This document shows, piece by piece, positions 1-64,000 of a stretch of 64,000 nucleotides of DNA. The position numbers and the translations under genes are program-made. The notes beneath the pieces were generated by a model that had not been told where the DNA came from, did no database searches, and saw nothing but the letters and a program-made list of their open reading frames with translations. Positions within the stretch are counted from its first letter, which is position 1; each line of letters begins with the position of its first letter. The DNA comes from Candidatus Babeliales bacterium (GTDB taxonomy: Bacteria > Babelota > Babeliae > Babelales > UASB340): positions 12,265-76,264 of the forward strand of contig JAGLWI010000003.1 in assembly GCA_023133515.1 (NCBI GenBank). The letters are read 5' to 3'.

Positions 1-867
1 GCAGGAATTTTTTTGGGAATAGCTTCTTTAATAAGACCAGTTGGCCATTTTATTATTGTTATCTCAGTAATTATTTTTCTTTTTTCTAATCTGGATTTTT
101 TAAAAAAGTTAATTGGAAGTTCGTTTTTAATATTTGGCTGGTCGTTAATTATATTTTGGTGGATTTTGAGAAACTTTTTGTTTACTGGTGAAATTTTTTT
201 TCATTCAATGAGTGGGGATCATTTTTTAAATTTTTTATCTGTTGATGTTGTTTGTCAACAAACACTTATACCTTTTAATAAGACTAGAAATAAATTATTA
301 GGTGAATCTAGAGAATTAATTTTAAATGAAGAAAAAAAAATAGGAAAAAAATTAAATAAAATTCAAAGATGTAAAATTTCGGAAAAGATAGCTTTTAAAT
401 ATTTAAAAAAATTTCCTTTTGGTACTATTAAAAGATGTTTAATTAATATTTTAAAAACTCTTTTTTGTTTTTATTCTAGGCCATTATTGTATAAACGATT
501 ACCTCATTTAGTTACTTATAATTATTTTAATTCATTTTCTTCTAGTTGGTATAAAGTTAAAAGTTTTTTAGTTTCTATTTTTTCTGACAAATTTATGGTG
601 TTTTTAGTTTATTATGAGTTGTTGTGGATGATGATTATATTTTTAGGTTTTTTTGGGGGAATTATTCTTTCTTTTTTGAAAATATATTTGTTATGTGAAT
701 TATTAAAAATTTTACCATTTATTTTTTTACTTTTGTTTTTAACCATAGGTGTTGGATTTGCAAGATTACGTTTTCCAATAGAACCTTTTTTAATAATTTT
801 TTCTTCTTATTTTTGGATTTATATATTTAAAAAAAGAGTTAGTAACTTTATATGTTCTATAAAATAA
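1..867 (+). CDS. GT-C-fold (ArnT/PMT_2-like) integral membrane glycosyltransferase paralog, 5'-truncated by window edge
   Basis: Frame 1 is open from base 1 ([16 protein letters not shown]...). It aligns with the C-terminal half of the downstream paralogs, including [20 protein letters not shown] and GFARLRFPIEPF. Confidence 0.8.
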   Translation, partial: AGIFLGIASLIRPVGHFIIVISVIIFLFSNLDFLKKLIGSSFLIFGWSLIIFWWILRNFLFTGEIFFHSMSGDHFLNFLSVDVVCQQTLIPFNKTRNKLLGESRELILNEEKKIGKKLNKIQRCKISEKIAFKYLKKFPFGTIKRCLINILKTLFCFYSRPLLYKRLPHLVTYNYFNSFSSSWYKVKSFLVSIFSDKFMVFLVYYELLWMMIIFLGFFGGIILSFLKIYLLCELLKILPFIFLLLFLTIGVGFARLRFPIEPFLIIFSSYFWIYIFKKRVSNFICSIK

Positions 868-2270
868 AGAATAATATTTATTTTTGTATTTTTTTATTTT
901 TGATTTCTATGTTAATTAGAGGATTATTTTTTTTAGAATTTTTAGTTAAAGACGAAAATTTTTTTGTTTGTACTGATTCAGCAGAATATCAAGGAATAGC
1001 CTTAAATATTTTTCATGGAAATGGGATTAAAAATCATAATGATGTTTTAAATTTTCGTCGACTTCCTGGATATCCTATTTTTTTATCGTTGTGTTATAAG
1101 ATTTTTGATATAAAAATTAAAAAAGCATTATGGTTACAGATAATTTTATCTTTGTTTATTCCTATTTTAGTTTTTTGTCTTTCTTTAACATTTTTTCCGT
1201 TAAATATTTTTTTAGCAAAAATAGTATCTGTTTGGGCTACATTTCATATAGGTTTTTTATTACATTCTGGAATGATTCAATCAGATTCTATCTTCGTTAT
1301 ATTTTTTTTATTATTTTTAATTTTATTTTTTTCAAGTTTTAATTTATTTTTTTGTAAAGAAGGATTTTTATTTTTATCTAAAAGAAGAATTTTTTGTGCT
1401 GGAATTTTTCTTGGGATATCATCTTTGATACGTCCTGTTGGACATTATTGCATGATAATATCTTTATTGTTATTTCTCTTTTCTAATTTTGACTTTTTTC
1501 AAAAATTAAAAGGTACAATTATATTGTTTTCAGGTTGGTTTGTAATTGTATTTTGGTGGATTTTGAGAAATTTTTTATTGACTGGATTTTTATTTTTTCA
1601 CACTCTACCAGGAATTCATTTTTTGATTTATTCTGCGGCATATATTGATATGGAGGTTAATAAATGCAGTTATAGTGATTCAAAAAGAAAATTAATAAAA
1701 AAATGGAATTGTGAAATTTTAAAAAAACAAGATAAGTATGGAAGGAAATTAACAGATATTGAAAGTTGTTATTTGGCTGAAAATATTTCTTTTGATTATA
1801 TAAAAAAAAACATATCAATTTTTTTGAAACATAGTTTTTTGCATATGTTTAAAACTTGTGTTTGGCCATATTCTTTAACATTGCTTTTTTGGGATTCTGG
1901 AAGGGATTCTAGTTATTATAAAATAATGTCTTTTTTTGATAGAGTTAAAAGATTTTTATTTCCTACCACTTCTAGTTGGAAAGTATTATTTATTATTTAT
2001 TTTGAACTTTTGTTTTTATTACTTTTAAATTTTGGGTTTATAGGTTTTGTTATTGTTTCTTTTTTTAATAAAGAATTTTTTTGTGTTTTATCAAAAGTTT
2101 TTCCATTTATGTTTTTATTTATTTTTGTTACTTTGGCATATGGAATTGCTAGATTAAGGCTTTCGATAGAGCCATTCCAGGCAATTTTAGCTTTTAAATT
2201 TTGGGTTTTAATATTAAAAAGATTTTTTAAAAGTGAGATTAGTAATGAAAAATACATCAAACTTAAATAA
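852..2270 (+). CDS. GT-C-fold (ArnT/PMT_2-like, GT39/GT83-type) membrane glycosyltransferase, array paralog 1
   Basis: 472 aa and multi-TM. The first loop has D-S-x-x-Y ([11 protein letters not shown]), followed by [40 protein letters not shown] and [11 protein letters not shown]. It overlaps the upstream paralog by 16 nt. Confidence 0.75.
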
Positions 2271-3849
2271 AAAAATTGCAATTATAATTGGTGCTGGTCC
2301 TGCAGGTTTAACTGCGGCATATGAACTTTTAGAGAAAACTGATATTAAACCAATTATTTATGAGCAAGATAGTCAAGTTGGTGGTTTAAGTAGAACCGTT
2401 AATTATAAAGGGAATAGAATAGATATTGGAGGACATAGATTTTTTTCAAAATCAGATAAGATAATTTCTTGGTGGAAAAAAATTTTACCTTTACAAACAG
2501 CCCAATCAAAAGATGATATTATTTTGTCACGAAATATTAAATATGATGGAAAATATCAAAATATAAGTGATCCTGAAAAAGTTGATAATGTAATGCTTAT
2601 AAGAAATAGATTGTCGCGTATATTCTTTTTAAGAAATTTTTTTGATTATCCAATTTCTTTAAGCTTTAACACTTTAAAAAAATTAGGATTTATAAGAATT
2701 CTAAAAATAGGTTTTAGTTATTTTAAAATTATATTTTTCCCTTTTAAAAATGAAAAATCTTTAGAAGATTTTTTTATAAATAGATTTGGAAAAGAACTTT
2801 ATAATACTTTTTTTAAAGATTATACAAAAAAAGTTTGGGGTGTTGAGTGTAGTAAGATTGATGCTTCTTGGGGAGCTCAAAGAATCAAAGGTTTATCTAT
2901 AAGTAAAGCAATTTGTCATTTTTTAAAATCTATTTTTAGTAAAAATAAATCCATTTCTCAAAAAAATATAGAGACAACTCTTATTGGACGTTTTATGTAC
3001 CCTAAATTTGGTCCAGGGCATATGTGGGAACAGGTTGCAAAGTTGATTGAACAAAGAGGAGGAAAAGTTTATTTGGATCACAAAATTGTGGGATTAAAAA
3101 CTGATAAAGATCAAATAACAAATATTTTTGTGGAAAACAAAATTTCTAAAAAGATTTTTAATCGAAATGCAGATTTTTTTTTCTCATCAATGCCTGTAAA
3201 AGATTTAATTGAAGGATGGCAATCTGGTGTTGATAAAGATGTAATGCAGGTTGCACAAGGTCTTGTATACAGGGATTTTATTACTGTAGGGTTACTTTTA
3301 AAAGATCTCCTGGTAAAAAATCAGACAAAAACTAAGACGGTTAATAATATTATTCCAGACAATTGGATTTATATTCAGGAGAGAGATGTTAAAATTGGAA
3401 GATTACAAATATTTAATAATTGGAGCCCTTACATGGTCAAAAACCTAAATAATATTTGGATAGGGCTTGAATATTTTTGTACTCAAGGTGATGAACTTTG
3501 GGAAAAATCAGATAAAGAATTTAAAAGTTTTGCTATAGATGAACTTTGCAAAATAAATTTTATAAAAAAAGAAGATGTACTTGATAGTGTCATTATTCGT
3601 ATGCCTAAAACTTATCCAGCATATTTTGGGACTTATGATAGATTTAATGTTATTAAAAATTTTCTTTTTAAATATGAAAATTTATTCTTGATTGGTAGAA
3701 ACGGAATGCATAGATATAACAATATGGATCATTCAATGCTAACAGCAATGGAGGCTGTAGAAAATATTGTAAATAATATTAAAACAAAAAATAACATTTG
3801 GTCTATTAATGCTCAAGAAGAATATCATGAGGAAAAGGCGAGAAGATAA
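2245..3849 (+). CDS. FAD-dependent oxidoreductase (Rossmann GxGxxG; amine-oxidase/UDP-galactopyranose-mutase-like fold)
   Basis: N-terminus is [21 protein letters not shown]...VGGLSRT. The C-terminus is [25 protein letters not shown]. It is a paralog of 10827..12293. The ATG at 2245 is preferred over the GTG at 2233. Confidence 0.75.
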
Positions 3850-3851
3850 AA

Positions 3852-5258
3852 ATGCATGATATTTTTTTAGTTGTAAGGAAAGAAAAGAGATTTTTATTAT
3901 TTCTTTTAATTGTATCATTTTTAATAAGAGCAATATTTTTTGGATTATTTTTAAGTCACGATAAAAATTACTTTACCCTTGACTCAAATACTTATCATAG
4001 GGTTGCCATTAAAATATTTGAAGGAAAAGGGATAATTGATGTGGATGATAAACCACATTTTTATAGAGTTCCAGGGTATTCTATTTTTTTTGCTACAATA
4101 TATAAATTATTTGAAATAAATGAAGTATTAGCTTTATGGATACAGATTTTTTTTACTTCTTTTCTTCCTTTTTTAATATTTTTTTTATCTATTATTTTAT
4201 TTTCTACTAAAATATTGGTTGCAAAGGCTTCATCTATATTTAGCTCTTTTCATATTGGATATGTATTGTTTTCTGGATTGATGATGACAGAAGGTTTTTT
4301 TTCTTTGTTTTTTATTATTTTTCTTATATTTTTTTTATATGATTTTAATTTTTTCTTTTCAAAAAGTATTCAATCAAAGAGTATTTCTTATAAAAATATG
4401 TTTTTAGGAGGTTTGTTTTTAGGTATTGCTTCTATGTTTAGGCCAGTTGGTCATTGTCTTATTATTTTATCTATAATCTTGTTATTATTTGAAAAAAAAC
4501 ATTTTATGGTGAAAATAAAAAAATCATTTGTTTTATTTGTTTCATGGAGTTTAATTGTTTTTTGGTGGATTTTAAGAAATTATTTTTTAACTGGTTATAT
4601 TTTTTTTCATACCTTGCCAGGAATTCATTTTTTAAAACATATTTCTATTCCAATTGATATGCAGATTAACAAACATAATTTTCATGAGAGCCATGCTAAA
4701 ATTTGGAATGAATGGAATGATTTAATTAAAAAAAAAGAAAAAATAGAAAAACGTAATTTAATTGATATTGAAAAATGTATTATTGGTGAAAGATTGGCTT
4801 TTAGTTATATGTTAAAATATCCTATTTTAACCATTAAAAGAGCTTTTTGTAATTTTTTTAAAACTAATTTTTTTATTTATTCTTATAAGATTTTAGAGAT
4901 TAATGGCTATAAAAAACATTGGGAGATAGATGATAAGAAATCATTTTTTAATAATATCCTAGATAGATATCTTAATATACCTATTAAAAATAATTTATTA
5001 AGAATAATTATTTGGTTAGAAATATTTTTCATTAATTTTATTTTTATTGGTTTTATCTTTTTTATTATAAAGTCTTTTTTTGATATTAATTTATTATATG
5101 TGACTTTAAAAATTTTACCGTTTATAGGATTTATGATATTTATTACTTTTGCTTGTGGTTTTGCAAGATTAAGATTACCAATAGAGCCTTTTTTATTTAT
5201 ATCGTCATTTTATTTTTGGATTAATTTATTTAAAAGATCTAAAAAAGTTGAGCAATGA
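3852..5258 (+). CDS. GT-C-fold membrane glycosyltransferase, array paralog 2
   Basis: 468 aa. Motifs are [60 protein letters not shown] and FARLRLPIEPF. Confidence 0.75.
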   Translation: MHDIFLVVRKEKRFLLFLLIVSFLIRAIFFGLFLSHDKNYFTLDSNTYHRVAIKIFEGKGIIDVDDKPHFYRVPGYSIFFATIYKLFEINEVLALWIQIFFTSFLPFLIFFLSIILFSTKILVAKASSIFSSFHIGYVLFSGLMMTEGFFSLFFIIFLIFFLYDFNFFFSKSIQSKSISYKNMFLGGLFLGIASMFRPVGHCLIILSIILLLFEKKHFMVKIKKSFVLFVSWSLIVFWWILRNYFLTGYIFFHTLPGIHFLKHISIPIDMQINKHNFHESHAKIWNEWNDLIKKKEKIEKRNLIDIEKCIIGERLAFSYMLKYPILTIKRAFCNFFKTNFFIYSYKILEINGYKKHWEIDDKKSFFNNILDRYLNIPIKNNLLRIIIWLEIFFINFIFIGFIFFIIKSFFDINLLYVTLKILPFIGFMIFITFACGFARLRLPIEPFLFISSFYFWINLFKRSKKVEQ

Positions 5259-6655
5259 CTAATAATAAAACTCTTTTATTGTTTATAAAGAAAGATAAGA
5301 AATTTTTATTGTTTCTTTTTATCGTATCATTTTTAGTAAGAGTGATATTTTTTGGATTATTTTTAAGCCACGATAAAAATTATTTTAGATCTGATTCTTT
5401 AAGATATAGTGAAACTGCAAATCAGATATTTAATGGAAATGGTATAAAACGTGTTGATGGATCTTATAATTTTTGGCGTGTTCCTGGATATTCTATTTTT
5501 TTAGCTTTTTGTTATAAGTTATTTGACGGTGACCATATAAAATCTCTTTTGGTGCAAATTTTTTTATCTTCATTTATTCCATTACTTATATTTTTATTGT
5601 CACTTGTATTATTTAAGTTTGATATTCTTCTTGCAAAAATCTCGTCAATTTTCAGCGCTTTTTTATTAGGGTATATTTTATATTCTGGATTGATGATGAC
5701 GGAAAGCTTGTTTTGTATATTTTTTTACATTTTCATCATATTATTTTTACTAAATTTTAATTTTTTCTTTTGTAAAACTTCATTTACTAGAAATTCTTTT
5801 ATTAATATTTTTTTGGCGGGAATATTTTTAGGAATATCTTCTTTATTGCGACCAATGGGGCATTATTTTATGCCTTTGTTTATATTAATGTTGCTTTTAA
5901 ACAAAAATTATTTCATTCAAAATTTGAAAAGATCGGGTTTATTCTTTTTTGGATGGTTAATAATAGTTTTTTGGTGGCTTTTAAGAAATTATCTTTTGAC
6001 TGGATTTATTTTTTTTCACACTTTGCCAGGACATCATCTTTTGTATTATGCAGCAGTTCCTATTGATGTGGCCATCAAAAAAATTTCTCCAATACAAAGT
6101 TCTGATAGAATACTAATAAATGAAAGGAAAGAACTTTATAGGTGTAAAGAAGAAAAAATAGGACGCAAATTAATTGATATAGAAAAATGTTGTATTGATG
6201 AAAAATTAGCTTTTAATTATATAAAACGGGGCCCTTTTTTATTTTTTAAAAATAGTATTTATAATATGATTAAAACATGTTTATCACTTCATTCATCTAC
6301 GATTTTGGCAATATTGGGGCATTCTCCGCCCTCTTACTATAAAATTGGAAGAACATTTTGGGATTTGATTAAAAGATTTTTATTTCCTCCTGTAAAAAAC
6401 ATTTTTATAAGAGGAATAATTTTTTCAGAAATATTTTTATTATTTTTTATTTTATTAGGATTTCTTTTTTGTTTAATTAAATCTTTTTTTGATATAAATC
6501 TTTTTTGTATTATTTTTAAATTTTTACCAGTGATTCTTTTTATGATTATTCTTACTTTTGCCACTGGATTTGCAAGATTAAGATTACCGATAGAGCCTTT
6601 TTTAATAATTCCAGCATTTTATTTTTGGTTAAGTTTTTTTAAAAGGATTTCATGA
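5255..6655 (+). CDS. GT-C-fold membrane glycosyltransferase, array paralog 3
   Basis: 466 aa with an ATGA start/stop overlap with paralog 2. Motifs are RSDSLRYSETA, WRVPGYSIFL, SGLMMTES, SLLRPMGH, FWWLLRNYLLTG and FARLRLPIEPF. Confidence 0.75.
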   Translation: MTNNKTLLLFIKKDKKFLLFLFIVSFLVRVIFFGLFLSHDKNYFRSDSLRYSETANQIFNGNGIKRVDGSYNFWRVPGYSIFLAFCYKLFDGDHIKSLLVQIFLSSFIPLLIFLLSLVLFKFDILLAKISSIFSAFLLGYILYSGLMMTESLFCIFFYIFIILFLLNFNFFFCKTSFTRNSFINIFLAGIFLGISSLLRPMGHYFMPLFILMLLLNKNYFIQNLKRSGLFFFGWLIIVFWWLLRNYLLTGFIFFHTLPGHHLLYYAAVPIDVAIKKISPIQSSDRILINERKELYRCKEEKIGRKLIDIEKCCIDEKLAFNYIKRGPFLFFKNSIYNMIKTCLSLHSSTILAILGHSPPSYYKIGRTFWDLIKRFLFPPVKNIFIRGIIFSEIFLLFFILLGFLFCLIKSFFDINLFCIIFKFLPVILFMIILTFATGFARLRLPIEPFLIIPAFYFWLSFFKRIS

Positions 6656-8079
6656 ATATAAATCTTATTGCAATTTTGAAAAAAGAAAAAAGATTTTTAT
6701 TATTTTTATTTTTGTTTTCTTTTTTCATAAGGGCAATTATTTTTGGATTTATCTTAAGTAAGGATAGAAAATATTTTACATTTGACTCGTCATTTCATAA
6801 TGAAGTTGGAATGGAATTTTCTAAAGGACGTGGTTTGGTTCGTGTGGATGGTGCTTATGCTTTTTGGAAAGTTCCAGGTTATGCAATTTTTTTAGGATTG
6901 GTTTATAGTTTATTTGGTCAAGATGAATTAAAGGCAATTTTTTTTCAAATTTTTTTATCATCTTTTTTACCTATTTTAATATTTTTTTTGTCTTTAGTTT
7001 TGTTTTCTAATGCTATTATTCTTGCAAAAATTACATCGATTTATGGGGTTTTTCATTTAGGTTATGTTTTATTTTCTGGATTGATGATGACAGAAAGTAT
7101 TTTTTGTTTGTTTTTTTTATTATTTTTAATATTTTTTTTGTCACAGTTTAATTTTTTCTTTTGTAAAGAAGCAATAAAAGATTTTTCTTTAAGAAAAAGT
7201 TTTTGTGGAGGTGTTTTTTTAGGTGCTGCATCTTTGATTCGTCCTGTTGGTCATTATTTAATTCTGTTATTAATATTGATGATGTTTTTTGACAATGTTC
7301 CTTTTATTATAAAATTAAAAAAATTGGGATTGTTGGTTTTTGGGTGGGGATTAATAATTTTTTGGTTACTTTTAAGAAACTATTTTTTAACTGGTTATAT
7401 TTTTTTTAATACAATGCCAGGAAATCATTTTTTATATTATGTTGCAGTTCCTATAGATATGTATATGAATAATAATTCAGCTAAAGAAAGTTCTGAAAAA
7501 TTACTTGAAAAAGAATTGAAAGAATTGATTAAAAAAGAAAAAAAAGATAAGTGTAGAAAATTACAAGAAATAGAAGAATCTATTATTGCTCAAAAACTTG
7601 CATATAATTATATTTTAAAAAAGCCTTTTTTATTTGTTAAGAATGCCATTTATAATATGATTAAGACTTGTATATCTTTTCATTCTTCCCATATTCTTGC
7701 TATTTGTGGACATTATCCTGAATGGTGCTATGAAAAAGGTGTAACATTTAACAAGAGGATTAAAAAATATTTGTTTCCACCTATAAAAAATAATTTTTTA
7801 AAATTTATTATTTTCCTAGAAATTATTTTTTCCTTTTTTATTTTAGTAGGATTTGCTGGTGGGATAATTAAGTCATTTTTTAAGTTTGAATTTTTATGTT
7901 CAGTTTTAAAATTTTTGCCTATTATGTGTTTCATGATATTTCTTACATTTGCTAGTGGTATTTCAAGATTAAGATTGCCAATAGAACCTTTTTTTATAAT
8001 AATTGCATTTAATTTTTGGTTGAATATTTTAAAAAGGAGAAAAGGATTATTTAGTGTGGACAAATGCAATGCAAAATAA
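6652..8079 (+). CDS. GT-C-fold membrane glycosyltransferase, array paralog 4
   Basis: 475 aa with an ATGA overlap. Motifs are [46 protein letters not shown] and ISRLRLPIEPF. Confidence 0.75.
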   Translation: MNINLIAILKKEKRFLLFLFLFSFFIRAIIFGFILSKDRKYFTFDSSFHNEVGMEFSKGRGLVRVDGAYAFWKVPGYAIFLGLVYSLFGQDELKAIFFQIFLSSFLPILIFFLSLVLFSNAIILAKITSIYGVFHLGYVLFSGLMMTESIFCLFFLLFLIFFLSQFNFFFCKEAIKDFSLRKSFCGGVFLGAASLIRPVGHYLILLLILMMFFDNVPFIIKLKKLGLLVFGWGLIIFWLLLRNYFLTGYIFFNTMPGNHFLYYVAVPIDMYMNNNSAKESSEKLLEKELKELIKKEKKDKCRKLQEIEESIIAQKLAYNYILKKPFLFVKNAIYNMIKTCISFHSSHILAICGHYPEWCYEKGVTFNKRIKKYLFPPIKNNFLKFIIFLEIIFSFFILVGFAGGIIKSFFKFEFLCSVLKFLPIMCFMIFLTFASGISRLRLPIEPFFIIIAFNFWLNILKRRKGLFSVDKCNAK

Positions 8080-9442
8080 AAAATTTCTTATTTTTTTATT
8101 TTCATTTTCATTATGTATACATTTTTTATTTGTTTATTTTTTTTTTAAAAAAGAATCTGATCATTTTGTTCCACGTGATTCTGCTCAATATCATGATGTT
8201 GCATTTCAGATAGCAAATGGAATGGGAATATCAAATATGGATGGAAGTCCAAGTTTTTATCGTGTACCAGGTTATTCTTTATTTTTAGCGTTTTGTTATA
8301 AAATTTTTGATTTTGATTTAAAAAAGACTATTTGGCTTCAAGTTTTTTTATCGTCTTTAATTCCGATTTTTGTCTTTCTTTTGTCATTAGCTTTTTTTCC
8401 AAATCAGTTACTTTTGGCAAAAATAGCTTCTATTTTTATGGTTTTTAATTTAGGTATGTTGGTACATTGTGCACTTTTAATGTCTGAAGTTTTTTTTATG
8501 ATTTTTTCAATAATTTTTTCAATTTTATTTTTTTCAAGTTTCAATTTATTTATTTGTAAATCTAAAGATTATTTTTTTTCTTATAAAAAGATTTTTTTTT
8601 CAGGAATTTTTTTAGGAGTGTCTTCTTTAATAAGGCCTGTAGGACATTTTATTTTGATAATTACAATTTTTCTTTTAATTTTTTCAGATTTTATATTTTT
8701 GAAAAAATTAAAAAGTTTAGGAGTACTTTTTTTGGGTTGGGTTTTGATTGTATTTTGGTGGTTATTTAGAAATTATTTACTTACTGGAATGATATTTTTT
8801 CATGGTATGACCGGTTATCATTTTTTAAATTATTTTGCATCAGAGATTGATTGTATGGCTAAAAAAACTATTTATTCAAAATCAAAAGATAAATTACTGG
8901 AAGAATGGCAAAATTTAATTTTGGAAAAAGAAAAAGAAAAAGGAAATAAAATTGGACAAATTGAACGATGTTCATTGGCTGGAGATCTTGCATTAAAAAT
9001 AATAAAAGAGAATATTTTTTTGAGCATAAAGCATTCTGGCCTTAATATTTTTAAGACTATTTTTGGATTACATTCTGTTTTCTTTATATCAAGATTTTCT
9101 TTATCTTTTCCAAATTATACGAGTAAGACAACAATGTTTGATAAAATCAAAAATTTTATTTTCCCAAAAATTTCAAACAAATTTATAATATTTTTAATAT
9201 ATTTGGAGATTATATTATTAGTATTTATTTTATTAGGATTTTTTTGTTATGGGATTGTTTCTATTTTTTGTTTTGAAAAATTATGTTCTTTTTTAAAGGT
9301 TTTGCCTTTAATTACATTATTATTATTTTTGACTTTTGGTTCAGGAATCGCAAGATTAAGGATTCCGGTTGAACCATTTTTGATAATTTTTTCATTTAAT
9401 TTTTGGATTAATTTTTTTTCAAAATATAAAAAAATTTTATAA
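8069..9442 (+). CDS. GT-C-fold membrane glycosyltransferase, array paralog 5
   Basis: Motifs are [41 protein letters not shown] and IARLRIPVEPF. The ATG at 8069 (MQNKKFLIFLF) matches the other paralog N-termini better than the GTG at 8054. Confidence 0.72.
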   Translation: MQNKKFLIFLFSFSLCIHFLFVYFFFKKESDHFVPRDSAQYHDVAFQIANGMGISNMDGSPSFYRVPGYSLFLAFCYKIFDFDLKKTIWLQVFLSSLIPIFVFLLSLAFFPNQLLLAKIASIFMVFNLGMLVHCALLMSEVFFMIFSIIFSILFFSSFNLFICKSKDYFFSYKKIFFSGIFLGVSSLIRPVGHFILIITIFLLIFSDFIFLKKLKSLGVLFLGWVLIVFWWLFRNYLLTGMIFFHGMTGYHFLNYFASEIDCMAKKTIYSKSKDKLLEEWQNLILEKEKEKGNKIGQIERCSLAGDLALKIIKENIFLSIKHSGLNIFKTIFGLHSVFFISRFSLSFPNYTSKTTMFDKIKNFIFPKISNKFIIFLIYLEIILLVFILLGFFCYGIVSIFCFEKLCSFLKVLPLITLLLFLTFGSGIARLRIPVEPFLIIFSFNFWINFFSKYKKIL

Positions 9443-10842
9443 TGACACTTTCTTTGAACAATAAGAAAAAATTTTTAATTTTTTTATTTTGTTTGTCTTT
9501 TTTGATAAGAGCAATAATTTTTGGTTTCTTTTTAAGTAAAAATAAAAATTATTGGAATCGTGATTCAAAAGCTTATAATAATGTTGCTATTCAAATATCT
9601 AAAGGAAAAGGAATTGTTAATTTGGATAGTTCTTATCATTTTCATAGAGTTCCTGCGTATTCTATGTTTTTAGCTTTATGTTACAAATGTTTTGGATATG
9701 ATATAAAAAAAGCATTATGGATTCAGATTTTTTTTGCTTCTTTTATTCCGATATTAATTTTTTATTTGTCTCTTTTTTTATTTAATAACAATATATTTTT
9801 AGCAAAGATTTGTTCGATTTTTACATCATTTCACATAGGATATGTTTTATTCTCTGGCCTTGTAATGACTGAGGTTTTTTTTATTTTGTTTTTTTCTATT
9901 TTTTTAATTTTGTTCTTGAGAAATTTTAATTTTTTTTTCTGTCAAAAGAAATATATTAAAAATTCTTATAAATTTTTTTTAATAAGCGGAATCTTTTTAG
10001 GGCTAGCTTCGCTTATGCGTCCTGTGGGACATTATATTGTTTTTATATCATTAGGTTTTTTACTTTTATCAGATTTTAATTTTATAAAAAAAATAAAAAG
10101 CATCATTTTGCTTTTTATTGGATGGTTAATGATAGTTTTTTGGTGGCTTTTAAGAAATTATCTTTTAACTGGTTTTATTTTTTTTCATACGTTATCTGGA
10201 ATTCATTTTTTAAAGCATTCCGCAGGAAGATTAGTAATGAAATCTCATGATTGTTCTTATATGCAGGCTTTAGATCGGTTAAATAATGAAATAAATATAT
10301 TCCAAGGAAAAAAAGAAAAAGATATTGGAAGAAAATTGAATGAGATAGAATATTGTCAATTAGCAGAAAAAGTTTCTTTTAAATATTTAAAAAAAGATTA
10401 TGTTTTAACAACAAAACATTTTTTGACCAATATTTTTAAAACATGTTTTTCTTTGTATTCTGCAATGCTTTTACATATAAACTCTGGAGGTAAATTACCT
10501 GATTATAATAAAAACAGAGGCTGGAAAAAAGTTTTAAAACGTTTTTTGTTTCCAGATACTTTGAGCCGTTGGTTAAAATTTGTAATATATCTCGAGATAT
10601 TTTTTCATTTATTTATTTGGATTGGTTTTTTAGGTTTTTCAACGTATTCTTTTTTTTGTAAAGATTATTTATGTGTGTTTTTAAAAACATTTCCATTTAT
10701 TTTTTTATTTATTTTTATTTCTTTAGCATGTGGTTTTGCAAGATTAAGGTTGCCTATTGAGTGCTTTTTGATAATCTTATCATTTAAGTTTTGGTTGGAT
10801 TTATTTTGGAGAAGAAAGAGTGGTTTATGGATAAAAGTTTAA
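9442..10842 (+). CDS. GT-C-fold membrane glycosyltransferase, array paralog 6
   Basis: 466 aa. Its start overlaps the upstream stop by 1 nt (TAATG). Motifs are NRDSKAYNNVA, HRVPAYSMFL, SGLVMTEV, SLMRPVGH, FWWLLRNYLLTG and FARLRLPIECF. Confidence 0.75.
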   Translation: MTLSLNNKKKFLIFLFCLSFLIRAIIFGFFLSKNKNYWNRDSKAYNNVAIQISKGKGIVNLDSSYHFHRVPAYSMFLALCYKCFGYDIKKALWIQIFFASFIPILIFYLSLFLFNNNIFLAKICSIFTSFHIGYVLFSGLVMTEVFFILFFSIFLILFLRNFNFFFCQKKYIKNSYKFFLISGIFLGLASLMRPVGHYIVFISLGFLLLSDFNFIKKIKSIILLFIGWLMIVFWWLLRNYLLTGFIFFHTLSGIHFLKHSAGRLVMKSHDCSYMQALDRLNNEINIFQGKKEKDIGRKLNEIEYCQLAEKVSFKYLKKDYVLTTKHFLTNIFKTCFSLYSAMLLHINSGGKLPDYNKNRGWKKVLKRFLFPDTLSRWLKFVIYLEIFFHLFIWIGFLGFSTYSFFCKDYLCVFLKTFPFIFLFIFISLACGFARLRLPIECFLIILSFKFWLDLFWRRKSGLWIKV

Positions 10843-12293
10843 AGAAGGAAGCTGTGGTTATAGGAGCTGGACCGGCTGGTCTTACTGCAGCATTAGAACT
10901 TGTAAAATCTGATAAATTTGAAGTTAAAATTTTAGAAAAAGATTTTGTTGTAGGTGGAATTTCTAAAACTACGGAATATAACGGTTGTAAATTTGATATA
11001 GGACCACATCATTTTATAACTGATTCAAAAAAAGTAGAAGATTGGTGGTTTGACTTGATGAAACCTGAGCAGGAAAATGGAAATCTTTTTATAAATTTAT
11101 GTAGATTTACAAGAATTTATTATAAAAAACATTTTTTTAATTATCCTTTACAACCTTTAAACGTTCTTAAAGGTCTTAGTTTTTTTGAATGTCTGTATTG
11201 TGTTTTTAGTTATATAAAAATTTGTTTATTTCCTATTAAAAAGGTAAAAACTTTTCAGGATTGGGTTACTAATAAGTTTGGATACAGGCTTTTTTTTATT
11301 TTTTTTAAAACTTATACAGAAAAAGTTTGGGGAATATCTTGTAATAAGATATCTGCTGATTGGGCTGCTCAAAGAATAAAAGGATTTTCTCTTTCAAAAG
11401 CTATATTTTATGCTTTTTTTGGAAGATTTTTTAAAAAAAATACTCTAAGAACTTTGAGTGATAAATTTTATTATCCATTGTTTGGAGCAGGAACATTGTG
11501 GAACAGGGTGGCTTTTAATATAGAGTCTAGTAAATTAGGAAAAATATTTTTAAATAAAAATGTTGTTGGAATTACACATAATGATTTTAAAATTACATCT
11601 GTTTTTTCTTGTAATGCTAAAGATTCAATAAGTGGTGCTAAAAAATTAATAGAACATAGAGCAGATTATTTTTTTTCTACAATGCCTATTAAAGATTTAA
11701 TTTTGTCAATGGATCCGTTACCTAAAGAAAATATTATTAAAGCAGCAAAAAAATTACGATATAGAGGCTTAATTACTGTTAATTTTATTATAAATAAAAA
11801 AAATATTTGTTTTGATCATTGGCTTTATATTCATGATAAAAGTGTAAAGATGGGACGTATTGGAAACATGAATAATTTTTCTTTAAAAATGGTTGATAAT
11901 CCAAATCATACAGCTCTTAGTTTAGAGTATTTTACTTTTGTTGATTCGTCATTTTGGAAAAAAACAGATGATGCGTTAATAAGATTGGGAAAAAGAGAAA
12001 TTGAAAAAATTGGAATAGTAAAAAAGAAAGATGTTATTAGTGGAATGATTTTAAGGTTGCAAAAAGCATATCCTATTTATGATAAAAATTATAAAAAGGA
12101 TTTGAAAATTATTTTTGATTATTTAAATAAGTTTTCAAATTTACAACTAATGGGACGAAATGGATTGCATAAGTATAACAATATGGATATTGCCATGCTT
12201 TCTGCGTTTAAAGCTGTAGATATTGTTTTGCAATCTGAAAAAGATGAAAAATTAAATAAAGAAACAGAAAAGATTGTGCAGATGAGAGTTTGA
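10827..12293 (+). CDS. FAD-dependent oxidoreductase, paralog of 2245..3849
   Basis: Motifs are [39 protein letters not shown]...SADWAAQRIKG and GRNGLHKYNNMDIAMLSAFKAV. It is colinear with the first copy. The ATG at 10827 is preferred over the TTG at 10791. Confidence 0.75.
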   Translation: MDKSLKKEAVVIGAGPAGLTAALELVKSDKFEVKILEKDFVVGGISKTTEYNGCKFDIGPHHFITDSKKVEDWWFDLMKPEQENGNLFINLCRFTRIYYKKHFFNYPLQPLNVLKGLSFFECLYCVFSYIKICLFPIKKVKTFQDWVTNKFGYRLFFIFFKTYTEKVWGISCNKISADWAAQRIKGFSLSKAIFYAFFGRFFKKNTLRTLSDKFYYPLFGAGTLWNRVAFNIESSKLGKIFLNKNVVGITHNDFKITSVFSCNAKDSISGAKKLIEHRADYFFSTMPIKDLILSMDPLPKENIIKAAKKLRYRGLITVNFIINKKNICFDHWLYIHDKSVKMGRIGNMNNFSLKMVDNPNHTALSLEYFTFVDSSFWKKTDDALIRLGKREIEKIGIVKKKDVISGMILRLQKAYPIYDKNYKKDLKIIFDYLNKFSNLQLMGRNGLHKYNNMDIAMLSAFKAVDIVLQSEKDEKLNKETEKIVQMRV

Positions 12294-12300
12294 TATTGAT

Positions 12301-13725
12301 ATGAAAGATAATTTTATTTTATTGGTTTTTTCACTACTTTTTATATTTTTTTCTTTTGTTTTATATTTTAGTATTTCATCTATTCCTCCTTATCAAGATA
12401 TAGATTCTAAGGCATATATTTATAATGCAAAAAGAATTTATGATAACAATCTTTTTTCATCAGTAGCTAGCAAAAAAGATGATCCTTATTATGCTTTAGG
12501 ATATGCATTTTTTATTGGCTTGATATACAAATTATTTGGAATAAATAATAATTTTGTTGTTTTTATACAAATTTTATTAGCTTTATTAACAGGTTTTTTA
12601 GTTTTTAGGGCAACCAAATTTTTATTTAATAAAACAATTGCATTAATATCGTTTATATTTTTTTCTTTTAATATTGGTTTTTTGGTTTTTTCTCAATTTA
12701 TTTTGACAGAAATATTATTGACTTTTTTATTAGCATTGTTTTTTGAGCGATTTGCGTATTTTTTAAAAAAAGATAGTATTTCAAGTTTGATTCAATCTGG
12801 GTTGATATTGGGGATTTCTGTAGCAGTAAAACCTGCTGCAATATATTTTATTTTTCCTTTGTTTTTTTTGATTTTATTTATGAACCGAAGCTTTTCGGGC
12901 TTTGTAAACAAAGCCATTTTGTTGAAGTCGGAGGAGAAGTTGTCTAGCGAAGATTTATTTTTAATAAAAAATAAATTGTTTTATAAAATTAAATTAATTT
13001 TTTTTCTTTCTGTTTCTTTTTATCTTCCTATTATTGGTTATATGTTTTTTAATAAAATTAACTTTGATAATTTTAGTGTTGCTCCTTTGGCAAATGAGAA
13101 TCTTTATCTTTATCTTTTCCCAAAAGTTATTGCTTATAAAAATAATACAGATTGGATTATAGAGAAAAGAAAAATTGGTTCACTTTTAACCGGTAGTAAG
13201 TTGAATGAAAAAAGTTGGTCAAAAATAAAAGAAAAATTTTATGAATATTTTAAAAAAGACCCAATTATTTTTTTACAGATTTGGTTAAAGAATGTTTTTA
13301 AGACGTGTGTTGGTCTTTTTACAACAAATCTTAAAGTTTTGATAGAAAGAGATGTAAAAGGTGGAGATATTTCTTTTTTCAAAATGGAAGGAAATTTTTT
13401 TAAAAGAATTTTTGATTATATTACATGTGGTACAAAAAATCCTCTAATAAAAATAGTAGGTGTTTTTGAGGCTATCTGGTCAGTATTACGTTATATTTTA
13501 TGTTTGATTGCTTTATTTTTTTTAGTTTTTAAGAAAAAGTGGTTAACTTTTTTCTTTTTCTTTTTTTATTTATTTTATTTTTCAATGATTACAGGTCACG
13601 ATGGTTGTGCAAGATTTAGAATGATGTTTGAGCCTGTGTTGCTAGTTTTGGCATCATTTGGTTTGTGGGTTATAGTAAGAGCTTATATGAAAACTCAGAT
13701 AATTTTACAACGGCGTTCATCCTGA
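12301..13725 (+). CDS. Divergent GT-C-fold (PMT_2-like) membrane glycosyltransferase
   Basis: 474 aa and multi-TM. It has DIDSKAYIYNAKRI in the first loop and a C-terminal CARFRMMFEPV that echoes ARLRLPIEPF. The last codons and the TGA stop lie inside palindromic repeat copy 1. Confidence 0.65.
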   Translation: MKDNFILLVFSLLFIFFSFVLYFSISSIPPYQDIDSKAYIYNAKRIYDNNLFSSVASKKDDPYYALGYAFFIGLIYKLFGINNNFVVFIQILLALLTGFLVFRATKFLFNKTIALISFIFFSFNIGFLVFSQFILTEILLTFLLALFFERFAYFLKKDSISSLIQSGLILGISVAVKPAAIYFIFPLFFLILFMNRSFSGFVNKAILLKSEEKLSSEDLFLIKNKLFYKIKLIFFLSVSFYLPIIGYMFFNKINFDNFSVAPLANENLYLYLFPKVIAYKNNTDWIIEKRKIGSLLTGSKLNEKSWSKIKEKFYEYFKKDPIIFLQIWLKNVFKTCVGLFTTNLKVLIERDVKGGDISFFKMEGNFFKRIFDYITCGTKNPLIKIVGVFEAIWSVLRYILCLIALFFLVFKKKWLTFFFFFFYLFYFSMITGHDGCARFRMMFEPVLLVLASFGLWVIVRAYMKTQIILQRRSS

Positions 13726-13780
13726 GCTTGTCGAAAGATGAACGTGCGCATGCATCTTTCGACAAGCTCAGGATGAGCGC
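13713..13780. repeat. GC-rich palindromic intergenic element, copy 1 (REP/MITE-like)
   Basis: The arms gcgttcatcctgagcttgtcgaaagatg (13713-13740) and catctttcgacaagctcaggatgagcgc (13753-13780) are reverse complements with 1 mismatch. The spacer is 12 nt (aacgtgcgcatg). Confidence 0.9.
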
Positions 13781-13860
13781 GCAATTATATATTTTTCAAA
13801 GTTAAGTTTAAGGACACAATTTGAGTTAAATAAAAGGTTATATAAAAAAGACGGTAAAAG

Positions 13861-14928
13861 ATGTTGGATAGATATTTTATGATTCTTTGTGGTGGTGGGG
13901 GTGAAAGACTTTGGCCACTGAGTCGGAAAAAAAAACCAAAACAGTTTATTAATTTTTTAAATAATTCTTCTCTTTTAGAACAAACTATAAATCGAATAAA
14001 GCCACTTATTCAGTATAAAAAAAATTTAGGAATTATTATTAATAATAATCAATCTGATTTGATTTTAGAATCGGTATTAGAAAAAATAGGTTTTGTATTA
14101 AAAGAACCAGCTTTAAGAAATACTGCGCCAGCGGTTTTATATAGTTGTTTCCATTTAAAAAGTTTGAGTAAAGATGCAGTTGTTGTTTTCCTTCCAGCAG
14201 ATTCTTTTGTAACTGAAAATGAAAAATATTGTCATTATTTGGAAAAAGCAATTAAATATGCTTCTGAAAATGAGAAAATTGTAACTTTGGGTGTTATGCC
14301 AACTTATCCTGCAACTGGATATGGATATATTCAAGCCGGTTTAAAGGATGGAGAAAAAATAATTTGTGGGAATGTTTATGATACTTTTAAATTTCATGAA
14401 AAACCAGATTTGAAACTTGCTGAAGATTATATTCAAAAAGAAGATATGTTTTGGAATATTGCAGTTTTTATATCAAAGGTTTCTGTTTTTTTAAATGAAT
14501 TTGAAAAAAATGCTCCTTTTCTTTTTAATTCAATGAAAAATTTTTTAAATAACGATATTAAATATGAAGATATTAAAAATATTTCAATAGATTATGCAGT
14601 TATGGAAAAGAGTAAAAATGTTGCTGTTTTGCCATGTGATTTTGAATGGAGTGATGTAGGAAATTTGGAAGTTTTTTTGCGATTACAATCTAGATTATCA
14701 GAAAATAAAAATGGAATAAAAATTATAAATGTTGACTCTGAAAATAATTTAGTACATATCACAAAAAAAGAATTAAAAAAAGATAAGGCTGTTATATTTT
14801 TGGGAGTTGAGGATATTTGTTTAGTAGAAGATGATAACGTGATTTTGGTGGCAAAGAGAGGAGATGTAGAAAAAGTTAAAAAAGTTTTAAAAAAATTACG
14901 TGAAGAATCTTTAGATCAATTTCTTTAA
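13861..14928 (+). CDS. manC: Mannose-1-phosphate guanylyltransferase (NTP-transferase domain only)
   Basis: The N-terminal ILCGGGGERLWPLSRKKKPKQF matches the ManC/CpsB signature. It is 355 aa and lies immediately upstream of gmd. Confidence 0.7.
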   Translation: MLDRYFMILCGGGGERLWPLSRKKKPKQFINFLNNSSLLEQTINRIKPLIQYKKNLGIIINNNQSDLILESVLEKIGFVLKEPALRNTAPAVLYSCFHLKSLSKDAVVVFLPADSFVTENEKYCHYLEKAIKYASENEKIVTLGVMPTYPATGYGYIQAGLKDGEKIICGNVYDTFKFHEKPDLKLAEDYIQKEDMFWNIAVFISKVSVFLNEFEKNAPFLFNSMKNFLNNDIKYEDIKNISIDYAVMEKSKNVAVLPCDFEWSDVGNLEVFLRLQSRLSENKNGIKIINVDSENNLVHITKKELKKDKAVIFLGVEDICLVEDDNVILVAKRGDVEKVKKVLKKLREESLDQFL

Positions 14929-14956
14929 AGTTTAAAAAATTGATTTTAGGAATTTT

Positions 14957-16048
14957 ATGAAAAAAGCTTTGATTACGGGAATAACTGGTCAGGATGGGTC
15001 CTATTTGGCAGAGTTTTTATTAAAAAAAGGATATCAAGTTCATGGTATAAAACGTCGTTCTTCTAGTTTTAATACTTCTCGAATTGATCATATTTATCAG
15101 GATCGATATAGAATAAATAATAGAAACTTTGTTTTACATTATGGTGATTTAACTGATGCTACAAATTTAATAAGAATTATTCAGGATACTCAGCCAGATG
15201 AAATTTATAATTTAGCTGCGCAAAGTCATGTTCATGTTTCTTTTGAAACTCCAGAATACACAGCAAATTCAGATGCACTTGGAACATTAAGATTGCTTGA
15301 GGCTATCAGGATTTTAAAGCTAACCAAAAAAACCAAATTTTATCAGGCATCAACGAGTGAACTTTATGGAAAAGTTCAGCAGATTCCTCAAAATGAAAGT
15401 ACTCAATTTTATCCACGTTCACCTTATGCGGCAGCAAAACTTTATGCTTATTGGATAACCATTAATTATCGTGAGGCATATAATATTTTTGCTTGTAACG
15501 GTATTTTATTTAATCATGAGTCTGAAAGGCGTGGAGAGACTTTTGTGACAAGAAAAATTACAATAGCAGTTTCGAAAATAAAATATGGATTACAAGAAAA
15601 ACTTTTTTTAGGAAATTTGGATTCAAAAAGAGATTGGGGTTATGCAAAAGAATATGTTGAAGCAATGTGGCTTATGTTGCAACATGAAAAACCTCAGGAT
15701 TATGTTATTGCAACTGGTCAAACTCATACTGTAAGAGAGTTTGTTGAATTGGCATTTAGATTTGTTGGAAAAGAAATAATTTGGCACGGTACAGGTGTTA
15801 ATGAAAAAGGAATTGATAAAAAAACTGAAAAAGTTTTAGTTGAGATTGATCCAATTTATTTTAGACCAACAGAAGTTAATTTGTTGATTGGTGACGCAAG
15901 AAAAGTTAAAAATGATCTTGGTTGGGCTGCAAAAACATCATTTAATGATCTAGTAAAATTGATGGTTGATTATGATTTGAAACAGATTGAAAAAGATTTG
16001 AATTTAAAAATTGTAAAAAAGGTGAAGGGTGAATTTTACAGGATTTAA
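14957..16048 (+). CDS. gmd: GDP-mannose 4,6-dehydratase
   Basis: Motifs are [56 protein letters not shown] and [17 protein letters not shown]. Confidence 0.92.
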
Positions 16049-17993
16049 AATTTTTAAAAATAAATTTTTTTTAAGTTTAATTTTGTTTCTATCCATTTTT
16101 TTAATTTTTGCTTTTAGTATAAAACAATTATGGTTTAAATTAGATGATATTGGCACAATAGTTGATGGACTTATTAAAAATTGGAATGATTTTTTAAAAG
16201 TTTTTTCTACTCAATCACGTGATTTTACAGCTCCTATTAATTATAAATTTTCAAAACCAAATTTTATTTCTGCTATTTATAGGCCCTTAATAAATATTCC
16301 ATATACAATAATTTATTATTTTTTTGGTCTTGATGCATATATTTTTTATTTGTTAAATGTATTTTTTCATGCAATTAATTCCGTTTTGTTATTTTATATT
16401 TTTTCATTTTTTATGCCTGTGGGATTATCTTTTTTAGGTGGATTTCTGTTTGCATTCTATAGGGAAATGTCTTGGCTTACTTGGATTGCTATTTTAAATA
16501 ATGTACTTTCTACATTTTTTTTATTTATAACTACAATACTTTTTTTAACTTTTTTTTTAAGATCTAAAAAAGAAACTTTATGGTGTTATGATTGGAGGTA
16601 TTATCTTTCAGGGTTTACGTTATTGCTATCTTTTTTATCAAGAGAAACTCCTGTGTTTTTTTCTTTTTTTGTATTTTGTTCAATATTTTTTTTATGTAGC
16701 TATAAATATGAAAATTTTTATGAAAAAATAAAATATTCTTTTTCAAAATCATGGATTTTTTTTCTTTCAAATTTTGTTTATGTTTTAATTAGAATTTGGG
16801 CTTTTGGTTTTGAAACTTTGGATCGGACTTTTAATAATTTTTTTATTAGGTTTCCTTTTTTAAAAAATATTTTCTTAGAAAAAGCAAATGTAAAATTAGT
16901 TAATGAATTGTCTAATAATATTGTAAGTAATACTGTTGAAAATGTAAGTAAAGTGTTAAGTAGTGCAAATACAGTTAATTTAAAAAAAACTTTTTTCACA
17001 GATTTTTTTTCAGAAAAGATTATAAAGATAGAAAATTCTTTTTTTGCATGGATTAGAAGTTTGTTTTATGTAGATATTCAATCTTTTCAGGATAAAGTTT
17101 TATATTTTTTGATATTTTTATTTTTGTTGTTTTTTTTAATTTTTGCCTATAGAAAACATGGAAAAGTTTTATTAGTTTTGTTTTTAGGTTTTATATTTTT
17201 TGCTTGGCCAGGATTTTTAGCTTATCCAAATACTCGGTATATATCGTCTGTTTATCCTATTTTAATATTTACTGTTTTGTTTGGGCTTTATTTATTTTGT
17301 AGGAATTTATCAATAAAACTGATTTTTAGAAAATCTATTTCTTTTTTAATTGTTTTGTTTTTATTTGTAGTTCTTTTTGCGGGTATTAAAAAAAATCACA
17401 AGGGTTTAAATATTACTGCGGTTTCTTCCATTAAACGAAAAGAAAAATATGAAAAGTTTTTTAGAGAAAATTCATTTGATAATGGTAAGAATTTTATAGT
17501 TATAAGTTCTCCTTTTACTTCTGATATTCATAGTGTTTTTCAGTATTTTTTAAATAACTATAGTATTAAATTATCGTATGTTCTTTTTTCTACATTGGCA
17601 AATAAAGGAAGCATGGGTTGTAGGGGTGATTATAAAGTTAAAGGAGTTGAGAGTAAAATAGTTTCAGTTAAAATGGATGGTAAAAAAGGAATTAGATTAA
17701 TTTCATTGAATAAGCAACATTGTGCTTGGTGGATGAATTTCTCTGATCATCCAATCAAATGGTCAAAAAAAGAAAAAGCATATATTTGGACAGATAAAAA
17801 ATATATGGTTGATAGATGGTATGATTTTTCTATGGGAAAATTTATTATAAATGAGATGATTGGCGATAAATATGTTACTGATATAATTTTTATTTTTGAT
17901 AACATTTGGGTAGATGAAAATACGGTGTTTGTATTTTGGGATACAATGGAAGGTAAATATAAAGTTTTAAATATTGATAAGGAGATTGAATGA
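16029..17993 (+). CDS. Large polytopic membrane protein, possible GT-C-fold glycosyltransferase with a C-terminal soluble domain
   Basis: 654 aa with about 12 hydrophobic segments. An acidic [10 protein letters not shown] follows TM1. The last ~200 aa are hydrophilic. The GTG start overlaps gmd by 20 nt. Confidence 0.5.
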
Positions 17994-18199
17994 AGATTAC
18001 AAAAAGAGTGTTTTTTTTAACAATGATATCATTTTTTGTATCTACAAATTTTGTTTATTCTTATATAGATCCAGGTATGGGTAGTATGTTAATTCAACTA
18101 CTTATTGCTAGTTTTGTTGGAGCTTTATATTGTGTAAAAGTTTTTTGGAAACAGATAAAAATATTTACGGTTTCTGTTTTTAGAAAAAAAGGTAGTTAA
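17990..18199 (+). CDS. Small membrane protein (69 aa) with YIDPGMGS motif
   Basis: ATGA overlap with the upstream gene and TAATG overlap with the downstream gene suggest translational coupling. It has two hydrophobic segments. Confidence 0.5.
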   Translation: MKITKRVFFLTMISFFVSTNFVYSYIDPGMGSMLIQLLIASFVGALYCVKVFWKQIKIFTVSVFRKKGS

Positions 18200-19587
18200 T
18201 GAATTTTGAAAAGGAGAATAGTTCTTTTCGTGATCCGAGTGGTTTTTTGTTTTGGAGAGAAAATATTCTTTATAGAATGATAAGCCATTCTTATTCAAAG
18301 CATTATGATTTTTTTATAAACTCAGGTTTATATAATCAGTTGGTAAAAAAACAATTTATAATTTCACATGATGAAGTTGATAATTTTGGATTTGAAAAAT
18401 GTTTTAAAGTTATTAAACCTCAAAAAATTCCTTTTATTTCTTATCCTTATGAATGGGCTTTTAGTCAGTTTAAAGATGCAGCATTATTGACATTGCAAAT
18501 ACAAAAAATTGCTTTAGAGTATGGTATGACATTAAAAGATTGTAGTGCTTATAATGTACAATTTTTTAATGGTAAACCTATATTTATAGATACGCTTTCT
18601 TTTGAAATTTATAATCAAGGTGAGCTGTGGATTGGTTATAAACAATTCTGCCAACATTTTTTGGCTCCTCTGGCTTTAATGAGCTATTCTGATGTAAGAT
18701 TGAATCAATTATTAAGGGTTTACATTGACGGAATTCCATTGGATATGGCTTCTAGACTTCTTCCACGAAAAACATATTTTAAATTATCTTTGTTTTTACA
18801 TTTACATATGCATTCAAAAAGTCAAAAACATTTTGAAAATAAAGGTGAAATTAAACAAATAAAAAACAAAAAAATCAGCTTGACAAGTTTTAAGGGCTTA
18901 ATTGACAATTTAGAGGTAGGTGTAAAAAAGCTTAGATGGAAATCTGGCGGAACTGAGTGGGCTAATTATTATAATGATGATAGTTATTCAAAATTGGCTT
19001 TTGAAGATAAAAAAAATTTAGTTTCTTCTTTTTTATGTATTTGTAAACCAAAAGTTGTTTGGGATCTTGGTTCTAATGATGGTTATTTTAGTCGTGTGGC
19101 AAAAAAACAATCAGAGTTTGTTTTATCGTTTGATGTAGATCATAGTTGTGTAGAAAATAATTATCTTAAAATTAAAGACAAAAAAGAGATTAATATTTTA
19201 CCTTTATTTTTAGATTTAACCAATCCAAGTTCTGGAATTGGATGGGCTCACAATGAAAGAATGTCTTTAATTAAAAGGGGGCCTGCAGATGTTATTTTGG
19301 CTTTAGCCTTGATTCACCATCTTTCTATTTCCAACAATGTTCCTTTTTTTATGATAGCAGAATTTTTTAGTAATCTTTGTTCTAATTTAATAATTGAGTT
19401 TGTTTTTAAAAGTGATAAAAAGGTTCAAAAATTGCTTTCTTCAAGAAATGATATTTTTGTTGATTATACAGAAGAAAAATTTGAAAAAGAATTTGGTAAG
19501 TTATTTATCATAGATATAAAAGAGAAAATTAAAGATTCAAAAAGAAGTTTATATTTGATGAGAAAAAAGGAGATTTTTAATGGTTAA
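18199..19587 (+). CDS. Class I SAM-dependent methyltransferase with an N-terminal accessory domain
   Basis: The C-terminal half carries motif I, VVWDLGSNDGYFSRVA, and ILALALIHHL. The N-terminus is FRDPSGFLFWRENILYR. Confidence 0.65.
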   Translation: MNFEKENSSFRDPSGFLFWRENILYRMISHSYSKHYDFFINSGLYNQLVKKQFIISHDEVDNFGFEKCFKVIKPQKIPFISYPYEWAFSQFKDAALLTLQIQKIALEYGMTLKDCSAYNVQFFNGKPIFIDTLSFEIYNQGELWIGYKQFCQHFLAPLALMSYSDVRLNQLLRVYIDGIPLDMASRLLPRKTYFKLSLFLHLHMHSKSQKHFENKGEIKQIKNKKISLTSFKGLIDNLEVGVKKLRWKSGGTEWANYYNDDSYSKLAFEDKKNLVSSFLCICKPKVVWDLGSNDGYFSRVAKKQSEFVLSFDVDHSCVENNYLKIKDKKEINILPLFLDLTNPSSGIGWAHNERMSLIKRGPADVILALALIHHLSISNNVPFFMIAEFFSNLCSNLIIEFVFKSDKKVQKLLSSRNDIFVDYTEEKFEKEFGKLFIIDIKEKIKDSKRSLYLMRKKEIFNG

Positions 19588-21160
19588 TTCTTTAAGTTTT
19601 AAGTCATTTTTAATATCTATGATTCAACCATTTTTAATTTTTTTTTATTTTCTTATCAATTTATTTACTTGTAATAATTTTCATGAAACATCTTTTATAG
19701 AAGTTATTAGCATAATTTTTTTTGGAATATTAATTATTTCGTTTTTGATTTTTGTTTTTGGATTCATTTTTTATAAAAGTTATTTTAAAGGATCGTTTTT
19801 TTTATCTTTTTGTTTACTATTATTTTTTTATTTTATTCCTATTACTTCTTATTTATACTCGATAGGTTTTATTCGAAATTTATTACATATTGGGTATAAT
19901 CGTTTTTGTGTTATTTTTATGTTGTTATGTTTTCTTTTTTTTATTTTTCTTTTTTTGAAATTATTTAAGTTAAAAAAAGAAAATATTTTTTTATCTAAAA
20001 TCTTAATTTTTCCATTTTTAATTTTAATCTTATTTTCTGTTGCAAAAATTGTATCATTTAATCTTAATGTTCAAAAACTTATTAATTCATATAAAATTTA
20101 TGAAAAACAATTTTTTGAAAAGCATGAAAAATATTTTACAACTAAAAATTTGTTAAACAAAAGAGATATTTATTATATCATTTTGGATGATTATGCTTCA
20201 CAAAGGAATTTGAAAAATTTTTATGGATATGACAACAGTTCTTTTTTGGATAGCTTAAAGGAAAAAGGTTTTTATGTAGCTGAAAATAGCTATAGTAATT
20301 ATAATTGTACGCAGTTTTCTATTCCTAGCTTTTTGAATATGAATTATTATCCTGATTTTGTTAAAAATGATTATACCAAACAGGAAAAACTTGCCCTTTC
20401 AGACTACATGATTAAAAATAATTTAGCGGTTTCTTTTTTGAAGTTACTTGATTATAAATTGGTTTTTATACCTTCTCATTGGGGACCAACAAGTTTTAAT
20501 GTTAGATCAGATTTTACCTATTCATATTTTGTTTATTCAGATTTTTTAAATATTTTTTTGAATAATACTCTTTTGCGCCCAGTTGAGAGATTAATTGGAA
20601 ATTATTTCTATAGAAAATTAGTTTATAATCAGTTAGATAGCTTAAAAGATTCTGTTAGCATAAAAGGTCCTAAGTTTGTTTTTGCTCACATAGATGTTCC
20701 ACATGCTCCTTACATTTTTGATTCTAACGGAAATAATACTTCAGAATATACTGTTTTTGGAGATAACGGTGATGTTAAAAGATTTGAAAAAATGTATATT
20801 GACCAATTGATTTTTATTAGTAAGAAGATTAATAAAGTTATAGAGTACATTTTAAATAAATCAGAGTCTGATCCAATTATATTTTTGCATTCTGATCATG
20901 GACATATCGATCTTCGTTTCCATGATTATTATAAAAAAATTGTAAAAAATGATTTGTTTGAAAAATTAAAAATACGTCATGGAATTTTAAATGTATATTA
21001 TTTTCCTAATAGTGGTGAAAAATTATTATATGATTCAATATCTCCAGTAAATAATTTTAGGGTATTTTTTAAATATTATTTTGGAATAGATTTTGATTTA
21101 TTAGATGATATTTCTTTTGGTGTTCCAGGGAATAAAGGAATTAATTTAAGTTTAAATTAG
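19580..21160 (+). CDS. Membrane-anchored sulfatase-like / alkaline-phosphatase-superfamily hydrolase or phosphotransferase
   Basis: The N-terminal region has about 5 TM segments. The soluble domain has YYIILDDYAS, HIDVPHAPYIF and IIFLHSDHGH, which resemble LtaS/EptA/sulfatase metal-site motifs. Confidence 0.55.
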   Translation: MVNSLSFKSFLISMIQPFLIFFYFLINLFTCNNFHETSFIEVISIIFFGILIISFLIFVFGFIFYKSYFKGSFFLSFCLLLFFYFIPITSYLYSIGFIRNLLHIGYNRFCVIFMLLCFLFFIFLFLKLFKLKKENIFLSKILIFPFLILILFSVAKIVSFNLNVQKLINSYKIYEKQFFEKHEKYFTTKNLLNKRDIYYIILDDYASQRNLKNFYGYDNSSFLDSLKEKGFYVAENSYSNYNCTQFSIPSFLNMNYYPDFVKNDYTKQEKLALSDYMIKNNLAVSFLKLLDYKLVFIPSHWGPTSFNVRSDFTYSYFVYSDFLNIFLNNTLLRPVERLIGNYFYRKLVYNQLDSLKDSVSIKGPKFVFAHIDVPHAPYIFDSNGNNTSEYTVFGDNGDVKRFEKMYIDQLIFISKKINKVIEYILNKSESDPIIFLHSDHGHIDLRFHDYYKKIVKNDLFEKLKIRHGILNVYYFPNSGEKLLYDSISPVNNFRVFFKYYFGIDFDLLDDISFGVPGNKGINLSLN

Positions 21161-21194
21161 TAAAATATTATTGGTTGTTTAAATTTGGTGTTTT

Positions 21195-22043
21195 ATGAAA
21201 AAAAATAATTTACCAGTAATGATTTTGGCTGGAGGGTTTGGTACTAGATTAAGAGAAGAGACTGAATTTATGCCAAAACCGATGGTTCCAATTGGAAACA
21301 AACCTATTTTATGGCATATTATGAAACTTTATTCTCATTATGGATTTTATCGTTTTATCATTTGTCTTGGTTACAAAGGGCATATGATAAAAGATTATTT
21401 TTTAAATTATAGATTACAGGGAATAGATTTTACTGTTAAAACTAAATTTGGAAAAATAATTGAACATCAAACAAATTGTGAAGAATGGGAAGTTACTCTT
21501 GTAGATACAGGTTTTGATTGTTATACAGGTGGTAGAATTGCTCGTGCATCAAAATATATAGATACTAAAAGTTTTTTACTTACATATGGGGATGGTGTTT
21601 CAAATGTGGATATTTTAAAACTTCTTGAATTTCACAAATCTCATGGCAAATTGGCAACATTGACAGGAGTTAATATGCCTCCACGTTTTGGTAATTTGGA
21701 AGTAAAAGATAATTCGGTTGTATCTTTTATGGAAAAAAGAAAAATTACAGAAGAATGGATAAATGGAGGTTTTTTTGTTTTAGAAAAAGATTTTTTAAAT
21801 TATCTTTCTATTGATTCTTCTTGTGTTTTAGAAAAGGATCCTTTATTTAATGCATCAAAAGATGGACAATTAATGATATATAAACATCATGGTTTTTGGC
21901 AGTGTATGGATACATTAAGAGAACGTAACATGTTAGAAGAAATGTGGAAAAGTTCTCCTCCTTGGAAAGTATGGGAAGATGAAAAAGCTGAGTATAGAAA
22001 TATTAAAAAAGTTTTTTCTCCTGATAAGCAAGCAGTTATTTAA
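21195..22043 (+). CDS. rfbF: Glucose-1-phosphate cytidylyltransferase
   Basis: Motifs are VMILAGGFGTRLREETEFMPKPMVPIGNKPILWHIMKLYSHYGF, LGYKGHMIKDYFLNY and GFWQCMDTLRE. Confidence 0.88.
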   Translation: MKKNNLPVMILAGGFGTRLREETEFMPKPMVPIGNKPILWHIMKLYSHYGFYRFIICLGYKGHMIKDYFLNYRLQGIDFTVKTKFGKIIEHQTNCEEWEVTLVDTGFDCYTGGRIARASKYIDTKSFLLTYGDGVSNVDILKLLEFHKSHGKLATLTGVNMPPRFGNLEVKDNSVVSFMEKRKITEEWINGGFFVLEKDFLNYLSIDSSCVLEKDPLFNASKDGQLMIYKHHGFWQCMDTLRERNMLEEMWKSSPPWKVWEDEKAEYRNIKKVFSPDKQAVI

Positions 22044-22088
22044 ATTCGAGTTGTTACTTTGAAATAAGTAAGTTTTAAGATAAAGTTG

Positions 22089-22157
22089 TGCGCTCATCCT
22101 GAGCTTATCGAAGGATAAAAGCGCGCTGCATTCTTCGACAAGCTCAGGATGAGCGCA
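22089..22157. repeat. GC-rich palindromic intergenic element, copy 2; plausible terminator
   Basis: The sequence is tgcgctcatcctgagcttatcgaagga ... tcttcgacaagctcaggatgagcgca. It is followed by a T-run (ttttttgtttttt). Confidence 0.9.
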
Positions 22158-22227
22158 TTTTTTGTTTTTTAAACTAGATTCTAGGTAGCAAGTTGAGTTA
22201 CATAACTAACATAGAAGTGAGGTAGTA

Positions 22228-23289
22228 ATGAAAAACTATTTTTGGAATAATAAAAATGTTTTTATTACAGGTGCTACAGGTCTTTTAGGGCCGTGGTTAA
22301 TAAAAGATTTATTAGAAAAACAAGCTAATGTTTTTGTTTTAGTACGTGATATTATTCCTTCGTCTTTATTTTTTATAGATGGGCTTGATAAAAAAACAAA
22401 TGTAATTTTTGGGGATCTTTTAGATTTTCAACTTTTACAAAGAGTTTTGAATGAGTTTGATATTGATACGGTTTTTCATTTGGGTGCACAGGCAATTGTG
22501 GGGATTGCAAATAGGTCTCCTTTATCTACTTTTAAATCAAACATAGAAGGAACTTGGAATTTACTTGAGGCTTGTAGACTTTCTCCATGGATTAAAAAAG
22601 TTATTATAGCATCAAGTGATAAAGCATATGGTGAACATGAAAAATTACCTTATAAAGAAAATATTTCACTTCAAGGTAGATTTCCCTATGATGTTTCTAA
22701 AAGTTGTGTTGATTTGATTTCTCAATCTTATTTTCATACTTATAAATTACCAGTATGTGTTACTCGTTGCGGAAATTTTTTTGGTGGAGGAGATTTACAT
22801 TTAAATAGAATTGTACCTGGAACAATAAAAAGTATTTTGTATGGAAAGAATCCTATTATTCGTACAAATGGCCTTTTCGTTCGTGATTATGTTTACGTCA
22901 AAGATGTATCTGATGCTTATATAACTCTTGCTCAAAAAATGGAAAATGACTTCGTTATAGGACAATGTTTTAATTTTAGTACGGATCAACCTTTTAATGT
23001 GATAGAAATTGTTGATTTGATTTTAGATATTATGAAGTGTAATCATTTAAAACCAATTATTCAAAATCAATCTTGTAACGAGATTCCTGAGCAGAATCTT
23101 TGTTCTCAGAAAGCAAAAAATATTTTGGGGTGGGAAGCCAAATTTGGAGTTAAAGTTGGATTACAAGAAACGGTTAAGTGGTATAAAAACTTTTTTGATG
23201 AACAAAAAAATAAAATTTATATTAGTGGTAAAAGCCCTAGATGTGATTTTGGGTATACTTTAGGAAAAGAAAAATTGCGCTCATCCTGA
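22228..23289 (+). CDS. Extended-SDR NAD-dependent sugar 4,6-dehydratase/epimerase (CDP-glucose 4,6-dehydratase by position)
   Basis: Motifs are FWNNKNVFITGATGLLGPWL, SSDKAYG and YDVSKS. It follows rfbF but lacks the classical RPWQHVLEP motif. The terminal RSS-stop comes from repeat copy 3. Confidence 0.5.
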   Translation: MKNYFWNNKNVFITGATGLLGPWLIKDLLEKQANVFVLVRDIIPSSLFFIDGLDKKTNVIFGDLLDFQLLQRVLNEFDIDTVFHLGAQAIVGIANRSPLSTFKSNIEGTWNLLEACRLSPWIKKVIIASSDKAYGEHEKLPYKENISLQGRFPYDVSKSCVDLISQSYFHTYKLPVCVTRCGNFFGGGDLHLNRIVPGTIKSILYGKNPIIRTNGLFVRDYVYVKDVSDAYITLAQKMENDFVIGQCFNFSTDQPFNVIEIVDLILDIMKCNHLKPIIQNQSCNEIPEQNLCSQKAKNILGWEAKFGVKVGLQETVKWYKNFFDEQKNKIYISGKSPRCDFGYTLGKEKLRSS

Positions 23290-23343
23290 GCTTGTCGAAG
23301 GATGAAGCGCACATGCATTCTTCGATAAGCTCAGGATGAGCGC
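23277..23343. repeat. GC-rich palindromic intergenic element, copy 3
   Basis: The sequence is gcgctcatcctgagcttgtcgaaggatg - aagcgcacatg - cattcttcgataagctcaggatgagcgc. It overlaps the last 13 nt of the upstream CDS. Confidence 0.9.
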
Positions 23344-23401
23344 GTAATTAAGATAGTACAACTTAGGTTGATAAAAATAAATGCGAAATCAAAATGTTAA
23401 G

Positions 23402-24406
23402 ATGAAAAAAATTTCAATTATTGTTGCTTGTTATAATGAAGAAGGCAATATTCAGGAGCTTTATAATCGAGTAATAAAAGTTTTTAAAAATCTTGATTAT
23501 GATTTTGAAATTATTTTTGTAGATAATGCAAGTACAGATTGTTCACAAAATATTTATAAAAAAATTATTGAATTAGATGAAAGAATAAAAGCAGTTATTA
23601 TGTCTCGTAATTTTGGGACATCACAATCTAGTTTTTTTGCAGGTATAAAAAAGGCGAGTGGAGAATCAATTGTTATGATTGAAGGTGATTTGCAAGATCC
23701 CCCAGAATTAATTTCAAAGTTTATTGAGAAATGGGAAGAAGGTTATGATGTTATTTATGGTGTTAGAAAAAAGAGAAAAGGAAGTATTTTACGGCGTATA
23801 GCTTATAAATGTTTTTATAGAATTTTTAGAATGTTATCTTATTTGGATATTCCTTTAGATTCTGGTGATTTTTGTTTGATTGATAGAAAAGTTATAAATG
23901 TAATAAAAAATCTTAATGAAAAAGATTTATATTTGCGGGGATTAAGAAGTTGGGCGGGATTTAAACAGGTGGGAGTTGAATATATTAGGGATGAAAGATT
24001 TTCAGGGAATAGTAGCATTAGTTTTTTTCAAAATTTTTCTTGGGCAAAAAAAGCTGTAGTAAATTTTTCTTATAAACCATTAGAGCTTATATCAAGATTA
24101 ACGTTTATGGCTTTTTTGGTTACAATTTTGGTCGCTTTTTTTTATTTATCCATTTATTTTAAAACAAATGCTCCAAGAGGTTTTTACACAATTCTTATGG
24201 TTATATTTGTTTTTGGAACTATTCAGCTTTTAGCTTTAAGTATAATCGCGGAATATTTAATTAGAATTTTTCAGGAGGTTAAAAGTAGACCACCATATAT
24301 TATTGATAGAATTTTAAAGAATAAACCTTCGCTAGCCGATTCCGCTAAATTGGCTATGATGGACAATAAGCTACGGTCCATAAATAAAAAGGATAAGGAT
24401 AGTTGA
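23402..24406 (+). CDS. GT2 polyprenyl-phosphate glycosyltransferase (ArnC/GtrB/DPM1-like)
   Basis: Motifs are KKISIIVACYNEEGNI, IIFVDNASTDCS and IEGDLQDPPE, with two C-terminal TM helices. An alternative ATG lies at 23381. Confidence 0.8.
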   Translation: MKKISIIVACYNEEGNIQELYNRVIKVFKNLDYDFEIIFVDNASTDCSQNIYKKIIELDERIKAVIMSRNFGTSQSSFFAGIKKASGESIVMIEGDLQDPPELISKFIEKWEEGYDVIYGVRKKRKGSILRRIAYKCFYRIFRMLSYLDIPLDSGDFCLIDRKVINVIKNLNEKDLYLRGLRSWAGFKQVGVEYIRDERFSGNSSISFFQNFSWAKKAVVNFSYKPLELISRLTFMAFLVTILVAFFYLSIYFKTNAPRGFYTILMVIFVFGTIQLLALSIIAEYLIRIFQEVKSRPPYIIDRILKNKPSLADSAKLAMMDNKLRSINKKDKDS

Positions 24407-25389
24407 TGAGAAAATATTTAGTAACAGGTGGAACTGGATTTATAGGATCTAATTTGGTTAGGAGATTAGTTTTTCAAGGAAAAAAAGTTTTTTTAATAGT
24501 GGAAAAAAATTCTGATTTTTGGAGATTGCAAGATATTATTTCTAAAATAAAGATTTTAGAAGTTGATTTAAGGGAATTTGATAAGGTTAAAAGTTGGGTT
24601 AAAAATATAAAACCAGATATAATTTTTCATTTAGCTGCATATGGTGTTTTTACTAGTCAAAGAGACCAAAAATATATGTTTGATACAAATTTTTATGGAA
24701 CTGTAAATCTATTTAATGCTTGTAAAGGAATAGGATTTGATTGTTTTATTAATACAGGAAGTTCTTCTGAATATGGGTTGAAAAATTCTATTATGAATGA
24801 GAACGATTTCTTAGAACCTGTAAATGATTATGGAGTAAGCAAGGTTGCTGGAACAATGTTTTGTTTAAAAGAGGCTTTATTTGATAAATTACCTGTTTAT
24901 ACAATAAGACCGTTTACTACTTATGGTAATTTTGAAGCTTTTGGAAGATTAATTCCGTCAATTTTTATTAATTTTTTGCAAAACAAGCAAATAAATTTAT
25001 CCTTACCTCATTTTGTAAGAGATTTTATTTATGTTGAAGATATTGTTGATTTTTATTTAATGCTTTGCGAAAAAAGGCCACGGACTAATTTTATTTTTAA
25101 TGCTGGAACTGGTGTTCAATCAACGATAAAAGATGTTATAGAAAAGGTTCAATCTTTTTTAGATAAAAAAATGATTGTTTGTTGGAATAAATTAATGCCT
25201 AGACCATGTGAGCCAGAAGTATGGCAAGCTTGTATTAATAGGGCTAAAACTGTTGTTGGTTGGGAACCAAAATATTCTTTAGAACAAGGGCTTAAAGAAT
25301 CTTTTAAATGGTTTAAAAAGAATTTACATTTATATGTTAGAATGGAAAAAAAATTTTCAAGAAAAAATAAAATACGAATAACCCAATAA
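24403..25389 (+). CDS. NAD-dependent nucleotide-sugar epimerase/dehydratase (extended SDR)
   Basis: Motifs are YLVTGGTGFIGSNLVRRL, GSSSEYG and YGVSKVAG. It has an ATGA overlap with the GT2 gene. Confidence 0.75.
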   Translation: MMRKYLVTGGTGFIGSNLVRRLVFQGKKVFLIVEKNSDFWRLQDIISKIKILEVDLREFDKVKSWVKNIKPDIIFHLAAYGVFTSQRDQKYMFDTNFYGTVNLFNACKGIGFDCFINTGSSSEYGLKNSIMNENDFLEPVNDYGVSKVAGTMFCLKEALFDKLPVYTIRPFTTYGNFEAFGRLIPSIFINFLQNKQINLSLPHFVRDFIYVEDIVDFYLMLCEKRPRTNFIFNAGTGVQSTIKDVIEKVQSFLDKKMIVCWNKLMPRPCEPEVWQACINRAKTVVGWEPKYSLEQGLKESFKWFKKNLHLYVRMEKKFSRKNKIRITQ

Positions 25390-25471
25390 AATAATTATTT
25401 ATTTTTAATGTATTTTTTGTGATCTAATATTATATAGGTGGTAAGTTTTTAATAAAAATATAAAGAGAAAA

Positions 25472-26476
25472 ATGGTAAATGTTAAAAATATTTTAGTAAC
25501 GGGTGGTGCGGGTTTTTTAGGTAGCCATTTGTGTAAAGTTCTTCTTGAAAAGAATTATAAAGTTTTAGCTTTGGATAATTTATATACTGGACGTTTTGTA
25601 AACATAGAACCACTTATAAAGAATGAAAATTTTCATTTTATTAAACACGATATTATAAAACCAATTAATTTAGATGTTGATTGGATTTTTAATTTAGCAT
25701 GTCCTGCTTCACCACCGCATTATCAAAAGGATCCTATTTATACGACTAAAACGAGTATCATTGGTTCTATGAATCTTTTGGAACTTGCAAAAAAAAATAA
25801 ATCAAGAATTTTGCATGCCTCAACTAGCGAAGTTTATGGTGATCCATTACAGCATCCACAAAAAGAGAATTATAGAGGAAATGTAAATTCTATTGGAATT
25901 CGTTCATGTTATGATGAGGGAAAGAGATGTGCGGAGTCTTTATTTTTTGATTATAATCGTATGTATGATATTGATATTAGAGTTGTAAGAATTTTTAATA
26001 CTTATGGACCAAACATGGATCCACAAGATGGTCGTGTTGTTAGTAATTTTATTATTCAGGCTTTAAGGAATGAACCGTTAACAGTTTATGGTGATGGAAG
26101 TCAGACAAGATCTTTTTGTTATGTAAGTGATTTGATAGATGGAATTGTGAAAATGATGGAGTTGGAAGATAAATTTTGCGGGCCTGTGAATTTGGGAAAT
26201 CCTCAAGAATATACAATTTTAGATTTAGCTAATTTTATTTTAAAATCTACATCTAGTAATTCAAATATTATTTTTGAAAAATTACCTGCTGATGATCCTA
26301 CAAAAAGATGTCCTGATATTAGTCTTGCAAAGGAGAAATTAGGTTGGGAACCAAAGATTGGTTTAAAAAAAGGTTTAAAAGACACAATAAGTTATTTTAA
26401 GAGATTGTTAAATAATGAAAATTGTTGTTGCAGCAGGGGGCAGATTCCACGCTCTTCATTTGGCCCATCAACTTGA
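25472..26476 (+). CDS. UDP-glucuronate decarboxylase (UDP-xylose synthase)
   Basis: Motifs are [62 protein letters not shown] and DGRVVSNFI. The C-terminal 62 nt overlap the next gene. Confidence 0.88.
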
Positions 26477-27593
26477 AAAGAAAAATGTTTTAAAAAAATT
26501 GTTTACAACTTGTTATTCAAAGCAAGATAAGGAATATGTTAGCAATTCTTTGGTTTGTAATAATAATTTTTTAAAAAATATAAATTTACTTTTTCATAAA
26601 CTTAAATTTTCTAAATTTATAAACAAATCAGATTTTTATGTTTTTAAGGATAATATTTTTGATTTTTGGTTAAACAAAAAATTGGATAAAATTGGTCATA
26701 TCGATATTTTTGTGGGATGGGCTCATTTTTTTTTAAAAAGTTTGTCGAAAATTAAAAAAAGTGGAGCAAAAGTTATTGTAGAATGTGGATCTTGTCATAT
26801 ACTTGAACAACAAAATATTTTAAAAGATGAATATGAGAGATTTGGAATAAAACTTTCTCCCATCAATGAAAAAAATATTTCAAAAATTCTTAGTGAATAC
26901 GAGCTTTCTGATTATATAATGACTTGTTCAGACTTTACATATAATTCTTTTATAAAACATGGTATAAATTTTAAGAAAATATTAAAAGTACCTTATGGCG
27001 TAAATCTGGACTTATTTTTTAATGAAAAAGAAAAAAATAAAAATTTAAATAATAAAAAATTTAGAGTTATTTGTGTTGGAATGATGTGTTTGAGAAAGGG
27101 AATTCCGTATCTTTTAAAAGCTTGGGAAAATCTTAAAATTCCAAAAAATGAAATAGAACTTTTATTAGTAGGGAATATTCAAAATGATTTAAAACAAGTT
27201 TTAAAAAATTTAATTTTACCATCAAATATTATATTTTATGGTGCTGTTGATAGAAAAACAATTGTGAATCTTTATAAATCATCTTCTCTTTTTGTTTTGC
27301 CTTCTATAGAAGAGGGGCTTTCAATGACAATTGCTGAAGCAATGGCTTGTGAATTACCTGTAATTTGCACAACAAATACAGGAGGACAAGAATTAATAGA
27401 TAATGGAGTTGAAGGTTTTATTATTCCAATTAGAGATTCTAAAATTTTATCTGAAAAAATAACATGGTGTTATGAAAATAGAGAAGAAGCTGAGAATATG
27501 GGGATACTAGGTAAGAAAAAAGTAAGAAATTTTAGTTGGGATGTATATGGTCAAAGAGTTGTAGATATTTATAAAAAGATTTTGCAAGAATGA
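26415..27593 (+). CDS. GT4-family (GT-B) glycosyltransferase
   Basis: It has the EX7E-type motif [39 protein letters not shown]. Confidence 0.8.
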
Positions 27594-28600
27594 AAAAAAT
27601 AAAAAAGATCTTAGTTGTTGGATATTTTGGAAATGATTCTAATATTTATACTTATGCCAAATCTTTTTACAATAATTTTAAGATTTTAAGTTATAAAGTA
27701 TCAAAATTTGATTATAGAAAGAGTTATTTCTGTAATATATCTTTAATATTGAAAATTTTTTTTACAAAGCCTGATTTGATTTTTTTTATAAAAGCAGAAA
27801 AAATAAGTCATAGAACAATAAATATAATAAAAAATAAATTTCAAAGTTTTCTTGTTAATTTTTATCCAGATAATCCTTTTTCTTTTTGGAATGGAAATTC
27901 TAATTCTTATGTTTTAAATTCTTTTCCTTTTTATGATTATTTTTTAATTTGGTCTAGAATTCTTATTCCAGCGATTAAATCAGCAGGATGTAAAAAAGTT
28001 TATTATTTTCCATTTGCTTACGATCAAGAAATATTTCCTGAAAATATATCTATAAATGATGATGAAAAAGAATATTATGATTCTGATGTATGTTTTATAG
28101 GAACTTGGGAGCCTTTAAGAGAAAAATGGTTAACAAATCTGTGCAAAAGTTTACCAGATTTAAAACTTTTAATTTGGGGAAATTTGTGGGATAAAAAAAT
28201 ATCTAAGAATTCAATTTTAAAAAGTAGATTAAAAGACGATGCTATTTATGGAATTAAGATGATAAAAGCTTTTAGATGTTCTAAAATTGTTCTTAATTTT
28301 ATAAGAGAGCAAAATATAGAATCTCATAATATGAGAACATTTGAAGTTCTTGCGAGTAAATCTTTTTTATTAACACAGCGTACATATGAACAGAAAAAGT
28401 TACTTTTTAAAGAAGGTGAAAGTCTTGAATGTTTTTCTGATGTTGATGAATTAATAATTAAAATTAAATTTTATTTAATAGAAAAGAAAGCTTGTAATAA
28501 AATAATTAATAATGGATATGAAGAAGTAAAAAAATATAAACTACTTACAGTTTTAAAAAAGTATATAAATTTTTTGGAGCAAGGAGAGAGTAGTGAATAA
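27590..28600 (+). CDS. CgeB-like / DUF3880-type glycosyltransferase
   Basis: The C-terminal HNMRTFEVLASKSFLLTQRT...LFKEGESLECFSDVDEL is typical of the CgeB-family glycosyltransferase domain. Confidence 0.55.
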   Translation: MKKIKKILVVGYFGNDSNIYTYAKSFYNNFKILSYKVSKFDYRKSYFCNISLILKIFFTKPDLIFFIKAEKISHRTINIIKNKFQSFLVNFYPDNPFSFWNGNSNSYVLNSFPFYDYFLIWSRILIPAIKSAGCKKVYYFPFAYDQEIFPENISINDDEKEYYDSDVCFIGTWEPLREKWLTNLCKSLPDLKLLIWGNLWDKKISKNSILKSRLKDDAIYGIKMIKAFRCSKIVLNFIREQNIESHNMRTFEVLASKSFLLTQRTYEQKKLLFKEGESLECFSDVDELIIKIKFYLIEKKACNKIINNGYEEVKKYKLLTVLKKYINFLEQGESSE

Positions 28601-29870
28601 ATCAAAACCTAAAATTGCAATTTTAACTATAAAAAATTCTTATGAATATGGAGGTGTTTTAAGTTGTGTAAAAGTATTTTATAAGTTTTGTGAAAAGTAT
28701 TTTGATCCAACAATTTTTGTTTTAAGTTTTGATAAAGAATGTTCTACTAGTTTGCGATCTTTTAAGTTTTCTTCTTCTGTTAAACAAGATACTTATTGTG
28801 GTATGAAATGTGTGGAAATAGGCTCTAGGTGGGCATTTTGGGAGCCTGGGCATTATGTTTATACTATTTCTCATTGGCAAAAGGCTTTAAAAGATTTTAA
28901 ATATTTTTTTGTTGTAGGTGGATCTTGTATATCTGCATATCCTTTGGTTCAATTGAATAAGGATTTTGTTCTTTGGTTTGCGGCATCTTATCAAGATGAT
29001 AGAAGCCAAAGAGTAAAAAAATTATCTTGGTTTCGATATTTTATAGATAAATTTTCATCGAATAAAATTAAAAAAATTGAAAAAGAAATATTAAAGAAAG
29101 TTAATTGTGTTTTACCATTGAGTAAAGATACAAAATTAAGAATGGAGGAAATTTTAAAGGAAAAAAGAAATAATGTAATGATTTGTAATTTTCCAATAAA
29201 ACATAAAAAATTTTCTATTGATTTAAAAACAAAAAAAGAGAAAAATATTATTGCAGTTGGTAGATTTAGTGATCCTCGTAAAAATATTAAAATGTTATTT
29301 CGTGTTTTTGATAAATTGTATTCAAAAATTCCAGAATTAAAATTATTTATAATTGGGAAAAAGCCTAGTGATAAAATTTTAAAAGAATTTTCTTTATCTT
29401 TATCATTTAAAAATATTGTTTTTACAGGAGAGATAAATGGAAATGAAATAGACAAATTTTATAAATGTTCCTGTTTAATGTTTATAACTTCTTATCAAGA
29501 AGGATTAGGTATTGTTGGTCTTGAAGCTTTTTCGCATGGTATTCCGGTAGTCGCAACAGATTGTGGTGGAACGAGAGAATATGTCATTAATGATTACAAT
29601 GGATATTTAGTAAAAGTTAATGATGATATTGATATGATCGAAAAATCATTAAAAATTTTGTCTTCTAATGAGTTGAATTCTAAAATGGGAAAAAATGCAA
29701 TTAAATTTGTAGAGCAAAATTTTTCTAAAAATAAAATACATTCAATTTTTAAAGCTGGCTTATGTTCTGTTTATCCTGATCTTAAAAAATGGTTTGAACA
29801 ATGTGATTTGATTCAAGATTCAAAAATTATTAAAAGAACAAATAAACTTTATGAAGATTTTAGTAATTAG
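28593..29870 (+). CDS. GT4-family glycosyltransferase
   Basis: The motif is SYQEGLGIVGLEAFSHGIPVVATDCGGTREYVINDYNGYLV. The GTG start overlaps the upstream stop. Confidence 0.8.
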   Translation: MNKSKPKIAILTIKNSYEYGGVLSCVKVFYKFCEKYFDPTIFVLSFDKECSTSLRSFKFSSSVKQDTYCGMKCVEIGSRWAFWEPGHYVYTISHWQKALKDFKYFFVVGGSCISAYPLVQLNKDFVLWFAASYQDDRSQRVKKLSWFRYFIDKFSSNKIKKIEKEILKKVNCVLPLSKDTKLRMEEILKEKRNNVMICNFPIKHKKFSIDLKTKKEKNIIAVGRFSDPRKNIKMLFRVFDKLYSKIPELKLFIIGKKPSDKILKEFSLSLSFKNIVFTGEINGNEIDKFYKCSCLMFITSYQEGLGIVGLEAFSHGIPVVATDCGGTREYVINDYNGYLVKVNDDIDMIEKSLKILSSNELNSKMGKNAIKFVEQNFSKNKIHSIFKAGLCSVYPDLKKWFEQCDLIQDSKIIKRTNKLYEDFSN

Positions 29871-30993
29871 TCATACATACATTGCTCCAATCAATAGAGA
29901 AAAATGGAAGGTTTTTGCAAAACTTTATTCTGATTTTCAAATAAAAGTTTTAATTCCTAAAATTTGGCCAGCAAATTTATTCACAATACATTCAGGTGAT
30001 TTGTCATCTGATAATGATCAAAATTGTGAATTTGTGGCTTTGAATACTTTTAAAAATGGTAATGAAGTTTTATATGGATATAAATTTTTTGAATTAATAA
30101 AACTTTTAAAAGAATTTAAGCCGGATTTGATTCATGTAGAACAAGGAGATAGTGCATTTTCTTATTTTCAGTCAATTTTTCTTTCAAAAATATTTTGTCC
30201 AAAAGCTAAATTTACTTTTTTTACTTGGGTTAATTGGGAAGAAAAACGTTCATGGAAATATAAATTTTTTTGGAAATTTATAGAAAGATTTAATCTTTTT
30301 TTTACCAATGGTGCTTTTGTTGGAAATCAAGATGCAAAAAAAATATTACAAGATAAGAATTTTAAAAAGCCAATTGAAGTTTTACATCAACTTGGTGTAA
30401 ATAAAAAATTTTTTTATCCAGCAAAGCATGAAAATAAAAGTAAAAAAAAATATATAGGTTATATAGGTAGGCTTATAAAAGAAAAGGGAATTTTTACTTT
30501 AATTGATGCATTTGTGTTAATTAAAAAGAAATTTTGTAATTGGAATTTATTGATTGTTGGAGATGGAAAAGATAAAAAAGATTTTGTTAATTATGTTTGT
30601 AAAAAAAAATTGATGGATCGTATTGAGTTTAGACCACCTGTTTGTCATGAAGAAGTTGTGTCAATTTTTCATCAGATTGAAATTTTTGTTTTACCTTCTT
30701 ACGATATAGAAAAATGGCGAGAGCAATTTGGTCATGTTTTAATTGAAGCTATGTCTTGCAAAGTTCCTGTTATAGGAAGCACTGGAGGTTATATTCCAAA
30801 TGTTATTGGAGATGCAGGATTAATTTTTGAACAAAAAAACGAAAAAAAATTAGCCAAATGTTTAAATATTTTTATGAGGGATGAGAAAATAAGAAAAACA
30901 TTTGGTCAAAAAGGATATTCAAGGTTTGAGTTAAATTTTTCTTACAATATAATTGCAAAAAAGACTTTTTCTTTTTGGAATAAATTATGTTAG
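29851..30993 (+). CDS. GT4-family glycosyltransferase
   Basis: The motif is EQFGHVLIEAMSCKVPVIGSTGGYIPNVIGDAGLIF. Confidence 0.75.
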   Translation: MKILVISHTYIAPINREKWKVFAKLYSDFQIKVLIPKIWPANLFTIHSGDLSSDNDQNCEFVALNTFKNGNEVLYGYKFFELIKLLKEFKPDLIHVEQGDSAFSYFQSIFLSKIFCPKAKFTFFTWVNWEEKRSWKYKFFWKFIERFNLFFTNGAFVGNQDAKKILQDKNFKKPIEVLHQLGVNKKFFYPAKHENKSKKKYIGYIGRLIKEKGIFTLIDAFVLIKKKFCNWNLLIVGDGKDKKDFVNYVCKKKLMDRIEFRPPVCHEEVVSIFHQIEIFVLPSYDIEKWREQFGHVLIEAMSCKVPVIGSTGGYIPNVIGDAGLIFEQKNEKKLAKCLNIFMRDEKIRKTFGQKGYSRFELNFSYNIIAKKTFSFWNKLC

Positions 30994-32237
30994 TCGTCGT
31001 AAATTGTTTCAGTCATAAATTTTCTTGTTTTTGTTTGATCAGGATCTAAATCAATTTTCCATTTTGTTACAATTACATTATTTCCTAAGAAATTGATTAC
31101 TGTTAAATGATTTGAGATATTTATATTCCAAAATAATGATCTTATGTTATTTGAAGGACTTTTTAAGATTTTTAAAATTTCTTTAGATTCAACATTCCAA
31201 ATTTTTATTACATCAGAATCATATGATGAAGATGCCAAAATATTTTTATATGCATTGTTCCATGATAAATTTTTAATAACATTAGAATTGAATGTATTTA
31301 ATGTTATTAGATGTTGATATTTTTGCATTATTTTTATATTTCCTTTGTTATTACTTATTGCAAAAATATTTGCATTTAAAGGATTTAATTCAAATAAATC
31401 ATTTTCTTGTTTTTTTATAATTATGTTTCTTAAATCATTGATTTCTAAATCTTCTTCAACATACCATCCTTGTTCTTCATAATAATTTGAATTTTTATTA
31501 AGTTTTGGATCTATTATTTCTATGAATTTATCATGTATTATTATGATTTCATTTCCTTTTTTACCCCACATTAGTTTATTTGAACTTAATGTTGTTTTGA
31601 ATTTTAAAGTTATTGCTTTTTTTATTGAGTTGAAATCAAAAATTTTTATTTTTCCTTTTTCAAAAACTGCTGCAATTAAATCTCTTTTAGTTGGATGCCA
31701 TGATAAATCAATTATCGATTTTGAAGATTGTATTTTTTTTATGAAAGTTATTTTATTTCTTAATTGGCAGATAAAAATGGTGTTTTCTTTTGTTGATATT
31801 GCGAATAAATCTGAAAATTGTGGATGATAAGATATACAAGAAATTTGTTGATCGTTTAAAATTTGTTTTTTTGATCTAGTATCCCAGATAGCAAGATTTT
31901 CTTTGTCATGATATTTTGCTGCTAAGATATGACTGTTTTTTTCATTTAAAAATATTTTTGTTACTAATGAATTATTATTTTTTTTGTCGGATAGAACAAT
32001 TAGAGGTTCTTTTTTATCAACATTCCAAATAACAATTTTTTCTCCATTGTGCCAACAATTATTGGTAGTATCATATGCTACAGCGATAAAATTTGGATTT
32101 TTTTTATTTATTGTGACACATATTGGTTTTAGATTTCTAAAATTTAAATTTTTTTTAATTGATTTAGAATATATTGAATTATTATGAGAAAACACATATG
32201 TAAAAAATACTAAACATGTAATTATTTTTTTTATCAT
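30990..32237 (-). CDS. Secreted WD40/beta-propeller repeat protein (eukaryote-like)
   Basis: The N-terminus is a signal-like MIKKIITCLVFFTYVFSHNNSIYS. Repeated blocks end in IWNV, IWDT, IKIFD and IKIWNV, e.g. LSWNNAYKNILASSSYDSDVIKIWNV. Confidence 0.65.
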   Translation of the reverse strand: MIKKIITCLVFFTYVFSHNNSIYSKSIKKNLNFRNLKPICVTINKKNPNFIAVAYDTTNNCWHNGEKIVIWNVDKKEPLIVLSDKKNNNSLVTKIFLNEKNSHILAAKYHDKENLAIWDTRSKKQILNDQQISCISYHPQFSDLFAISTKENTIFICQLRNKITFIKKIQSSKSIIDLSWHPTKRDLIAAVFEKGKIKIFDFNSIKKAITLKFKTTLSSNKLMWGKKGNEIIIIHDKFIEIIDPKLNKNSNYYEEQGWYVEEDLEINDLRNIIIKKQENDLFELNPLNANIFAISNNKGNIKIMQKYQHLITLNTFNSNVIKNLSWNNAYKNILASSSYDSDVIKIWNVESKEILKILKSPSNNIRSLFWNINISNHLTVINFLGNNVIVTKWKIDLDPDQTKTRKFMTETIYDD

Positions 32238-32417
32238 GAGCTGTCTCCTTTTTTAAAAAAAGTTGTTTATAAAGTTCTCAAAAAATTATAACGAATAAAT
32301 GTTTTTTTTCACAAGAAAAAATAAATAGAATAAATTTTTTGTTTGTTGTACACAAAAACTTTTTATCATGTAATACTTGTTTTAGATTGTATTTTTTAAT
32401 CTTAAAAGGAGAACTTT

Positions 32418-33815
32418 GTGAGAAAGATTGTAGTGATAGGAGCAGGATATGTTGGTCTTGTAACTGGCGCTTGTTTTGCTCAAAAAGGAAATTTTGTAAT
32501 TATTGTGGAGAAAGATGAGAATAAAGTTAAATCCTTACTAAATGGAATTGTTCCTTTTTATGAACCTGGTCTTAATCAGTTAGTTACAAAATCTATAAGA
32601 GAAAATAATATTATTTTTGTAAACAATATTTTTCAAGCTATAAAACAAAATCCTCAAGTTATTTTTTCGTGTGTTGGAACCCCATCTCTTCCAGATGGCA
32701 GTGCTGATTTAAGTGCTGTATGGACAGTTTCTCGAGAAGTTGGAAAATTAATAGATGATTATATTCTTTTTATAAATAAATCTACTGTTCCTGTTGGTAC
32801 TGCAAAAAAAGTAAAAAAAATTATAAAAGAAGAACTTGATTTACGGGGTTTAAGTTTTGATTTCGATGTTGCATCTAATCCAGAATTTTTAAAAGAAGGT
32901 GATGCTTTAAATGATTTTTTAATGCCAGATCGTGTAGTGATTGGAGTTGAATCTAAAAAAGCAGAACAAATTTTGAGCGATTTGTACAAGCCATTTTTAA
33001 AAAATCAAGATCAATTATTATTTATGAATTCAGAATCGGCAGAACTTACAAAATATGCTTCTAATTCTATGCTTGCGACAAGAATTAGTTTTATGAATCA
33101 GCTTGCGCTATTTGCAGATAAAGTTGGTGCTGATATTGAACAAGTAAAATTAGGGATGGCAAAAGATAAGCGGATCGGAGTTTCTTTTTTGAATGCAGGA
33201 ATAGGTTATGGTGGAAGTTGTTTTCCTAAAGATGTAAAAGCACTTATTCATATGGGTAAAGAGCACAATCACAATATGAGTTTAATTAAATCTGTTGATG
33301 TTGTTAATGATAATCAGAGAGATTGGTTTGTTAATCAAATTTTTAATTATTATAAAGATGAAATTTCAAAAAAAACCATTGGAATTTGGGGGCTTGCTTT
33401 TAAGCCTGAGACTGATGATATTAGATGTGCACCTTCGATTGATGTGATTGAAAACCTTTTATGTGAGGATGCAAAGGTTGTGGTTTATGATCCTGTTGCC
33501 TCTGAAAATATAAAAAAAATATTTAAAGATACAGTTGTTTTTGTAAATAGAGCATTAGATGTTTTAAGGGAATCTGATTGTTTGGTTATTCTTACCGAAT
33601 GGAAGGAATTTTTAAAACATAAACCTAATGATTTTAAAATTCTAAAGGATAAAGTTGTTTTTGATGGACGTAACTGTTTTAAGCCAATTGATATGAAAAA
33701 CAATGGGATAAAATATTTTACGGTTGGGCGAAATAGTGTTTGTGAATTTTCAAATGATTTTTGCATAGGATTTAAATCTGGTTTTGATAATAAAAAGTTA
33801 AAAAAAATTAATTAA
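32418..33815 (+). CDS. ugd: UDP-glucose 6-dehydrogenase
   Basis: Motifs are KIVVIGAGYVGLVTGACFA, NPEFLKEG and GYGGSCFPKDVKAL. The GTG start is preceded by AAGGAG at 32406-32411. Confidence 0.9.
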   Translation: MRKIVVIGAGYVGLVTGACFAQKGNFVIIVEKDENKVKSLLNGIVPFYEPGLNQLVTKSIRENNIIFVNNIFQAIKQNPQVIFSCVGTPSLPDGSADLSAVWTVSREVGKLIDDYILFINKSTVPVGTAKKVKKIIKEELDLRGLSFDFDVASNPEFLKEGDALNDFLMPDRVVIGVESKKAEQILSDLYKPFLKNQDQLLFMNSESAELTKYASNSMLATRISFMNQLALFADKVGADIEQVKLGMAKDKRIGVSFLNAGIGYGGSCFPKDVKALIHMGKEHNHNMSLIKSVDVVNDNQRDWFVNQIFNYYKDEISKKTIGIWGLAFKPETDDIRCAPSIDVIENLLCEDAKVVVYDPVASENIKKIFKDTVVFVNRALDVLRESDCLVILTEWKEFLKHKPNDFKILKDKVVFDGRNCFKPIDMKNNGIKYFTVGRNSVCEFSNDFCIGFKSGFDNKKLKKIN

Positions 33816-33835
33816 ATTCGTTTTTGAAGAGTAAC

Positions 33836-33879
33836 GATTTTTACTTTTTGAATAAATGATTTTTACTTTTTGAATAATA
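33836..33879. repeat. 22-bp tandem direct duplication (x2)
   Basis: gatttttactttttgaataaat (33836-33857) is followed by gatttttactttttgaataata (33858-33879). The pair lies 15 nt upstream of repeat copy 4. Confidence 0.85.
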
Positions 33880-33894
33880 GGATAATTAATTACT

Positions 33895-33926
33895 CGCTCA
33901 TCCTGAGCTTGTCGAAGGATGAGCGC
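33895..33926. repeat. Collapsed copy (copy 4) of the palindromic element
   Basis: In cgctcatcctgagcttgtcgaaggatgagcgc the left arm runs directly into the right-arm terminus. This forms a 9-bp stem (cgctcatcc/ggatgagcg) with a 13-nt loop. Confidence 0.8.
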
Positions 33927-33945
33927 TATTTTCTGTAGTTTTAAT

Positions 33946-35157
33946 ATGAAAAGTAATAAAAAAAAAATTCTTTATATTCATCATGGAAAAGGGTTAGGAG
34001 GAGCTCCTCTTAGTCTTTTATATCTAATTGAAGGACTTAATAAAAATATATATGATCCTGTTGTTTTATTTTTACATAATTCTGAGGCAATGGATCTTTA
34101 TAAATCTAGAGGGATTAATGTTGAAGGTCCTGTAGATATTTTGGATTTTCCTCATTCTAAAATTAGATGGTATAGATTATATCATCCACATCTTTTTTTT
34201 AAGTCAATTTTTGGGTCGTTAAAAATTTTACATAATGTTGCTGATTTTTGGTATAAAAAAATTAAACCTGATTTGGTTCATCTTAATACAAGCTCATTGA
34301 GTGCTTGGGCTTCGGTTGCTTACAAAAAAAATATTCCTGTTGTGTGGCACATTCGAGAACCATTATCAGATGGATATTTTGGAATTCGCAAAAAACTTAT
34401 AACAAATTTTGTAAAAAAATATTCAACAGTTATTATGCCAATTTGTAAAAATGATTCAAAACCATGGAAGAATAACAAAAAGGTTTGTGTTGTTTATAAT
34501 TCTGTTGATGAAAAAATTTTTGATAAAAATATATTAGTGAAAGATTTTTTGATTGAAAAAAAATTATCAAAATTTGTTCCAAAAATTTTATTTTTAGGGG
34601 GATTATCTAAAGAAAAAGGAACATTGGTTATTTTTGAAATATTTAGAAGATTATTGAATGTTTTACCTCAAGCAAAATTATTGATAGCAGGTTATTTTGA
34701 TTTATCATTAAAAAATGTTTTTAATTTAAAACGTTATTTTCCATCACAACGTTACAAGATTAAAGTTAAAAAAATATTAGGACAGGTAGAAAAATCAGTT
34801 TTATTTTTAGGTTCTGTAAAAAATGTTTCTCAAGTTATTGCTGCAAGTGATGTTATAATCGTTCCTTCGACTGTTGGGCATTTTGCAAGACCAGTTATTG
34901 AAGCCGGTTTTATGTCCAAACCTGTAGTTGTAACTAATCTTTTACCATTAGATGAGCTTGTTATAAATGGTAAAACAGGATTTTTAATTAATAAAAATGA
35001 TTATAAAGTTTGGATTGAAAAATTACATACTTTATTAATCAATAAAAAATTTAATGAAAAAATGGGAGAAAAGGCTTTTGAGTATTGTGTTAACAAATTT
35101 AATGTAGAAGATCAGGTTAAAAAAGTTGAGGATATTTATAAAAATATATTGCTTTAA
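33946..35157 (+). CDS. GT4-family glycosyltransferase
   Basis: The protein starts MKSNKKKILYIHHGKGLGGAP and contains GHFARPVIEAGFMSKPVVVTNLLPLDELVINGKTGF. The in-frame ATG at 33919 lies inside the repeat and is judged spurious. Confidence 0.75.
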   Translation: MKSNKKKILYIHHGKGLGGAPLSLLYLIEGLNKNIYDPVVLFLHNSEAMDLYKSRGINVEGPVDILDFPHSKIRWYRLYHPHLFFKSIFGSLKILHNVADFWYKKIKPDLVHLNTSSLSAWASVAYKKNIPVVWHIREPLSDGYFGIRKKLITNFVKKYSTVIMPICKNDSKPWKNNKKVCVVYNSVDEKIFDKNILVKDFLIEKKLSKFVPKILFLGGLSKEKGTLVIFEIFRRLLNVLPQAKLLIAGYFDLSLKNVFNLKRYFPSQRYKIKVKKILGQVEKSVLFLGSVKNVSQVIAASDVIIVPSTVGHFARPVIEAGFMSKPVVVTNLLPLDELVINGKTGFLINKNDYKVWIEKLHTLLINKKFNEKMGEKAFEYCVNKFNVEDQVKKVEDIYKNILL

Positions 35158-35172
35158 ATTTAATTATTAAAT

Positions 35173-36927
35173 ATGAATTTTATTAAAAAATTAAGTCGAT
35201 TATTATCAAGAAGAGAAAAAAAGATAATAATTTTTTTATTTTTTGTTTCTATTTTTGTTTCTTTAATGGAGACGTTTAGCCTTTCTTTAATTATGTTATT
35301 TGCAACTGTTGCTACTAATTTTAGTAATATTAATAGTAATAAGTATTATCAATATTTTTACTCATTTTTTAGATGTAATCACCATTATCAATTTGTAATG
35401 ATAATGGGGTCTTTTTTAATAGTCTTTTATTTTTTTAGGGGTGGAGTTATAACTTTTTTTTCATATCTTCAAAGTAGATTTTCTCAAAATAGATTTAAGA
35501 GTTTTGCGTTTAGATTTTTTCAAAATTATTTGAATTTTGAATATAAAGATTTTACTTCCAGTCACCCTGCAAAAATAAGTAGAGTTATAACTGGAGATGC
35601 AGCTCAGGTTACTTCTATTATTTCTGCAATGATGATGATTTGTTCAGAATCTTTAACTGTGATTTTTATATATTTTAGCTTATTGTATGTTAATTGGAAA
35701 ATGACTTTTGTTTTAACAGTTCTTTTAAGTGTAAAAGTTTTTTTTATAGTAAAAACATTTTCTAAAAGATTAGAAAACTTAGGAAAAGAGAGCCGTAAAT
35801 TAAGTATAAAGTTAGGCAAAGTTTTTGGAGAATCCTTTAGAAATTTTAAATTGATAAAACTTCTTTCTAATGAAAAACCGATATTAAAAAGTTTTGAGAT
35901 GGCTAGTTGGGGACTTGTAAAAGCAAACATATTAAATGCTGTTTTGCAAAATTTACCAAGAATTATTTTAGAGACTTTGGGTTTTTCTATTTTGATATCA
36001 TTAATAATGTATGTTGTTTACACATATAATGATGCTACTCGAGTTATTCCTATAATTACGATGTATGCATTTGCTTTTTATAGATTTTTGCCATCAATAA
36101 ATAAGATGCTTACTTCTTATAATCAAATAAGGTTTAATAAATCAGCAATTGATGGAATTCAGGAGTTTTTAGTTTATGATTTGGAAGATTTAGGAAATGA
36201 TAATGTTAATTTTACTAAAAATATAGAATTAAAAAACATTTCTTTTAGTTATGATGAAAATAATAAAATATTAAATAAAGTAAATCTTAAAATAACAAAG
36301 GGTCAAAGAACTGCTTTTATTGGTGAAAGTGGGGCAGGAAAAAGTACTATTGCTGATATTATTATGGGACTTTATAGGCCAGAAGAAGGATCAATTTTTA
36401 TTGATGGTAAAAAATTAGATAGAAAAAATTTAAAGGAATGGCGTAAAAAAATAGGATATATTCCTCAACAGATTTATCTTTTTGATGGTACTGTAGCTGA
36501 AAATATTGTTTTTGGTCGTGAGTATAATGAAAATAAAGTTATAGAGGTTTTGAAGAAAGCTAATATTTATGATTTTTTGTTAACTCAAGGTGGAATTTAT
36601 TCAAAAACTGGTGAAAGTGGAATTAAATTGAGTGGTGGTCAGGTACAAAGAATAGCTATAGCGAGAGCTTTATATTCTAATCCACAGGTGTTGGTTTTGG
36701 ATGAGGCTACTTCGGCTCTTGATAATGAAACTGAAACAAAAATTATGAATGAAATTTATAACTTGGAAAGAGATAAAACTTTAATTATTATTGCTCACAG
36801 ATTAAGTACAGTTGAAAGATGTGAAACGATTTATAAAATTGATAGTAAAAAAATTACTTTGGTTGAAGATTTGTATGAATTATATAATAAAAAAAGTGAT
36901 AAAAATATAAAACAAGTACAAGCATGA
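35173..36927 (+). CDS. ABC exporter, fused permease/ATPase (MsbA/PglK-like)
   Basis: It has 6 N-terminal TM segments, Walker A GESGAGKST, signature LSGGQVQRIAIARAL and Walker B LVLDEATSALD. Confidence 0.88.
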   Translation: MNFIKKLSRLLSRREKKIIIFLFFVSIFVSLMETFSLSLIMLFATVATNFSNINSNKYYQYFYSFFRCNHHYQFVMIMGSFLIVFYFFRGGVITFFSYLQSRFSQNRFKSFAFRFFQNYLNFEYKDFTSSHPAKISRVITGDAAQVTSIISAMMMICSESLTVIFIYFSLLYVNWKMTFVLTVLLSVKVFFIVKTFSKRLENLGKESRKLSIKLGKVFGESFRNFKLIKLLSNEKPILKSFEMASWGLVKANILNAVLQNLPRIILETLGFSILISLIMYVVYTYNDATRVIPIITMYAFAFYRFLPSINKMLTSYNQIRFNKSAIDGIQEFLVYDLEDLGNDNVNFTKNIELKNISFSYDENNKILNKVNLKITKGQRTAFIGESGAGKSTIADIIMGLYRPEEGSIFIDGKKLDRKNLKEWRKKIGYIPQQIYLFDGTVAENIVFGREYNENKVIEVLKKANIYDFLLTQGGIYSKTGESGIKLSGGQVQRIAIARALYSNPQVLVLDEATSALDNETETKIMNEIYNLERDKTLIIIAHRLSTVERCETIYKIDSKKITLVEDLYELYNKKSDKNIKQVQA

Positions 36928-36950
36928 TTTTTATTTAGATAGTTTTAAAT

Positions 36951-38132
36951 ATGAATAAATATTCGAAAATTTATGTAGCTGGACATCAAGGTCTTGTAGG
37001 TTCATCAATTTTAAGAGTGTTAGAAAAAAATGGTTTTAAAAATATAATTACAAAATCATTTAATGAACTTGATCTAAGAAATCAAGAATTTACTAATAAA
37101 TTTTTCAAAAAAGAAAAACCAGAATATGTTTTTTTGGCTGCAGCTAAAGTTGGTGGAATACTTGCTAATAATACTTATAAGGCTGAATTTATTTATGATA
37201 ATTTAATGATTTCGGCAAATGTAATTAATTCTGCTTATAAATTTGGTGTAAAAAAACTTATAAATTTAGGTTCCTCTTGTATTTATCCAAAACTTGCACC
37301 TCAACCTTTAAAAGAAGAGTATATTCTTTCTGATTATTTAGAACCAACCAATGAATCTTACGCAATTGCAAAAATATCTGCTATAAAGTTGTGCAGATAT
37401 TATAATGAGCAATATGGTACAAATTTTATATCTGTTATGCCAACAAATCTTTATGGACCTTACGATAATTTTAATTTAGAAACGGCGCATGTTCTTCCTG
37501 CTTTTATAAGAAAGTTTCATTTAGCAAAAATTTTAAGAAATAATGATTTGGAATTATTAAAAAAAGATTTGATAACTTATTCATTTGGTTATGGATTTGA
37601 TGAAATAAACCTTCGCCACGCTCATCCTGCCGTGCACACCGTAGCGTTTTGCGAAGGTTGTGAGTGCCGCACTTTGTGCGGTGTATTGAGTGATGATTCT
37701 GTAATAAAAAAATTACAAAAAATAGGGATTACCGCAGATTATGTAAAATTATGGGGAACAGGTTCTGCTTTTCGTGAATTTTTGTATGTAGATGAGATTG
37801 CTGATGTTCTTTTATTTTTAATGCAAAATTATGATTATAAAGATATAGGAGAGATTATAAATGTTGGTACCGGTCAAGATATACGAATAAAAGATTTAGC
37901 TAAATTGATAAAAAATATAGTTGGTTTTGAAGGTAAAATTGAATTTGATGTTACTAGTCCAGATGGTACTCCTAAAAAATTATTAGATGTATCAAAAATA
38001 AATAAATTAGGTTGGAAACATAAAATTAATTTAGAAGATGGATTGAAAAAAGTTTATTCATGGTATTTGAATAATTTGAATAAAGAAGATGATAAAGATA
38101 AGACAAGGGGTGTTTTTACAATAAGAACTTAA
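36951..38132 (+). CDS. fcl: GDP-L-fucose synthase (GDP-4-keto-6-deoxymannose 3,5-epimerase/4-reductase) with an internal insert
   Basis: Motifs are IYVAGHQGLVGSSI, LAAAKVGGI, LGSSCIYPK, YAIAKI, MPTNLYGP and LWGTGSAFREFLYVDE. At 393 aa it is longer than the ~320-aa classical enzyme. Confidence 0.85.
   Translation: MNKYSKIYVAGHQGLVGSSILRVLEKNGFKNIITKSFNELDLRNQEFTNKFFKKEKPEYVFLAAAKVGGILANNTYKAEFIYDNLMISANVINSAYKFGVKKLINLGSSCIYPKLAPQPLKEEYILSDYLEPTNESYAIAKISAIKLCRYYNEQYGTNFISVMPTNLYGPYDNFNLETAHVLPAFIRKFHLAKILRNNDLELLKKDLITYSFGYGFDEINLRHAHPAVHTVAFCEGCECRTLCGVLSDDSVIKKLQKIGITADYVKLWGTGSAFREFLYVDEIADVLLFLMQNYDYKDIGEIINVGTGQDIRIKDLAKLIKNIVGFEGKIEFDVTSPDGTPKKLLDVSKINKLGWKHKINLEDGLKKVYSWYLNNLNKEDDKDKTRGVFTIRT
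37609..37682. repeat. GC-rich in-frame insert within fcl, related to the palindromic element
   Basis: It shares cgctcatcctg (37618-37628) and ttgcgaagg (37648-37656) with the element arm. It contains the hairpin ccgcac-ttt-gtgcgg (37666-37680) and encodes RHAHPAVHTVAFCEGCECRTLCGV. Confidence 0.6.
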
Positions 38133-38171
38133 AGTAGAAAATTGAAATGCGGTGTTTGTTATGAGTTCTTT

Positions 38172-38215
38172 ATAAAATTTTATATATCTCCGCATAAAAT
38201 TTTATATATCTCCGC
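38172..38215. repeat. 22-bp tandem direct duplication (x2) abutting repeat copy 6
   Basis: ataaaattttatatatctccgc occurs twice (38172-38193 and 38194-38215). The second unit's ccgc forms the first bases of the palindromic element. Confidence 0.85.
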
Positions 38216-38275
38216 TCATCCTGAGCTTGTCGAAGGATGTAGTGTTGTATCCTTCGACAAGCTCAGGATGAGCGC
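38212..38275. repeat. GC-rich palindromic intergenic element, copy 6
   Basis: Arms are cgctcatcctgagcttgtcgaaggat (38213-38238) and atccttcgacaagctcaggatgagcg (38249-38274). They are perfect complements with a 10-nt loop. Confidence 0.9.
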
Positions 38276-38323
38276 ATGGTAATATTTATCTGTAAAAATT
38301 AGTGATTTAGAGGATATGAGAGA

Positions 38324-39313
38324 ATGTTTAACTGTAAATCAGTTCTTGTTACTGGGGGTACAGGTTCATTTGGTAAAAAATTTATAAAAATAATTCTTAA
38401 TCGTTATCCAAAAATAGAACGTGTTATTGTTTTTTCAAGAGATGAATTTAAGCAATTTGAAATGTCAAATATGCCAGAATTTGTTGGTAATAGTAAACTA
38501 CGGTTTTTTGTAGGTGATGTAAGAGATAAAGAAAGATTAAATAGAGCTTTTGATGGAGTTGATTTTGTTGTTCATGCTGCGGCATTAAAGCAAGTTCCAT
38601 CTTGTGAATATAATCCTTTTGAAGCTGTAAAAACAAATATTTTAGGAGCTCAAAATGTAATAAATGCTGCAATAGATAAAAATGTAAAAAAAGTTATAGC
38701 TTTAAGTACAGATAAAGCATGTGCGCCTGTAAATCTTTATGGTGCAACAAAGCTTTGTTCAGATAAATTATTTATTGCTGGAAATGTTTATTCTGGATCT
38801 CATGGTACAAAATTTTCTGTTGTAAGATATGGAAATGTTGCAGGAAGCCGTGGTTCTGTTATTCCATATTTTAAATTTTTAATAAAATCTGGTGCAAAAG
38901 AATTACCTATTACTGATGAAAGAATGTCAAGATTTTGGTTAAGATTAGAAGACGCTGTAGAAATAGTTTTAATGGCTTTTGAAATTATGCATGGAGGAGA
39001 GCTTTTTGTAAAAAAAATTCCTTCCATGAAGGTTATTGATTTGGCTATGGCTGTGGCACCAAATTTATCTTTAAAATATGTAGGAATTCGTCCTGGAGAA
39101 AAAATTCATGAGGTTATGATTACAAAAGAGGATGCAAGAAATACATTAGAATATGATAATTATTATGTTGTAAAACCTTCTTTTGGAATAAAAATTTTAG
39201 ATGAGAATTATAAGAATGGAAAATTAGTTAGAGATGGATTTGAATATCATAGTGGAAATAATCATGATTGGTTAACTGTTGATAAAATGAAAGTTATGAT
39301 AAATGAACTTTAA
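38324..39313 (+). CDS. pseB: UDP-N-acetylglucosamine 4,6-dehydratase (inverting), PseB/FlaA1
   Basis: Motifs are KSVLVTGGTGSFGKKFIK, VFSRDEFKQ, FFVGDVRDKERL, LSTDKACAPVNLYGATK and RYGNVAGSRGSVIP. Confidence 0.9.
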   Translation: MFNCKSVLVTGGTGSFGKKFIKIILNRYPKIERVIVFSRDEFKQFEMSNMPEFVGNSKLRFFVGDVRDKERLNRAFDGVDFVVHAAALKQVPSCEYNPFEAVKTNILGAQNVINAAIDKNVKKVIALSTDKACAPVNLYGATKLCSDKLFIAGNVYSGSHGTKFSVVRYGNVAGSRGSVIPYFKFLIKSGAKELPITDERMSRFWLRLEDAVEIVLMAFEIMHGGELFVKKIPSMKVIDLAMAVAPNLSLKYVGIRPGEKIHEVMITKEDARNTLEYDNYYVVKPSFGIKILDENYKNGKLVRDGFEYHSGNNHDWLTVDKMKVMINEL

Positions 39314-40457
39314 AAAAAGTTATTCATACGGTAAACAGTCAATAAGTTTTAAAGATATTTGGGAAGTAGTAAAAACTTTAAGATCAAATTGGTTAACGCA
39401 AGGGCCAAAAGTAAAAGAATTTGAACAGGCTTTATGTGATTATACAGGTGCAAAATATTGTGTTGTTGTATCAAATGGTACAGCAGCATTGCATCTTGCT
39501 GTTTTAAGTTTAGGAATTTCTAAAGGTGATGAAGTTATAACTTCACCAATTACTTTTTTGGCATCTTCTAATGCGATTTTATATTCAGGTGGAATTGTAA
39601 AGTTTGCAGATATAGATGAAAAAACTGCATGTATTGATCCAATTCAAATTGAAAAACAGATAATAGATAAAACAAAAGCAATTATGCCGATTCATTTTGC
39701 AGGACAATCTTGTGACATGGAAAAGATTTTTAATATTGCTAAAAATCATAATTTATTTGTTATAGAAGATGCAGCTCATGGTTTGGGATCAGAATATAAA
39801 GGATGTAAAGTTGGTTCTTGTAAATATTCTGATATTACAACTTTTTCTTTTCATCCTGTAAAAAATATAACAACTGGTGAAGGTGGAGCCATTACAACTA
39901 ACAATAAAGATATTTATGAAAAATTATTGATGCTTAGAGCTCATGGAATTACAAAAAACAAAAATCTGTTAACTAAGAATGATGGGCCTTGGTATTATGA
40001 ACAACATTATTTGGGATTTAACTATAGAATTACAGATATTCAATGTGCTCTTGGAATTTCTCAGTTAAAACGTCTTGATAAATTTATAAAACGAAGAAGA
40101 GATATTGTTGAAGTGTATAAAACAGAATTTGAAAATGATGATCGATTTTCATTGTTAGAGGAAAAAGAATATTCTAAAGCGGCTTTTCATATTTTTCCTG
40201 TTTTAATAAATTTTGAGAAAGTTAAAATTGGTAAAAAAGAATTGTTTGAAAATCTAAAAAAAGAAGGCTTGTTTTTGCAGGTACATTATATTCCAGTTTA
40301 CTTGCAACCATATTATAAAATGTTTGGTTTCAAAAATGGTGATTTTCCAAATTCAGAAGAGCATTATAAAAGAACTATTTCTTTACCTTTGTACATAGAA
40401 TTAAGAAAAAATGATCTAAAAAATATTGTTAAAATTATCAAAAAGATTGTAGTTTAA
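39303..40457 (+). CDS. pseC: UDP-4-amino-4,6-dideoxy-N-acetyl-beta-L-altrosamine transaminase (DegT family), PseC
   Basis: Motifs are YSYGKQSISFKDIWEVVKTLRSNWLTQGPKVKEFE and FSFHPVKNITTGEGG. It lies directly downstream of pseB. Confidence 0.85.
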   Translation: MNFKKSYSYGKQSISFKDIWEVVKTLRSNWLTQGPKVKEFEQALCDYTGAKYCVVVSNGTAALHLAVLSLGISKGDEVITSPITFLASSNAILYSGGIVKFADIDEKTACIDPIQIEKQIIDKTKAIMPIHFAGQSCDMEKIFNIAKNHNLFVIEDAAHGLGSEYKGCKVGSCKYSDITTFSFHPVKNITTGEGGAITTNNKDIYEKLLMLRAHGITKNKNLLTKNDGPWYYEQHYLGFNYRITDIQCALGISQLKRLDKFIKRRRDIVEVYKTEFENDDRFSLLEEKEYSKAAFHIFPVLINFEKVKIGKKELFENLKKEGLFLQVHYIPVYLQPYYKMFGFKNGDFPNSEEHYKRTISLPLYIELRKNDLKNIVKIIKKIVV

Positions 40458-41164
40458 TTATTTTTTATTGAAAACCAAGCTTTTGCCATTTCTAAATCTT
40501 CATAATTGTCTATATCTATAGCTGATTTCCAATCAATAGGAAAGAAGTTAGTTTGATTTGTATAAAAAGATTCTGATTTTTTGAGACTAGATACATTTGC
40601 AATCCAAATAGCCCCTGTTGGGTAATAAAGAGCTTCCAAATCTTGAGATCTTTTTTTTAAAGCTTCTGGAAAAATGTACTCTGCTTTAAAAGACTTGTTT
40701 ATTTTAAAAGACCACCATGGATTTATCCAACCAGTTTTAAAACAGCTTATTTGAAATTTAGCGTTAGCTTTTACAAAATTATTATATGAATTTATTATAT
40801 CTTCTTTATTCCTAAGTGGACAGTTGGGCATTAATTGAACCACGGTGGTATATTTTTTGTTTAGTAAGATTTCTATTTGTTCAATTGTATATAAAGTTGC
40901 TTGGCTAATTGATGAATGATCATCACAATACTTATCCCTTAAAAATGGAACATAGGCTCCAAAATTTTTAGCGATCTTTGCAATTTCATTATCGTCTGTG
41001 CTGACTAAAACATTATCAAAAATATTTGTTTTTATTGCAGCTTCAATGGTCCATGCAATCATTGGTTTTTCGTAGAAAACAATAATATTTTTTTTGGGAA
41101 TTCTTTTTGATCCACCTCTTGCTGGAATGATTGCTATGTTTTCTTTTTTTACCATACGGTCCAT
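40454..41164 (-). CDS. pseF: CMP-nonulosonic acid synthetase (pseudaminic acid cytidylyltransferase-like)
   Basis: IAIIPARGGSKRIPKKNI is the acylneuraminate cytidylyltransferase motif. It is 236 aa and sits in the pse neighbourhood. Confidence 0.7.
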   Translation of the reverse strand: MDRMVKKENIAIIPARGGSKRIPKKNIIVFYEKPMIAWTIEAAIKTNIFDNVLVSTDDNEIAKIAKNFGAYVPFLRDKYCDDHSSISQATLYTIEQIEILLNKKYTTVVQLMPNCPLRNKEDIINSYNNFVKANAKFQISCFKTGWINPWWSFKINKSFKAEYIFPEALKKRSQDLEALYYPTGAIWIANVSSLKKSESFYTNQTNFFPIDWKSAIDIDNYEDLEMAKAWFSIKNN

Positions 41165-41943
41165 CCTCCATCTACAACTAGATTATGTCCTGTAATATTT
41201 GATGAATTTGTTGATACCAAAAAATCTATTGATCCTATTACTTCATCTTGCTCTAACATTCTTTTTAAAGGACATAATTTTGAGTATTTTTTTATGAAAT
41301 TTTTGTTTGCTCTACCTTTTATTCCACCAAAAGATATTGAATTTACTTGTATGTTTTTATTAGAAAGACGTATTGCTAATTCTTTTGTAAGATGAATTTG
41401 TGCTGCTTTTGATACCCCATATTGAATTGGAGATTCGATTTTAGGATTTTTGTATATGCTAGGGTTTGGAGGAACTATTCCATAAATTGAACTTATGTTT
41501 ATTATGGATTTTAATTTTGAGTTTTTTTGATCTGTGAGTTTTATTGATAGTTCGTATGGAACTATTACATCTAATGTGAATTCTCCTAACCATTCTGGTC
41601 TTCTTGTAAATCCATCAATGTTAACTTTTAGATAGCTTAAACTTCTTGCACAGTTTATTAAATAATTAGGATATAGATTGTTTTTTTCTATGAATTTTAA
41701 AATTATTTCATAAGATTTATTTTTGGTTAGATCAATTGATATTCCTAAAATTTTATTATTTGTAAGCCGAAGCTTTGGCGAAGGCTTATTATAATTTTTG
41801 ATATTAATTTTTTTGATTAATTTTGTTATTTCATCATCGTTTTTTGTTGTAAAAATGACATTGTATTTTTTATAAAAAAAGTGTTCGACAAGCTTGCTTC
41901 CTACTGTTCCTGTTCCACCAGTTATGAGTATTGTTTTATTCAT
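41149..41943 (-). CDS. Short-chain dehydrogenase/reductase (SDR)
   Basis: Motifs are ILITGGTGTVGSKLV, YGVSKAAQIHLTKELA and a C-terminal ITGHNLVVDGGW. Confidence 0.8.
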   Translation of the reverse strand: MNKTILITGGTGTVGSKLVEHFFYKKYNVIFTTKNDDEITKLIKKINIKNYNKPSPKLRLTNNKILGISIDLTKNKSYEIILKFIEKNNLYPNYLINCARSLSYLKVNIDGFTRRPEWLGEFTLDVIVPYELSIKLTDQKNSKLKSIINISSIYGIVPPNPSIYKNPKIESPIQYGVSKAAQIHLTKELAIRLSNKNIQVNSISFGGIKGRANKNFIKKYSKLCPLKRMLEQDEVIGSIDFLVSTNSSNITGHNLVVDGGWTVW

Positions 41944-42853
41944 ATTTATTACCTAATTCTATCATTTTTATTGTTTTTAATACGAATTTTTTATTAATAG
42001 ATTTTTCTTTTTTTAATATTATGTTTATAAATTTTTGTAATGAATTTTTAAATGCATCAAAAGTATTTTTGAAAATTAATTCTTTATATCCATTTGTTCC
42101 AAAAAGTCTTATTATTATTGGAGTCTTAATTTTTCCTAGTGTAGAAAATGTAGTAATTAATCCACTTTTCCATAAAAAAGATACAGTTTTTTGATTTTTA
42201 TTTAGTATAATTTTTGTTGTTTTAATGGTATCTGTTTTTTGGATAATATTATAGGTTTCTATTATTTTTAAAACTGGCTCTATTATATGGATACTATATT
42301 TTTTCCAATCTTTCATTACGCAAGCATCTATATATTTTATTTTTCCTAATTTTTTTATTTCTTCCAGTGTTGGATTTAATTCTTTAGCAAAACTTAATGC
42401 TGAGCATGTAAATATTTGATTTTTAAATTTTTTTAAGGAAAATATTTTTTTTGCGATTATAACTTTTGTTGAAATTGGTTTATCTATATATATTGGTAAT
42501 TTTGCATTTATAAGTGGTTTGCTTATTTTATAATGATTTTCTGAATCATCTCTTGCAAGAAGAATAGCATCAACTTTACCAATTAGATCCTCATAGTGTG
42601 TGACTATATTTTCTATATTGCTTGCTTTAGCTATTTGTTCTGACAATGATTTTTTTTGAGTCCATATATGTGTAACCTTAGCATTTTGGATAGCGTCCTT
42701 TGGAAAATTTTGATTTGAAAGATATTTAGGAATACTCGGAAATGGACATTTTTCCATAAATTTGGCGTTGTAACCATTAAAAATAGCAGACCAAGAATAT
42801 GGATGGCCATTTCCTTCACTAAGTCCGATAATTCCTAACTTCAAAGTTTTCAT
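41936..42853 (-). CDS. Gfo/Idh/MocA-like oxidoreductase
   Basis: The N-terminal LKLGIIGLSEGNGHPYSWSAIFNGY and YIDKPIS are typical of this family. Confidence 0.6.
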   Translation of the reverse strand: MKTLKLGIIGLSEGNGHPYSWSAIFNGYNAKFMEKCPFPSIPKYLSNQNFPKDAIQNAKVTHIWTQKKSLSEQIAKASNIENIVTHYEDLIGKVDAILLARDDSENHYKISKPLINAKLPIYIDKPISTKVIIAKKIFSLKKFKNQIFTCSALSFAKELNPTLEEIKKLGKIKYIDACVMKDWKKYSIHIIEPVLKIIETYNIIQKTDTIKTTKIILNKNQKTVSFLWKSGLITTFSTLGKIKTPIIIRLFGTNGYKELIFKNTFDAFKNSLQKFINIILKKEKSINKKFVLKTIKMIELGNKYE

Positions 42854-43732
42854 TTAAAGTTTCCAGTTTGTTGGGTTTATTATTTGTTCATTAAAGCAAG
42901 CAAATTTTTTAAAATCAATTTTTTTTATTTTTTCTTTATAAGCATTGATGTTTTCAGTTAATTGTTGTTTGTTATTTATTCCAATTATAATGTAATCTAT
43001 TTCTTTTATTTTTTTTATAAAGCCTATTGCTGCTTGTAATGGAGTAATGTTATTGTATCTGATTTTGTTATGATATTCTTTTAATTTATTATAAATGGGT
43101 TTAAAAAAAGAAGGTATTTCATTGAGTGGCATTAAAAGCAAGCCCTGCAAAAAAATAGATCTAGCATGTATTTCAATTTTTGATTTTTTTAATTTTTTCA
43201 AATGCCCATCTATTAGTAACCGTTGATCTAATATGTTAATTGGAATCTGAATAATATCAAATTCAAATGAATCTAAAAGGCTGTCTATTTGGTGTGGAGA
43301 ATAAATTGAGAAGCCTATTTTTTTAACAAGAGACTCATTTTTTAGTTTTTTTAATTCTTTTAATAATAGTTCACCGTTTTTTAAAAAAAGATTATCTGTA
43401 TTGTGTATTAATATTCCATAAATAGATTTTTGGTTTAATTTTTTTAAAGATGTAGTTACAGTAGTCCTTAGTTGAATAATATCTTGAGAGGTAATTTCAG
43501 GGCCATTAAAATATGGAGTTTTAGTTATTATTTTAAATGAATTATCTTTGTTTAAACATTTTCCAAGAATTTCTTCGCTTTGGCCATATAAAGATGCTGT
43601 ATCTATTAGATTAATATTGTATTTTTTTGTTGTTTTTAAAATTTCTTTAATTTCTTTTAGAGATGTTTGTCCATGTTTGTTAGATATTCCATATGATAAA
43701 CCGAATTGTGCTGTTCCAATAGCTAATTTCAT
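42854..43732 (-). CDS. Aldo/keto reductase
   Basis: Motifs are MKLAIGTAQFGLSYGISNKHG, IDTASLYGQSEEILG and QIPINILDQR. Confidence 0.75.
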   Translation of the reverse strand: MKLAIGTAQFGLSYGISNKHGQTSLKEIKEILKTTKKYNINLIDTASLYGQSEEILGKCLNKDNSFKIITKTPYFNGPEITSQDIIQLRTTVTTSLKKLNQKSIYGILIHNTDNLFLKNGELLLKELKKLKNESLVKKIGFSIYSPHQIDSLLDSFEFDIIQIPINILDQRLLIDGHLKKLKKSKIEIHARSIFLQGLLLMPLNEIPSFFKPIYNKLKEYHNKIRYNNITPLQAAIGFIKKIKEIDYIIIGINNKQQLTENINAYKEKIKKIDFKKFACFNEQIINPTNWKL

Positions 43733-43818
43733 AATACTTTTATGTTAAAAGTTTTAATATTTATTTGTTTACTAATTTTATATTATGGACCAACCTAAAT
43801 ATAGGTCAATATAAGTTA

Positions 43819-44598
43819 ATGAAAGTAGTTATGTTTAAATACGGATTAAAACTTTGGTCAACAAATAAGAATTATATTAAAGATGCAATTAGCCTTTATG
43901 AAAATAATTTTTATGATTATATAGAACTTTTTTCTGTTCCAGATTCATTTAAGAATAATATTTCTTTGTGGAAAAATTTAAAAATTCCTTATGTAATTCA
44001 TGCCCCACATTCAGCAGTTGGTTTAAATTTTGCAAAGAAAGAATCTTTTAAAAAAAATTTAAAATTGGCATATGAGGCGAAGAGATTTGCTGATGAATTG
44101 AATTCAGATATAATAATTTTTCATCCAGGAATTGATGGTGATATAAATCAAACAGTTTTTCAGCTAAATAAAATTTTTGATGAGAGAATTGTGGTTGAAA
44201 ATAAACCATACTTTGGGTTAGTTGATGATCTTGTTTGTGTTGGAAATTCTCCAGAGCAAATAAATTTTATTATGGAAAAAACTGGTGTTGGGTTTTGTTT
44301 AGATATTGGGCATGCTATTTATTCTGCAAATGCTCAAAAAGTTGAGCCTTTTTCATATTTAAAAGAATTTGTTAAATTATCACCAAAGATTTTTCATTTA
44401 TGTGATGGAGATTTTAATGGAATTTATGATCAGCATAAGCATTTTGGAAAAGGTAATTTTAATTTTGAGAAGATTTTTAAAATTTTGCCAGAAAATGCTT
44501 ATATTTCTGTTGAGACAGAAAAAAGCTTTAAAGATAGTTTGAATGATTTTGAAGAAGATATAATTTATTTAATAAAATTTTATAAAGATGGTGTATGA
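43819..44598 (+). CDS. Xylose-isomerase-like TIM-barrel protein (sugar-phosphate isomerase/epimerase family)
   Basis: Motifs are YIELFS, IIFHPG, VENKPY, CLDIGHA and HLCDGD. The ATG at 43819 is preferred over the TTG at 43765. Confidence 0.6.
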   Translation: MKVVMFKYGLKLWSTNKNYIKDAISLYENNFYDYIELFSVPDSFKNNISLWKNLKIPYVIHAPHSAVGLNFAKKESFKKNLKLAYEAKRFADELNSDIIIFHPGIDGDINQTVFQLNKIFDERIVVENKPYFGLVDDLVCVGNSPEQINFIMEKTGVGFCLDIGHAIYSANAQKVEPFSYLKEFVKLSPKIFHLCDGDFNGIYDQHKHFGKGNFNFEKIFKILPENAYISVETEKSFKDSLNDFEEDIIYLIKFYKDGV

Positions 44599-45592
44599 AA
44601 TGGAAGTGAATGATATACGTCCTGATAATCTTATGAAGGAATCTAAAAGACTTCGCTTGAAGGATTTAGAAGATTTATTAAAAAATGAGAGTAGATTTAT
44701 AAAAGTGCCATGTCCAGCTTGTCAACTTAACGATTATTCTTTTTTATTTAGAAAGGAAGGATTTAATTTTGTTGGGTGTAATAAATGTGAAACAATTTTT
44801 ATTAATCCTAGGCCTACCTTTGATATGTTTATAAATTTTTATGAAACAGGAGAATATCTTAAATATTGGAATGAATTTATTTTTCCGGTTTCGGAAGAGT
44901 TTAGAAGAAGAAGTATTTTTATTCCAAGAGCTAAAAAAGTTTTTGAATTAGTTGTTAAGCATAAATGTAAAAATAGAATTATGTTAGATGTAGGAGCAGG
45001 GTTTGGAACTTTTTGTGAAGAGATAGAAAAGTTAAATTTATTTGATAAGGTTATAGCAGTTGAACCTTCTGCTGATCTTGCTAAAACGTGTGTATTAAAG
45101 GATTTAAATGTTATTCAAAAGCCAGTAGAAAAAGTTGAGATGGATGATGAAGTTGATGTTATTACAAATTTTGAGTTAATAGAACATCTTTTTTCTCCAA
45201 AAGATTTTTTATTTTCATGCAATAAAATTCTTAAAAAAGATGGATTATTAATATTAACTACTCCTAATATTAAAGGATTTGATATGTTAGTTTTAGGAGA
45301 AAAATCTGATGGGATTGTTGCTCCTGTTCATATTAATTATTTTAATATTGATTCATTAAGTTTATTATTAAAAAGCTGTGGGTTTAAAGTGCTAGAGGTT
45401 TTAACTCCTGGAAAACTAGATGCTAAAATAGTTAGAGATAAGATTATTAATAAAGAATTAGATGTTGATAAAAATCCTTTTTTTATGTATTTGTTTTTAG
45501 AAAAATGGGATGATTTGGGAAATTCTTTTCAGAAATTTTTATCGGATAATCTTCTGTCTTCTCATTTATGGATAGTAGCAAAAAAAGATTAG
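44588..45592 (+). CDS. Class I SAM-dependent methyltransferase with an N-terminal Cys4 zinc ribbon
   Basis: Cys motifs are CPACQ...CNKCE. Motif I is IMLDVGAGFGTFCEEI, followed by ITNFELIEHL. Confidence 0.75.
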   Translation: MVYEMEVNDIRPDNLMKESKRLRLKDLEDLLKNESRFIKVPCPACQLNDYSFLFRKEGFNFVGCNKCETIFINPRPTFDMFINFYETGEYLKYWNEFIFPVSEEFRRRSIFIPRAKKVFELVVKHKCKNRIMLDVGAGFGTFCEEIEKLNLFDKVIAVEPSADLAKTCVLKDLNVIQKPVEKVEMDDEVDVITNFELIEHLFSPKDFLFSCNKILKKDGLLILTTPNIKGFDMLVLGEKSDGIVAPVHINYFNIDSLSLLLKSCGFKVLEVLTPGKLDAKIVRDKIINKELDVDKNPFFMYLFLEKWDDLGNSFQKFLSDNLLSSHLWIVAKKD

Positions 45593-45593
45593 T

Positions 45594-46304
45594 ATGAATT
45601 TTAAAAGAAAAATTGTAATTGCTACAATAAGACCTTGGAATATTTCTAATGCTATTAAATTTAAAAAGAATTACAACAGTGAAAATAATATTTTTCTAAT
45701 TACTAAAAAAGAAAATTTATCTTTTGAAAAACTTAGAGAGATTAATCCTCGTTATATTTTTTTTCCTCATTGGTCTTGGATAATTCCTAGAGATATTCAT
45801 GAAAATTTTGAATGTATAGTTTTTCATATGACAGATTTGCCTTATGGAAGGGGGGGGAGTCCACTTCAAAATTTAATTTTGAATAAGATTTATGATACAA
45901 AAATTTCTGCTATCAAGGTTGTAGAAGAATTAGATGCTGGTAATATGTATTTAAAAGAAAATTTTTGTATAAAAAAGGGTAGTGCTCAAGAAATTTTTAC
46001 AAAACTTTCTGATATTATTTTTTTTAAAATGATTCCATATATTTTAAAGACAGATTTGGTTCCATCAAAACAAGAAGGAGAAGGCTCAATTTTTAGAAGA
46101 AGAAAACCAGCGGAAAGTAACATTGAAAGAGCAAATATTTTAAATTTAGATGATTTTTATGATTTTATTAGAATGTTAGATGCAGATGGTTATCCTAATG
46201 CTTTTTTAAAAATTAATAATTTTAAAGTAATATTTAATAATGTATCTAAAAAAAATGGTAAATTGGAAGGTCTTTTTCAAATAGAAAAGGTAAAAAATGA
46301 ATAA
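45594..46304 (+). CDS. Formyltransferase-family protein (Fmt/ArnA N-domain-like), putative sugar N-formyltransferase
   Basis: The motifs are FFPHWSWIIP and VFHMTDLPYGRGGSPLQNLI (Formyl_trans_N SLLP-x-x-RG-type motif). Confidence 0.65.
   Translation: MNFKRKIVIATIRPWNISNAIKFKKNYNSENNIFLITKKENLSFEKLREINPRYIFFPHWSWIIPRDIHENFECIVFHMTDLPYGRGGSPLQNLILNKIYDTKISAIKVVEELDAGNMYLKENFCIKKGSAQEIFTKLSDIIFFKMIPYILKTDLVPSKQEGEGSIFRRRKPAESNIERANILNLDDFYDFIRMLDADGYPNAFLKINNFKVIFNNVSKKNGKLEGLFQIEKVKNE
45850..45857 (+). repeat. G8 homopolymeric tract inside the formyltransferase CDS
   Basis: The sequence is gga agg ggg ggg agt (G-R-G-G-S). It is the longest G/C homopolymer I found in this very AT-rich window. 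Confidence 0.9.
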
Positions 46305-46983
46305 TAAATTAAAAAAAATATTTATATTTATTGTTTTGGGTACTGTTTCTTTTATTAAAATTAGTGGAATTTTAGGATCGACAAAGTTTTTCTTTTCTGG
46401 AGTTAACTTTTTTATTCCATTATTGGGAGCTTTTTTTGGAGGATTTGCTTCTTCTTTATTTATTATTAATTTTTTTGTTTATAAATTTATTTTTGGTAAA
46501 TCGATGTTTACTTTTGGAATTCCAACTTTATTTGCATCATTAGTTTGGGCTTTTTCGTTAAAAAATAAAAAAGAAAATTTAACAAGAATTTTAAATTTTT
46601 TGTTAAGTGTATTTTTACCTTTATTGTGTATGTTTTTATTTATTTTGCACCCAGTTGGAAAGTTGGCATTTGTTTATTCTTTTTATTGGTTTATTCCTGT
46701 TATTTTGTATTTTATTCAAAAATATAGAAAAACAGATTCTATTTTTATCATATCACTAACAAGTTCTTTTGTTGCTCATGCTATTGGTAGTGTTATTTGG
46801 CTTTATATTTTACCAACGACTCAGTATTATTGGATTTTGCTTATTCCGTGTGTTGCAGTTGAAAGATTAGTTTTTTCTTGTGGTATGGCTTTTTCTTATT
46901 TATTTATTAAAAAGTTTATTAATTATAAATATCCAGATAAGAATTTTATTTATGAGCCGAAGCCTACCAACTCTGCCATATAA
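46297..46983 (+). CDS. Polytopic membrane protein (6-7 TM), function unknown; possibly an ECF-type S component
   Basis: It overlaps the formyltransferase by 8 nt. It is hydrophobic throughout and has a conserved-looking AVERLVFSCG in the last helix. Confidence 0.55.
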   Translation: MNNKLKKIFIFIVLGTVSFIKISGILGSTKFFFSGVNFFIPLLGAFFGGFASSLFIINFFVYKFIFGKSMFTFGIPTLFASLVWAFSLKNKKENLTRILNFLLSVFLPLLCMFLFILHPVGKLAFVYSFYWFIPVILYFIQKYRKTDSIFIISLTSSFVAHAIGSVIWLYILPTTQYYWILLIPCVAVERLVFSCGMAFSYLFIKKFINYKYPDKNFIYEPKPTNSAI

Positions 46984-47016
46984 TAAACTAGCTTGTAATT
47001 GTTTTATTTTAGAAAA

Positions 47017-48438
47017 TTAATTTTTTTGTATTTTGTATGCTTTAATAATATTATTCATTAAACTTGCAATAGTCATAGGACCTACGCCTCCAGGAACAGG
47101 AGTTATTTTTGAAGCTTTTTGTTTAACTTCGTCAAACTTTACATCTCCAACTATTTTGTTTTTTAACCTTGATGTTCCAGCGTCAATAATTATTGCTCCT
47201 TTTTTGACGAAATCTTTTTTAATAAGATGAGCACATCCTGTAGCACTAATCAAAATGTCTGCTTTTTTTGTTTCTTTTTTTAGATCTTTAGTTTTTTTAT
47301 CACATACTTTAAATTTTAAATTTCTGTTTTTTAACATTATTGAAAGCGGTTTTCCTACTAATTGTCCATTTCCCACTAGGACAATATTTTTGTTTTTAAG
47401 AGAGATTTTATTTTTATCTAATAGAGTTAAAATTCCTTTTGGAGTACAACATTCAAATCCTGTTTTTTGTTTATAGATATTTTCTAAATTGACTTTAGTA
47501 AGACCATCTACATCTTTTTCTGGAGAAACTGTATTTAGAATTTTTGTTGTACTTAGATTTTTTGGTAATGGGAGTTGTATAAGAATTCCTGTGGTTTTAA
47601 TGTCTTTATTTAATAATTTTATTTTTTCTATAATTTTTTTTTCTATTGTATTTTTTTTAAATTTTATTAGTTCAAAGTTAATTTTTAATTTTATACATTC
47701 CGTTTTTTTTTTAGTTACATAAAGTAGAGATGCCGGATTGTTTCCAACTAGTATCACTGATAATTTTGCTTTTATATTTTCTTTTTTTATTTTTTCTTTT
47801 AATGTAAATAATATATTTTTTGCAAGTTTTGTTCCGTTTATTAAAATGGAGTCTTGTGTTTTAATTATCCTTTTTTCAGATATTATTATATCTATTTTAT
47901 GATCATGTTTTTCTGATTTTATCTTGTTTAGTATTTGAAAATCGTAGGCTAAACATATTGTTTTTATATTTGGATTTTTGTTTAAAAAACGATCATAATA
48001 TCCGCATCCTCTTCCTATTCTATTACCATGTTTATCTATTGCTATACATGGGAGTATCAAAATATCTAAATTTTTTTCATTTATTATAGAACATTTTTTT
48101 TTCGGTTCTTTAATTTTATACATTCCGATTTCTAAATCTTTTAAATTATTTATTTTTCTGAATTCAAGAGTAATATTTTTTATTTTTGGGAGGAAGACTT
48201 TTTTATTTGTTTTTAAAAGTTTGATTATTATATTTTTTGTATCAACCTCATTATCTTTAGAAAAATATATTCCTATATTTTTACTATTTTGAAAAATTTT
48301 AATGTTAAATAACTTTGTGTTTATTTTGTTGGATGTTTTTTTGAAATGTTCATTATTTAGCTTTTTTAATTTTATTAGGAAGTTCTTTCTTAATCTTTTT
48401 TTCAAAAAAATACTCTCAGTTTCAGAAATTTTATTCAC
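47017..48438 (-). CDS. folD: Fusion protein: 5-formyltetrahydrofolate cyclo-ligase (N-terminal) :: methylene-THF dehydrogenase/methenyl-THF cyclohydrolase FolD (C-terminal)
   Basis: The N-terminal half has EVDT and LILPCIAIDKHGNRIGRGCGYYDRFL. The C-terminal half has LSVILVGNNPASLLYV, ILIQLPLPKNL, PEKDVDGL, CCTPKG and PVPGGVGPMTIA. Confidence 0.85.
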   Translation of the reverse strand: MNKISETESIFLKKRLRKNFLIKLKKLNNEHFKKTSNKINTKLFNIKIFQNSKNIGIYFSKDNEVDTKNIIIKLLKTNKKVFLPKIKNITLEFRKINNLKDLEIGMYKIKEPKKKCSIINEKNLDILILPCIAIDKHGNRIGRGCGYYDRFLNKNPNIKTICLAYDFQILNKIKSEKHDHKIDIIISEKRIIKTQDSILINGTKLAKNILFTLKEKIKKENIKAKLSVILVGNNPASLLYVTKKKTECIKLKINFELIKFKKNTIEKKIIEKIKLLNKDIKTTGILIQLPLPKNLSTTKILNTVSPEKDVDGLTKVNLENIYKQKTGFECCTPKGILTLLDKNKISLKNKNIVLVGNGQLVGKPLSIMLKNRNLKFKVCDKKTKDLKKETKKADILISATGCAHLIKKDFVKKGAIIIDAGTSRLKNKIVGDVKFDEVKQKASKITPVPGGVGPMTIASLMNNIIKAYKIQKN

Positions 48439-48512
48439 TATTGATTACATAAAGATTATAATTGGTTTTGTTAAAAATAAAAGTTAGGGTACGATACAAA
48501 AAATTATATTTT

Positions 48513-48992
48513 ATGAATAAACAATTCAAAATCAGATTGGCAAAAAAGGGTGATATGATGGATATTTTTAATTTATCAAATGACCTTATTGTAAGAAAAA
48601 ATTCTTTTAATCAAGAAAATATTGAGTTACAAGATCATATTCGATGGTTTACTAATAAAATTAATAGTGATGATTGTATTTTTTATGTAGCAAAAAGTAA
48701 AAAAAATGATTTTATTGGATATGTGAGATTTGATAAAGAAAACGAAAAGGAATATGTTATTACAATTCACTTATCGAAAGAATTTAGAGGACGTGGTTTA
48801 GGATATAAAATAATAAAGGATACATCGAATCTTTTTTTTGAGGATTGTGTTGCAGATATTATACATGCATATATTAAAAAAGATAATCATGCTTCTTTGA
48901 AAAGTTTTTTGAAATGTAGATATGAAATTATTGGTGAAAAAATAATAAATAATCAAATCTGTTTAAGGTTAAAATGTTGTAAATTTTTGTAA
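48513..48992 (+). CDS. pseH: GNAT-family N-acetyltransferase, PseH-like
   Basis: Motifs are IRLAKKGDMMDIFNLSNDLIVRKNS, FIGYVRFD and FRGRGLGYKII. It sits in the pse neighbourhood. The ATG at 48513 is preferred over the start at 48462. Confidence 0.55.
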   Translation: MNKQFKIRLAKKGDMMDIFNLSNDLIVRKNSFNQENIELQDHIRWFTNKINSDDCIFYVAKSKKNDFIGYVRFDKENEKEYVITIHLSKEFRGRGLGYKIIKDTSNLFFEDCVADIIHAYIKKDNHASLKSFLKCRYEIIGEKIINNQICLRLKCCKFL

Positions 48993-49013
48993 TAAATTTA
49001 TATCGATTTATAA

Positions 49014-49709
49014 ATGGTAAAAAATGTGAATAATGAAAAAGTTTTAGTTATAGCTGCTCATCCGGATGACGAAATTTTAGGTTGTGGAGGGACTGTTGCA
49101 AAGCATGCAAAAAATGGTGATATTGTAAATGTTGTTATTATTGCAGAAGGTGTAACCAGTCGTTATGAAAAAATAAATATTAAAAAAAGAGAGAAAGAAC
49201 TTTCTGAATTATCCAAATCTTCTCATAAAGCTAATGAAATATTGGGAGTTTCTTCTTTAAAGTTATTTGATTTTCCTGATAATAAAATGGATTCTATTAT
49301 TAGATTGGATTTGATAAAAAAAATAGAAGGGTGTATTGATAAATTTGAACCATCGATAGTTTATACTCATCACTTTGGAGATTTAAATGTGGACCATCGT
49401 AGAGTTCATGAGGCAGTTGTAACTTCTTGTAGGCCTATTCCTGGACATTCAGTAAAAAGAATTTTATTTTTTGAAGTTGCATCTAGTACCGAATGGAATC
49501 CGTCTACTTTGTTTTCTCCTAATTGGTTTGTTGATATTTCTGGTACTTTGGATTGTAAATTAAAAGCGTTAGAGGCTTATAAAACAGAAATTAGGGACTT
49601 TCCTCATAGTAGATCTTTTAAAGCATTAAAATCTTTAGCTGAATGGAGAGGTGCAAGTGTTGGTTTATTTGCAGCGGAAGCATTTATTTTGGGAAGAAAT
49701 TTGGAATAA
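49014..49709 (+). CDS. PIG-L/LmbE-family N-acetylglucosaminyl deacetylase
   Basis: Motifs are VLVIAAHPDDEILGCGGTVAKH and HHFGDLNVDHRRVHEA. Confidence 0.85.
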   Translation: MVKNVNNEKVLVIAAHPDDEILGCGGTVAKHAKNGDIVNVVIIAEGVTSRYEKINIKKREKELSELSKSSHKANEILGVSSLKLFDFPDNKMDSIIRLDLIKKIEGCIDKFEPSIVYTHHFGDLNVDHRRVHEAVVTSCRPIPGHSVKRILFFEVASSTEWNPSTLFSPNWFVDISGTLDCKLKALEAYKTEIRDFPHSRSFKALKSLAEWRGASVGLFAAEAFILGRNLE

Positions 49710-49722
49710 TTAAAGAGGTTTT

Positions 49723-50772
49723 ATGAAGGAGATTGTTATAGAAGAGAGATTGATCGGAAAAAAACATCCACCATTTATTGTTGCGGAAATGTCTGGAAAT
49801 CATAATCAATCACTTCAACGGGCATTACAAATTGTAGAAATTGCTTCAAAATCAGGGGCTCATGCTTTAAAATTACAAACTTATACTGCAGATACAATGA
49901 CTCTTGATATCAATGAAGGTGATTTTTATATAAATGACTTGGATAGTTTATGGAAAGGAGAATCTTTACATAAATTGTATCAAAAAGCATATACTCCATG
50001 GGAATGGCATAAAGATATTTTTGATAGATGTAGAAAATTAGGAATAATTTGTTTTAGTACACCATTCGATGAAAGTGCCGTTGATTTTTTAGAATCTTTA
50101 AATGTTCCTTGTTATAAAATTGCTTCTTTTGAAAATAATCATTTACCTCTTATAAAAAAAATTGCAGAGACAGGAAAACCAATAATTATGTCTACTGGAA
50201 TGGCTTCTGTTGTAGAAATCGATGAGGCTGTAAAAATGATTAGAAATTGTGGGAATAATAATATAATTTTGCTTAAGTGTACAAGTTCGTATCCTGCATC
50301 TCCTGAAGACTCAAATCTTTTGACAATTCCTCATATGAAAGATCTTTTTGGTTGTCAAATTGGTTTGTCGGATCATACTTTAGGCATTGGGGTTGCTATT
50401 GCAAGTGTGTCTTTGGGTTCAACTGTTATAGAAAAACATTTTACTTTGAATAGAGATGATGGTGGTGTTGATTCTTCTTTTTCATTAGAGCCGGAAGAAA
50501 TGAAAAATTTAGTTATTGAGACTAAAAGGGCATGGGAAGCTTTAGGAAAAATTAATTATTCTCCAACTAAAAAAGAATTAAAGTCTATGAAATTTCGTAG
50601 ATCAATTTATGTATCAGGAAACATAAAAAAAGGAGATATCTTTACAAAAAATAATATAAAAATAATAAGACCAGGATTTGGACTGCATCCAAGATATTTT
50701 GATAAAATTTTGGGTAAAAAAGCTAGTTGTGATTTAAAAATAGGAGATCCTTTTAAGTGGGATTTTATTTAA
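49723..50772 (+). CDS. pseI: Pseudaminic acid synthase (NeuB family with C-terminal SAF domain)
   Basis: Motifs are PPFIVAEMSGNHNQSL, ALKLQTYTADTMT, YKIASFE, GLSDHTLG, IEKHFTL and a SAF-like tail. Confidence 0.85.
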   Translation: MKEIVIEERLIGKKHPPFIVAEMSGNHNQSLQRALQIVEIASKSGAHALKLQTYTADTMTLDINEGDFYINDLDSLWKGESLHKLYQKAYTPWEWHKDIFDRCRKLGIICFSTPFDESAVDFLESLNVPCYKIASFENNHLPLIKKIAETGKPIIMSTGMASVVEIDEAVKMIRNCGNNNIILLKCTSSYPASPEDSNLLTIPHMKDLFGCQIGLSDHTLGIGVAIASVSLGSTVIEKHFTLNRDDGGVDSSFSLEPEEMKNLVIETKRAWEALGKINYSPTKKELKSMKFRRSIYVSGNIKKGDIFTKNNIKIIRPGFGLHPRYFDKILGKKASCDLKIGDPFKWDFI

Positions 50773-51698
50773 TTTTTCTAATTAAAAGAATAATTAAAAA
50801 GACAATATTTTTTTTAAAAAAACAAAATAATATATTTAAAAAAAAAGTATATTATTTTTTAAGATTGTTAAAATATTTTTTTAAAGATTTGAAAAATGAA
50901 TATAAATTTACGATATCAGATCGTTATTTAGGAGCAAAGCTTTGTGTTGGAGGTTATAATCAGCAAATAAAAGAAAATTATTACGATTTTAATGAGATAT
51001 TAAATAAAGTTGTTGTAAATGATTTAAATATTTATGTTCCCAAAAATTCGTTTAAAAAAGGAGAACTTTCGTATCTTTATAAAGAAGTTTTTTTACCAAT
51101 TAAAAAAAATCCACATGCATATGAAATGAGTTTTGTGAGAATTAATCCAGGAGATGTTGTGATTGATGCAGGATCATGTGAAGGTTTTTTTACTTTTTAT
51201 GCTTTAAATAAATATGCAAAAAAGATTTATGCTTTTGAGCCTCTTGGTTTATTTGAGGAATCTTTAAAAAAGACTTTTTTTGTTCAAATAAAAAATGGAA
51301 AAGTAAGTATTATTAAAAAAGGCTTATCTGATAAAACTGGAACAGAAAAATTTTATAGTGATGGAGAATACATATGTACTGCTAAATTTGATAAAGATGG
51401 AAAGAAATTAGTAGAAACTATTACTATAGATAATTTTGTTATTCATAATAATTGTTCAAAAATTGATTTTATAAAAATGGATATTGAGAATGCTGAAGTA
51501 AAAGCAATAAAAGGGGCAAAAGATACAATCAAAAAATTTCTTCCACGTATGTCGATAGCTGTATATCATGATCATAAAAATGCAAAAGAAATAAAAAGAA
51601 TTTTATTAGAATATGTGCCAGAATATAAAGTGATATTTGGAGGATGTTACATGTATGAATTACCTTATAGACCATACATGATTTATGCCTATGTTTAA
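50757..51698 (+). CDS. FkbM-family methyltransferase
   Basis: Motifs are VVIDAGSCEGFFTFYAL, YAFEP and IDFIKMDIENAEVKAIKGA. The start is GTG. Confidence 0.7.
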   Translation: MGFYLIFLIKRIIKKTIFFLKKQNNIFKKKVYYFLRLLKYFFKDLKNEYKFTISDRYLGAKLCVGGYNQQIKENYYDFNEILNKVVVNDLNIYVPKNSFKKGELSYLYKEVFLPIKKNPHAYEMSFVRINPGDVVIDAGSCEGFFTFYALNKYAKKIYAFEPLGLFEESLKKTFFVQIKNGKVSIIKKGLSDKTGTEKFYSDGEYICTAKFDKDGKKLVETITIDNFVIHNNCSKIDFIKMDIENAEVKAIKGAKDTIKKFLPRMSIAVYHDHKNAKEIKRILLEYVPEYKVIFGGCYMYELPYRPYMIYAYV

Positions 51699-51723
51699 TA
51701 TTAAATTCTAAAGGGAGTTTGGA

Positions 51724-53463
51724 TTGTATATTTCTTATTTTAATGACAAATTACATAAGCTTAAACATAAAATAAATTTTATTTTAAAAAAAAGAAAAAT
51801 AAATGATATTGAATCAATATTAATAAAGATAAGAAAAGACGTTAGTAAGATTGTAAAAAAAAAGAAGATTAAAAATAAAAAGAGAATTTTATTTGGATTA
51901 AGTTTTAGTGCTTTTGAGCCAAATAAAGTTCACGATTTTTTATTATCACAATCTTTAATTTTGAGGGGTGCTGAAATTATTCCTGTTATTTGTGGTGCTG
52001 TTCAGGAAGGTCAGTGTAGTGTTTATGGCGGTGTTTGGGGAAGTTATACTGGTATTAAAGAAAAAGATATTTTAATTAGTAAAAAGAATTGTGATAAATG
52101 CATTAAGTCTGATCTTAAATTATGGAAAGTTTGGGCTGGAATAGATCCTGTTTTTTTAAAAAATTATTTGAAAGACATAGATAGAGAAAAAATAAGAAAA
52201 ATAGTTGAATCGTGTGATGTCTATAATTATAAAGATTTAACTTATGATGGTATTTTAGTTGGTAAATTTGCATTAAATTCTTTAAGAAATAATGAGTTAG
52301 TAATTGATGTATCTCTGATAAAAAATAATCAAAAATTGTTTAAAGCTTATCTATTTAATGTAATTATTATGGTAGATGCTTTAAAAAATCTTTTGGATGA
52401 TATAAAGCCAGACGTCATTATAACAAACGATACTTTTTATTACCCATGGTCGATATTAGAAAAATTGGCATTAAGAAAAGGTATTATTTTTCATTGTAAT
52501 AGTCCAGGTGGGCGGAAAAATAGTTGGAGTTATTCTACAAATAAACAAACTTATCCAACTACATTTAATTTGAAAGTGATTTGGAAAAGTTGGGAACAAA
52601 GAAACTTATCTGTTTTAGAAGAAGAATTGGTAGAAGATCATTTAGATAATTTAATTTCTGGTAATCATATGCCTATAAATACAGCAATTCCTTTATCTTC
52701 AAAAAAAAATAATTTTAAAATAAATTTTAATAAACCTACGGTTTTATTAGTTTCAAATATTTGTTGGGATTTGTCTGTTCTAGATTCTGATTTATTTTTT
52801 AATAGTATGTTTGACTGGATTTTAAAAACAGTTAAATTTTTTATAGATCATAAAGAATTTCAGTTGATAATTAAGCCTCATCCTGCAGAAGAAATTGACC
52901 GTTTACCTACATCTAAACAAAAAGTTTCTGATGAGATTAAAAAACATTTTAAACATTTACCTGAAAATATTATTCTTTTAAATCCTAAAACACAGTTTAG
53001 TGTTTATGATTTGTTTCCACATGTAAGTTTGGGATTAGTTTATACTTCTACTGTCGGTATGGAAATGGCTATAAAAGGTATCTCTGTTGTAACTTGTGCG
53101 AATGCTCCTTATAGAGGTAAAGGATTTACTTATGATCCTAAAACAGAAAAAGAATATTTTTTTTTAATAAAAGATTTATTAAAAAAGAAAGAAGATTTAG
53201 AAGAGCAAAAAGTGAAGATTAAATTGGCTAAGAAATTTTTATATCTGAATCATTTTGTTGTCTATTCTAATTTTGGTTTTTTTGATTGGAATTATACAAG
53301 CCCCTTATCTTTAAAAATTTCCTGTGCAAAAGATTTGATGCCAGGAAAAAATGTTGTATTAGATTATATATGTGATTCTATAATGAATGATTTACTAATA
53401 ATTGATAAAAATAGATTTCCACCTGTTGTGAGAAATGGAGAAATAGTTACTAAATGTTGTTGA
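51724..53463 (+). CDS. Capsule_synth (KpsC/KpsS)-like protein, putative ulosonic/nonulosonic-acid glycosyltransferase
   Basis: 579 aa. FQLIIKPHPAEE resembles the conserved HP motif of KpsC/KpsS-type enzymes. The start is TTG. The assignment is weak. Confidence 0.35.
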   Translation: MYISYFNDKLHKLKHKINFILKKRKINDIESILIKIRKDVSKIVKKKKIKNKKRILFGLSFSAFEPNKVHDFLLSQSLILRGAEIIPVICGAVQEGQCSVYGGVWGSYTGIKEKDILISKKNCDKCIKSDLKLWKVWAGIDPVFLKNYLKDIDREKIRKIVESCDVYNYKDLTYDGILVGKFALNSLRNNELVIDVSLIKNNQKLFKAYLFNVIIMVDALKNLLDDIKPDVIITNDTFYYPWSILEKLALRKGIIFHCNSPGGRKNSWSYSTNKQTYPTTFNLKVIWKSWEQRNLSVLEEELVEDHLDNLISGNHMPINTAIPLSSKKNNFKINFNKPTVLLVSNICWDLSVLDSDLFFNSMFDWILKTVKFFIDHKEFQLIIKPHPAEEIDRLPTSKQKVSDEIKKHFKHLPENIILLNPKTQFSVYDLFPHVSLGLVYTSTVGMEMAIKGISVVTCANAPYRGKGFTYDPKTEKEYFFLIKDLLKKKEDLEEQKVKIKLAKKFLYLNHFVVYSNFGFFDWNYTSPLSLKISCAKDLMPGKNVVLDYICDSIMNDLLIIDKNRFPPVVRNGEIVTKCC

Positions 53464-53478
53464 TGGATGTAGTGTGAA

Positions 53479-53690
53479 TTAAAAAAAATTATTTTTACAA
53501 CTCCCATGCTTGAGCATCCTCCAGCAGGAGTACATATTTAAGAATTGAAAATTCAATTAAAGCTTTTAATAAAATTAGTGAGTTGCATGATATTTCTCGG
53601 ATATCCAAAAAAGGTATTGGTGAGGATCTAAGTTTTTTTAAAACTTTTCAAAATATTTTTCAGAAATATATAATTTTGATTTTGTTATAA
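53479..53690 (+). pseudogene. Remnant of a glycosyltransferase gene (N-terminal fragment, frameshifted)
   Basis: LKKIIFTTPMLEHPPAGVHI ends at a stop at 53539-53541. It continues in the -1 frame as LRIENSIKAFNKISELHDISR... to 53690. No gene body follows. Confidence 0.5.
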
Positions 53691-53812
53691 AAATAGGGTT
53701 GAATTATTTTAAAACATGTGAAATATTAAAACGTATTCAAAAAAACGCAAACTTATTATTTTAAAAAAATAAATTTTGTGAAAATTCACATATTAAAATG
53801 CCAGGAGGATAT

Positions 53813-54943
53813 ATGAAGATTGAAACATCGAACACTAAATCCAATGTTATAGATGATATTAAGCTTAATCGTAAGATGCTCATACAACTTTCTCTTATTA
53901 TACCAACACATAATCGAGCGCCATCGCTTAAGCGTGTACTGGATAATATTTTTGATCTTACTTCTCAAGATTATTTTAAAATAAATTTTGAAATAATTGT
54001 AGTTGATAATAACTCAAAAGATGCTACCAAAGATATTGTATTATCATACGGCGACAAAGTAAAATATGTATTCGAAGAAAATACATCTTTTACTAAAGCA
54101 CGGCATACCGGTGCTCATAATGCACAGGGGGAAATTCTAGTATATCTTGATGACGATATATGTATAAAATCGGGCACATTTGAAGAAATAGTACGTATAT
54201 TTTCACAGAATTCAGATTGTGGTGTTGCGGGGGGCAAAATCCTTGCGCACTTTGAACAAACGCCACCTGATTGGGTGACAAAATTGCAAGCGAGTTTTAA
54301 TGGGCTTTCATTATTTAATTTGGGGGATACGGAAAAAAAAGTTCATGCTGTACCGGCTCCTTTAATGGCTATCAGAAAGATTGCTTTTGATGCTGTTGGG
54401 GGTTTTCCGCCTGATACCGTTGGGGTAGAAACAAATAAAGTGCATAAGACTTTTAAAAAATTATATATAGGGCCAGGAGATTACGCTTTTTGTTTACTGT
54501 GCAGAAATGTTGGATATTCTATTATTTATTCTCCTAAAATTGTTATTGAACACATCATTTCTCCTTTTAGACTTACCAAAGAATTTTGGCTTTCTCGCAT
54601 GATTGGTGAAGGACACTGTATAGCTGTTACACAAGCAAATATGAAAGAACTCAAAATTGAAGGAGCTCGGGCTAAAAAAATAAAACGCTTTAATCGTTGG
54701 AAAGAAATCAAACACTTTTTCACAGCAAAATTACAACGCATCAAAGGAATAAGGGATCCTTTGCTTGTTGATGAAATGTGGTTTGAATATTATCGCTCCA
54801 GACGAAGCATGGAATATATTTTAAGCAAGAATCCACATCTTGCTTCTTATCTTTGGCAAATTGGACTGGAAGGAATTCCCGATAAAGATTTTGAAACGGT
54901 CTTGAAAAAATTACCAAAGGCTTACCAAGACCTTGCATTATGA
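53813..54943 (+). CDS. GT2-family glycosyltransferase (GC-elevated)
   Basis: Motifs are LSLIIPTHNRAPSLKRVLDNI, IIVVDNNSKDAT and VYLDDD. AGGAGGA lies upstream of the ATG at 53813. Confidence 0.8.
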   Translation: MKIETSNTKSNVIDDIKLNRKMLIQLSLIIPTHNRAPSLKRVLDNIFDLTSQDYFKINFEIIVVDNNSKDATKDIVLSYGDKVKYVFEENTSFTKARHTGAHNAQGEILVYLDDDICIKSGTFEEIVRIFSQNSDCGVAGGKILAHFEQTPPDWVTKLQASFNGLSLFNLGDTEKKVHAVPAPLMAIRKIAFDAVGGFPPDTVGVETNKVHKTFKKLYIGPGDYAFCLLCRNVGYSIIYSPKIVIEHIISPFRLTKEFWLSRMIGEGHCIAVTQANMKELKIEGARAKKIKRFNRWKEIKHFFTAKLQRIKGIRDPLLVDEMWFEYYRSRRSMEYILSKNPHLASYLWQIGLEGIPDKDFETVLKKLPKAYQDLAL

Positions 54944-54966
54944 CAGTATTATAGATAATGAACGAG

Positions 54967-54987
54967 ATCCTGAAATAAGTTCAGGAT
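54967..54987. terminator. Short hairpin (8-bp stem), possibly a decayed element copy or a terminator
   Basis: The sequence is atcctgaa-ataag-ttcaggat. Its flanks (ttcaggatgac) echo the element terminus ctcaggatgagc. Confidence 0.4.
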
Positions 54988-55023
54988 GACAATTAGAATA
55001 AATAATAAAAAAAGAGAAACAGT

Positions 55024-56112
55024 ATGGACATATTAATTACAGGAGGTGCCGGATTTATTGGCTGTAATGCCGTTCAATATTTTGCATTACAAAAACATAA
55101 AGTTTTTGTAATTGATAATTTGTCTCGCCCAACAGCTCGTATAAATTTGCAATATATGTTTGATAATAATGTTAGTTTTAATTTCACACACATCGATATT
55201 ACTAACAGATCCCTCCTTGAAGATTTTTTTAAAAGACATGCTTTTGATGCAATTATTCACTTAGCAGGACAAGTCGCAGTAACCAGTTCTGTGCAAAATC
55301 CACGTCATGATTTTGATATAAACGCTCACGGTACTTTTAATCTTCTTGAGTGTATACGTTTATATAACCCAAACGCAATTTTTATTAATGCTTCAACCAA
55401 TAAAGTATATGGTAAGCTGACAGATCATGATGTTATTGAAGAAAAAACATGTTATCGCTATCGTGATTATGAGTATAGTGGTGTTACTGAGCAGCAGCCA
55501 CTCGATTTTTACTCACCTTATGGGTGTTCCAAAGGTATTGCTGATCAATATACACTTGATTATGCACGCATATATAATTTAAAAACAGTATCGGTACGGC
55601 AATCATGTATTTATGGCCCACACCAGTTTGGCGTTGAAGATCAAGGCTGGGTAGCCTGGTTTATTATCGCATTTTTGACAAATAAGCCTATAACTATTTA
55701 TGGGAATGGCAAGCAGGTACGAGATGTTTTGTTTGTATCTGATTTAATAAAATTTTACGAGCTTGCGATCAATAATATTAATAAAATAAGTGGCCAGGCT
55801 TTTAATATTGGTGGAGGCAAAACAAACTCACTATCTCTTTTAGAGTTTTTTAATGTGCTTGAAACTATTACAGGCAAAAAGGTTATTTATTCTTTTGATA
55901 CATGGCGACCGGGAGATCAGTTTGTTTTTGTTTCAGATACTTTAAAAGCTGAAAAAATTGTTGAATTTAGGCCACGGATCTCATACAAAGAAGGTATACA
56001 AAAAACGTATAATTGGTTACTCAAAAATTCGGGGCATGTGGTTACATCAAAAATAAAAAATAATAAAAATGATATAAATATGTATCTACATGAGAGTAGA
56101 AAAATCTGTTAG
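55024..56112 (+). CDS. CDP-paratose/CDP-tyvelose 2-epimerase-like extended SDR (GC-elevated)
   Basis: Motifs are MDILITGGAGFIGCNAV, IDNLSRPTARINLQYM, STNKVYG, DFYSPYGCSKGIADQYTLDYARIY, DQGWVAWF, GNGKQVRDVL and NIGGGKTNSLSLLEF. Confidence 0.7.
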   Translation: MDILITGGAGFIGCNAVQYFALQKHKVFVIDNLSRPTARINLQYMFDNNVSFNFTHIDITNRSLLEDFFKRHAFDAIIHLAGQVAVTSSVQNPRHDFDINAHGTFNLLECIRLYNPNAIFINASTNKVYGKLTDHDVIEEKTCYRYRDYEYSGVTEQQPLDFYSPYGCSKGIADQYTLDYARIYNLKTVSVRQSCIYGPHQFGVEDQGWVAWFIIAFLTNKPITIYGNGKQVRDVLFVSDLIKFYELAINNINKISGQAFNIGGGKTNSLSLLEFFNVLETITGKKVIYSFDTWRPGDQFVFVSDTLKAEKIVEFRPRISYKEGIQKTYNWLLKNSGHVVTSKIKNNKNDINMYLHESRKIC

Positions 56113-56123
56113 TGTATGTTTTT

Positions 56124-56552
56124 ATGATAGAAGAAATAAAAGATAAAGGAAGTATTATCGCAATTATAGTTAGATCTAATTATAAAAAAGATGGTATTTC
56201 TTTTTTTACTCCAAACAGTTTTTCTCAACAGTTAGCATTTATGGCACATCCTGCTGAAAATACAATTTCTCCTCATGTTCATAATCCTGTATCACGAGAA
56301 GTTTGTTTGACACAGGAAGTACTCTTTATAAAAAAGGGAAAGTTGCGAGTTGATTTTTATGACAATGAAAAAATTTATCTGGAAAGTAGAATTTTAAGTG
56401 AAGGAGATGTGATTTTATTAGCTGCAGGTGGACATGGTTTTGAAGTTTTAGAAGATGTAGAGATGTTTGAAGTTAAACAAGGTCCTTATACTGGAGATAA
56501 AGATAAAACGCGTTTTAAGAAAGTTAAATCTTCCAATCTTATTATAAGATAA
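56124..56552 (+). CDS. Cupin-fold protein (WbuC-like?)
   Basis: It has the His-rich ISPHVHNPVSRE and a beta-rich pattern typical of cupins. An alternative GTG lies at 56112. Confidence 0.45.
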   Translation: MIEEIKDKGSIIAIIVRSNYKKDGISFFTPNSFSQQLAFMAHPAENTISPHVHNPVSREVCLTQEVLFIKKGKLRVDFYDNEKIYLESRILSEGDVILLAAGGHGFEVLEDVEMFEVKQGPYTGDKDKTRFKKVKSSNLIIR

Positions 56553-56573
56553 TTGCTAAAAAATAAATTTATT

Positions 56574-57713
56574 ATGCAATTAATTAGAAAAAATAAAAGT
56601 AAAAAATTTGTTATTCCTGTAAATGAACCTCTTTTAAATGGTAATGAAAAAAAATATTTAAATGAGTGTGTTGAGACTGGCTGGATATCTTCTGAAGGTC
56701 CTTTTGTAAAAGAATTTGAAAAAAAGTTTTCATCCAAAGTTAATCGTAAATATGGTGTTGCAGTTTGTAATGGTTCTGCGGCACTTGAAATAGCAGTATT
56801 GGCACTTGATTTACCAAAGGGCTCAGAAGTTATTTTACCTACATTTACAATTATTTCTTGTGCTATAGCAATTGTAAGAGCCGGCTTAATTCCTGTTTTT
56901 GTTGATAGCGATTCTTTTACTTGGAATATGAATGTTAATCAAATTGAAAAAAAGATTTCTAACAAAACAAAGGCCATAATGGTTGTTCATATTTATGGGC
57001 TACCTGTTGATATGGATCCTATTCTAAATTTAGCTAAAAAATATAATTTAAAAATTATTGAAGATGCTGCAGAAGTAATAGGACAAAAATATAAGAATAA
57101 ATCATGTGGTAGTTTTGGAGATGTAAGTATTTTTAGTTTTTATCCTAATAAACACGTTACTACAGGTGAAGGTGGGATGGTTGTAACAGATAATGAATAT
57201 ATTACTGAAAGATGTAGATCATTAAGAAATCTTTGTTTTAATTCTAAAAAAAGATTTGTTCACTATGAGCTAGGATTTAATTTTAGAATGACAAATATTC
57301 AAGCTGCAATAGGATTAGCACAATTGGAAAGATTGGATGAGTTTATTATTAAAAAACGTTTTATAGGTGAATTTTATACAGAGGCATTAAAAGAAATAAA
57401 TTCTATACAATTGCCTTTAGGTAAGACTGATTATGCCCAAAATATTTATTGGGTTTACGGATTAGTTTTAAAAGATAATTTTGATTTATGTGAGATTATC
57501 AAAAAATTGTCGGAAGAAAAAATAGGAACAAGGCCATTTTTTTGGTGTATGCATGAACAGCCTATTTTTATAAAAAAAGGTTTTTTTAAGGGTGAAAAGT
57601 ATCCTGTTGCTCAGAAATTAGCAAGAAAAGGTTTTTATATTCCAAGTGGTTTGTCTTTAAATTTATGTCAGATGGAACGGGTAGTAGAAGTTTTAAGAAA
57701 GATTTTGAAATGA
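56574..57713 (+). CDS. DegT/DnrJ/EryC1-family aminotransferase, GDP-perosamine-synthase-like
   Basis: Motifs are IPVNEPLLNGNEKKYLNECVETGWISSEGPFVKEFEKKF, FSFYPNKHVTTGEGGMVVT and FNFRMTNIQAAIGLAQLE. Confidence 0.65.
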   Translation: MQLIRKNKSKKFVIPVNEPLLNGNEKKYLNECVETGWISSEGPFVKEFEKKFSSKVNRKYGVAVCNGSAALEIAVLALDLPKGSEVILPTFTIISCAIAIVRAGLIPVFVDSDSFTWNMNVNQIEKKISNKTKAIMVVHIYGLPVDMDPILNLAKKYNLKIIEDAAEVIGQKYKNKSCGSFGDVSIFSFYPNKHVTTGEGGMVVTDNEYITERCRSLRNLCFNSKKRFVHYELGFNFRMTNIQAAIGLAQLERLDEFIIKKRFIGEFYTEALKEINSIQLPLGKTDYAQNIYWVYGLVLKDNFDLCEIIKKLSEEKIGTRPFFWCMHEQPIFIKKGFFKGEKYPVAQKLARKGFYIPSGLSLNLCQMERVVEVLRKILK

Positions 57714-58477
57714 ATGTTTTTGAAAATTATGCGGCTTATTATGATTTATTGTATCAAGATAAGAATTATGAATCAGAAGCAAATTATATTGATAAGCTTA
57801 TTCAGAAATATTTTTTGAATGCAAAATCTATTTTTGAGCTTGGGTGTGGAACGGGAAAACATGCAATGTTTTTGGCAAAAAAAGGATATTTTGTTCATGG
57901 AGTTGATTTTAGTAATAAGATGATTTCTTTTGCAAAAAATATAGTTGAAGAACATAAAGATTTAGTTGGAAAATTAAATTTTTCGTATGGAGATATTAGA
58001 TCTGTTTGCTTAAATAAAAAATTTGACATTGTTATTTCACTTTTTCATGTTGTTAGTTATCAGTTAACCAATGATGATTTAAAAAAAACTTTTTTAAGTG
58101 CAGCTAAGCATCTTAATAAAGAAGGAATTTTTATTTTTGATTGTTGGTATGGGCCAGCTGTTTTAAATAATAAGCCTTTAGTTCGTGTAAAACGTTTTGA
58201 AAATTCTAAACTTTTTATAACTCGTGTTGCAGAACCAAAAACGTATCCAAATGAAAATAGGGTTGATGTAAATTATCAAGTTTATGTTAACGATAAAAAA
58301 ACTAAAAATACTAATGAGTTTAAAGAAATTCATAAAATGCGTTATTTGTTTAAGCCTGAAGTTGAATTTATATTAGAAGAATGTGGTTTTAAATTGTTAA
58401 ATTTTGAAGAATGGGGCACAGGAAAAGAGCCTGGAATTGATAGTTGGGGTGTTTGTTTCATTTGTAAAAAAGAATAG
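57710..58477 (+). CDS. Class I SAM-dependent methyltransferase
   Basis: The protein starts MNVFENYAAYYDLLY and has motif I IFELGCGTGKHAMFLAKKGYFVHGVDFS. The start overlaps the upstream stop (ATGA). Confidence 0.8.
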   Translation: MNVFENYAAYYDLLYQDKNYESEANYIDKLIQKYFLNAKSIFELGCGTGKHAMFLAKKGYFVHGVDFSNKMISFAKNIVEEHKDLVGKLNFSYGDIRSVCLNKKFDIVISLFHVVSYQLTNDDLKKTFLSAAKHLNKEGIFIFDCWYGPAVLNNKPLVRVKRFENSKLFITRVAEPKTYPNENRVDVNYQVYVNDKKTKNTNEFKEIHKMRYLFKPEVEFILEECGFKLLNFEEWGTGKEPGIDSWGVCFICKKE

Positions 58478-58480
58478 AAA

Positions 58481-59701
58481 ATGAGAATTGGTATTTATTT
58501 TGATGATCTTTGTTTTTCAGATTCTAGAACTGGTGGAAGTTTTACGTTTCAACAATGTATTTTTAATGCTTTAAAAAATCTTAAAGATAATAAACATGAG
58601 TTTTATATTTTTTCTACAGATAAAATCGATTTCCCCAAAAATTCTTTTCTGAAATTTATTTATTTAAAAAAAATTGATTATCCAATAAAGGATAGTTTTT
58701 TTAAAAAAGTTAAGAGAAAGTTTTTTAAAAAGAAAGAAAATATTTTTAATAACAAAGAAGATTTAAACAATGCTGCATTTGAAAATAATATTGAATTAAT
58801 GTGGTTTCCAACAAATTCTTATAAATTTGTTGAGATTCCATTTTTTTATACTGTTTGGGATTTGCAGCATAGGTTACAAAGTTATTTCCCAGAGGTAAGT
58901 GTTTCTGGTTGTAAGTTTGAAGACAGAGAAAAAAAATATTCTTATATTATTCCTAGGGCGTCGTATATTTTTATTGGAAATCAAGCTGGCAAGCAAGAAG
59001 TTGTTAAATTTTATAATTTTCCAAAAGAGAGAGTAAAAATATTACCTTTGCCTACTCCTGATTTTTTATTTAATTATTTTGAAACAAAAAATGATTTTAT
59101 AAATAAGCTTGGAATAAAAAGAAACTATTTATTTTATCCAGCGCAATTTTGGCCACACAAAAATCATATATTGATTTTACTTGCAATAAAAATTTTAAAA
59201 GAAAAATATGGAATAGATTTTGATGTAGTTTTTACTGGCTCAGACAAGGGAAATTTAAACTATATAAAAGAAAAAGTTGAAGAATTAGGGCTAAAAGAAA
59301 AAGTATATTTTTTAGGTTTTGTTTCTATTGAAAATTTAATTGAACTTTATAGAAATGCTTTTGCATTAGTTTTTCCATCCTTTTTTGGACCAGATAATAT
59401 TCCTCCACTAGAGGCTTTTGCATTAAAATGTCCTGTAATTGCTGCAAAAGTTAGTGGAGCTGAATATCAACTAGGAGATGCTGCAATTTTATTTGATCCA
59501 AAAAGTGAAAATGAATTAGTGAGCGCTATAAAAAAATTACAAGATGATGTTATTTTAAGGTCGATTATTATTGAAAAAGGCTTTAATAAATCTAAAAGTT
59601 GGAAAGCTGAGGATTATGTTTGTGAGGTATTAAGACTTGTAGACGAGTTTTCTGAGATTCGTAGGTGTTGGAGTAATAAACAAAAATATATTCATTTATA
59701 A
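58481..59701 (+). CDS. GT4-family glycosyltransferase
   Basis: The motif is PSFFGPDNIPPLEAFALKCPVIAAKVSGAEYQLGDAAILFDP. Confidence 0.75.
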   Translation: MRIGIYFDDLCFSDSRTGGSFTFQQCIFNALKNLKDNKHEFYIFSTDKIDFPKNSFLKFIYLKKIDYPIKDSFFKKVKRKFFKKKENIFNNKEDLNNAAFENNIELMWFPTNSYKFVEIPFFYTVWDLQHRLQSYFPEVSVSGCKFEDREKKYSYIIPRASYIFIGNQAGKQEVVKFYNFPKERVKILPLPTPDFLFNYFETKNDFINKLGIKRNYLFYPAQFWPHKNHILILLAIKILKEKYGIDFDVVFTGSDKGNLNYIKEKVEELGLKEKVYFLGFVSIENLIELYRNAFALVFPSFFGPDNIPPLEAFALKCPVIAAKVSGAEYQLGDAAILFDPKSENELVSAIKKLQDDVILRSIIIEKGFNKSKSWKAEDYVCEVLRLVDEFSEIRRCWSNKQKYIHL

Positions 59702-59738
59702 ATATATTTTAAATAAATTTTAATAAAAAGGGCAAAGC

Positions 59739-60623
59739 ATGAGTAATTTTAAAAATTCAAATCCAAAAATAATTGCTGAGATTGGTTGCAACCATAAAGG
59801 GGATATGGAAATAGCAAAAGAAATGATTGTTACTGCTGCAACATTTTGCAAAGTAGATACTGTTAAATTTCAGAAAAGAACAAATTCTGAGCTTTTAACA
59901 AAAGATCAATATAATGCGCCTCATATAAATTCTTATAATTCATATGGTAAAACATATGGTAAACATAGGGAGTTCTTAGAGTTTACGGTAGATCAACATC
60001 GTCAATTGAAAGAGTATTGTGAAGAATTTGGAGTAACTTATAGTACTTCAGTTTGGGACTTGACCGCAGCAAAAGAAATTACATCTTTGCAGCCTAAAAT
60101 GATTAAAATTCCTTCAGCATCAAATCTTAACTGGAAAATGCTGGATTACTTAATTAATCATTTTGCAGGGGAAATACATGTTTCAACCGGAATGACTAGT
60201 AAAAAAGAAATAGATGAAATTGTATCTTTTTTTGATAAAGCCCATCGTATACAAGATGTAATTATTTACGCTTGTACTTCGGGATATCCTGTTGCCTTTG
60301 AAGATATATGTCTTTATGAAATAACTTATCTAAAAGAAAAATATGATTCAAAGGTAAAAGGAGTTGGTTTTTCTGGGCATCATTTAGGAATTGCAGCTGA
60401 TATTGCGGCAATGACACTTGGAGCCGAATGGGTGGAAAGGCATTTTACTCTTGATAGAACATGGAAGGGAACCGATCATGCTGCGTCATTAGAGCCAGGT
60501 GGTATAAGAAAACTTGCAAGAGATTTAAGAAGTGTGCACAAATCTTTACGATATAAGTCCACAGATTTGCTTGAGGTAGAAATTCCTCAACGTAAAAAAT
60601 TAAAATGGATAGCTCAAGTTTGA
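59739..60623 (+). CDS. NeuB-family (N-acetylneuraminate synthase-like) protein lacking the C-terminal SAF domain
   Basis: Motifs are IIAEIGCNHKGDMEIAKEMI, KIPSASN, GFSGHHLG and VERHFTLDR. It is only 294 aa. Confidence 0.7.
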   Translation: MSNFKNSNPKIIAEIGCNHKGDMEIAKEMIVTAATFCKVDTVKFQKRTNSELLTKDQYNAPHINSYNSYGKTYGKHREFLEFTVDQHRQLKEYCEEFGVTYSTSVWDLTAAKEITSLQPKMIKIPSASNLNWKMLDYLINHFAGEIHVSTGMTSKKEIDEIVSFFDKAHRIQDVIIYACTSGYPVAFEDICLYEITYLKEKYDSKVKGVGFSGHHLGIAADIAAMTLGAEWVERHFTLDRTWKGTDHAASLEPGGIRKLARDLRSVHKSLRYKSTDLLEVEIPQRKKLKWIAQV

Positions 60624-60714
60624 TATAGCAAGATTGCAAGAGAGCTATTGCCTAAATGTTTTTTTGTTCATTTTTGCAAATGCAAAGTATGAGATTAAGT
60701 AGCAAATTTTATAC

Positions 60715-61509
60715 TTAAAGTGAAATATTTTTACATATGAAACTGGGAATGTGTGCTATAGGGTTTTTTTCTATTTTTATATTTTTATTCATAAAAAATT
60801 CATCTATGGCTTTTGTTTCTCCGTGTACAGTTCCATAATCGTCAAATACAATCATTCCCCCCGGAACAAGTTTATCGTAGCATTGTTCTAATATTATTTT
60901 GGTTGGCTCGTAGACATCAACATCTATGTGAAGCAAGGAAATTTTTAGTTCTGGATGTTTTTTCAAATATCTTGGCAAAGTTTCAAGAATATCTCCTTTT
61001 ATTAATTCAAAATTTTTAAATTCCTTGTGAAGCAATACTTTTTTTAGGGTGTCATCTGAGATTCCGTCTCCTCCTGCGGCTTCAAAGTTTTTAACAAAGT
61101 TTCTATCTGTTTCCAGATGCTGCGATTTTGGAAATTGCCCAAAAATATCAAATCCTATTACTTTTCTTGAGTAAGGGCTTTCAAGTATTTCACGAAACGT
61201 CAAAAATCTAATTAATGAGTTTCCTTTATAAACGCCAAATTCAATAACTTGTCCAGGAAGGTGCACAATTTTTTTATATAATTCATAGTGAGCAAGTAAT
61301 TTGCTTATTCTCCTAATGTCAGAGGTTAGGTAAAATCCGTTTTCATAATCCCAACTTTTTGTTGTGTCAAAATTTAAAAATTTCATAAAAACGTCCTTTT
61401 TTTGCTTTGGTTTTTTATTTATTTTCACACGATTTGTATTGGTATTTTTTAAATATGTTTCATATTCTTTGCAAAAGTTATTTACATGGTAAAATATTTT
61501 TGTGAACAT
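60715..61509 (-). CDS. TylF/MycF-like class I SAM-dependent O-methyltransferase
   Basis: Motifs are IEFGVYKGNSLIRF, LHIDVDVYEPT and GGMIVFDDYG. An internal alternative start (MKFLNFD) is possible. Confidence 0.7.
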   Translation of the reverse strand: MFTKIFYHVNNFCKEYETYLKNTNTNRVKINKKPKQKKDVFMKFLNFDTTKSWDYENGFYLTSDIRRISKLLAHYELYKKIVHLPGQVIEFGVYKGNSLIRFLTFREILESPYSRKVIGFDIFGQFPKSQHLETDRNFVKNFEAAGGDGISDDTLKKVLLHKEFKNFELIKGDILETLPRYLKKHPELKISLLHIDVDVYEPTKIILEQCYDKLVPGGMIVFDDYGTVHGETKAIDEFFMNKNIKIEKNPIAHIPSFICKNISL

Positions 61510-61632
61510 GCCGATTTATTTTTTTATTATGTTTTAAATTTTACTAATAAAATTTAAGGCTATTGTTGTTGCCTGTCAATTTTTTGATCAAAAATTAATT
61601 ATTGAATTTGCGGTATATTTGTACAAAAAATT

Positions 61633-62334
61633 ATGAAACAAAAATTTGTAGCTTTTATTCCTGTTCGTGGAGGAAGTAAATCTATTCGTTTTAAAAATAT
61701 AAAACCACTAGCTGGCAAGCCTCTTGTTTTTTGGACTATCGAATCTGCGTTGCAAGCAAGCATTATTCAATCGGTATACGTTGCTACAGATTCAGATATT
61801 ATTTCAAAGTGTGTTAGTGAACATTTTAATTCAAAAAAACTTTTTGTTATTGGAAGAGACCCAAAAACGGCAACAGATTTAGCTTCAAGTGAGAGTGTAT
61901 TATTAGAGTTCTGTAAAAATTATGTTTTTGATTATGTTTTTTTTATCCAAGCAACATCACCACTTCTTTCTTCTGATGATTTAAACAATGCATGGAATTA
62001 TTATAAAGATACAAATTTTGATTCACTTTTATCTGTTGTAAGGCAAAAACGTTTTTTATGGCAGACAAGAAATAATGGTCAAGCTTATCCTCTTAATTAT
62101 GATCCTAGAAAACGTCCACGACGCCAAGAATTCGATGGTTTTTTGATTGAAAACGGGGCTTTTTATTTATCTTCTCGTGATAATATTTTGCTATCGAATT
62201 GTAGAATTTCTGGGAAAATAGGGGTATACGAAATGAATGAAAATTCTTATTATGAAATTGATGAAAAAGAAGATTGGCTTGTAGTAGAACAAATTATTAA
62301 AAATTTTATTGGAGTAAAAAATGAAGTTAAGTAA
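61633..62334 (+). CDS. Acylneuraminate cytidylyltransferase family (CMP-nonulosonic acid synthetase), second copy
   Basis: Motifs are FVAFIPVRGGSKSIRFKNIKPLAGKPL, VATDSD and QATSPL. Confidence 0.8.
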   Translation: MKQKFVAFIPVRGGSKSIRFKNIKPLAGKPLVFWTIESALQASIIQSVYVATDSDIISKCVSEHFNSKKLFVIGRDPKTATDLASSESVLLEFCKNYVFDYVFFIQATSPLLSSDDLNNAWNYYKDTNFDSLLSVVRQKRFLWQTRNNGQAYPLNYDPRKRPRRQEFDGFLIENGAFYLSSRDNILLSNCRISGKIGVYEMNENSYYEIDEKEDWLVVEQIIKNFIGVKNEVK

Positions 62335-63250
62335 GATGATAGCTTCTTTTGTTTTTCCTCAAGGGGTTTTATGGGGACATAGGTATTTAAAAAGAAAATT
62401 TAAAAGATCTTTTTTTTATCAAGCATTTAATCCAACTAAAACTAGCATATTACGTAAAAATGGAATTTTTGAAAATATTCATAATGGAGAACGTTGCTTT
62501 ATTTTAGGAACAGACACATCTATTGAACACACAAATGTAAAATTGTTAACAAAAGAAAAAAAGATTTTTTTAAGTCAGTTTTTTCTACATGAGGATTATA
62601 ATAATCTTAACCCTGAATACCATTTGTTTAATTCTCTTGGAGGTCATCCGTATCTTGATCGTAAAGCGATTTTAGAACATTACAAGCAAATAGATGAAAT
62701 GATTAAACCCAATACAAGTCTTTTTTTTCGGTATGCTCTAGATTATGATTTTATTAAAAAACACAATTTATTCAAAAATAAAAAAGTATATTATATTGAT
62801 TATACAAGCTCAATGCCGTATTTATTAAAAGATGGACTAGATGCGACAAAATATTTTTATCATCCACAAGGATGTCTTTTAGCTGGTTTGCAATTAGCTT
62901 TATTTATGGGATTTAAAGAAATTTATTTAGTAGGATGTGGTTATCCAACTTTGAACCCTATTAAAAAGTATCATTTTTATGATCGTTCAAAAAGTACAAT
63001 AGATCATATTACAGAACAAGTTTACATTAAAATGATGGAAGAAAATAAAAATAAAACTGAAGTTGAAATATTTTTAGATAAAAATAAATTTTCAGAGAGA
63101 TATAAACAAAATAAAATATTTATTTCTGTTTTTGAAAGTTATTGGACGGTAAAGAAATATGCAGAACTAAAAGGGATAAAAATATATAATTCAAATAAAT
63201 ACGGTTTGATTGATATATTTCCTTATAAAGATTTTGAAAGTTTATTTTAA
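62321..63250 (+). CDS. Putative nonulosonic-acid (sialyl)transferase, GT42/Cst-like or DUF115-like
   Basis: CFILGTDTSI corresponds to IIAGNGPSL, and LALFMGFKEIYLVGCGY corresponds to IALGYKEIYLSGIDFY of Campylobacter Cst-II. It overlaps the cytidylyltransferase by 14 nt. Confidence 0.4.
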   Translation: MKLSKMIASFVFPQGVLWGHRYLKRKFKRSFFYQAFNPTKTSILRKNGIFENIHNGERCFILGTDTSIEHTNVKLLTKEKKIFLSQFFLHEDYNNLNPEYHLFNSLGGHPYLDRKAILEHYKQIDEMIKPNTSLFFRYALDYDFIKKHNLFKNKKVYYIDYTSSMPYLLKDGLDATKYFYHPQGCLLAGLQLALFMGFKEIYLVGCGYPTLNPIKKYHFYDRSKSTIDHITEQVYIKMMEENKNKTEVEIFLDKNKFSERYKQNKIFISVFESYWTVKKYAELKGIKIYNSNKYGLIDIFPYKDFESLF

Positions 63251-63292
63251 TAAAAAGAGATAGTTTTTTAGAAGGGTTGGTAGTAAAAAGGT

Positions 63293-64000
63293 ATGTTTAT
63301 AGAAGGGATTCTGTCTATTTTCCAGGTAACATTTTTACCTGGTTTTTTATTATTGAAATTATTTAATCTAAAAAATAATTTTTTAGAAAAGATTATTTTT
63401 TCTTTTGGATTGAGTTTAATTGTAAATTATCTTGGGGTTTTTGCATTAACTTCTTTAGGCATCTATATTCGTTCAGTAATTATCACAATTTTTTTCTTGG
63501 AAATTTTTCTTTTTTTCTATCTTGTTTCTGTTTTTAAATATTTAAATAAATCTCTTTTTTTAGAATTTGAAAATACCATTAAAACATTGAAAAATTCTCT
63601 TAAAAATATTGTACAAACGAATAAGAATAATATTTTTGGAAGATATTTATTTTTTATTAATTGGGTAGCAATTTTTTGTTCTATATTATGCATTGGTTGG
63701 GTTATATTCTTTATTTTTAAAAATATAAGTTCAATTTGTATATTTAGAGGAACAGATGATGTTTTTTCTTGGAATCGTTGGGCGTTAGATTGGTTTTCAA
63801 ACAAGTTACCGCATAATACTTGGCATTATCCACAATTAATTCCTGCAAATTGGTCTATTTCATATTTGTTTATGAATGCACCATTGCAGTATATTCCTAA
63901 AATAATAATGCCTTTGTTTATGTTTTATATGCTTTTATTAATGTTTTATTTGGGTATATACAAAAAATCCATAGGTTATTTTATTGGTGTTGTAGCAACA
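63293..64000 (+). CDS. Polytopic membrane protein, 3'-truncated by window edge; possible GT-C-fold enzyme
   Basis: An ATG at 63293 opens a frame that is uninterrupted for 236 codons to the window end (MFIEGILSIFQVTFLPGF...). It has an acidic loop RGTDDVFSWNRWALDW. It is absent from the ORF track because it has no stop. Confidence 0.6.
   Translation, partial: MFIEGILSIFQVTFLPGFLLLKLFNLKNNFLEKIIFSFGLSLIVNYLGVFALTSLGIYIRSVIITIFFLEIFLFFYLVSVFKYLNKSLFLEFENTIKTLKNSLKNIVQTNKNNIFGRYLFFINWVAIFCSILCIGWVIFFIFKNISSICIFRGTDDVFSWNRWALDWFSNKLPHNTWHYPQLIPANWSISYLFMNAPLQYIPKIIMPLFMFYMLLLMFYLGIYKKSIGYFIGVVAT

Follow-up and report, generated by a model that had tools for sequence, protein, structure and literature searches.

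A tandem array of nine predicted GT-C glycosyltransferases with embedded UGM-family flavoenzymes in a Dependentiae glycan-synthesis locus

We herein describe, in a 64,000-nucleotide stretch of DNA from a Candidatus Babeliales bacterium (hereafter, the window), a tandem array of membrane glycosyltransferase paralogs which, followed onto the full public contig (L038), consists of four core paralogs, a flavoenzyme, five core paralogs, a second flavoenzyme and a divergent PMT_2-type GT-C. The best overall explanation, which we hold with reasonable though not full confidence, is a single operon of nine co-expressed core GT-C enzymes, followed by a tenth of the PMT_2 type and probably by an eleventh of a third type. 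In this reading the core enzymes would depend on polyprenyl-phosphate sugars, and each would contribute its own residue or linkage to a glycan of the cell surface, comparable to the mycobacterial Emb/Aft/Mpt or to Gtr-type systems.

Results

Layout and extent of the array

The nine core copies share 38–55% pairwise identity, all nine ORFs are intact, and a family HMM scores each copy at 498–702 bits, which excludes paralogy by chance; a repeat period of approximately 1,390 bp at 60–75% identity was detected independently at the DNA level. The end-to-end alignment of same-strand paralogs proposed in a previous sequence-only reading of the window is thereby borne out, and the motifs quoted for it (DSxxY, (Y/W)RVPGYSIFL, SLxRPxGH, FWWxLRN, FFHTLPGxHF and ARLRLPIEPF) are all present in the paralog alignment. 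Within the window (Table 1), the core ORFs all lie on the + strand and encode 462–475 aa; the frame of the edge-cut copy is open from 13 to 867, and that of paralog 8 starts at 8054 or at 8069. Neighboring core genes overlap by 16, 4, 4, 11 and 1 nt, as expected from the 1–16 nt reported before. The seven genes described as consecutive are indeed co-directional, but they do not directly follow one another, as a flavoenzyme gene (2245–3849) lies between window copies 2 and 3. A second flavoenzyme gene (10827–12293) separates the last core copy from the divergent eighth gene (12301–13725, here D8), which retains 21–28% identity to the core copies and scores 105 bits with the core-family HMM, in keeping with its earlier listing as a divergent member. 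The array was also correctly predicted to run off the window edge: on L038, two more core copies precede the window-edge copy, which is complete there (477 aa), so that the core copies total nine and the array starts 3,419 bp upstream of the first letter of the window.

Table 1. Genes of the array and associated genes in the window
Feature	Position	Strand	Remarks
Core GT-C paralog 3/9, 3' part	1..867	+	whole gene 477 aa, L038 8583-10016, start 566 nt before window; HMM 527 bits
Core GT-C paralog 4/9, 472 aa	852..2270	+	HMM 654 bits; no Pfam match
UGM-family flavoenzyme 1, 534 aa	2245..3849	+	NCBIfam PRK07208.1-2, 838 bits; overlaps 3' end of preceding GT-C gene
Core GT-C paralog 5/9, 468 aa	3852..5258	+	one of a lineage-specific trio
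Core GT-C paralog 6/9, 466 aa	5255..6655	+	modelled copy (AlphaFold pLDDT 95.8); invariant D47, Y79, R441, R443
Core GT-C paralog 7/9, 475 aa	6652..8079	+	paralog alignment, family HMM
Core GT-C paralog 8/9, 457 aa from ATG at 8069	8069..9442	+	nearer to orthologues abroad than to home paralogs
Core GT-C paralog 9/9, 466 aa	9442..10842	+	conserved "last copy before mutase" subfamily; weak NCBIfam LA_3751/LA_3752 putative-GT match
UGM-family flavoenzyme 2, 488 aa	10827..12293	+	NCBIfam PRK07208.1-4, 506 bits
Divergent PMT_2-type GT-C (D8), 474 aa	12301..13725	+	PMT_2 3e-13, PMT 1e-6; single copy
Mannose-1-phosphate guanylyltransferase-like (ManC)	13861..14928	+	member of conserved cassette
GDP-mannose 4,6-dehydratase (GMD)	14957..16048	+	526 bits
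Third-type, unrelated-looking membrane protein, 654 aa, probably GT-C fold with C-terminal beta-rich soluble domain	16029..17993	+	predicted structure, hhalign
GT2 of PgfS/ArnC type, candidate polyprenyl-phosphate-sugar synthase	23381..24406	+	Glycos_transf_2; PgfS and ArnC-type models

Two further GT-C-like proteins had been suspected in the window. The one at 16029–17993 probably adopts a GT-C fold, since the top 14 Foldseek matches of its model (pLDDT only 63.6) are all GT-C, with PglB and STT3 best, and hhalign gives 46% (E 2e-4); the one at 63293 finds no support in its sequence. The protein at 18199 is soluble, and no similarity to the core GT-C family was detectable in it.

Assignment of the core family to the GT-C superfamily

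A Pfam search with the six full-length core copies of the window returned no match at E≤0.1, including PMT_2 (PF13231) and PMT (PF02366), so that the Pfam check suggested for a GT-C (ArnT/PMT-like) identity fails on the core copies themselves. Moreover, no core copy reaches any glycosyltransferase model in NCBIfam, and a core-family profile run against PDB sequences found no ArnT, PMT or other solved GT-C. The other suggested check, structure prediction, placed both ArnT and Pmt among the top matches. The AlphaFold (AF2) model of paralog 6 (5255–6655; pLDDT 95.8, pTM 0.94) was compared with the PDB by Foldseek, and its 27 best matches are all GT-C proteins (ArnT, AglB/STT3, Pmt1/2/4, ALG3/9, PIGU and AftA/B), ArnT ranking first. 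The Foldseek probability is 1.0 for ranks 1–15, at least 0.89 down to rank 27 and at most 0.1 from rank 28, barring three GT-C entries (AftA 0.77, AftB 0.93, EmbA-EmbB 0.35); the E-values are modest (best 5e-4, for ArnT) and the TM-scores range from 0.34 to 0.54.

A link at the sequence level is provided by D8, which passes the Pfam gathering score for both PMT_2 (50.6 vs 26.1 bits) and PMT (28.6 vs 22.7 bits) besides being recovered by the core-family HMM. In addition, PF13231 is precomputed on approximately 14 of the 120 homologues listed from other genomes, several of which carry the JGI label "Ara4N transferase-like". Together with the invariant Asp described below, the predicted fold and these homologies support membership of the core copies in the GT-C superfamily (GT-C_A class: ArnT, PMT, STT3/PglB, Emb/Aft), as the sequence-only reading had it.

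Conserved residues and the variable insert

Across 110 homologue sequences D47 is invariant, as are Y79, R441 and R443, and Y51, R75, E150, R199, R244, N245, H261 and E447 are nearly so. D47 lies approximately 10 residues past TM1 (helix 15–37 in the model) and is a candidate counterpart of ArnT D55. The pattern of helices and charges is compatible with an N-in topology, which would place EL1 and the 248–382 insert outside. The sole soluble part of the model is an all-helical insert (approximately residues 257–376), after which three TM helices form the C-terminus; neither a PMT-type MIR domain nor an ArnT-type C-terminal periplasmic domain is present in the core model, and no Pfam domain was matched. 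Over residues 257–382 the mean pairwise identity is 32.9%, compared with 48.5% for the rest of the protein, and the least conserved 126-aa segment of the core alignment begins at residue 264. The segment after FFHTLPG is thus really the most divergent one, as previously noted, although the effect is modest. The divergence of this predicted periplasmic insert, along with the old, separately conserved subfamilies described below, would fit a diversified acceptor specificity.

Embedded UGM-family flavoenzymes and donor supply

Flavoenzyme 1 aligns to the A. fumigatus UDP-galactopyranose mutase (3UTE) in four blocks containing the FAD GxGxxG, GGH loop, W..(E/Q)R, (Y/G)R, YP and GR.G..RY..N.DHS motifs, the conserved Arg, Tyr and Asn of which we take to be R182, R327, Y419, Y453 and N457 of AfUGM. 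These motifs can also be read in the translation of flavoenzyme 2, whose best solved relatives are likewise UDP-galactopyranose mutases (E 2e-13). The long, eukaryote-type A. fumigatus enzyme is the best solved relative of the embedded flavoenzymes, yet their overall similarity to UGM is low (about 49–54 bits); the UGM equivalog TIGR00031 is not reached (35–42 bits against a cut-off of 304), and both are filed under PRK07208, "hypothetical protein". Judged by their sequences, both embedded genes encode UGM-family flavoenzymes with the substrate-binding motifs kept and a putative mutase activity. The function of the array is best indicated by these two enzymes and by the conserved operon context, neither of which the sequence-only reading included.

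Glycan synthesis is the theme of the entire window, which encodes six GT4s, a KpsS-like gene product, a PglK/MsbA-type ABC exporter, and nonulosonic-acid and sugar-nucleotide pathways; the GT4s, the exporter and the sugar-nucleotide pathways could be the source of the acceptor glycan. The GT2 at 23381–24406, located 9.6 kb downstream of the array, scores 214 bits with the PgfS model and 155 bits with the ArnC-type model, in full-length alignments that stay under the equivalog cut-offs; a GT2 lies within 10 kb of the cassette in 4 Dependentiae loci only. None of the scanned ORFs of the window was recognisable as a dedicated flippase (GtrA, ArnE/F, SMR or MATE), and a GT2+GtrA (GtrA_DPMS_TM) fusion, adjoining another large membrane protein, is found just past the window end. 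No complete Arn/Ara4N pathway lies beside the array, and homopolymer tracts in the array genes are no longer than in the remainder of the window.

Recurrence of the cassette in Dependentiae

The arrangement recurs in Dependentiae as a cassette of one to six core GT-Cs, a mutase, the PMT_2 GT-C and ManC, which may continue into GMD and the third GT-C. Core copies are followed by the mutase in about 25 loci, 17 of which show the mutase-D8-ManC continuation; in 18 related loci a D8 gene is retained downstream of the mutase, and the third-type protein is conserved in 7. ManC is also present in an eighteenth locus (L022), where it follows the mutase and D8 was not detected. A comparison of related genomes, which had been recommended, did reveal copy-number variation: the core copies number from 1 to 9, with 1–6 elsewhere against nine here. 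Paralog 8 is nearer to L003_1602 (54%) and L009_3329 (55%) than to any paralog of its home genome, and paralog 9 shares 56% with both L003_4331 and L002_2635; others among the paralogs are lineage-specific duplicates, including the trio to which paralog 5 belongs. Since some paralogs are closer to orthologues abroad than to those at home, the subfamilies must be old.

Discussion

We propose that each core enzyme is an inner-membrane protein of approximately ten helices with its active site facing the periplasm, a site that would use the invariant post-TM1 Asp and conserved Arg, Glu and His residues at the outer helix ends, and that it moves one sugar residue at a time off its polyprenyl-phosphate carrier onto an extracytoplasmic glycan acceptor. 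The donors would be made from nucleotide sugars by the PgfS/ArnC-like GT2 in the cytoplasm and then flipped; the transferred residues may be mannose, given ManC, and/or a furanose sugar, given the two UGM-family pyranose-furanose mutases. Because the insert of approximately 125 predicted periplasmic residues is the most variable part and old subfamilies coexist with recent duplicates, each paralog would most likely serve a different linkage or acceptor position, and the enzymes would jointly lengthen one complex glycan of the surface or add branches to it. UGM products are normally substrates of cytoplasmic transferases, and we know of no polyprenyl-phosphate-hexofuranose donor, so that the association of mutase and GT-C genes could reflect co-regulation only.

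The closest structural parallel is ArnT (CAZy GT83; C. metallidurans 5EZM/5F15), which, like the core copies, has a multi-helix GT-C core and an Asp opening the first periplasmic loop; the core copies, however, are shorter (approximately 466 aa), carry a helical insert internally, where it separates the TM bundles, and lack the C-terminal periplasmic domain. The best structural match, PF13231 on D8 and on some homologues, and the ArnC-like GT2 are all shared with the ArnT/PMT_2 group, whereas the core copies fall under every Pfam and NCBIfam threshold, are amplified nine-fold and have no complete Ara4N pathway adjacent to them.

In mycobacteria, EmbA/B/C, AftA-D, MptA-C and PimE form a set of GT-C paralogs, some of them encoded in tandem (embCAB). 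Each forms one extracytoplasmic linkage of a mannan or furanan, with polyprenyl-phosphate mannose or arabinofuranose as the donor. Similarly to these and the corynebacterial sets, the Dependentiae cassette couples GT-Cs with mannose activation and predicted furanose-forming enzymes, and AftA, AftB and EmbA are among the structural matches of the core model. Unlike them, the core copies have no sequence-level relationship and no CBM-type C-terminal domains, and they belong to another phylum with another envelope type; moreover, the furanose would here arise through UGM-type mutases acting on nucleotide sugars and not through the mycobacterial PRPP/DprE1-DprE2 route. The lumenal ALG enzymes offer another multiple-GT-C parallel to the role proposed for the array.

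Possibly, though we consider it unlikely, the product is a periplasmic-face lipoglycan or surface polymer specific to Dependentiae, a mannan/furanan loosely like mycobacterial LM/LAM, built from polyprenyl-phosphate-hexofuranose donors. A nucleotide furanose formed by the UGM-type mutase would then pass to the GT2, be flipped and be used by the GT-Cs, a route that, to our knowledge, has not been described. If such a polymer is made, its structure would be encoded in how many tandem GT-C paralogs there are and of which types, and it might replace LPS at the host interface.

Multi-target protein O-glycosylation, with PMT/PgfM-like paralogs each serving a separate set of secreted or outer-membrane proteins, likewise has a low probability in our assessment. 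ManC is fixed in the cassette and PMTs use polyprenyl-P-mannose as donor; D8 matches both Pfam PMT and PMT_2, the GT2 of the locus most resembles PgfS, which makes the donor for the Pgf protein-glycosylation system of Streptococcus mutans, and the variable insert could serve as a protein-recognition module. Most LPS genes are also reported to be missing from Babeliales (PMC4776705), hence the obvious lipid acceptor would be gone. However, the paralogs have no MIR or TPR-type protein-binding domain, their insert being a small bundle of helices, the best structural match is ArnT rather than PMT, and the 64 kb are dominated by the polysaccharide machinery listed above (GT4s, KpsS-like gene, ABC exporter, nonulosonic-acid pathways).

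It is rather improbable that the array performs a Gtr/ArnT-like decoration, in which each paralog would attach a single optional sugar as a side branch once the O-antigen, capsule or lipid A/core is finished, and copy number would set a serotype-like repertoire instead of sequential assembly. The Gtr systems of Shigella and Salmonella, the GT136 pentofuranose system of Citrobacter (PMC11127046) and Pgf of S. mutans all combine a GT2 synthase, a flippase and a GT-C, and such three-component systems are a widespread route of post-polymerisation modification (PMC11127046). The present locus resembles them in its PgfS-like GT2 and in the GT2+GtrA fusion just past the window, but their ratio of one GT-C to one synthase to one flippase is replaced by nine to eleven GT-Cs, one or two synthases and embedded UGM-family mutases. 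The top rank of ArnT, the JGI labels and the variation from one to nine copies, as in gtr clusters, agree with decoration; a single candidate GT2 for nine transferases (gtr cassettes have one per transferase), the missing Arn pathway and the unremarkable homopolymer tracts do not, and, with all copies overlapping and co-directional, nothing suggests that they are controlled independently or by phase variation. Finally, instead of transferring single sugars, the paralogs might be polymerases or ligases of the Wzy/WaaL type, or scaffold subunits without catalytic activity. This would account for the missing Pfam and NCBIfam assignments and for PIGU, a non-catalytic GT-C-like subunit, among the Foldseek matches, but is highly implausible: those matches include 27 GT-C enzymes but none of the WaaL, Wzy or SEDS structures, the core copies have no Wzy_C or O-antigen-ligase match in Pfam, all nine ORFs are intact, and a post-TM1 acid and charged residues are invariant or nearly so, which argues for retained catalysis.

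The finding has a practical side for annotation: neither Pfam nor NCBIfam detects the core family, which is therefore "hypothetical" in most genomes, and recognition of its GT-C nature and of the conserved cassette (one or more core GT-Cs, UGM-type mutase, PMT_2 GT-C and ManC) provides a handle for Dependentiae genomes. The obligate pairing of GT-Cs with a UGM-family mutase also poses the question of whether lipid-linked hexofuranose donors exist.

Dependentiae have small genomes (1.0–1.5 Mb) and are inferred to be protist parasites. In the genome studied here, more than 70 kb are given to glycan synthesis, including 10–11 GT-C enzymes (one of them probable), a density comparable with or above that of mycobacteria. 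The envelopes of Dependentiae have been called degenerate (PMC4776705). The GT-C array and the mutases point to an unusually elaborate surface sugar coat built at the outer face of the inner membrane, implying that this coat is a major and actively diversifying investment, plausibly central to host uptake or intracellular survival.

Results

The window is very AT-rich (G+C 22-30%), with nearly all coding on the forward strand, and between positions 1 and 10842 it carries seven ORFs of one family (462-475 aa), alignable over their whole length with pairwise identities of 38-55%. The sequence-only reading had described them as consecutive same-strand paralogs sharing a set of motifs. All of these motifs are present in our alignment, repeat finding revealed a periodicity of ~1,390 bp with 60-75% DNA identity between copies, a family HMM scored each core copy at about 500-700 bits, and the eighth, divergent gene shares 21-28% identity with them; together, these results confirm the array. 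The homology holds, but the run is not unbroken, since two genes encoding ~500-aa flavoenzymes interrupt it. The array also continues beyond the window edge, as had been proposed: L038, a public contig (GCA_030631185.1) encoding identical proteins, contains the cut copy in complete form and two further copies upstream, the array starting 3.4 kb before the window. The full layout is therefore four copies, a flavoenzyme, five copies, a second flavoenzyme and the divergent copy. The expected overlaps of 1-16 nt were seen at junctions, the others being spaced by only a few nt; hence, the array is a single translationally coupled operon.

Features of the array, the large membrane proteins and the surrounding glycan-synthesis genes (window positions unless a contig is named)
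Feature	Position	Strand	Remark
Core copy	13-867	+	5' part cut off by window edge
Core copy	852-2270	+	homologous ORF
Flavoenzyme	2245-3849		~500 aa
Core copy	3852-5258	+	homologous ORF
Core copy	5255-6655	+	homologous ORF
Core copy	6652-8079	+	homologous ORF
Core copy	8069-9442	+	homologous ORF
Core copy	9442-10842	+	homologous ORF
Flavoenzyme	10827-12293		~500 aa
Divergent copy (eighth gene)	12301-13725		PMT_2-type
Membrane protein	16029-17993		654 aa; seven homologues, Dependentiae only
WD40 beta-propeller protein	30990-32237	-	415 aa
PseB and PseC equivalogs, two NeuB-type synthases, two CMP-sugar cytidylyltransferases	38324-40457, 40454-41164 (-), 49723-50772, 59739-60623, 61633-62334
Formyltransferase-like protein	45594-46304
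5-formyl-THF cyclo-ligase fused to FolD	47017-48438	-	FolD, methylene-THF dehydrogenase/cyclohydrolase
Polytopic protein	63293-64000 (full gene: L040, 10973-12913)		646 aa in full; no detectable family
GT2 fused to GtrA-type membrane domain	L040, 12949-13977
UDP-GlcNAc 2-epimerase, UDP-sugar dehydrogenase, ADH_zinc_N/GFO_IDH_MocA fusion (760 aa)	L038, 683-5676		upstream of array

Two processes that might shape such an array were considered and rejected. Phase variation was dismissed, as homopolymer tracts of 9-10 nt occur all over the AT-rich window and SSR arrays are absent; recent gene conversion or amplification was dismissed, as the copies share no more than the above DNA identity and lack near-identical stretches. 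Elsewhere, an 891-aa database protein (P0128) comprises two tandem family copies within one ORF, and in the related locus L033 (11483-12926) one copy is apparently broken into two ORFs, which we regard as signs of ongoing fusion and decay in these arrays.

The core copies had been called ArnT/PMT-like GT-C glycosyltransferases. The Pfam search proposed as a check of this assignment came back negative: at E<=0.1 no core copy matched a glycosyltransferase model, PMT_2 and PMT included. The NCBIfam scan gave a single weak match, of one copy, to the Leptospira LA_3751/LA_3752 putative glycosyltransferase family, and a profile of 110 family members searched against PDB sequences retrieved neither ArnT nor PMT. 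Nevertheless, three independent lines of evidence support the GT-C assignment. Firstly, the AlphaFold model built from the 110-sequence alignment (pLDDT 95.8, pTM 0.94) retrieved GT-C enzymes at Foldseek ranks 1-27 against the PDB (ArnT on top, then AglB/STT3, Pmt1/2/4, ALG3, ALG9, PIGU and AftA), beyond which probabilities drop to unrelated transporters, with AftB and EmbA still found lower; E-values were modest (5e-4 and above; TM-scores 0.34-0.54), but the separation was clean. Secondly, the eighth gene, which itself passes Pfam PMT_2 and PMT, is matched by the family HMM with 105 bits; approximately 14 homologues in other genomes also bear a precomputed PF13231 annotation, and several are labelled 'Ara4N-transferase-like' by JGI. 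Thirdly, D47, approximately 10 residues past TM1, is invariant across the 110 sequences, as are Y79, R441 and R443, while R75, E150, R199, R244, N245, H261 and E447 are near-invariant; the hallmark of GT-C_A enzymes (ArnT, PMT, PglB/STT3) is a conserved acidic residue where the first external loop begins. The arrangement of helices and the distribution of charges agree with an N-in topology of 10 helices. In such a topology D47, the 248-382 insert and the rest of the conserved charged residues would face the periplasm.

In the model, TM7 and TM8 are separated by a soluble, wholly helical insert (residues 257-382). This segment, held to be the most divergent part, is indeed more variable, although the effect is moderate: mean pairwise identity across the nine paralogs is 32.9% there and 48.5% elsewhere, and the 126-residue window of lowest conservation begins at residue 264. 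Divergence was gauged by regional amino-acid identity instead of dN/dS, since synonymous sites are saturated at 38-55% amino-acid identity.

Both embedded flavoenzymes fall in sub-models of NCBIfam PRK07208 (838 and 506 bits), models that lack a functional name and on which we found nothing specific in the literature. Their closest solved relatives are UDP-galactopyranose mutases (UGM), although neither reaches the curated UGM equivalog score. Alignment to Aspergillus UGM comprises four blocks spanning the whole protein and shares the FAD-binding motif, the GGH loop, '...W..(E/Q)R', '(Y/G)R', 'YP' and 'GR.G..RY..N.DHS', which presumably hold the AfUGM substrate-binding residues R182, R327, Y419, Y453 and N457; the motifs of the first flavoenzyme are also readable in the translation of the second gene. 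Given these relatives and the retained motifs, both are best described as putative UGM-family nucleotide-sugar pyranose-furanose mutases.

Core-family homologues, sought also by a genome scan with 13 family sequences, belong nearly all to metagenome-assembled genomes of Candidatus Dependentiae (TM6)/Babeliales. An exhaustive profile search over 1.84 billion representatives returned 253 clusters at E<=1e-30, which form a tight clade, and 3,370 at E<=1e-10; at E<=1e-3 there are 10,053, and the clade blends into the general GT-C/PMT_2 pool. Among 37 related loci, a cassette recurs in which one to six core copies precede a mutase, a PMT_2-type GT-C (0-2 kb from the mutase) and a mannose-1-phosphate guanylyltransferase-like gene (ManC), often followed by GDP-mannose 4,6-dehydratase (GMD) and a membrane protein of the 16029 type. 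Two mutases also occur in the longer arrays (L003, L004, L009 and L030). In some related genomes, as in locus L001 (14355-16253), an asparagine-synthetase-like amidotransferase gene (632 aa) fills the gap from the mutase to the PMT_2-type GT-C, a position without it in the window. Copy number thus varies among relatives, and the nine copies here are the highest count seen.

According to best hits and a rough NJ tree, the first, 8069 and 9442 copies have orthologues elsewhere (54-56%) closer than their paralogs at home, whereas the pair comprising the copy at the window edge and the one directly upstream, and the trio at 3852, 5255 and 6652, are lineage-specific duplicates. Hence, about four or five old subfamilies and a recent expansion together account for the nine copies.

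The 16029 protein, also thought to be GT-C-like, carries an invariant DD following TM1 and ends in a soluble, beta-rich domain with an invariant C..WWM motif, and its gene follows GMD in seven related loci. In favour of the claim are a weak in-register profile-profile match to the core family (46%, E 2e-4) and a low-confidence model (pLDDT 63.6) whose 14 best structural matches are GT-C enzymes, PglB and STT3 on top; the single sequence did not match the core family in hhalign, nor its family profile any PDB sequence. The protein probably represents a third GT-C type and could be oligosaccharyltransferase-like. The 63293 protein showed no detectable similarity to the core family (hhalign, single sequence), and at full length no detectable relationship to the 16029 protein; a GT2-GtrA fusion is encoded directly after it, and the two resemble a further pairing of synthase/flippase and large membrane protein. 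The 18199 product is soluble and likewise without detectable similarity to the core family (hhalign, single sequence).

A glycan-synthesis supercluster takes up the whole window and reaches at least 6 kb further upstream and 10 kb further downstream. It encodes ManC, GMD, GDP-fucose synthase, a CDP-glucose branch, UDP-glucose dehydrogenase and several SDR enzymes. A PgfS/ArnC-like GT2 is the candidate polyprenyl-phosphate-sugar synthase, and there are six GT4s and an ABC exporter of the PglK/MsbA type. Also present are transferases for formyl, acetyl and methyl groups, a KpsS-like protein and a membrane protein with a sulfatase fold. Since the epimerase, dehydrogenase and fusion genes on L038 precede the array, the locus outruns the window on both sides. 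Two nonulosonic-acid branches seem to be encoded (PseB/PseC, NeuB-type and cytidylyltransferase genes), and the cyclo-ligase-FolD fusion beside a formyltransferase-like gene suggests that an N-formylated sugar has its own supply of formyl donor. On the opposite strand, amid the glycan genes, lies a WD40 protein; eukaryote-like repeat proteins of this kind are reported for Dependentiae.

Discussion

In the best-supported reading, the array encodes co-expressed, periplasm-facing GT-C transferases that build a surface glycan from polyprenyl-phosphate monosaccharides. The PgfS/ArnC-like GT2 would load sugars onto the lipid carrier, and each GT-C would then transfer its monosaccharide to form a distinct residue or linkage. 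Judging by the constant companions of the cassette, these sugars may be mannose (ManC) and/or a furanose (the two mutases). Weak points of this reading are that no flippase was seen inside the window, that the GT2 lies far from the array and that we know of no lipid-linked hexofuranose donor. The nearest functional analogies are mycobacterial arabinan/lipomannan, which likewise involves multiple GT-C enzymes, and three-component Gtr/GT136-type systems (PMC11127046).

Two rivals part from the surface-glycan reading mainly in the acceptor, which would be several protein targets, as for PMT/Pgf, or an optional side branch or lipid A decoration, as for Gtr/ArnT. That the core copies are polymerases, ligases or pseudo-enzymes is poorly supported, WaaL, Wzy and SEDS proteins being absent among the Foldseek PDB matches of the core-copy model.

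The GT-C enzyme kind and the logic of lipid-carrier-dependent extracytoplasmic glycosylation are already known. We found nothing specific in the literature on glycosyltransferases of Dependentiae, on GT-C paralogs in tandem or on galactofuranose in connection with GT-C, and three features appear to be undescribed: a Dependentiae-specific GT-C clade missed by current profile libraries, its expansion to nine tandem copies, and the conserved operonic coupling of these GT-Cs to UGM-family mutases and a PMT_2-type GT-C. Dependentiae genomes measure 1.0-1.5 Mb and are described as having a 'degenerated cell envelope', Babeliales with little LPS machinery (PMC4776705); it is against this published picture that a nine-copy array stands out.

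What the first reader, a model, noticed from the sequence alone, without database searches (positions are those of the whole stretch)
2245..12293. Two paralogous Rossmann-type FAD oxidoreductases embedded in and bracketing the GT-C array
2245-3849 and 10827-12293 are colinear paralogs. Both have [10 protein letters not shown](Y/L)EL, VGG(L/I)S(R/K)T, YT(K/E)[10 protein letters not shown] and GRNG(M/L)H(R/K)YNNMD. They flank exactly five GT-C paralogs and overlap their neighbours. The fold class (amine oxidase / UDP-galactopyranose mutase-like) suggests redox or ring-contraction chemistry on a sugar or lipid-linked sugar donor used by the adjacent GT-C enzymes. That would be conceptually analogous to DprE1/DprE2 feeding GT-C arabinosyltransferases, but with a different FAD fold. 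I know of no characterised function for this pairing.
Basis: inference. Interest (0 to 1): 0.6.

Follow-up and report, generated by a model that had tools for sequence, protein, structure and literature searches.

The report
UGM-like flavoenzymes wired to GT-C glycosyltransferases
Two related flavin enzymes sitting inside a row of ten membrane sugar-transferase genes belong to a large, uncharacterised family. The family most resembles the enzyme that turns six-ring sugars into five-ring sugars, and across many bacteria and some archaea it is encoded next to, or fused with, the machinery that decorates cell-surface glycans outside the membrane.

Summary
Window 2245-3849 (FAD1) and 10827-12293 (FAD2) are colinear paralogues: 38% identity, E 2e-113, and all quoted motifs are present. 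Exactly five GT-C paralogues lie between them. The array is larger, though: nine close copies plus one divergent PMT_2-type copy, and it runs 3.4 kb upstream of the window.

Both proteins score above the cut-offs of NCBIfam PRK07208, whose models are named only 'hypothetical protein'. They are not HemY, CrtI or DprE1. Beyond the Rossmann motif their only solved relatives are eukaryote-type UDP-galactopyranose mutases. The residues that align with the mutase's histidine loop and with the Arg/Tyr residues I recall as phosphate-binding are invariant in 108 family members.

Co-occurrence is strong. In 38 of 67 loci from many phyla the gene is adjacent to, or fused with, a polytopic membrane protein (controls 21 of 285). 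GtrA lies next to it in 11 loci. At least 530 flavoenzyme-membrane-domain fusions exist, plus one flavoenzyme-GtrA fusion. GtrA-flavoenzyme-GT-C cassettes lack a GtrB-type GT2.

Best reading: a non-redox, mutase-type enzyme that supplies an isomerised (probably furanose) donor to the lipid-linked GT-C pathway. The substrate is unknown. Other first-reader notes of this scan describe the same cassette on other genomes. I found no paper that characterises the family.

The parts
1..867 (+). 3' part of GT-C paralogue 3 of the array (the gene starts upstream of the window, at G000:C7:11698)
   Evidence: 38-44% identical to the other copies. tblastn and ORF map of contig C7.
852..2270 (+). GT-C paralogue 4 (472 aa, polytopic). 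Its end overlaps the start of FAD1 by 26 nt.
2245..3849 (+). FAD1: UGM-like flavoenzyme, NCBIfam PRK07208.1-2 (NF005546)
   Evidence: 838 bits against a cut-off of 418. Pfam Amino_oxidase and NAD_binding_8. The best PDB relatives are eukaryote-type UDP-galactopyranose mutases, by sequence profile and by fold. The residues aligning with the UGM residues checked are conserved.
3852..10842 (+). Five tandem GT-C paralogues (3852-5258, 5255-6655, 6652-8079, 8054-9442, 9442-10842), chained by small overlaps
   Evidence: 40-55% pairwise identity. An Asp after TM1 is invariant. The model of 5255-6655 matches only GT-C structures.
10827..12293 (+). FAD2: UGM-like flavoenzyme, NCBIfam PRK07208.1-4 (NF005548). 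It overlaps the preceding GT-C gene by 16 nt.
   Evidence: 506 bits against a cut-off of 389. 38% identical to FAD1. Every named protein among its best 120 relatives is labelled Dependentiae, Babeliales or TM6, apart from two or three generic or aberrant labels. Same conserved residues, plus Gln at the position of AfUGM Q107.
12301..13725 (+). Divergent GT-C (PMT_2-type). This type is conserved near FAD2-type genes in related genomes.
   Evidence: Pfam PMT_2 3e-13 and PMT 1e-6. 25-28% identical to the array copies. Synteny in relatives.
13861..16048 (+). Mannose-1-P guanylyltransferase-like gene and GDP-mannose 4,6-dehydratase: a nucleotide-sugar supply next to the FAD2/GT-C pair
   Evidence: Pfam. 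In relatives, genes of ~350 and ~360 aa follow the H-type GT-C in the same way. They are equated with these two by size and position only.
16029..17993 (+). 654-aa polytopic membrane protein with no family match. A gene of the same size lies directly beside FAD2-type genes in relatives.
   Evidence: No Pfam or NCBIfam hit. 11 hydrophobic segments. A ~632-660-aa neighbour in about 9 of 16 related loci, equated with this gene by size and position only.
23381..24406 (+). GtrB/ArnC/PgfS-like GT2 with two C-terminal TM helices: candidate polyprenyl-phosphate sugar synthase
   Evidence: Pfam Glycos_transf_2. The best NCBIfam similarities are PgfS (2.6e-63) and ArnC (3e-45), both below their cut-offs. 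TM segments at 233-262 and 266-294.

Best explanation
FAD1 and FAD2 are cytoplasmic members of a large, uncharacterised prokaryotic family (NCBIfam PRK07208). The family is a distant sister of UDP-galactopyranose mutase. I propose that they work as UGM does. The reduced flavin N5 attacks the anomeric carbon of a sugar-1-phosphate ester and displaces the phosphate-bearing leaving group. The ring then re-closes in another form, most likely pyranose to furanose, and the phosphate re-attacks.

The product feeds the lipid-linked branch of surface-glycan synthesis. A polyprenyl-phosphate sugar is made on the cytoplasmic face, flipped (GtrA-type domain), and used outside the membrane by the neighbouring GT-C transferases. 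The two paralogues belong to different subfamilies, so they probably make two different donors for different subsets of the ten GT-C enzymes.

Shown: paralogy, family membership, the UGM-like fold and conserved residues, the GT-C fold of the neighbours, and recurrent synteny and fusion with GtrA and GT-C.

Inferred: the mutase chemistry, the furanose product, the identity of the sugar, and whether the substrate is a nucleotide sugar (which then needs a GtrB-like GT2 to load it on the lipid) or the polyprenyl-phosphate sugar itself.
For: (1) Family. NF005546 scores 838 bits against a cut-off of 418. NF005548 scores 506 against 389.

(2) Relationship to UGM.
- A profile of the family against all PDB sequences finds eukaryote-type UGMs first (A. 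fumigatus 3ute, T. cruzi 4dsg; E about 2e-18), in three colinear stretches that span most of the protein. The best non-UGM hits shown (gamma-carotene desaturase, putrescine and polyamine oxidases) match only the first ~60-80 residues.
- Foldseek with the AF2 model ranks UGMs first (E 1e-22), ahead of protoporphyrinogen oxidases.

(3) Conserved residues. In the printed alignment, AfUGM H63, Y104, W167, R182, Y317, R327, R447, Y453 and N457 align with FAD1 H68, Y139, W202, R217, Y380, R390, R489, Y495 and N497. In my 108-sequence sample, which includes FAD2 and fused forms, H68, Y139, Y380, R390, R489 and Y495 are invariant. W202 and R217 are kept in all but the distant C10 paralogue (107 of 108), and N497 in 104. 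From my own knowledge of the A. fumigatus UGM structures, these are the flavin-side histidine loop and the Arg/Tyr residues that hold the diphosphate.

(4) Coupling to lipid-linked glycosylation.
- In 80 loci from many phyla the gene is adjacent on the same strand to, or fused with, a protein of at least 6 TM segments and 300 aa in 38 of 67 scorable loci. Control genes in the same loci give 21 of 285 (Fisher p 4e-18).
- Pfam places 8 of these neighbours in PMT_2 (6 also or instead in PMT), 3 in GT87 and 1 in DUF2142.
- GtrA is found in 13 loci, within two genes in 11.
- At least 530 proteins of about 1010-1110 aa fuse the flavoenzyme to a C-terminal extension. That extension is polytopic (6-9 TM) in the three I examined, and some carry DUF2142. 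Protein-language-model features are nearest PMT and PMT_2 clusters.
- A Nostoc protein fuses the flavoenzyme to a GtrA domain.

(5) Within the window's own phylum, 14 of 16 fetched loci have the flavoenzyme next to window-type GT-C genes, in variable copy number.

(6) The locus and its contig supply the other parts.
- A PgfS/ArnC-like GT2 lies in the window.
- A PpgS/AglJ-like GT2-GtrA fusion lies 1.3 kb after the window.
- No canonical Glf and no UbiA-type phosphoribose synthase turned up in the 84.5%-complete assembly.
Against: - There is no biochemical datum for any member.
- The proteins fail the curated UGM models: Pfam GLF 17 bits against 26.3, and TIGR00031 35-42 bits against 304.
- Two positions that align with AfUGM Q107 and N163, which I recall as uracil contacts, differ in FAD1 (S142, T198). 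The nucleotide, if there is one, is therefore uncertain.
- The FAD1 model is only moderately confident (pLDDT 67.7), and the helical or flap region is poorly predicted.
- About 40% of loci show no adjacent membrane partner.
- Most partner proteins have no Pfam assignment, and an iterated profile from the window's GT-C copies could not link them.
- A few 'partners' are clearly unrelated proteins, for example OAD_beta and LPG_synthase_TM.
- My ORF calls are crude. 13 of the 80 loci could not be scored.
Confidence: 0.55

Rival explanations
1. DprE1-like redox role. The flavoenzyme oxidises a hydroxyl of the lipid-linked (or nucleotide) sugar to a keto intermediate, and an SDR then reduces it. The net effect is an epimerised donor for the GT-C enzymes.
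For: - The amine-oxidase superfamily is mostly redox enzymes.
- The neighbourhood logic resembles Rv3789-Rv3792: GtrA-like, DprE1, DprE2, AftA (PMC11127046).
- SDR epimerase genes recur near the gene in 5 to 7 of 67 loci.
- The distant third paralogue on contig C10 is directly followed by a GalE-like SDR.
Against: - Similarity beyond the Rossmann motif is to UGM only. The residues aligning with UGM's phosphate-holding Arg/Tyr set and histidine loop are conserved across the sampled family, which a hydroxyl oxidase would not need.
- No SDR is adjacent to FAD1 or FAD2.
- The SDR-linked C10 paralogue is the one copy that has lost R217 and W202.
Confidence: 0.2
2. Flavin-dependent loading enzyme. 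The UGM-type flavin-sugar adduct formed from a nucleotide sugar is resolved by the phosphate of polyprenyl phosphate instead of by the nucleotide. The flavoenzyme would then itself make the lipid-linked (furanose) donor and replace GtrB.
For: - In the 11 loci where GtrA flanks the gene, the order is typically gtrA, flavoenzyme, polytopic or GT-C gene. No GtrB-like GT2 lies within 10 kb by my own HMM, and Pfam's tally over 69 neighbours shows Glycos_transf_2 in at most one.
- The flavoenzyme-GtrA fusion mirrors the GT2-GtrA/DPMS architecture.
- Both nucleotide-side residues (Y139, W202) and phosphate-side residues are conserved.
Against: - There is no precedent for such chemistry.
- A housekeeping GT2 encoded elsewhere could serve the cassettes.
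- The window's own locus does carry two polyprenyl-phosphate GT2 candidates.
- Cassette counts are small, and the GT2 detection was limited.
Confidence: 0.13
3. Lipid-carrier tailoring. The flavoenzyme desaturates or saturates the polyprenyl chain of the carrier used by the GT-C enzymes, by analogy with CrtI/HpnE-type enzymes.
For: Weak N-terminal matches to CrtI, CrtD and HpnE models. Association with membrane proteins and with GtrA.
Against: Those matches cover only about 50-90 N-terminal residues (the Rossmann motif) and score 25-38 bits against cut-offs of 238-640. The conserved UGM-type sugar-phosphate residues are unexplained.
Confidence: 0.05
4. Protoporphyrinogen oxidase or another housekeeping oxidase, as JGI's automatic name suggests, placed here by chance.
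For: JGI names many homologues 'protoporphyrinogen oxidase'. Protoporphyrinogen oxidases are the second group of fold matches.
Against: TIGR00562 scores 29-33 bits against a cut-off of 97.85. The synteny and fusions with GtrA and GT-C are far above control. Two to four copies occur per small genome, inside glycan loci.
Confidence: 0.02

Closest known systems
UDP-galactopyranose mutase (Glf/UGM), especially the eukaryote-type enzymes of Aspergillus fumigatus and Trypanosoma cruzi
   Same: - Best sequence-profile and fold match.
- Similar length, about 500 aa.
- The residues aligning with the GGH histidine loop (GPH in FAD2, as I recall for bacterial UGMs), with the Arg pair R182/R327, and with Y317, R447, Y453 and N457 are conserved.
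- Cytoplasmic, with no signal peptide.
   Different: - Below the cut-offs of Pfam GLF and TIGR00031.
- About 18% identity.
- The positions aligning with Q107 and N163 are changed in FAD1.
- FAD1-type proteins carry an extra ~40-residue insert.
- The gene neighbourhood is GtrA, GT-C and fusions, not cytoplasmic Galf-transferases.
- The substrate is unknown.
DprE1/DprE2 with Rv3789 and the GT-C arabinosyltransferases of mycobacteria
   Same: A donor-tailoring flavoenzyme is encoded beside a small GtrA-like membrane protein and GT-C transferases that use a polyprenyl-phosphate furanose (PMC11127046).
   Different: - DprE1 has the vanillyl-alcohol-oxidase fold and does redox epimerisation together with DprE2. 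Here the fold and conserved residues are UGM-like, and no partner reductase is adjacent.
- The mycobacterial pathway starts from PRPP through a UbiA-type synthase. No such enzyme was found in this genome, which is 84.5% complete.
Three-component extracytoplasmic glycosylation systems (GtrABC; the PPPRS-MATE-GT136 system of Citrobacter youngae, Kelly et al. 2024)
   Same: A lipid-linked monosaccharide donor, a flippase and a GT-C transferase. A GtrA domain and GtrB/ArnC-like GT2s are present in or next to the locus. The C. youngae O2 system has an auxiliary epimerase that diversifies the furanose.
   Different: - A UGM-like flavoenzyme is an additional component. In the GtrA-flanked cassettes of other phyla it stands where gtrB stands.
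- Here the GT-C component is expanded to ten tandem genes with two flavoenzymes.
NCBIfam PRK07208 (five 'equivalog' models named 'hypothetical protein')
   Same: FAD1 and FAD2 score above the cut-offs of sub-models 1-2 and 1-4.
   Different: The family carries no functional name. Automatic names are 'NAD(P)/FAD-dependent oxidoreductase' and 'protoporphyrinogen oxidase'.

Membership tests
NCBIfam PRK07208 (NF005545-NF005549) | Whole-protein score above the curated cut-off | tested here: met
   FAD1 scores 838.1 bits on NF005546 (cut-off 418). FAD2 scores 506.2 bits on NF005548 (cut-off 389).
UDP-galactopyranose mutase (Glf, PF03275 / TIGR00031) | Score above the curated cut-off of the family models | tested here: not met
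   GLF 17.4 bits against 26.3 (FAD2 only). TIGR00031 35.1 and 41.6 bits against 303.75.
UDP-galactopyranose mutase (Glf, PF03275 / TIGR00031) | UGM three-domain fold | tested here: met
   The top Foldseek matches are 4dsg, 4dsh, 5vwt and 3ute (E 1e-22 to 1e-20, TM 0.52-0.61). The model has pLDDT 67.7, so this is of moderate weight.
UDP-galactopyranose mutase (Glf, PF03275 / TIGR00031) | Histidine loop next to the flavin (GGH in AfUGM, H63) | tested here: met
   AfUGM G61-G62-H63 aligns with FAD1 G66-G67-H68. H68 is present in 108 of 108 sampled sequences. FAD2 has G-P-H.
UDP-galactopyranose mutase (Glf, PF03275 / TIGR00031) | Arg pair and Tyr residues that bind the diphosphate (AfUGM R182, R327, Y419, Y453). 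Their roles are taken from my own knowledge of the structures. | tested here: met
   R217 aligns with R182, R390 with R327 and Y495 with Y453. R390 and Y495 are invariant in 108 of 108 sequences, and R217 in 107 of 108. The Y419 equivalent (probably Y461) lies outside the printed alignment, so it is unresolved.
UDP-galactopyranose mutase (Glf, PF03275 / TIGR00031) | Uridine-pocket residues (AfUGM Y104, Q107, N163, W167; roles from my own knowledge) | tested here: inconclusive
   Y139 and W202 are conserved. Q107 corresponds to S142 in FAD1 but to Q in FAD2. N163 corresponds to T198.
UDP-galactopyranose mutase (Glf, PF03275 / TIGR00031) | Interconverts UDP-Galp and UDP-Galf with reduced FAD | not testable with these tools
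   Needs an enzyme assay.
Protoporphyrinogen oxidase HemY / phytoene desaturase CrtI | Score above the curated cut-off over the full length | tested here: not met
   TIGR00562 scores 29-33 bits against 97.85. crtI_fam scores 26-38 bits against 238. Most of these matches cover only the N-terminal ~50-90 residues, and none approaches its cut-off.
DprE1 (decaprenylphosphoryl-ribose oxidase) | VAO/PCMH-type FAD-binding fold | tested here: not met
   Pfam finds only Rossmann-type FAD/NAD families. The fold matches are UGMs and protoporphyrinogen oxidases.
GT-C glycosyltransferases (for the neighbouring paralogues) | GT-C membrane fold | tested here: met
   The model (pLDDT 82.4, pTM 0.86) puts only GT-C enzymes at the top of its PDB matches (E 4.6e-4 to 0.28): STT3, ArnT 5ezm, AglB, PglB, Pmt4, AftA, ALG3. 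The divergent copy hits Pfam PMT_2 at 3e-13.
GT-C glycosyltransferases (for the neighbouring paralogues) | Acidic catalytic residue in the first extracytoplasmic loop | tested here: inconclusive
   An invariant Asp in a 'DSxxY' motif lies shortly after TM1 in all 9 aligned copies. Its position relative to the active site was not checked.
Three-component (GtrABC-type) glycosylation system | GtrA-type flippase, polyprenyl-phosphate GT2 and GT-C encoded together | tested here: met
   The GT-C array. A GT2 with two C-terminal TM helices at 23381-24406. A GT2-GtrA fusion at G000:C7:77533-78561, 1.3 kb beyond the window. No stand-alone gtrA was found in the genome.

The most novel reading that the evidence does not exclude
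The PRK07208 flavoenzymes may be a new class of lipid-linked-donor synthase. They would use UGM-type covalent flavin catalysis either to contract the ring of a polyprenyl-phosphate sugar directly, or to move the sugar from a nucleotide onto polyprenyl phosphate. Either way they would take the place of GtrB in 'GtrA-flavoenzyme-GT-C' systems and create polyprenyl-phosphate hexo- or pentofuranoses, a donor type not described outside the PRPP-derived pentofuranose route.
Probability: 0.3. Interest if true: 0.85.

Novelty: new variant of a known kind. Interest (0 to 1): 0.62.

Why it matters
GT-C enzymes are among the least understood glycosyltransferases, because their lipid-linked donors are rarely known. 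This is a very large family: each search returned about 8,000 hits at the candidate ceiling. It is strongly conserved, spans bacteria and archaea, and carries only the name 'hypothetical protein'. It turns out to be UGM-like and to be genetically and physically (by fusion) tied to GtrA and GT-C proteins.

That gives a concrete, testable hypothesis for where a whole class of orphan GT-C systems gets its donors. It would add a second route to lipid-linked furanoses, independent of PRPP. Furanoses are absent from mammals, so such pathways matter for antigen diversity and as selective targets.

In this Dependentiae genome of about 1 Mb, ten GT-C genes and two such flavoenzymes take up about 17 kb. 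That is a striking investment in surface-glycan variation for an organism whose cultured relatives, as far as I know, live inside protists.

Tried and rejected
Neighbourhoods therefore came from the search for related loci and my own crude ORF calling.
- Complex prediction of FAD1 (residues 13-536) with the downstream GT-C gave no verdict (score 0.00). It is no evidence either way.
- A profile of the nine GT-C copies found no PDB sequence at E up to 1.
- hhalign of the fused C-terminal domains against the window's GT-C profile gave only 7.7% probability, although the 'DSxxY ... GY..FL' motifs line up.
- An iterated HMM from the window's GT-C copies reached only 1 of 39 partner proteins and none of 120 fusion tails. 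The partners are therefore many different polytopic families, not one.
- Pfam gives no family for the fusion tails of Puia, Niastella and Paraflavitalea.
- Eight literature searches found no paper on the family, on lipid-linked galactofuranose, or on a UGM-like enzyme with GtrA or GT-C. The searches covered PRK07208; GtrA with FAD oxidoreductase and GT-C; UGM with GtrA; 'UGM-like'; Und-P-Galf; and pyranose or furanose mutase with polyprenyl. Subscription journals are not covered.
- Rejected readings: HemY, CrtI and HpnE (Rossmann-only matches), and DprE1 membership (different fold).
- The PRPP to polyprenyl-phosphoribose route of Kelly et al. was considered as the donor source. No UbiA-family gene was found in the assembly.

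Full report
**1. What is there**

The window is G000:C7:12265-76264, from a 1.03-Mb assembly that is 84.5% complete with about 27% G+C.
- All named proteins among FAD2's best hits come from Dependentiae, Babeliales or TM6, apart from two or three generic or aberrant labels. The 261 genomes of its phylum are 0.5-1.9 Mb. The organism is therefore almost certainly a member of Dependentiae.
- From at least C7:3800 to window position ~31000, all ORFs of 100 aa or more except two that lie inside longer + strand genes are on the + strand and tightly packed. Together they form a very large surface-glycan locus. It includes UDP-GlcNAc 2-epimerase, two UDP-sugar dehydrogenases, ManC, Gmd, several SDRs, GT4 and GT2 transferases and an ABC exporter.

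**2. The observation**

FAD1 (2245-3849) and FAD2 (10827-12293) are 38% identical over their whole length, E 2e-113. All five quoted motifs are present.
- Between them lie five polytopic paralogues of about 465 aa, 40-55% identical to each other.
tblastn and an ORF map of contig C7 show nine close copies in tandem (C7:8846-23106), four before FAD1 and five after it. A tenth, divergent copy follows FAD2 at window 12301-13725. That copy is 25-28% identical to the others and hits Pfam PMT_2 at 3e-13.
- Each flavoenzyme gene overlaps the end of the GT-C gene before it, by 26 and 16 nt. An AG-rich stretch lies upstream of the FAD2 ATG.
- Pfam and NCBIfam do not recognise the nine close copies, so I tested the 'GT-C' label directly. 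An AlphaFold model of 5255-6655, built on the paralogue alignment, has pLDDT 82 and pTM 0.86. The top of its PDB match list (all matches with E up to 0.28) is GT-C enzymes only: STT3, ArnT, AglB, PglB, Pmt4, AftA and ALG3. An Asp shortly after TM1 is invariant.

**3. What the flavoenzymes are**

Pfam sees only Amino_oxidase and NAD_binding_8, plus a sub-threshold GLF hit.
- NCBIfam places both proteins firmly in PRK07208. This is a set of five 'equivalog' models whose product name is 'hypothetical protein'. FAD1 matches sub-model 1-2 (838 bits against 418) and FAD2 matches sub-model 1-4 (506 against 389). HemY, CrtI and HpnE models touch mostly the N-terminal Rossmann motif and score far below their cut-offs.
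- A family profile searched against all PDB sequences finds eukaryote-type UDP-galactopyranose mutases first (E about 2e-18), in three colinear stretches covering most of the protein. Bacterial UGMs come next. The best non-UGM hits shown match only the first ~60-80 residues.
- The AF2 model of FAD1 (pLDDT 67.7) gives the same ranking by fold: UGMs at E 1e-22, then protoporphyrinogen oxidases.
- Reading the printed alignment, AfUGM H63 (the GGH loop), Y104, W167, R182, Y317, R327, R447, Y453 and N457 correspond to FAD1 H68, Y139, W202, R217, Y380, R390, R489, Y495 and N497. The chain numbering is offset by +3.
- I sampled 108 sequences: 40 FAD1-type, 40 FAD2-type, 25 fusion proteins and the three window-genome copies. 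H68, Y139, Y380, R390, R489 and Y495 are invariant. W202 and R217 are kept in all but the distant C10 paralogue, and N497 in 104 of 108. FAD2-type proteins also keep Gln at the position of AfUGM Q107.
- From my own knowledge of the UGM structures, these residues form the flavin-side histidine loop and the cradle for the diphosphate. A hydroxyl or amine oxidase would have no reason to keep them. This is my main reason for preferring mutase-type, non-redox chemistry on a sugar-1-phosphate ester.
- The proteins are nevertheless not Glf orthologues, because they fail the curated models.

**4. Is the link to GT-C real beyond this locus?**

Yes.

*Adjacency across phyla*
- The search for related loci returned 80 loci with FAD1 homologues (46-67% identity). 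They come from Cloacimonadota, Planctomycetota, Bacteroidota, Acidobacteriota, Bacillota, Cyanobacteria, Lentisphaerota, Pseudomonadota, a Methanobacterium and others.
- With simple ORF calls, the flavoenzyme gene is directly adjacent on the same strand to, or fused with, a protein of at least 6 TM segments and 300 aa in 38 of 67 scorable loci. Soluble genes at least three genes away in the same loci give 21 of 285 (odds ratio 16, p 4e-18).

*Identity of the partners*
- Pfam recognises PMT_2 in 8 of the 39 partner proteins, PMT in 6 (these may overlap), GT87 in 3 and DUF2142 in 1. Most of the rest have no family, and a few are plainly unrelated.
- One unassigned partner, from Clostridium sp. 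LS, is nearest PMT_2 clusters by language-model features. This is a lead only.

*GtrA and other neighbours*
- Small four-TM genes flanking the flavoenzyme, mostly just upstream, are GtrA in 8 of 12 cases by Pfam. My own HMM finds GtrA in 13 loci, within two genes in 11.
- Other recurrent neighbours are GT2 genes of ~320 aa, SDR epimerases, UDP-glucose dehydrogenase, GT4 and acyltransferase_3.

*Fusions*
- Fusions make the same point independently. At least 530 proteins of about 1010-1110 aa, from Chitinophaga, Niastella, Puia, Olivibacter and many metagenomes, carry the flavoenzyme at the N-terminus followed by a C-terminal extension of about 500 aa. That extension is polytopic (6-9 TM) in the three I examined. 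A few carry DUF2142, and the Puia tail is nearest PMT and PMT_2 clusters.
- A Nostoc protein fuses the flavoenzyme to a GtrA domain at residues 543-669.
- One 786-aa protein fuses it to methyltransferase domains.

*Within the window's own phylum*
- NF005548 scores above its cut-off in 59 of 261 genomes.
- In 14 of 16 fetched loci, the flavoenzyme sits next to window-type GT-C genes present in one to six copies. A recurring arrangement is the flavoenzyme, a protein of about 650 aa, a PMT_2-type GT-C and two genes of about 350-360 aa. I equate these with the window's 654-aa protein, ManC and Gmd by size and position only.
- GT-C copy number therefore varies between relatives. The window holds an unusually expanded version.

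**5. How it most likely works**

The flavoenzymes have no signal peptide and no TM segments. In the fusions the flavoenzyme precedes TM1, and if the partner has the usual N-in topology of GT-C enzymes (my own knowledge) that places it on the cytoplasmic face. The active sites of the GT-C enzymes face outward. The flavoenzyme must therefore act before flipping, on the donor side.

The locus supplies the rest of a lipid-linked pathway:
- a PgfS/ArnC-like GT2 with two C-terminal TM helices at 23381-24406;
- a PpgS/AglJ-like GT2-GtrA fusion 1.3 kb past the window;
- no canonical Glf and no UbiA-type phosphoribose synthase.

The furanose routes known from Glf or from PRPP (Kelly et al. 2024, PMC11127046) are therefore not evident here.

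I propose that FAD1 and FAD2 isomerise an activated sugar, probably pyranose to furanose. The product reaches the outside as a polyprenyl-phosphate donor for the adjacent GT-C enzymes. The two subfamilies would serve different donors.

It is open whether the substrate is a nucleotide sugar or the lipid-linked sugar.
- For a nucleotide sugar: Y139 and W202 (and Q in FAD2) of the uridine pocket are kept.
- For a lipid-linked substrate, or even direct loading of polyprenyl phosphate: the enzyme is fused to GtrA and GT-C domains. In addition, the 11 GtrA-flanked cassettes contain no GtrB-like GT2 within 10 kb by my HMM, and at most one of their 69 neighbours could carry Pfam Glycos_transf_2. The flavoenzyme therefore occupies the gtrB position of gtrABC.

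**6. Rivals**
- A DprE1-like oxidation paired with an SDR remains possible (0.2). The conserved UGM residues argue against it, and so does the lack of an adjacent reductase. The one paralogue that does have an adjacent GalE-like SDR (contig C10) is the copy that has lost R217 and W202.
- Carrier-lipid tailoring and HemY are unlikely.

**7. Comparison with what is known, and novelty**
- In mechanism the closest known enzyme is UGM. In system logic the closest are GtrABC, the pentofuranose three-component systems and DprE1/E2-Rv3789-AftA.
- I found no paper on PRK07208, on a UGM-like enzyme with GtrA or GT-C, or on lipid-linked galactofuranose. The commentary on Kelly et al. mentions FAD-dependent oxidoreductases in Bacillus systems without identifying them.
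- Other first-reader notes of this scan describe the same GtrA / FAD-oxidoreductase / GT-C cassette on other genomes. They are unverified notes. They agree with my synteny survey, but I do not count them as evidence.
- I rate the finding a new variant of a known kind: a three-component-type glycosylation system with a UGM-like fourth (or replacing) component, and an uncharacterised sister family of UGM.

**8. Limits**
- There is no biochemistry.
- The FAD1 model is only moderately confident.
- ORF calls in the fetched loci are crude, and 13 loci could not be scored.
- Most partner proteins lack a family assignment.
- The complex prediction gave no verdict.

Noticed in passing
G000:C10:11664-13923 (L090:7665-9924): A third, distant paralogue (460 aa; NF005548 at 159 bits, below the cut-off) is directly followed by, and overlaps, a GalE-like SDR. 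It has lost the R217 and W202 equivalents. Copies of this type, scoring ~165-200 bits, occur in most of the 156 genomes of the phylum that have a hit. It may be a separate flavoenzyme-reductase pair.
   Followed up: partly
window 16029-17993, and its counterparts in L121-L135: A 654-aa polytopic protein has no Pfam or NCBIfam family. A gene of the same size is conserved directly beside FAD2-type genes in about 9 of 16 related genomes. Weak N-terminal paralogues lie at C7:85-90 kb.
   Followed up: partly
window 2245-3849 compared with 10827-12293: The two paralogues have different histories. FAD1-type proteins are 63-71% identical across very distant phyla (Cloacimonadota, Bacillota, Nanoarchaeota, Desulfobacterota), which suggests wide horizontal spread. 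Nearly all named proteins among FAD2's best hits are from Dependentiae or Babeliales.
   Followed up: partly
P0116 (786 aa, metagenome): A FAD1-type flavoenzyme is fused to SAM-methyltransferase domains (PF13489, PF08241, PF08242).
   Followed up: no
G000:C7:77533-78561 (window coordinate 65269-66297, just outside the window): A GT2-GtrA fusion that is PpgS/AglJ-like. It carries the only GtrA domain found in the genome.
   Followed up: partly
window 30990-32237 (- strand): A WD40 beta-propeller gene lies on the opposite strand in the middle of the glycan locus. It is the only real minus-strand gene in the first 40 kb of the window.
   Followed up: no
table (e.g. G107:C18, G086:C2, G163:C2, G173:C11): Several FAD2-type matches in related genomes are reported with one in-frame TAA or TAG inside the match, although the open frame is full length. 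This is probably the match running past the gene's end. I did not check it.
   Followed up: no
L121-L136 (related Dependentiae genomes): The number of window-type GT-C genes beside the flavoenzymes varies from 0 to 6 between relatives. The window's genome has 10. This indicates rapid expansion and contraction of the array.
   Followed up: partly

Follow-up and report, generated by a model that had tools for sequence, protein, structure and literature searches.

Palindromic hairpin elements in a Candidatus Babeliales genome and their association with a GIY-YIG nuclease gene in other bacteria

Hairpin elements between the genes of the locus

The window, a 64,000-nucleotide stretch of the genome of a Candidatus Babeliales bacterium, includes an AT-rich cluster of sugar genes, among them genes for a GT-C/PMT_2-like protein, a nucleotidyltransferase, a 4,6-dehydratase-like protein, a UDP-glucose dehydrogenase, a GT4 enzyme and an epimerase, and harbors five GC-rich palindromic elements, all of which lie between same-strand genes, 20-80 bp upstream of the next start (Table 1). 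Four of these are inverted doublets of about 65 bp, which were all found at the sites given by the original prediction, with doublet 2 trimmed from its 22089-22157 to 22090-22156; the fifth, a 33-nt singlet, was absent from that list. The elements have 53-58% G+C as against 21-35% in the surrounding genes (GC3 about 0.14) of a 25% GC genome, which bears out the predicted contrast with AT-rich host DNA. As the same element sequence recurs in the NCBI MAG, an ENA scaffold and Logan contigs, they are not an assembly artefact.

Table 1. Positions and structure of the repeat elements and of an adjoining duplication in the window
Feature	Position	Strand	Left arm	Spacer	Right arm	Structure	Neighboring genes
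Doublet 1	13713-13780		13713-13740	13741-13752 (AACGTGCGCATG), 12 nt	13753-13780	arms 28+28 nt, 96% complementary	GT-C/PMT_2-like ORF 12301-13725, TGA stop 13723-13725 inside the doublet
Doublet 2	22090-22156		22090-22117	22118-22128 (AAAGCGCGCTG), 11 nt	22129-22156	followed by ATTTTTTGTTTTTT on the + strand (terminator-like tail)	nucleotidyltransferase gene 21195-22043, stop 46 bp before the doublet
Doublet 3	23277-23343		23277-23304	23305-23315 (AAGCGCACATG), 11 nt	23316-23343	arms 93% complementary	4,6-dehydratase-like ORF 22228-23289, TGA stop 23287-23289 inside the doublet
Singlet	33894-33926	+				tCGCTCATCC-TGAGCTTGTCGAA-GGATGAGCGc; self-folding, 9-10-bp stem, 13-nt loop	UDP-glucose dehydrogenase gene 32418-33815, stop 78 bp before the singlet; likely GT4 gene start (33946) about 20 bp past its end
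Doublet 4	38212-38275		38212-38239	38240-38247 (TAGTGTTG), 8-10 nt	38248-38275	26 nt of each arm perfectly complementary	epimerase gene 36951-38132, stop 79 bp before the doublet
22-bp perfect tandem duplication	38172-38215	+				ATAAAATTTTATATATCTCCGC, two copies	

With up to 3 mismatches allowed, the predicted arm consensus matches nine times in the window, the ninth match being the singlet, and never in 100 dinucleotide-preserving shuffles, and the elements are predicted to fold strongly, consistent with the earlier view of a REP- or MITE-like palindromic family. The doublets fold as RNA with -50 to -53 kcal/mol and z = -10 to -12 (doublet 1 -52.6 kcal/mol, z -12; doublet 2 -49.9; doublet 4 -53.4) and as single-stranded DNA with -30.5 kcal/mol (doublet 3) and -33.1 kcal/mol (doublet 4, z -12.5); the singlet reaches -16.7 kcal/mol as RNA and -10.6 kcal/mol as DNA (z -4.1). 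The spacers of doublets 1-3 indeed share the motif GCGC..TGCAT, that of doublet 4 being unlike them, and doublets 2 and 3, which bracket the 4,6-dehydratase-like ORF, have both this motif and the right-arm variant GAAGAATG in common. Judged from the common spacer motif, doublets are copied as units. The suggested independent decay of the arms is likewise seen in nine internal substitutions, every one of which is G>A or C>T, and the window copies resemble passengers, either of recent arrival or no longer maintained, that are drifting towards A+T.

Two further claims need qualification. Every element does follow a same-strand gene, but not always immediately 3' of it: doublets 1 and 3 overlap the upstream ORF, and the other three start 46 to 79 bp past a stop. 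A role as terminators had also been considered, but a coding-strand T-run follows only doublet 2 and the singlet, the other three elements being without one.

Direct reading of the flanks revealed no target-site duplication at any of the four doublets. A tandem duplication (Table 1) has a second copy whose end coincides with the initial 4 nt of doublet 4; as both copies lie to the left of the doublet, it looks like post-insertion slippage at the junction rather than a target-site duplication.

As stated by the original prediction, no transposase is apparent in the window: a Pfam scan or precomputed Pfam hits for ORFs of at least 80 aa (ORF 51724-53463 being covered only over its C-terminal part) gave no transposase domain. 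Neither a GIY-YIG nuclease nor a transposase gene was found within the readable 82 kb around the elements, so a partner enzyme in this organism is hypothetical. The other approximately 57 kb of these 82 kb yielded no further element, all five lying within 25 kb; over this readable stretch the family is clustered, whereas in other genomes it is clearly dispersed.

The arm module and its distribution across bacteria

The basic module of these elements is a hairpin of about 33 nt, with a 5' CCG(C/T)TC, a short variable but paired stem and a nearly invariant 13-nt loop, TGAGC(T/C)TGTCGAA (TGAGCYTGTCGAA in the window arms). We examined covariation in 150 arms from loci picked by protein similarity rather than by arm sequence. 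The four loop-closing pairs showed 88-97% pairing and 14-74 double-sided changes each, and the covariation score of 0.503 (0.183 in shuffles) was reached by none of 500 shuffles and fell to 0.07-0.20 when the pairing partners were slid. Each arm is hence its own hairpin, and its conserved loop together with the covarying stem points to recognition by a specific factor.

Exact matches to the arm 26-mer CGCTCATCCTGAGCTTRTCGAARRAT come from at least 119 genome stretches, which represent at least 7 phyla and genomes with 35-70% GC; we estimate about 0.002 matches by chance. Among the matches listed, Chloroflexota (52), Sphingomonadales (41) and Acidobacteriota (8) prevail, with fewer from Elusimicrobia, Planctomycetota, Dependentiae, Fibrobacterota-type lineages and Gamma- and Betaproteobacteria, and cultured isolates are among the listed carriers. 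A 16-mer core was recovered from at least 120 viral contigs (G+C 0.32 to 0.72 among the matches listed), and a single 4.5-Mb Dehalococcoidia chromosome carries the arm family in at least 9 separate places. Elsewhere the arms are found singly, in convergent or divergent pairs, and at the ends of short non-coding elements as their terminal inverted repeats. For example, non-coding elements of about 215 and 245 bp in a single-cell genome of the Dependentiae (35-36% GC) are bounded by arms, which here serve as terminal inverted repeats around other cargo. By their sequence, the window elements are gene-less members of this very widespread bacterial repeat family.

The GIY-YIG gene between the arms and the origin of the doublets

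In many other bacteria, a gene for a GIY-YIG protein of about 95 aa (UPF0213; domain PF01541; nearest solved structures the UPF0213 proteins 1ZG2 and 1YWL) lies between two convergent arms, the whole unit mostly spanning about 355-390 bp. In loci selected by their arms (about 2 Mb), all four GIY-YIG genes were flanked on both sides by arms within about 70 bp. Among 70 metagenome loci selected by GIY-YIG protein similarity alone, at least one arm was present in 56 and arms on both sides in 40 (44 counting 14-nt loop variants), with no recognisable arm at 12-14. Arms were about 100-fold denser beside the gene than in the background, with 8.9-11 per kb in the nearest 60 bp and no more than 0.1 per kb at distances above 600 bp; orientation was nearly fixed, with 39 '+' versus 3 '-' arms upstream and 51 '-' versus 2 '+' arms downstream. 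The association holds for one clade (52-69% identity) and not for all UPF0213 proteins, because the 80 metagenome loci represent the nearest relatives of queries themselves drawn from arm-bearing loci; no recognisable arm accompanies the more remote homologues from Sphingomonas paeninsulae and a Firmicute. The ORF is intact in 82 of 85 cases at overall identities of 44 to 100%, and the hallmark residues Y7, Y17, G19, R27, H31 and E64 are invariant or nearly so; from these sequences the nuclease looks functional.

In favor of movement of the unit, some units are 81-88% identical without homology of their flanks (L277/L292, L212/L252), and one gene is lodged between the adjacent rnc and era genes. 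Many units are syntenic between relatives, which is more in keeping with stable inheritance of the gene than with active jumping. Insertion, excision or cleavage of this arm family was not observed; the only clean pair of filled and empty sites (L132 versus L177) concerns a larger composite element with different ends.

The doublets of the window have the same two convergent arms with 8-12 nt in place of the gene, and by thus keeping the arm pair they resemble REPIN or MITE derivatives. As the same hairpins bracket its gene elsewhere, the GIY-YIG nuclease is the likely enzyme behind the repeat. Based on these observations we favor, with some reserve, the proposal that the doublets are gene-less arm pairs of a GIY-YIG-linked repeat family, putatively mobilised by that nuclease. 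The arm as a hairpin with a conserved loop, the singlet, the cross-phylum spread and the GIY-YIG association all go beyond the original prediction, and the last provides a concrete candidate partner for its reading of a non-autonomous mobile element. Under this proposal the arm hairpins would extrude from single-stranded or supercoiled DNA and be recognised and nicked in trans by a cognate GIY-YIG nuclease encoded elsewhere, and nicking would copy or move arm pairs as units, as is thought for RAYTs and REPINs. To our knowledge GIY-YIG enzymes are not established as transposition catalysts on their own. Local consequences, such as the stop codons donated to two genes, would be side effects; if transcribed with the same-strand gene array, hairpins of about -50 kcal/mol would follow five genes and could shield the upstream mRNA or partly terminate transcription.

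GIY-YIG is also a classic homing-endonuclease fold, which raises the possibility, in our view a rather unlikely one, that the arms or convergent doublets are sites of a free-standing homing endonuclease gene that lodges between them, the arms having spread by another route and the window doublets being unoccupied sites rather than deletion derivatives. The gene does occupy the exact position of the doublet spacer with the same arm orientation, the cargo of arm-bounded elements is varied, and gene-less doublets are far commoner than occupied ones. However, the approximately 95-aa protein is a bare catalytic domain, without the DNA-binding domain that known GIY-YIG homing enzymes carry in addition, and efficient homing should have filled many doublets, whereas there are only 4 GIY-YIG genes to about 140 doublets. 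Moreover, gene-adjoining arms often belong to further arm pairs, and the origin of hundreds of arms is left unexplained.

We consider it unlikely that the hairpins, now immobile, are kept for a host function in RNA or DNA, be it termination, stabilisation of mRNA 3' ends or protein binding, with only an incidental link to the nuclease. The position of all five elements just after a gene and between same-strand genes, their very stable predicted hairpins, the two T-runs and the related hairpin within the Aggregatibacter small RNA model RF02901 agree with such a function, as does the general location of REPs near 3' ends, where they are thought to be transcribed (PMC3733652). Yet three of the five elements lack a T-run, and a purely local role accounts neither for an identical 26-mer at non-orthologous sites across phyla, nor for the fixed bracketing of a nuclease gene, nor for the exclusively GC-to-AT decay in the window; the conserved loop and covarying stem also speak for a specific recognition factor.

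That the arms are ordinary REPs moved by a RAYT (an IS200/IS605-type tyrosine HUH transposase) encoded elsewhere appears improbable. REP sequences are normally genus-specific and differ between genera, whereas the arm core is the same across at least 7 phyla and 25-70% G+C. The arms lack the GTAG tag, none of 33 arm-bracketed intervals held a transposase ORF as judged by eye, GIY-YIG being the sole recurrent gene, and the scanned window ORFs had no transposase domain, even though size, palindromy, intergenic siting and the presence of singlets and inverted doublets of both polarities are alike (PMC3733652). It is very improbable that the doublets arose by internal deletion from a conventional DDE-type insertion sequence with the arms as its terminal inverted repeats: despite the arms serving in this way in the 215-245-bp non-coding elements, direct target-site duplications are absent at all four doublets, the arm-bracketed intervals in 2 Mb of loci gave no ORF recognisable as transposase-like, and self-hairpin singlets and divergent pairs are common, which is unexpected of terminal inverted repeats.

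Comparison with known repeat systems

The Rfam family RF02901 (AaHKsRNA41, Aggregatibacter sRNA 41) has as its main hairpin GCUGAgCUUGcCGAAGC...GgUUCGgCAAGcUCAgC, in which the core found here likewise forms a doublet. With this 187-nt model, whose gathering score is 97, the window reaches 33.6-33.8 bits and is missing the flanks of the model; we therefore reject the elements as members of this sRNA family, the match reflecting a repeat embedded in the sRNA. Rickettsia palindromic elements (RPEs) are similarly palindromic repeats of an AT-rich genome that can extend into coding sequence, but are set apart by description, being longer and typically inserted in-frame inside genes; the likeness to RPEs drawn in the original prediction gains no support from the present results. 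Two RPE classes are CGTC-tagged REPs (PMC3733652), a super-family that occurs in several phyla and is frequent in Alphaproteobacteria, sphingomonads among them (Di Nocera, De Gregorio & Rocco 2013, PMC3733652). These are mostly head-to-head dimers with, according to the authors, no dedicated transposase; their CGTC/TGTC tag is unpaired, the stem of 8-9 bp begins with AT, the loop has 4-5 nt and the tail is CCA (PMC3733652). The present family likewise has sphingomonads among its carriers and extends over several phyla, but its arm has none of these four features; both occur together in one composite element (L132).

The anatomy of the window elements matches that of REP/REPIN-RAYT systems, the defining features of which were not found, as there is neither a GTAG or CGTC tag nor a tyrosine transposase. 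Like REPs, BIMEs and REPINs, they are short GC-rich multicopy hairpins, either single or joined in inverted doublets, which form a longer hairpin and are copied as units. The elements are placed after genes, sometimes donating stop codons; as with the Y and Z REPs of BIMEs, different arm types pair up. Unlike in REPs, the conserved part of the arm is the 13-nt loop and the stem is variable. The combination of REP, BIME or REPIN with a RAYT transposase, the 'REPtron', is said to have been described by Nunvar in 2010, Bertels and Rainey in 2011 and Ton-Hoang in 2012. There too a small, often stably inherited nuclease gene is bracketed by inverted hairpin copies, but the bracketed gene here encodes a GIY-YIG protein of UPF0213 and not a tyrosine HUH transposase. 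We found no literature report on the substrate, function or repeat link of the approximately 95-aa UPF0213 proteins. The arm-bracketed protein shares this family with YhbQ and YazA, which we take to be UPF0213 proteins, relatives of the URI-domain nuclease Slx1; unlike the Slx1-type family as reviewed, the bacterial proteins have only about 95 aa and no zinc-finger domain. By analogy with these relatives, a structure-selective nuclease would be a plausible reader of hairpin or cruciform arms.

Palindromic elements in the window

The window contains a set of gene-less, REPIN/MITE-like palindromes, and the finding is real and goes beyond a local curiosity. The four palindromes of the original prediction were recovered in place (see the table), and a search with its 28-nt consensus, allowing up to 3 mismatches, gave 9 matches in the window versus 0 in 100 dinucleotide-preserving shuffles; an 18-nt core, CATCCTGAGCTTRTCGAA, is matched exactly at the same nine places. 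Eight of these matches pair up as four inverted doublets, with arms 93-100% complementary and separated by spacers of 8-12 nt, and the ninth is a solitary arm, or singlet, which the prediction had missed. All nine fit a common arm definition, namely a 5' CCGYTC, a covarying stem and the loop TGAGCYTGTCGAA, and eight contain an exact 26-mer known from other phyla. Both arms of each doublet are of the CC..GG type, resulting in a near-perfect palindrome. The doublets are predicted to fold as RNA with energies of -50 to -53 kcal/mol (z = -10 to -12), and two of them as single-stranded DNA with -30.5 and -33.1 kcal/mol. The elements have a G+C content of 53-58%, as against 21-35% in the surrounding genes, whose third-position G+C (GC3) is ~0.14.

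Features of the window, with the genes that the elements follow
Feature	Position	Preceding gene	Sequence or structure
Doublet 1	13713-13780	last of the tandem GT-C/PMT_2-like genes	
Doublet 2	22090-22156	nucleotidyltransferase gene	
Doublet 3	23277-23343	4,6-dehydratase-like gene	
Singlet	33894-33926	UDP-glucose dehydrogenase gene	tCGCTCATCC-TGAGCTTGTCGAA-GGATGAGCGc; own 9-10-bp stem, 13-nt loop
Doublet 4	38212-38275	epimerase gene	
Perfect tandem duplication	38172-38215		22 bp, ATAAAATTTTATATATCTCCGC
Membrane-protein gene array	852-13725		
Amine-oxidase-like genes	2233-3849, 10791-12293		
WD40 beta-propeller gene	30990-32237 (- strand)		
Two genes of raised G+C	53798-56112		

Doublets 1-3 have in common the spacer motif GCGC..TGCAT, and doublets 2 and 3, which flank one gene, also the right-arm variant GAAGAATG, which points to copying of the window doublets as entire units. 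All 9 arm-internal substitutions are G>A or C>T, as expected from mutation pressure on unmaintained GC-rich inserts in a genome with GC3 of ~0.14, and the low arm divergence (9 changes in 252 nt) implies either a recent arrival or some homogenizing process. Neither a further arm nor a GIY-YIG gene was found in the readable 82 kb comprising the window and about 9-10 kb on each side. The source sample is a metagenome from a cold seep in the South China Sea, and the same sequence was recovered by three independent assemblies of it; in one of them the window corresponds to positions 70345-134344 of contig DAOVLQ010000002.1 (MAG GCA_030631185.1). Two short-read contigs from the same sample (L003 and L004) start or stop exactly within arms, at window positions 33897 and 38242; the arm repeat breaks assemblies. 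The second copy of the 22-bp tandem duplication ends with the first 4 nt of doublet 4 and therefore postdates the arrival of that element.

The five elements lie at five gene junctions of a long gene array, nearly all on the same strand, which is made up of glycosyltransferase and sugar-nucleotide genes. At doublets 1 and 3 the upstream reading frame runs into the element and takes its stop codon from it, the TGA within CCTGAGC, in the same frame both times (the protein ending in RSS), so that two gene ends at the locus are set by the repeat. A T-run directly after the hairpin, as in an intrinsic (Rho-independent) terminator, is seen on the + strand in 2 of the 5 elements (doublet 2 and the singlet), T-runs being common in this 25%-GC DNA. 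The strong hairpins may partition expression within the long polysaccharide gene array. The genes between the elements show native GC3 and no look of recent import, and the idea of an imported cassette was rejected on this ground. In line with the original prediction, the scanned ORFs of the window lack any transposase domain. Numerous small ORFs presumably arise spuriously from the arm sequence itself, with SLSKG, PELVEG and FDKLRM among their peptide motifs.

Several other features of the locus were observed. About 11 paralogous genes for membrane proteins of ~460-480 aa stand in tandem, running from positions 5731-10016 of a compared stretch (L325) into the window; the last paralogue matches GT-C/PMT_2 in Pfam, and the others, with no Pfam match on record, carry the same conserved C-terminal motif. 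This array is broken by two amine-oxidase-like genes, and its downstream end is marked by doublet 1. The WD40 gene lies amid the glycosyltransferase array on the opposite strand. Two further genes may be a recent import, their G+C of 0.33-0.35 and GC3 of 0.23-0.24 comparing with about 0.26 and 0.14 elsewhere in the window.

A hairpin family across phyla

The 16-nt core CTGAGCTTGTCGAAGG was found in at least 120 stretches of viral contigs ranging from 32 to 72% G+C, among which the bases flanking the core vary yet remain complementary. The exact 26-mer of the eight window arms occurs in at least 119 stretches of a one-genome-per-species collection, for a chance expectation that we estimate at ~0.002. 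Among the matches listed, 52 are from Chloroflexota (mainly Dehalococcoidia/SAR202), 41 from Sphingomonadales, including cultured Novosphingobium, Aurantiacibacter, Tsuneonella, Erythrobacter and Citromicrobium, 8 from Acidobacteriota, 2 each from Elusimicrobia, Planctomycetota, Dependentiae and Chitinivibrionales/Chitinispirillaceae, and 10 from other or unclassified Proteobacteria and unclassified bacteria. The genomic and viral arm counts, as well as the taxonomic breadth, are lower bounds. In other genomes there are several dispersed copies each, for instance in at least 9 places on OY762251.1. Plasmids were considered as carriers between phyla and set aside, as arms were seen on only 9 large, mostly non-mobilisable replicons and the GIY-YIG gene on 4.

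The consensus of 487 unique arms is CCG(C/T)TC-stem-TGAGC(T/C)TGTCGAA-stem, in which the two to four pairs closing the loop covary (CC..GG, GG..CC, GC..GC and others). For a formal measure of covariation we used 150 arms from loci chosen by protein similarity rather than by arm sequence. In these, 75% of cells are paired versus 57% in shuffles, the inner four stem pairs being paired in 88-97% of arms, and the covariation score is 0.503 versus 0.183 in shuffled sets (0 of 500 shuffles reached as high) and 0.07-0.20 with slid partners. Hence, constraint acts on a small hairpin whose 13-nt loop is conserved. Readings of the core as a hammerhead ribozyme or as tRNA-like were rejected upon inspection.

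Besides singlets there are arm pairs, of which 88 unique ones are convergent and 53 divergent. The pairs often mix arm types, and in most genomes the convergent ones consist of unlike arms. In a Dependentiae single-cell genome of 35-36% G+C they bound non-coding elements of ~215 and ~245 bp, which indicates that arm pairs can carry different cargo. Two arm-bounded Dependentiae elements (L217, 3354-3599, and L182, 118-330) have extra palindromic flanks that are copy-specific, TTTTCCAC/GTGGAAAA and CCAAT/ATTGG, and look as if inserted into the loop of a pre-existing hairpin; no convincing flanks of this kind were seen at the window elements. A viral contig (L080, 4019-4080) displays three tandem arms in the same orientation, repeating every 23 nt, unlike the inverted pairs. 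Furthermore, two Dehalococcoidia genomes with flanks ~97% identical provide a filled and an empty site (L132, ~1470-1645, versus L177, ~2397-2401). The insert, a composite element of ~176-180 bp, lies between copies of the direct repeat TGGTG, has the terminal inverted repeat GTACCCAC..GTCATTGCGAGC, and carries one arm of the family together with a hairpin of the TGTC-ATTGCGAG type, which resembles the CGTC class.

Association with a GIY-YIG nuclease gene

The family is a REP-like hairpin with cross-phylum conservation, and by its position it is linked to a GIY-YIG nuclease that is uncharacterised. Three convergent arm pairs, ~335 bp apart, each contain an ORF of ~95 aa with a GIY-YIG domain, and a tblastn search over all arm-selected loci recovered four such genes, all 4 with arms on both sides within ~70 bp. 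In the reverse test, 80 metagenome loci and one viral locus were picked solely by protein similarity to these four genes. Arms lie within 150 bp on both sides in 40 of the 70 loci with enough flank, on one side in 16 and on neither in 14; counting 14-nt loop variants at canonical positions (TGAGCGAAGTCGAA and similar) brings the both-sided loci to 44 of 70. Arm density is 8.9-11 per kb up to 60 bp from the gene and no more than 0.1 per kb at distances above 600 bp, and the orientation is fixed (39 '+' to 3 '-' upstream, 51 '-' to 2 '+' downstream). The unit consists of an arm, a stretch that in most units measures 14-36 nt, the ORF, whose end is sometimes within the downstream arm, and a second arm, and typically spans 355-390 bp. 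The window doublets have the same convergent arm orientation, with 8-12 nt replacing the gene.

The association covers one clade, with 52-69% identity to the queries from arm-bearing loci, and no arms were recognized at more distant homologues from Sphingomonas paeninsulae and a Firmicute. The S. paeninsulae homologue (L331) is situated between neighbouring rnc and era. On a plasmid of Sphingomonas parapaucimobilis (L329, 565-690) an arm pair upstream of the GIY-YIG gene displays the 14-nt loop variant TGAGCGAAGTCGAA. This variant is also found at canonical positions in four metagenome loci, a hint that arm and nuclease diverge together. We considered the arm as a -35 box for a leaderless GIY-YIG mRNA, which the spacing fits, and dropped the idea because the loop variant has no TTG.

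The GIY-YIG ORFs are intact in 82 of 85 cases, with catalytic hallmarks invariant or nearly so at identities of 44-100%, and judged by its sequence the protein looks functional. Its sole solved relatives are the structural-genomics proteins UPF0213 BH0048 (1ZG2) and EF2693 (1YWL); we take YhbQ and YazA to be UPF0213 proteins as well. None of the NCBIfam models names this nuclease family, and its database relatives, at least 7,996 in number, are all generically named, for example 'GIY-YIG nuclease family protein'.

Many units are syntenic among relatives, e.g. in the order nrdR-GIY-RNA methyltransferase, and some show 81-88% identity that is confined to the unit, their flanks being unrelated. 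The chance that arms and nuclease represent a distinct nuclease-repeat system is substantial. Going further, we tentatively raise the possibility that the hairpins and the UPF0213 GIY-YIG gene form an unrecognised, phylum-spanning system, a GIY-YIG counterpart of REPIN-RAYT, in which the ~95-aa protein, as a structure-selective nuclease, would recognise its own hairpin and thereby propagate or maintain pairs of arms. As for mechanism, we infer that the hairpins probably extrude from single-stranded or supercoiled DNA, that the nuclease recognises them via the conserved loop, and that nicks at paired arms copy or move the intervening segment, with REPIN-RAYT as the closest analogy. Effects on the host at this locus would be secondary: two genes gain new stops, and in the mRNA of the co-directional array a very stable hairpin would follow each of five genes. 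The main competing explanation sees the gene as that of a homing endonuclease which parasitises doublets already in place. A pure host function is less likely.

Few non-coding features of bacterial genomes are as common as small palindromic repeats, and to our knowledge only the GTAG-tagged REPs have a known enzyme (RAYT). If true, the proposal would give the UPF0213 (YhbQ/YazA-like) family a function and suggest where an enzyme might be sought for other 'orphan' REP super-families. A functional link would also offer a direct biochemical test for UPF0213 proteins, add a non-HUH route to REPIN-like replicators and explain a sequence that breaks metagenome assemblies.

Relationship to known repeat systems

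Open-access literature yielded nothing relevant on the arm sequence or its peptide read-outs, and no prokaryotic link of GIY-YIG with REP, REPIN, MITE, RAYT or YhbQ. No Rfam family matches the window at gathering thresholds; the window scores of 33.6-33.8 bits for RF02901 (AaHKsRNA41) are sub-threshold (gathering 97) and nonetheless informative. Matches to mir-1677, MIR2655 and snoR74, seen at relaxed thresholds only, were dismissed as generic for long hairpins.

A survey of 2013 recognized two REP super-families, of which the GTAG-tagged one is associated with RAYT and the second major class had no dedicated transposase (PMC3733652). The CGTC-tagged REPs have an unpaired CGTC/TGTC tag, an 8-9-bp stem from AT, a 4-5-nt loop and a CCA tail (PMC3733652), whereas our arm has a 13-nt loop, a stem closing with CC/GG, GG/CC or GC/GC, and no CCA tail. 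It also lacks the GTAG (GT[AG]G) tag of the REP/REPIN-RAYT systems, its ends being CCG[CT]TC and GA[GA]CGG, with no GTAG in the 150 aligned arms. The arm fits neither super-family: it carries no tag, its 13-nt loop is conserved and its stem varies. It is a third kind of REP-like hairpin, the core of which is shared by genomes as different as that of an uncultured bacterium with 25% GC and those of 70%-GC sphingomonads and Chloroflexota, and which is tied by position to a nuclease family with two solved structures and no function assigned so far.

Two other movers are less likely. A RAYT would suit the REPIN-like anatomy, and no RAYT gene (tyrosine HUH transposase, PF01797) was found in the scanned window ORFs; in 33 arm-bracketed intervals inspected by eye no transposase was recognised, the recurrent gene being GIY-YIG. 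A DDE transposase is suggested by the likeness to insertion-sequence MITEs, as the arms form the terminal inverted repeats of the ~215-245-bp non-coding elements and of the GIY-YIG unit. None of the four doublets lies between direct repeats indicative of target-site duplication, the 22-bp duplication at doublet 4 being one-sided, and no parent element with the same ends and a transposase was recognised in ~2.3 Mb of loci.

Several behaviours recorded for REPs in the survey are displayed by the arm, including location just after genes, donation of stop codons and dimers of unlike units (PMC3733652). The pattern of singlets, convergent and divergent pairs and mixed types is that of E. coli BIMEs. 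As in REP/REPIN-RAYT systems, the repeats are short imperfect palindromes, multi-copy (five in the window) and mostly intergenic, and their inverted doublets form a longer hairpin on folding and are copied as one unit. The likeness to REPIN-RAYT extends to a small nuclease gene, often stably inherited, that lies within its own hairpins, alongside populations of gene-less doublets.
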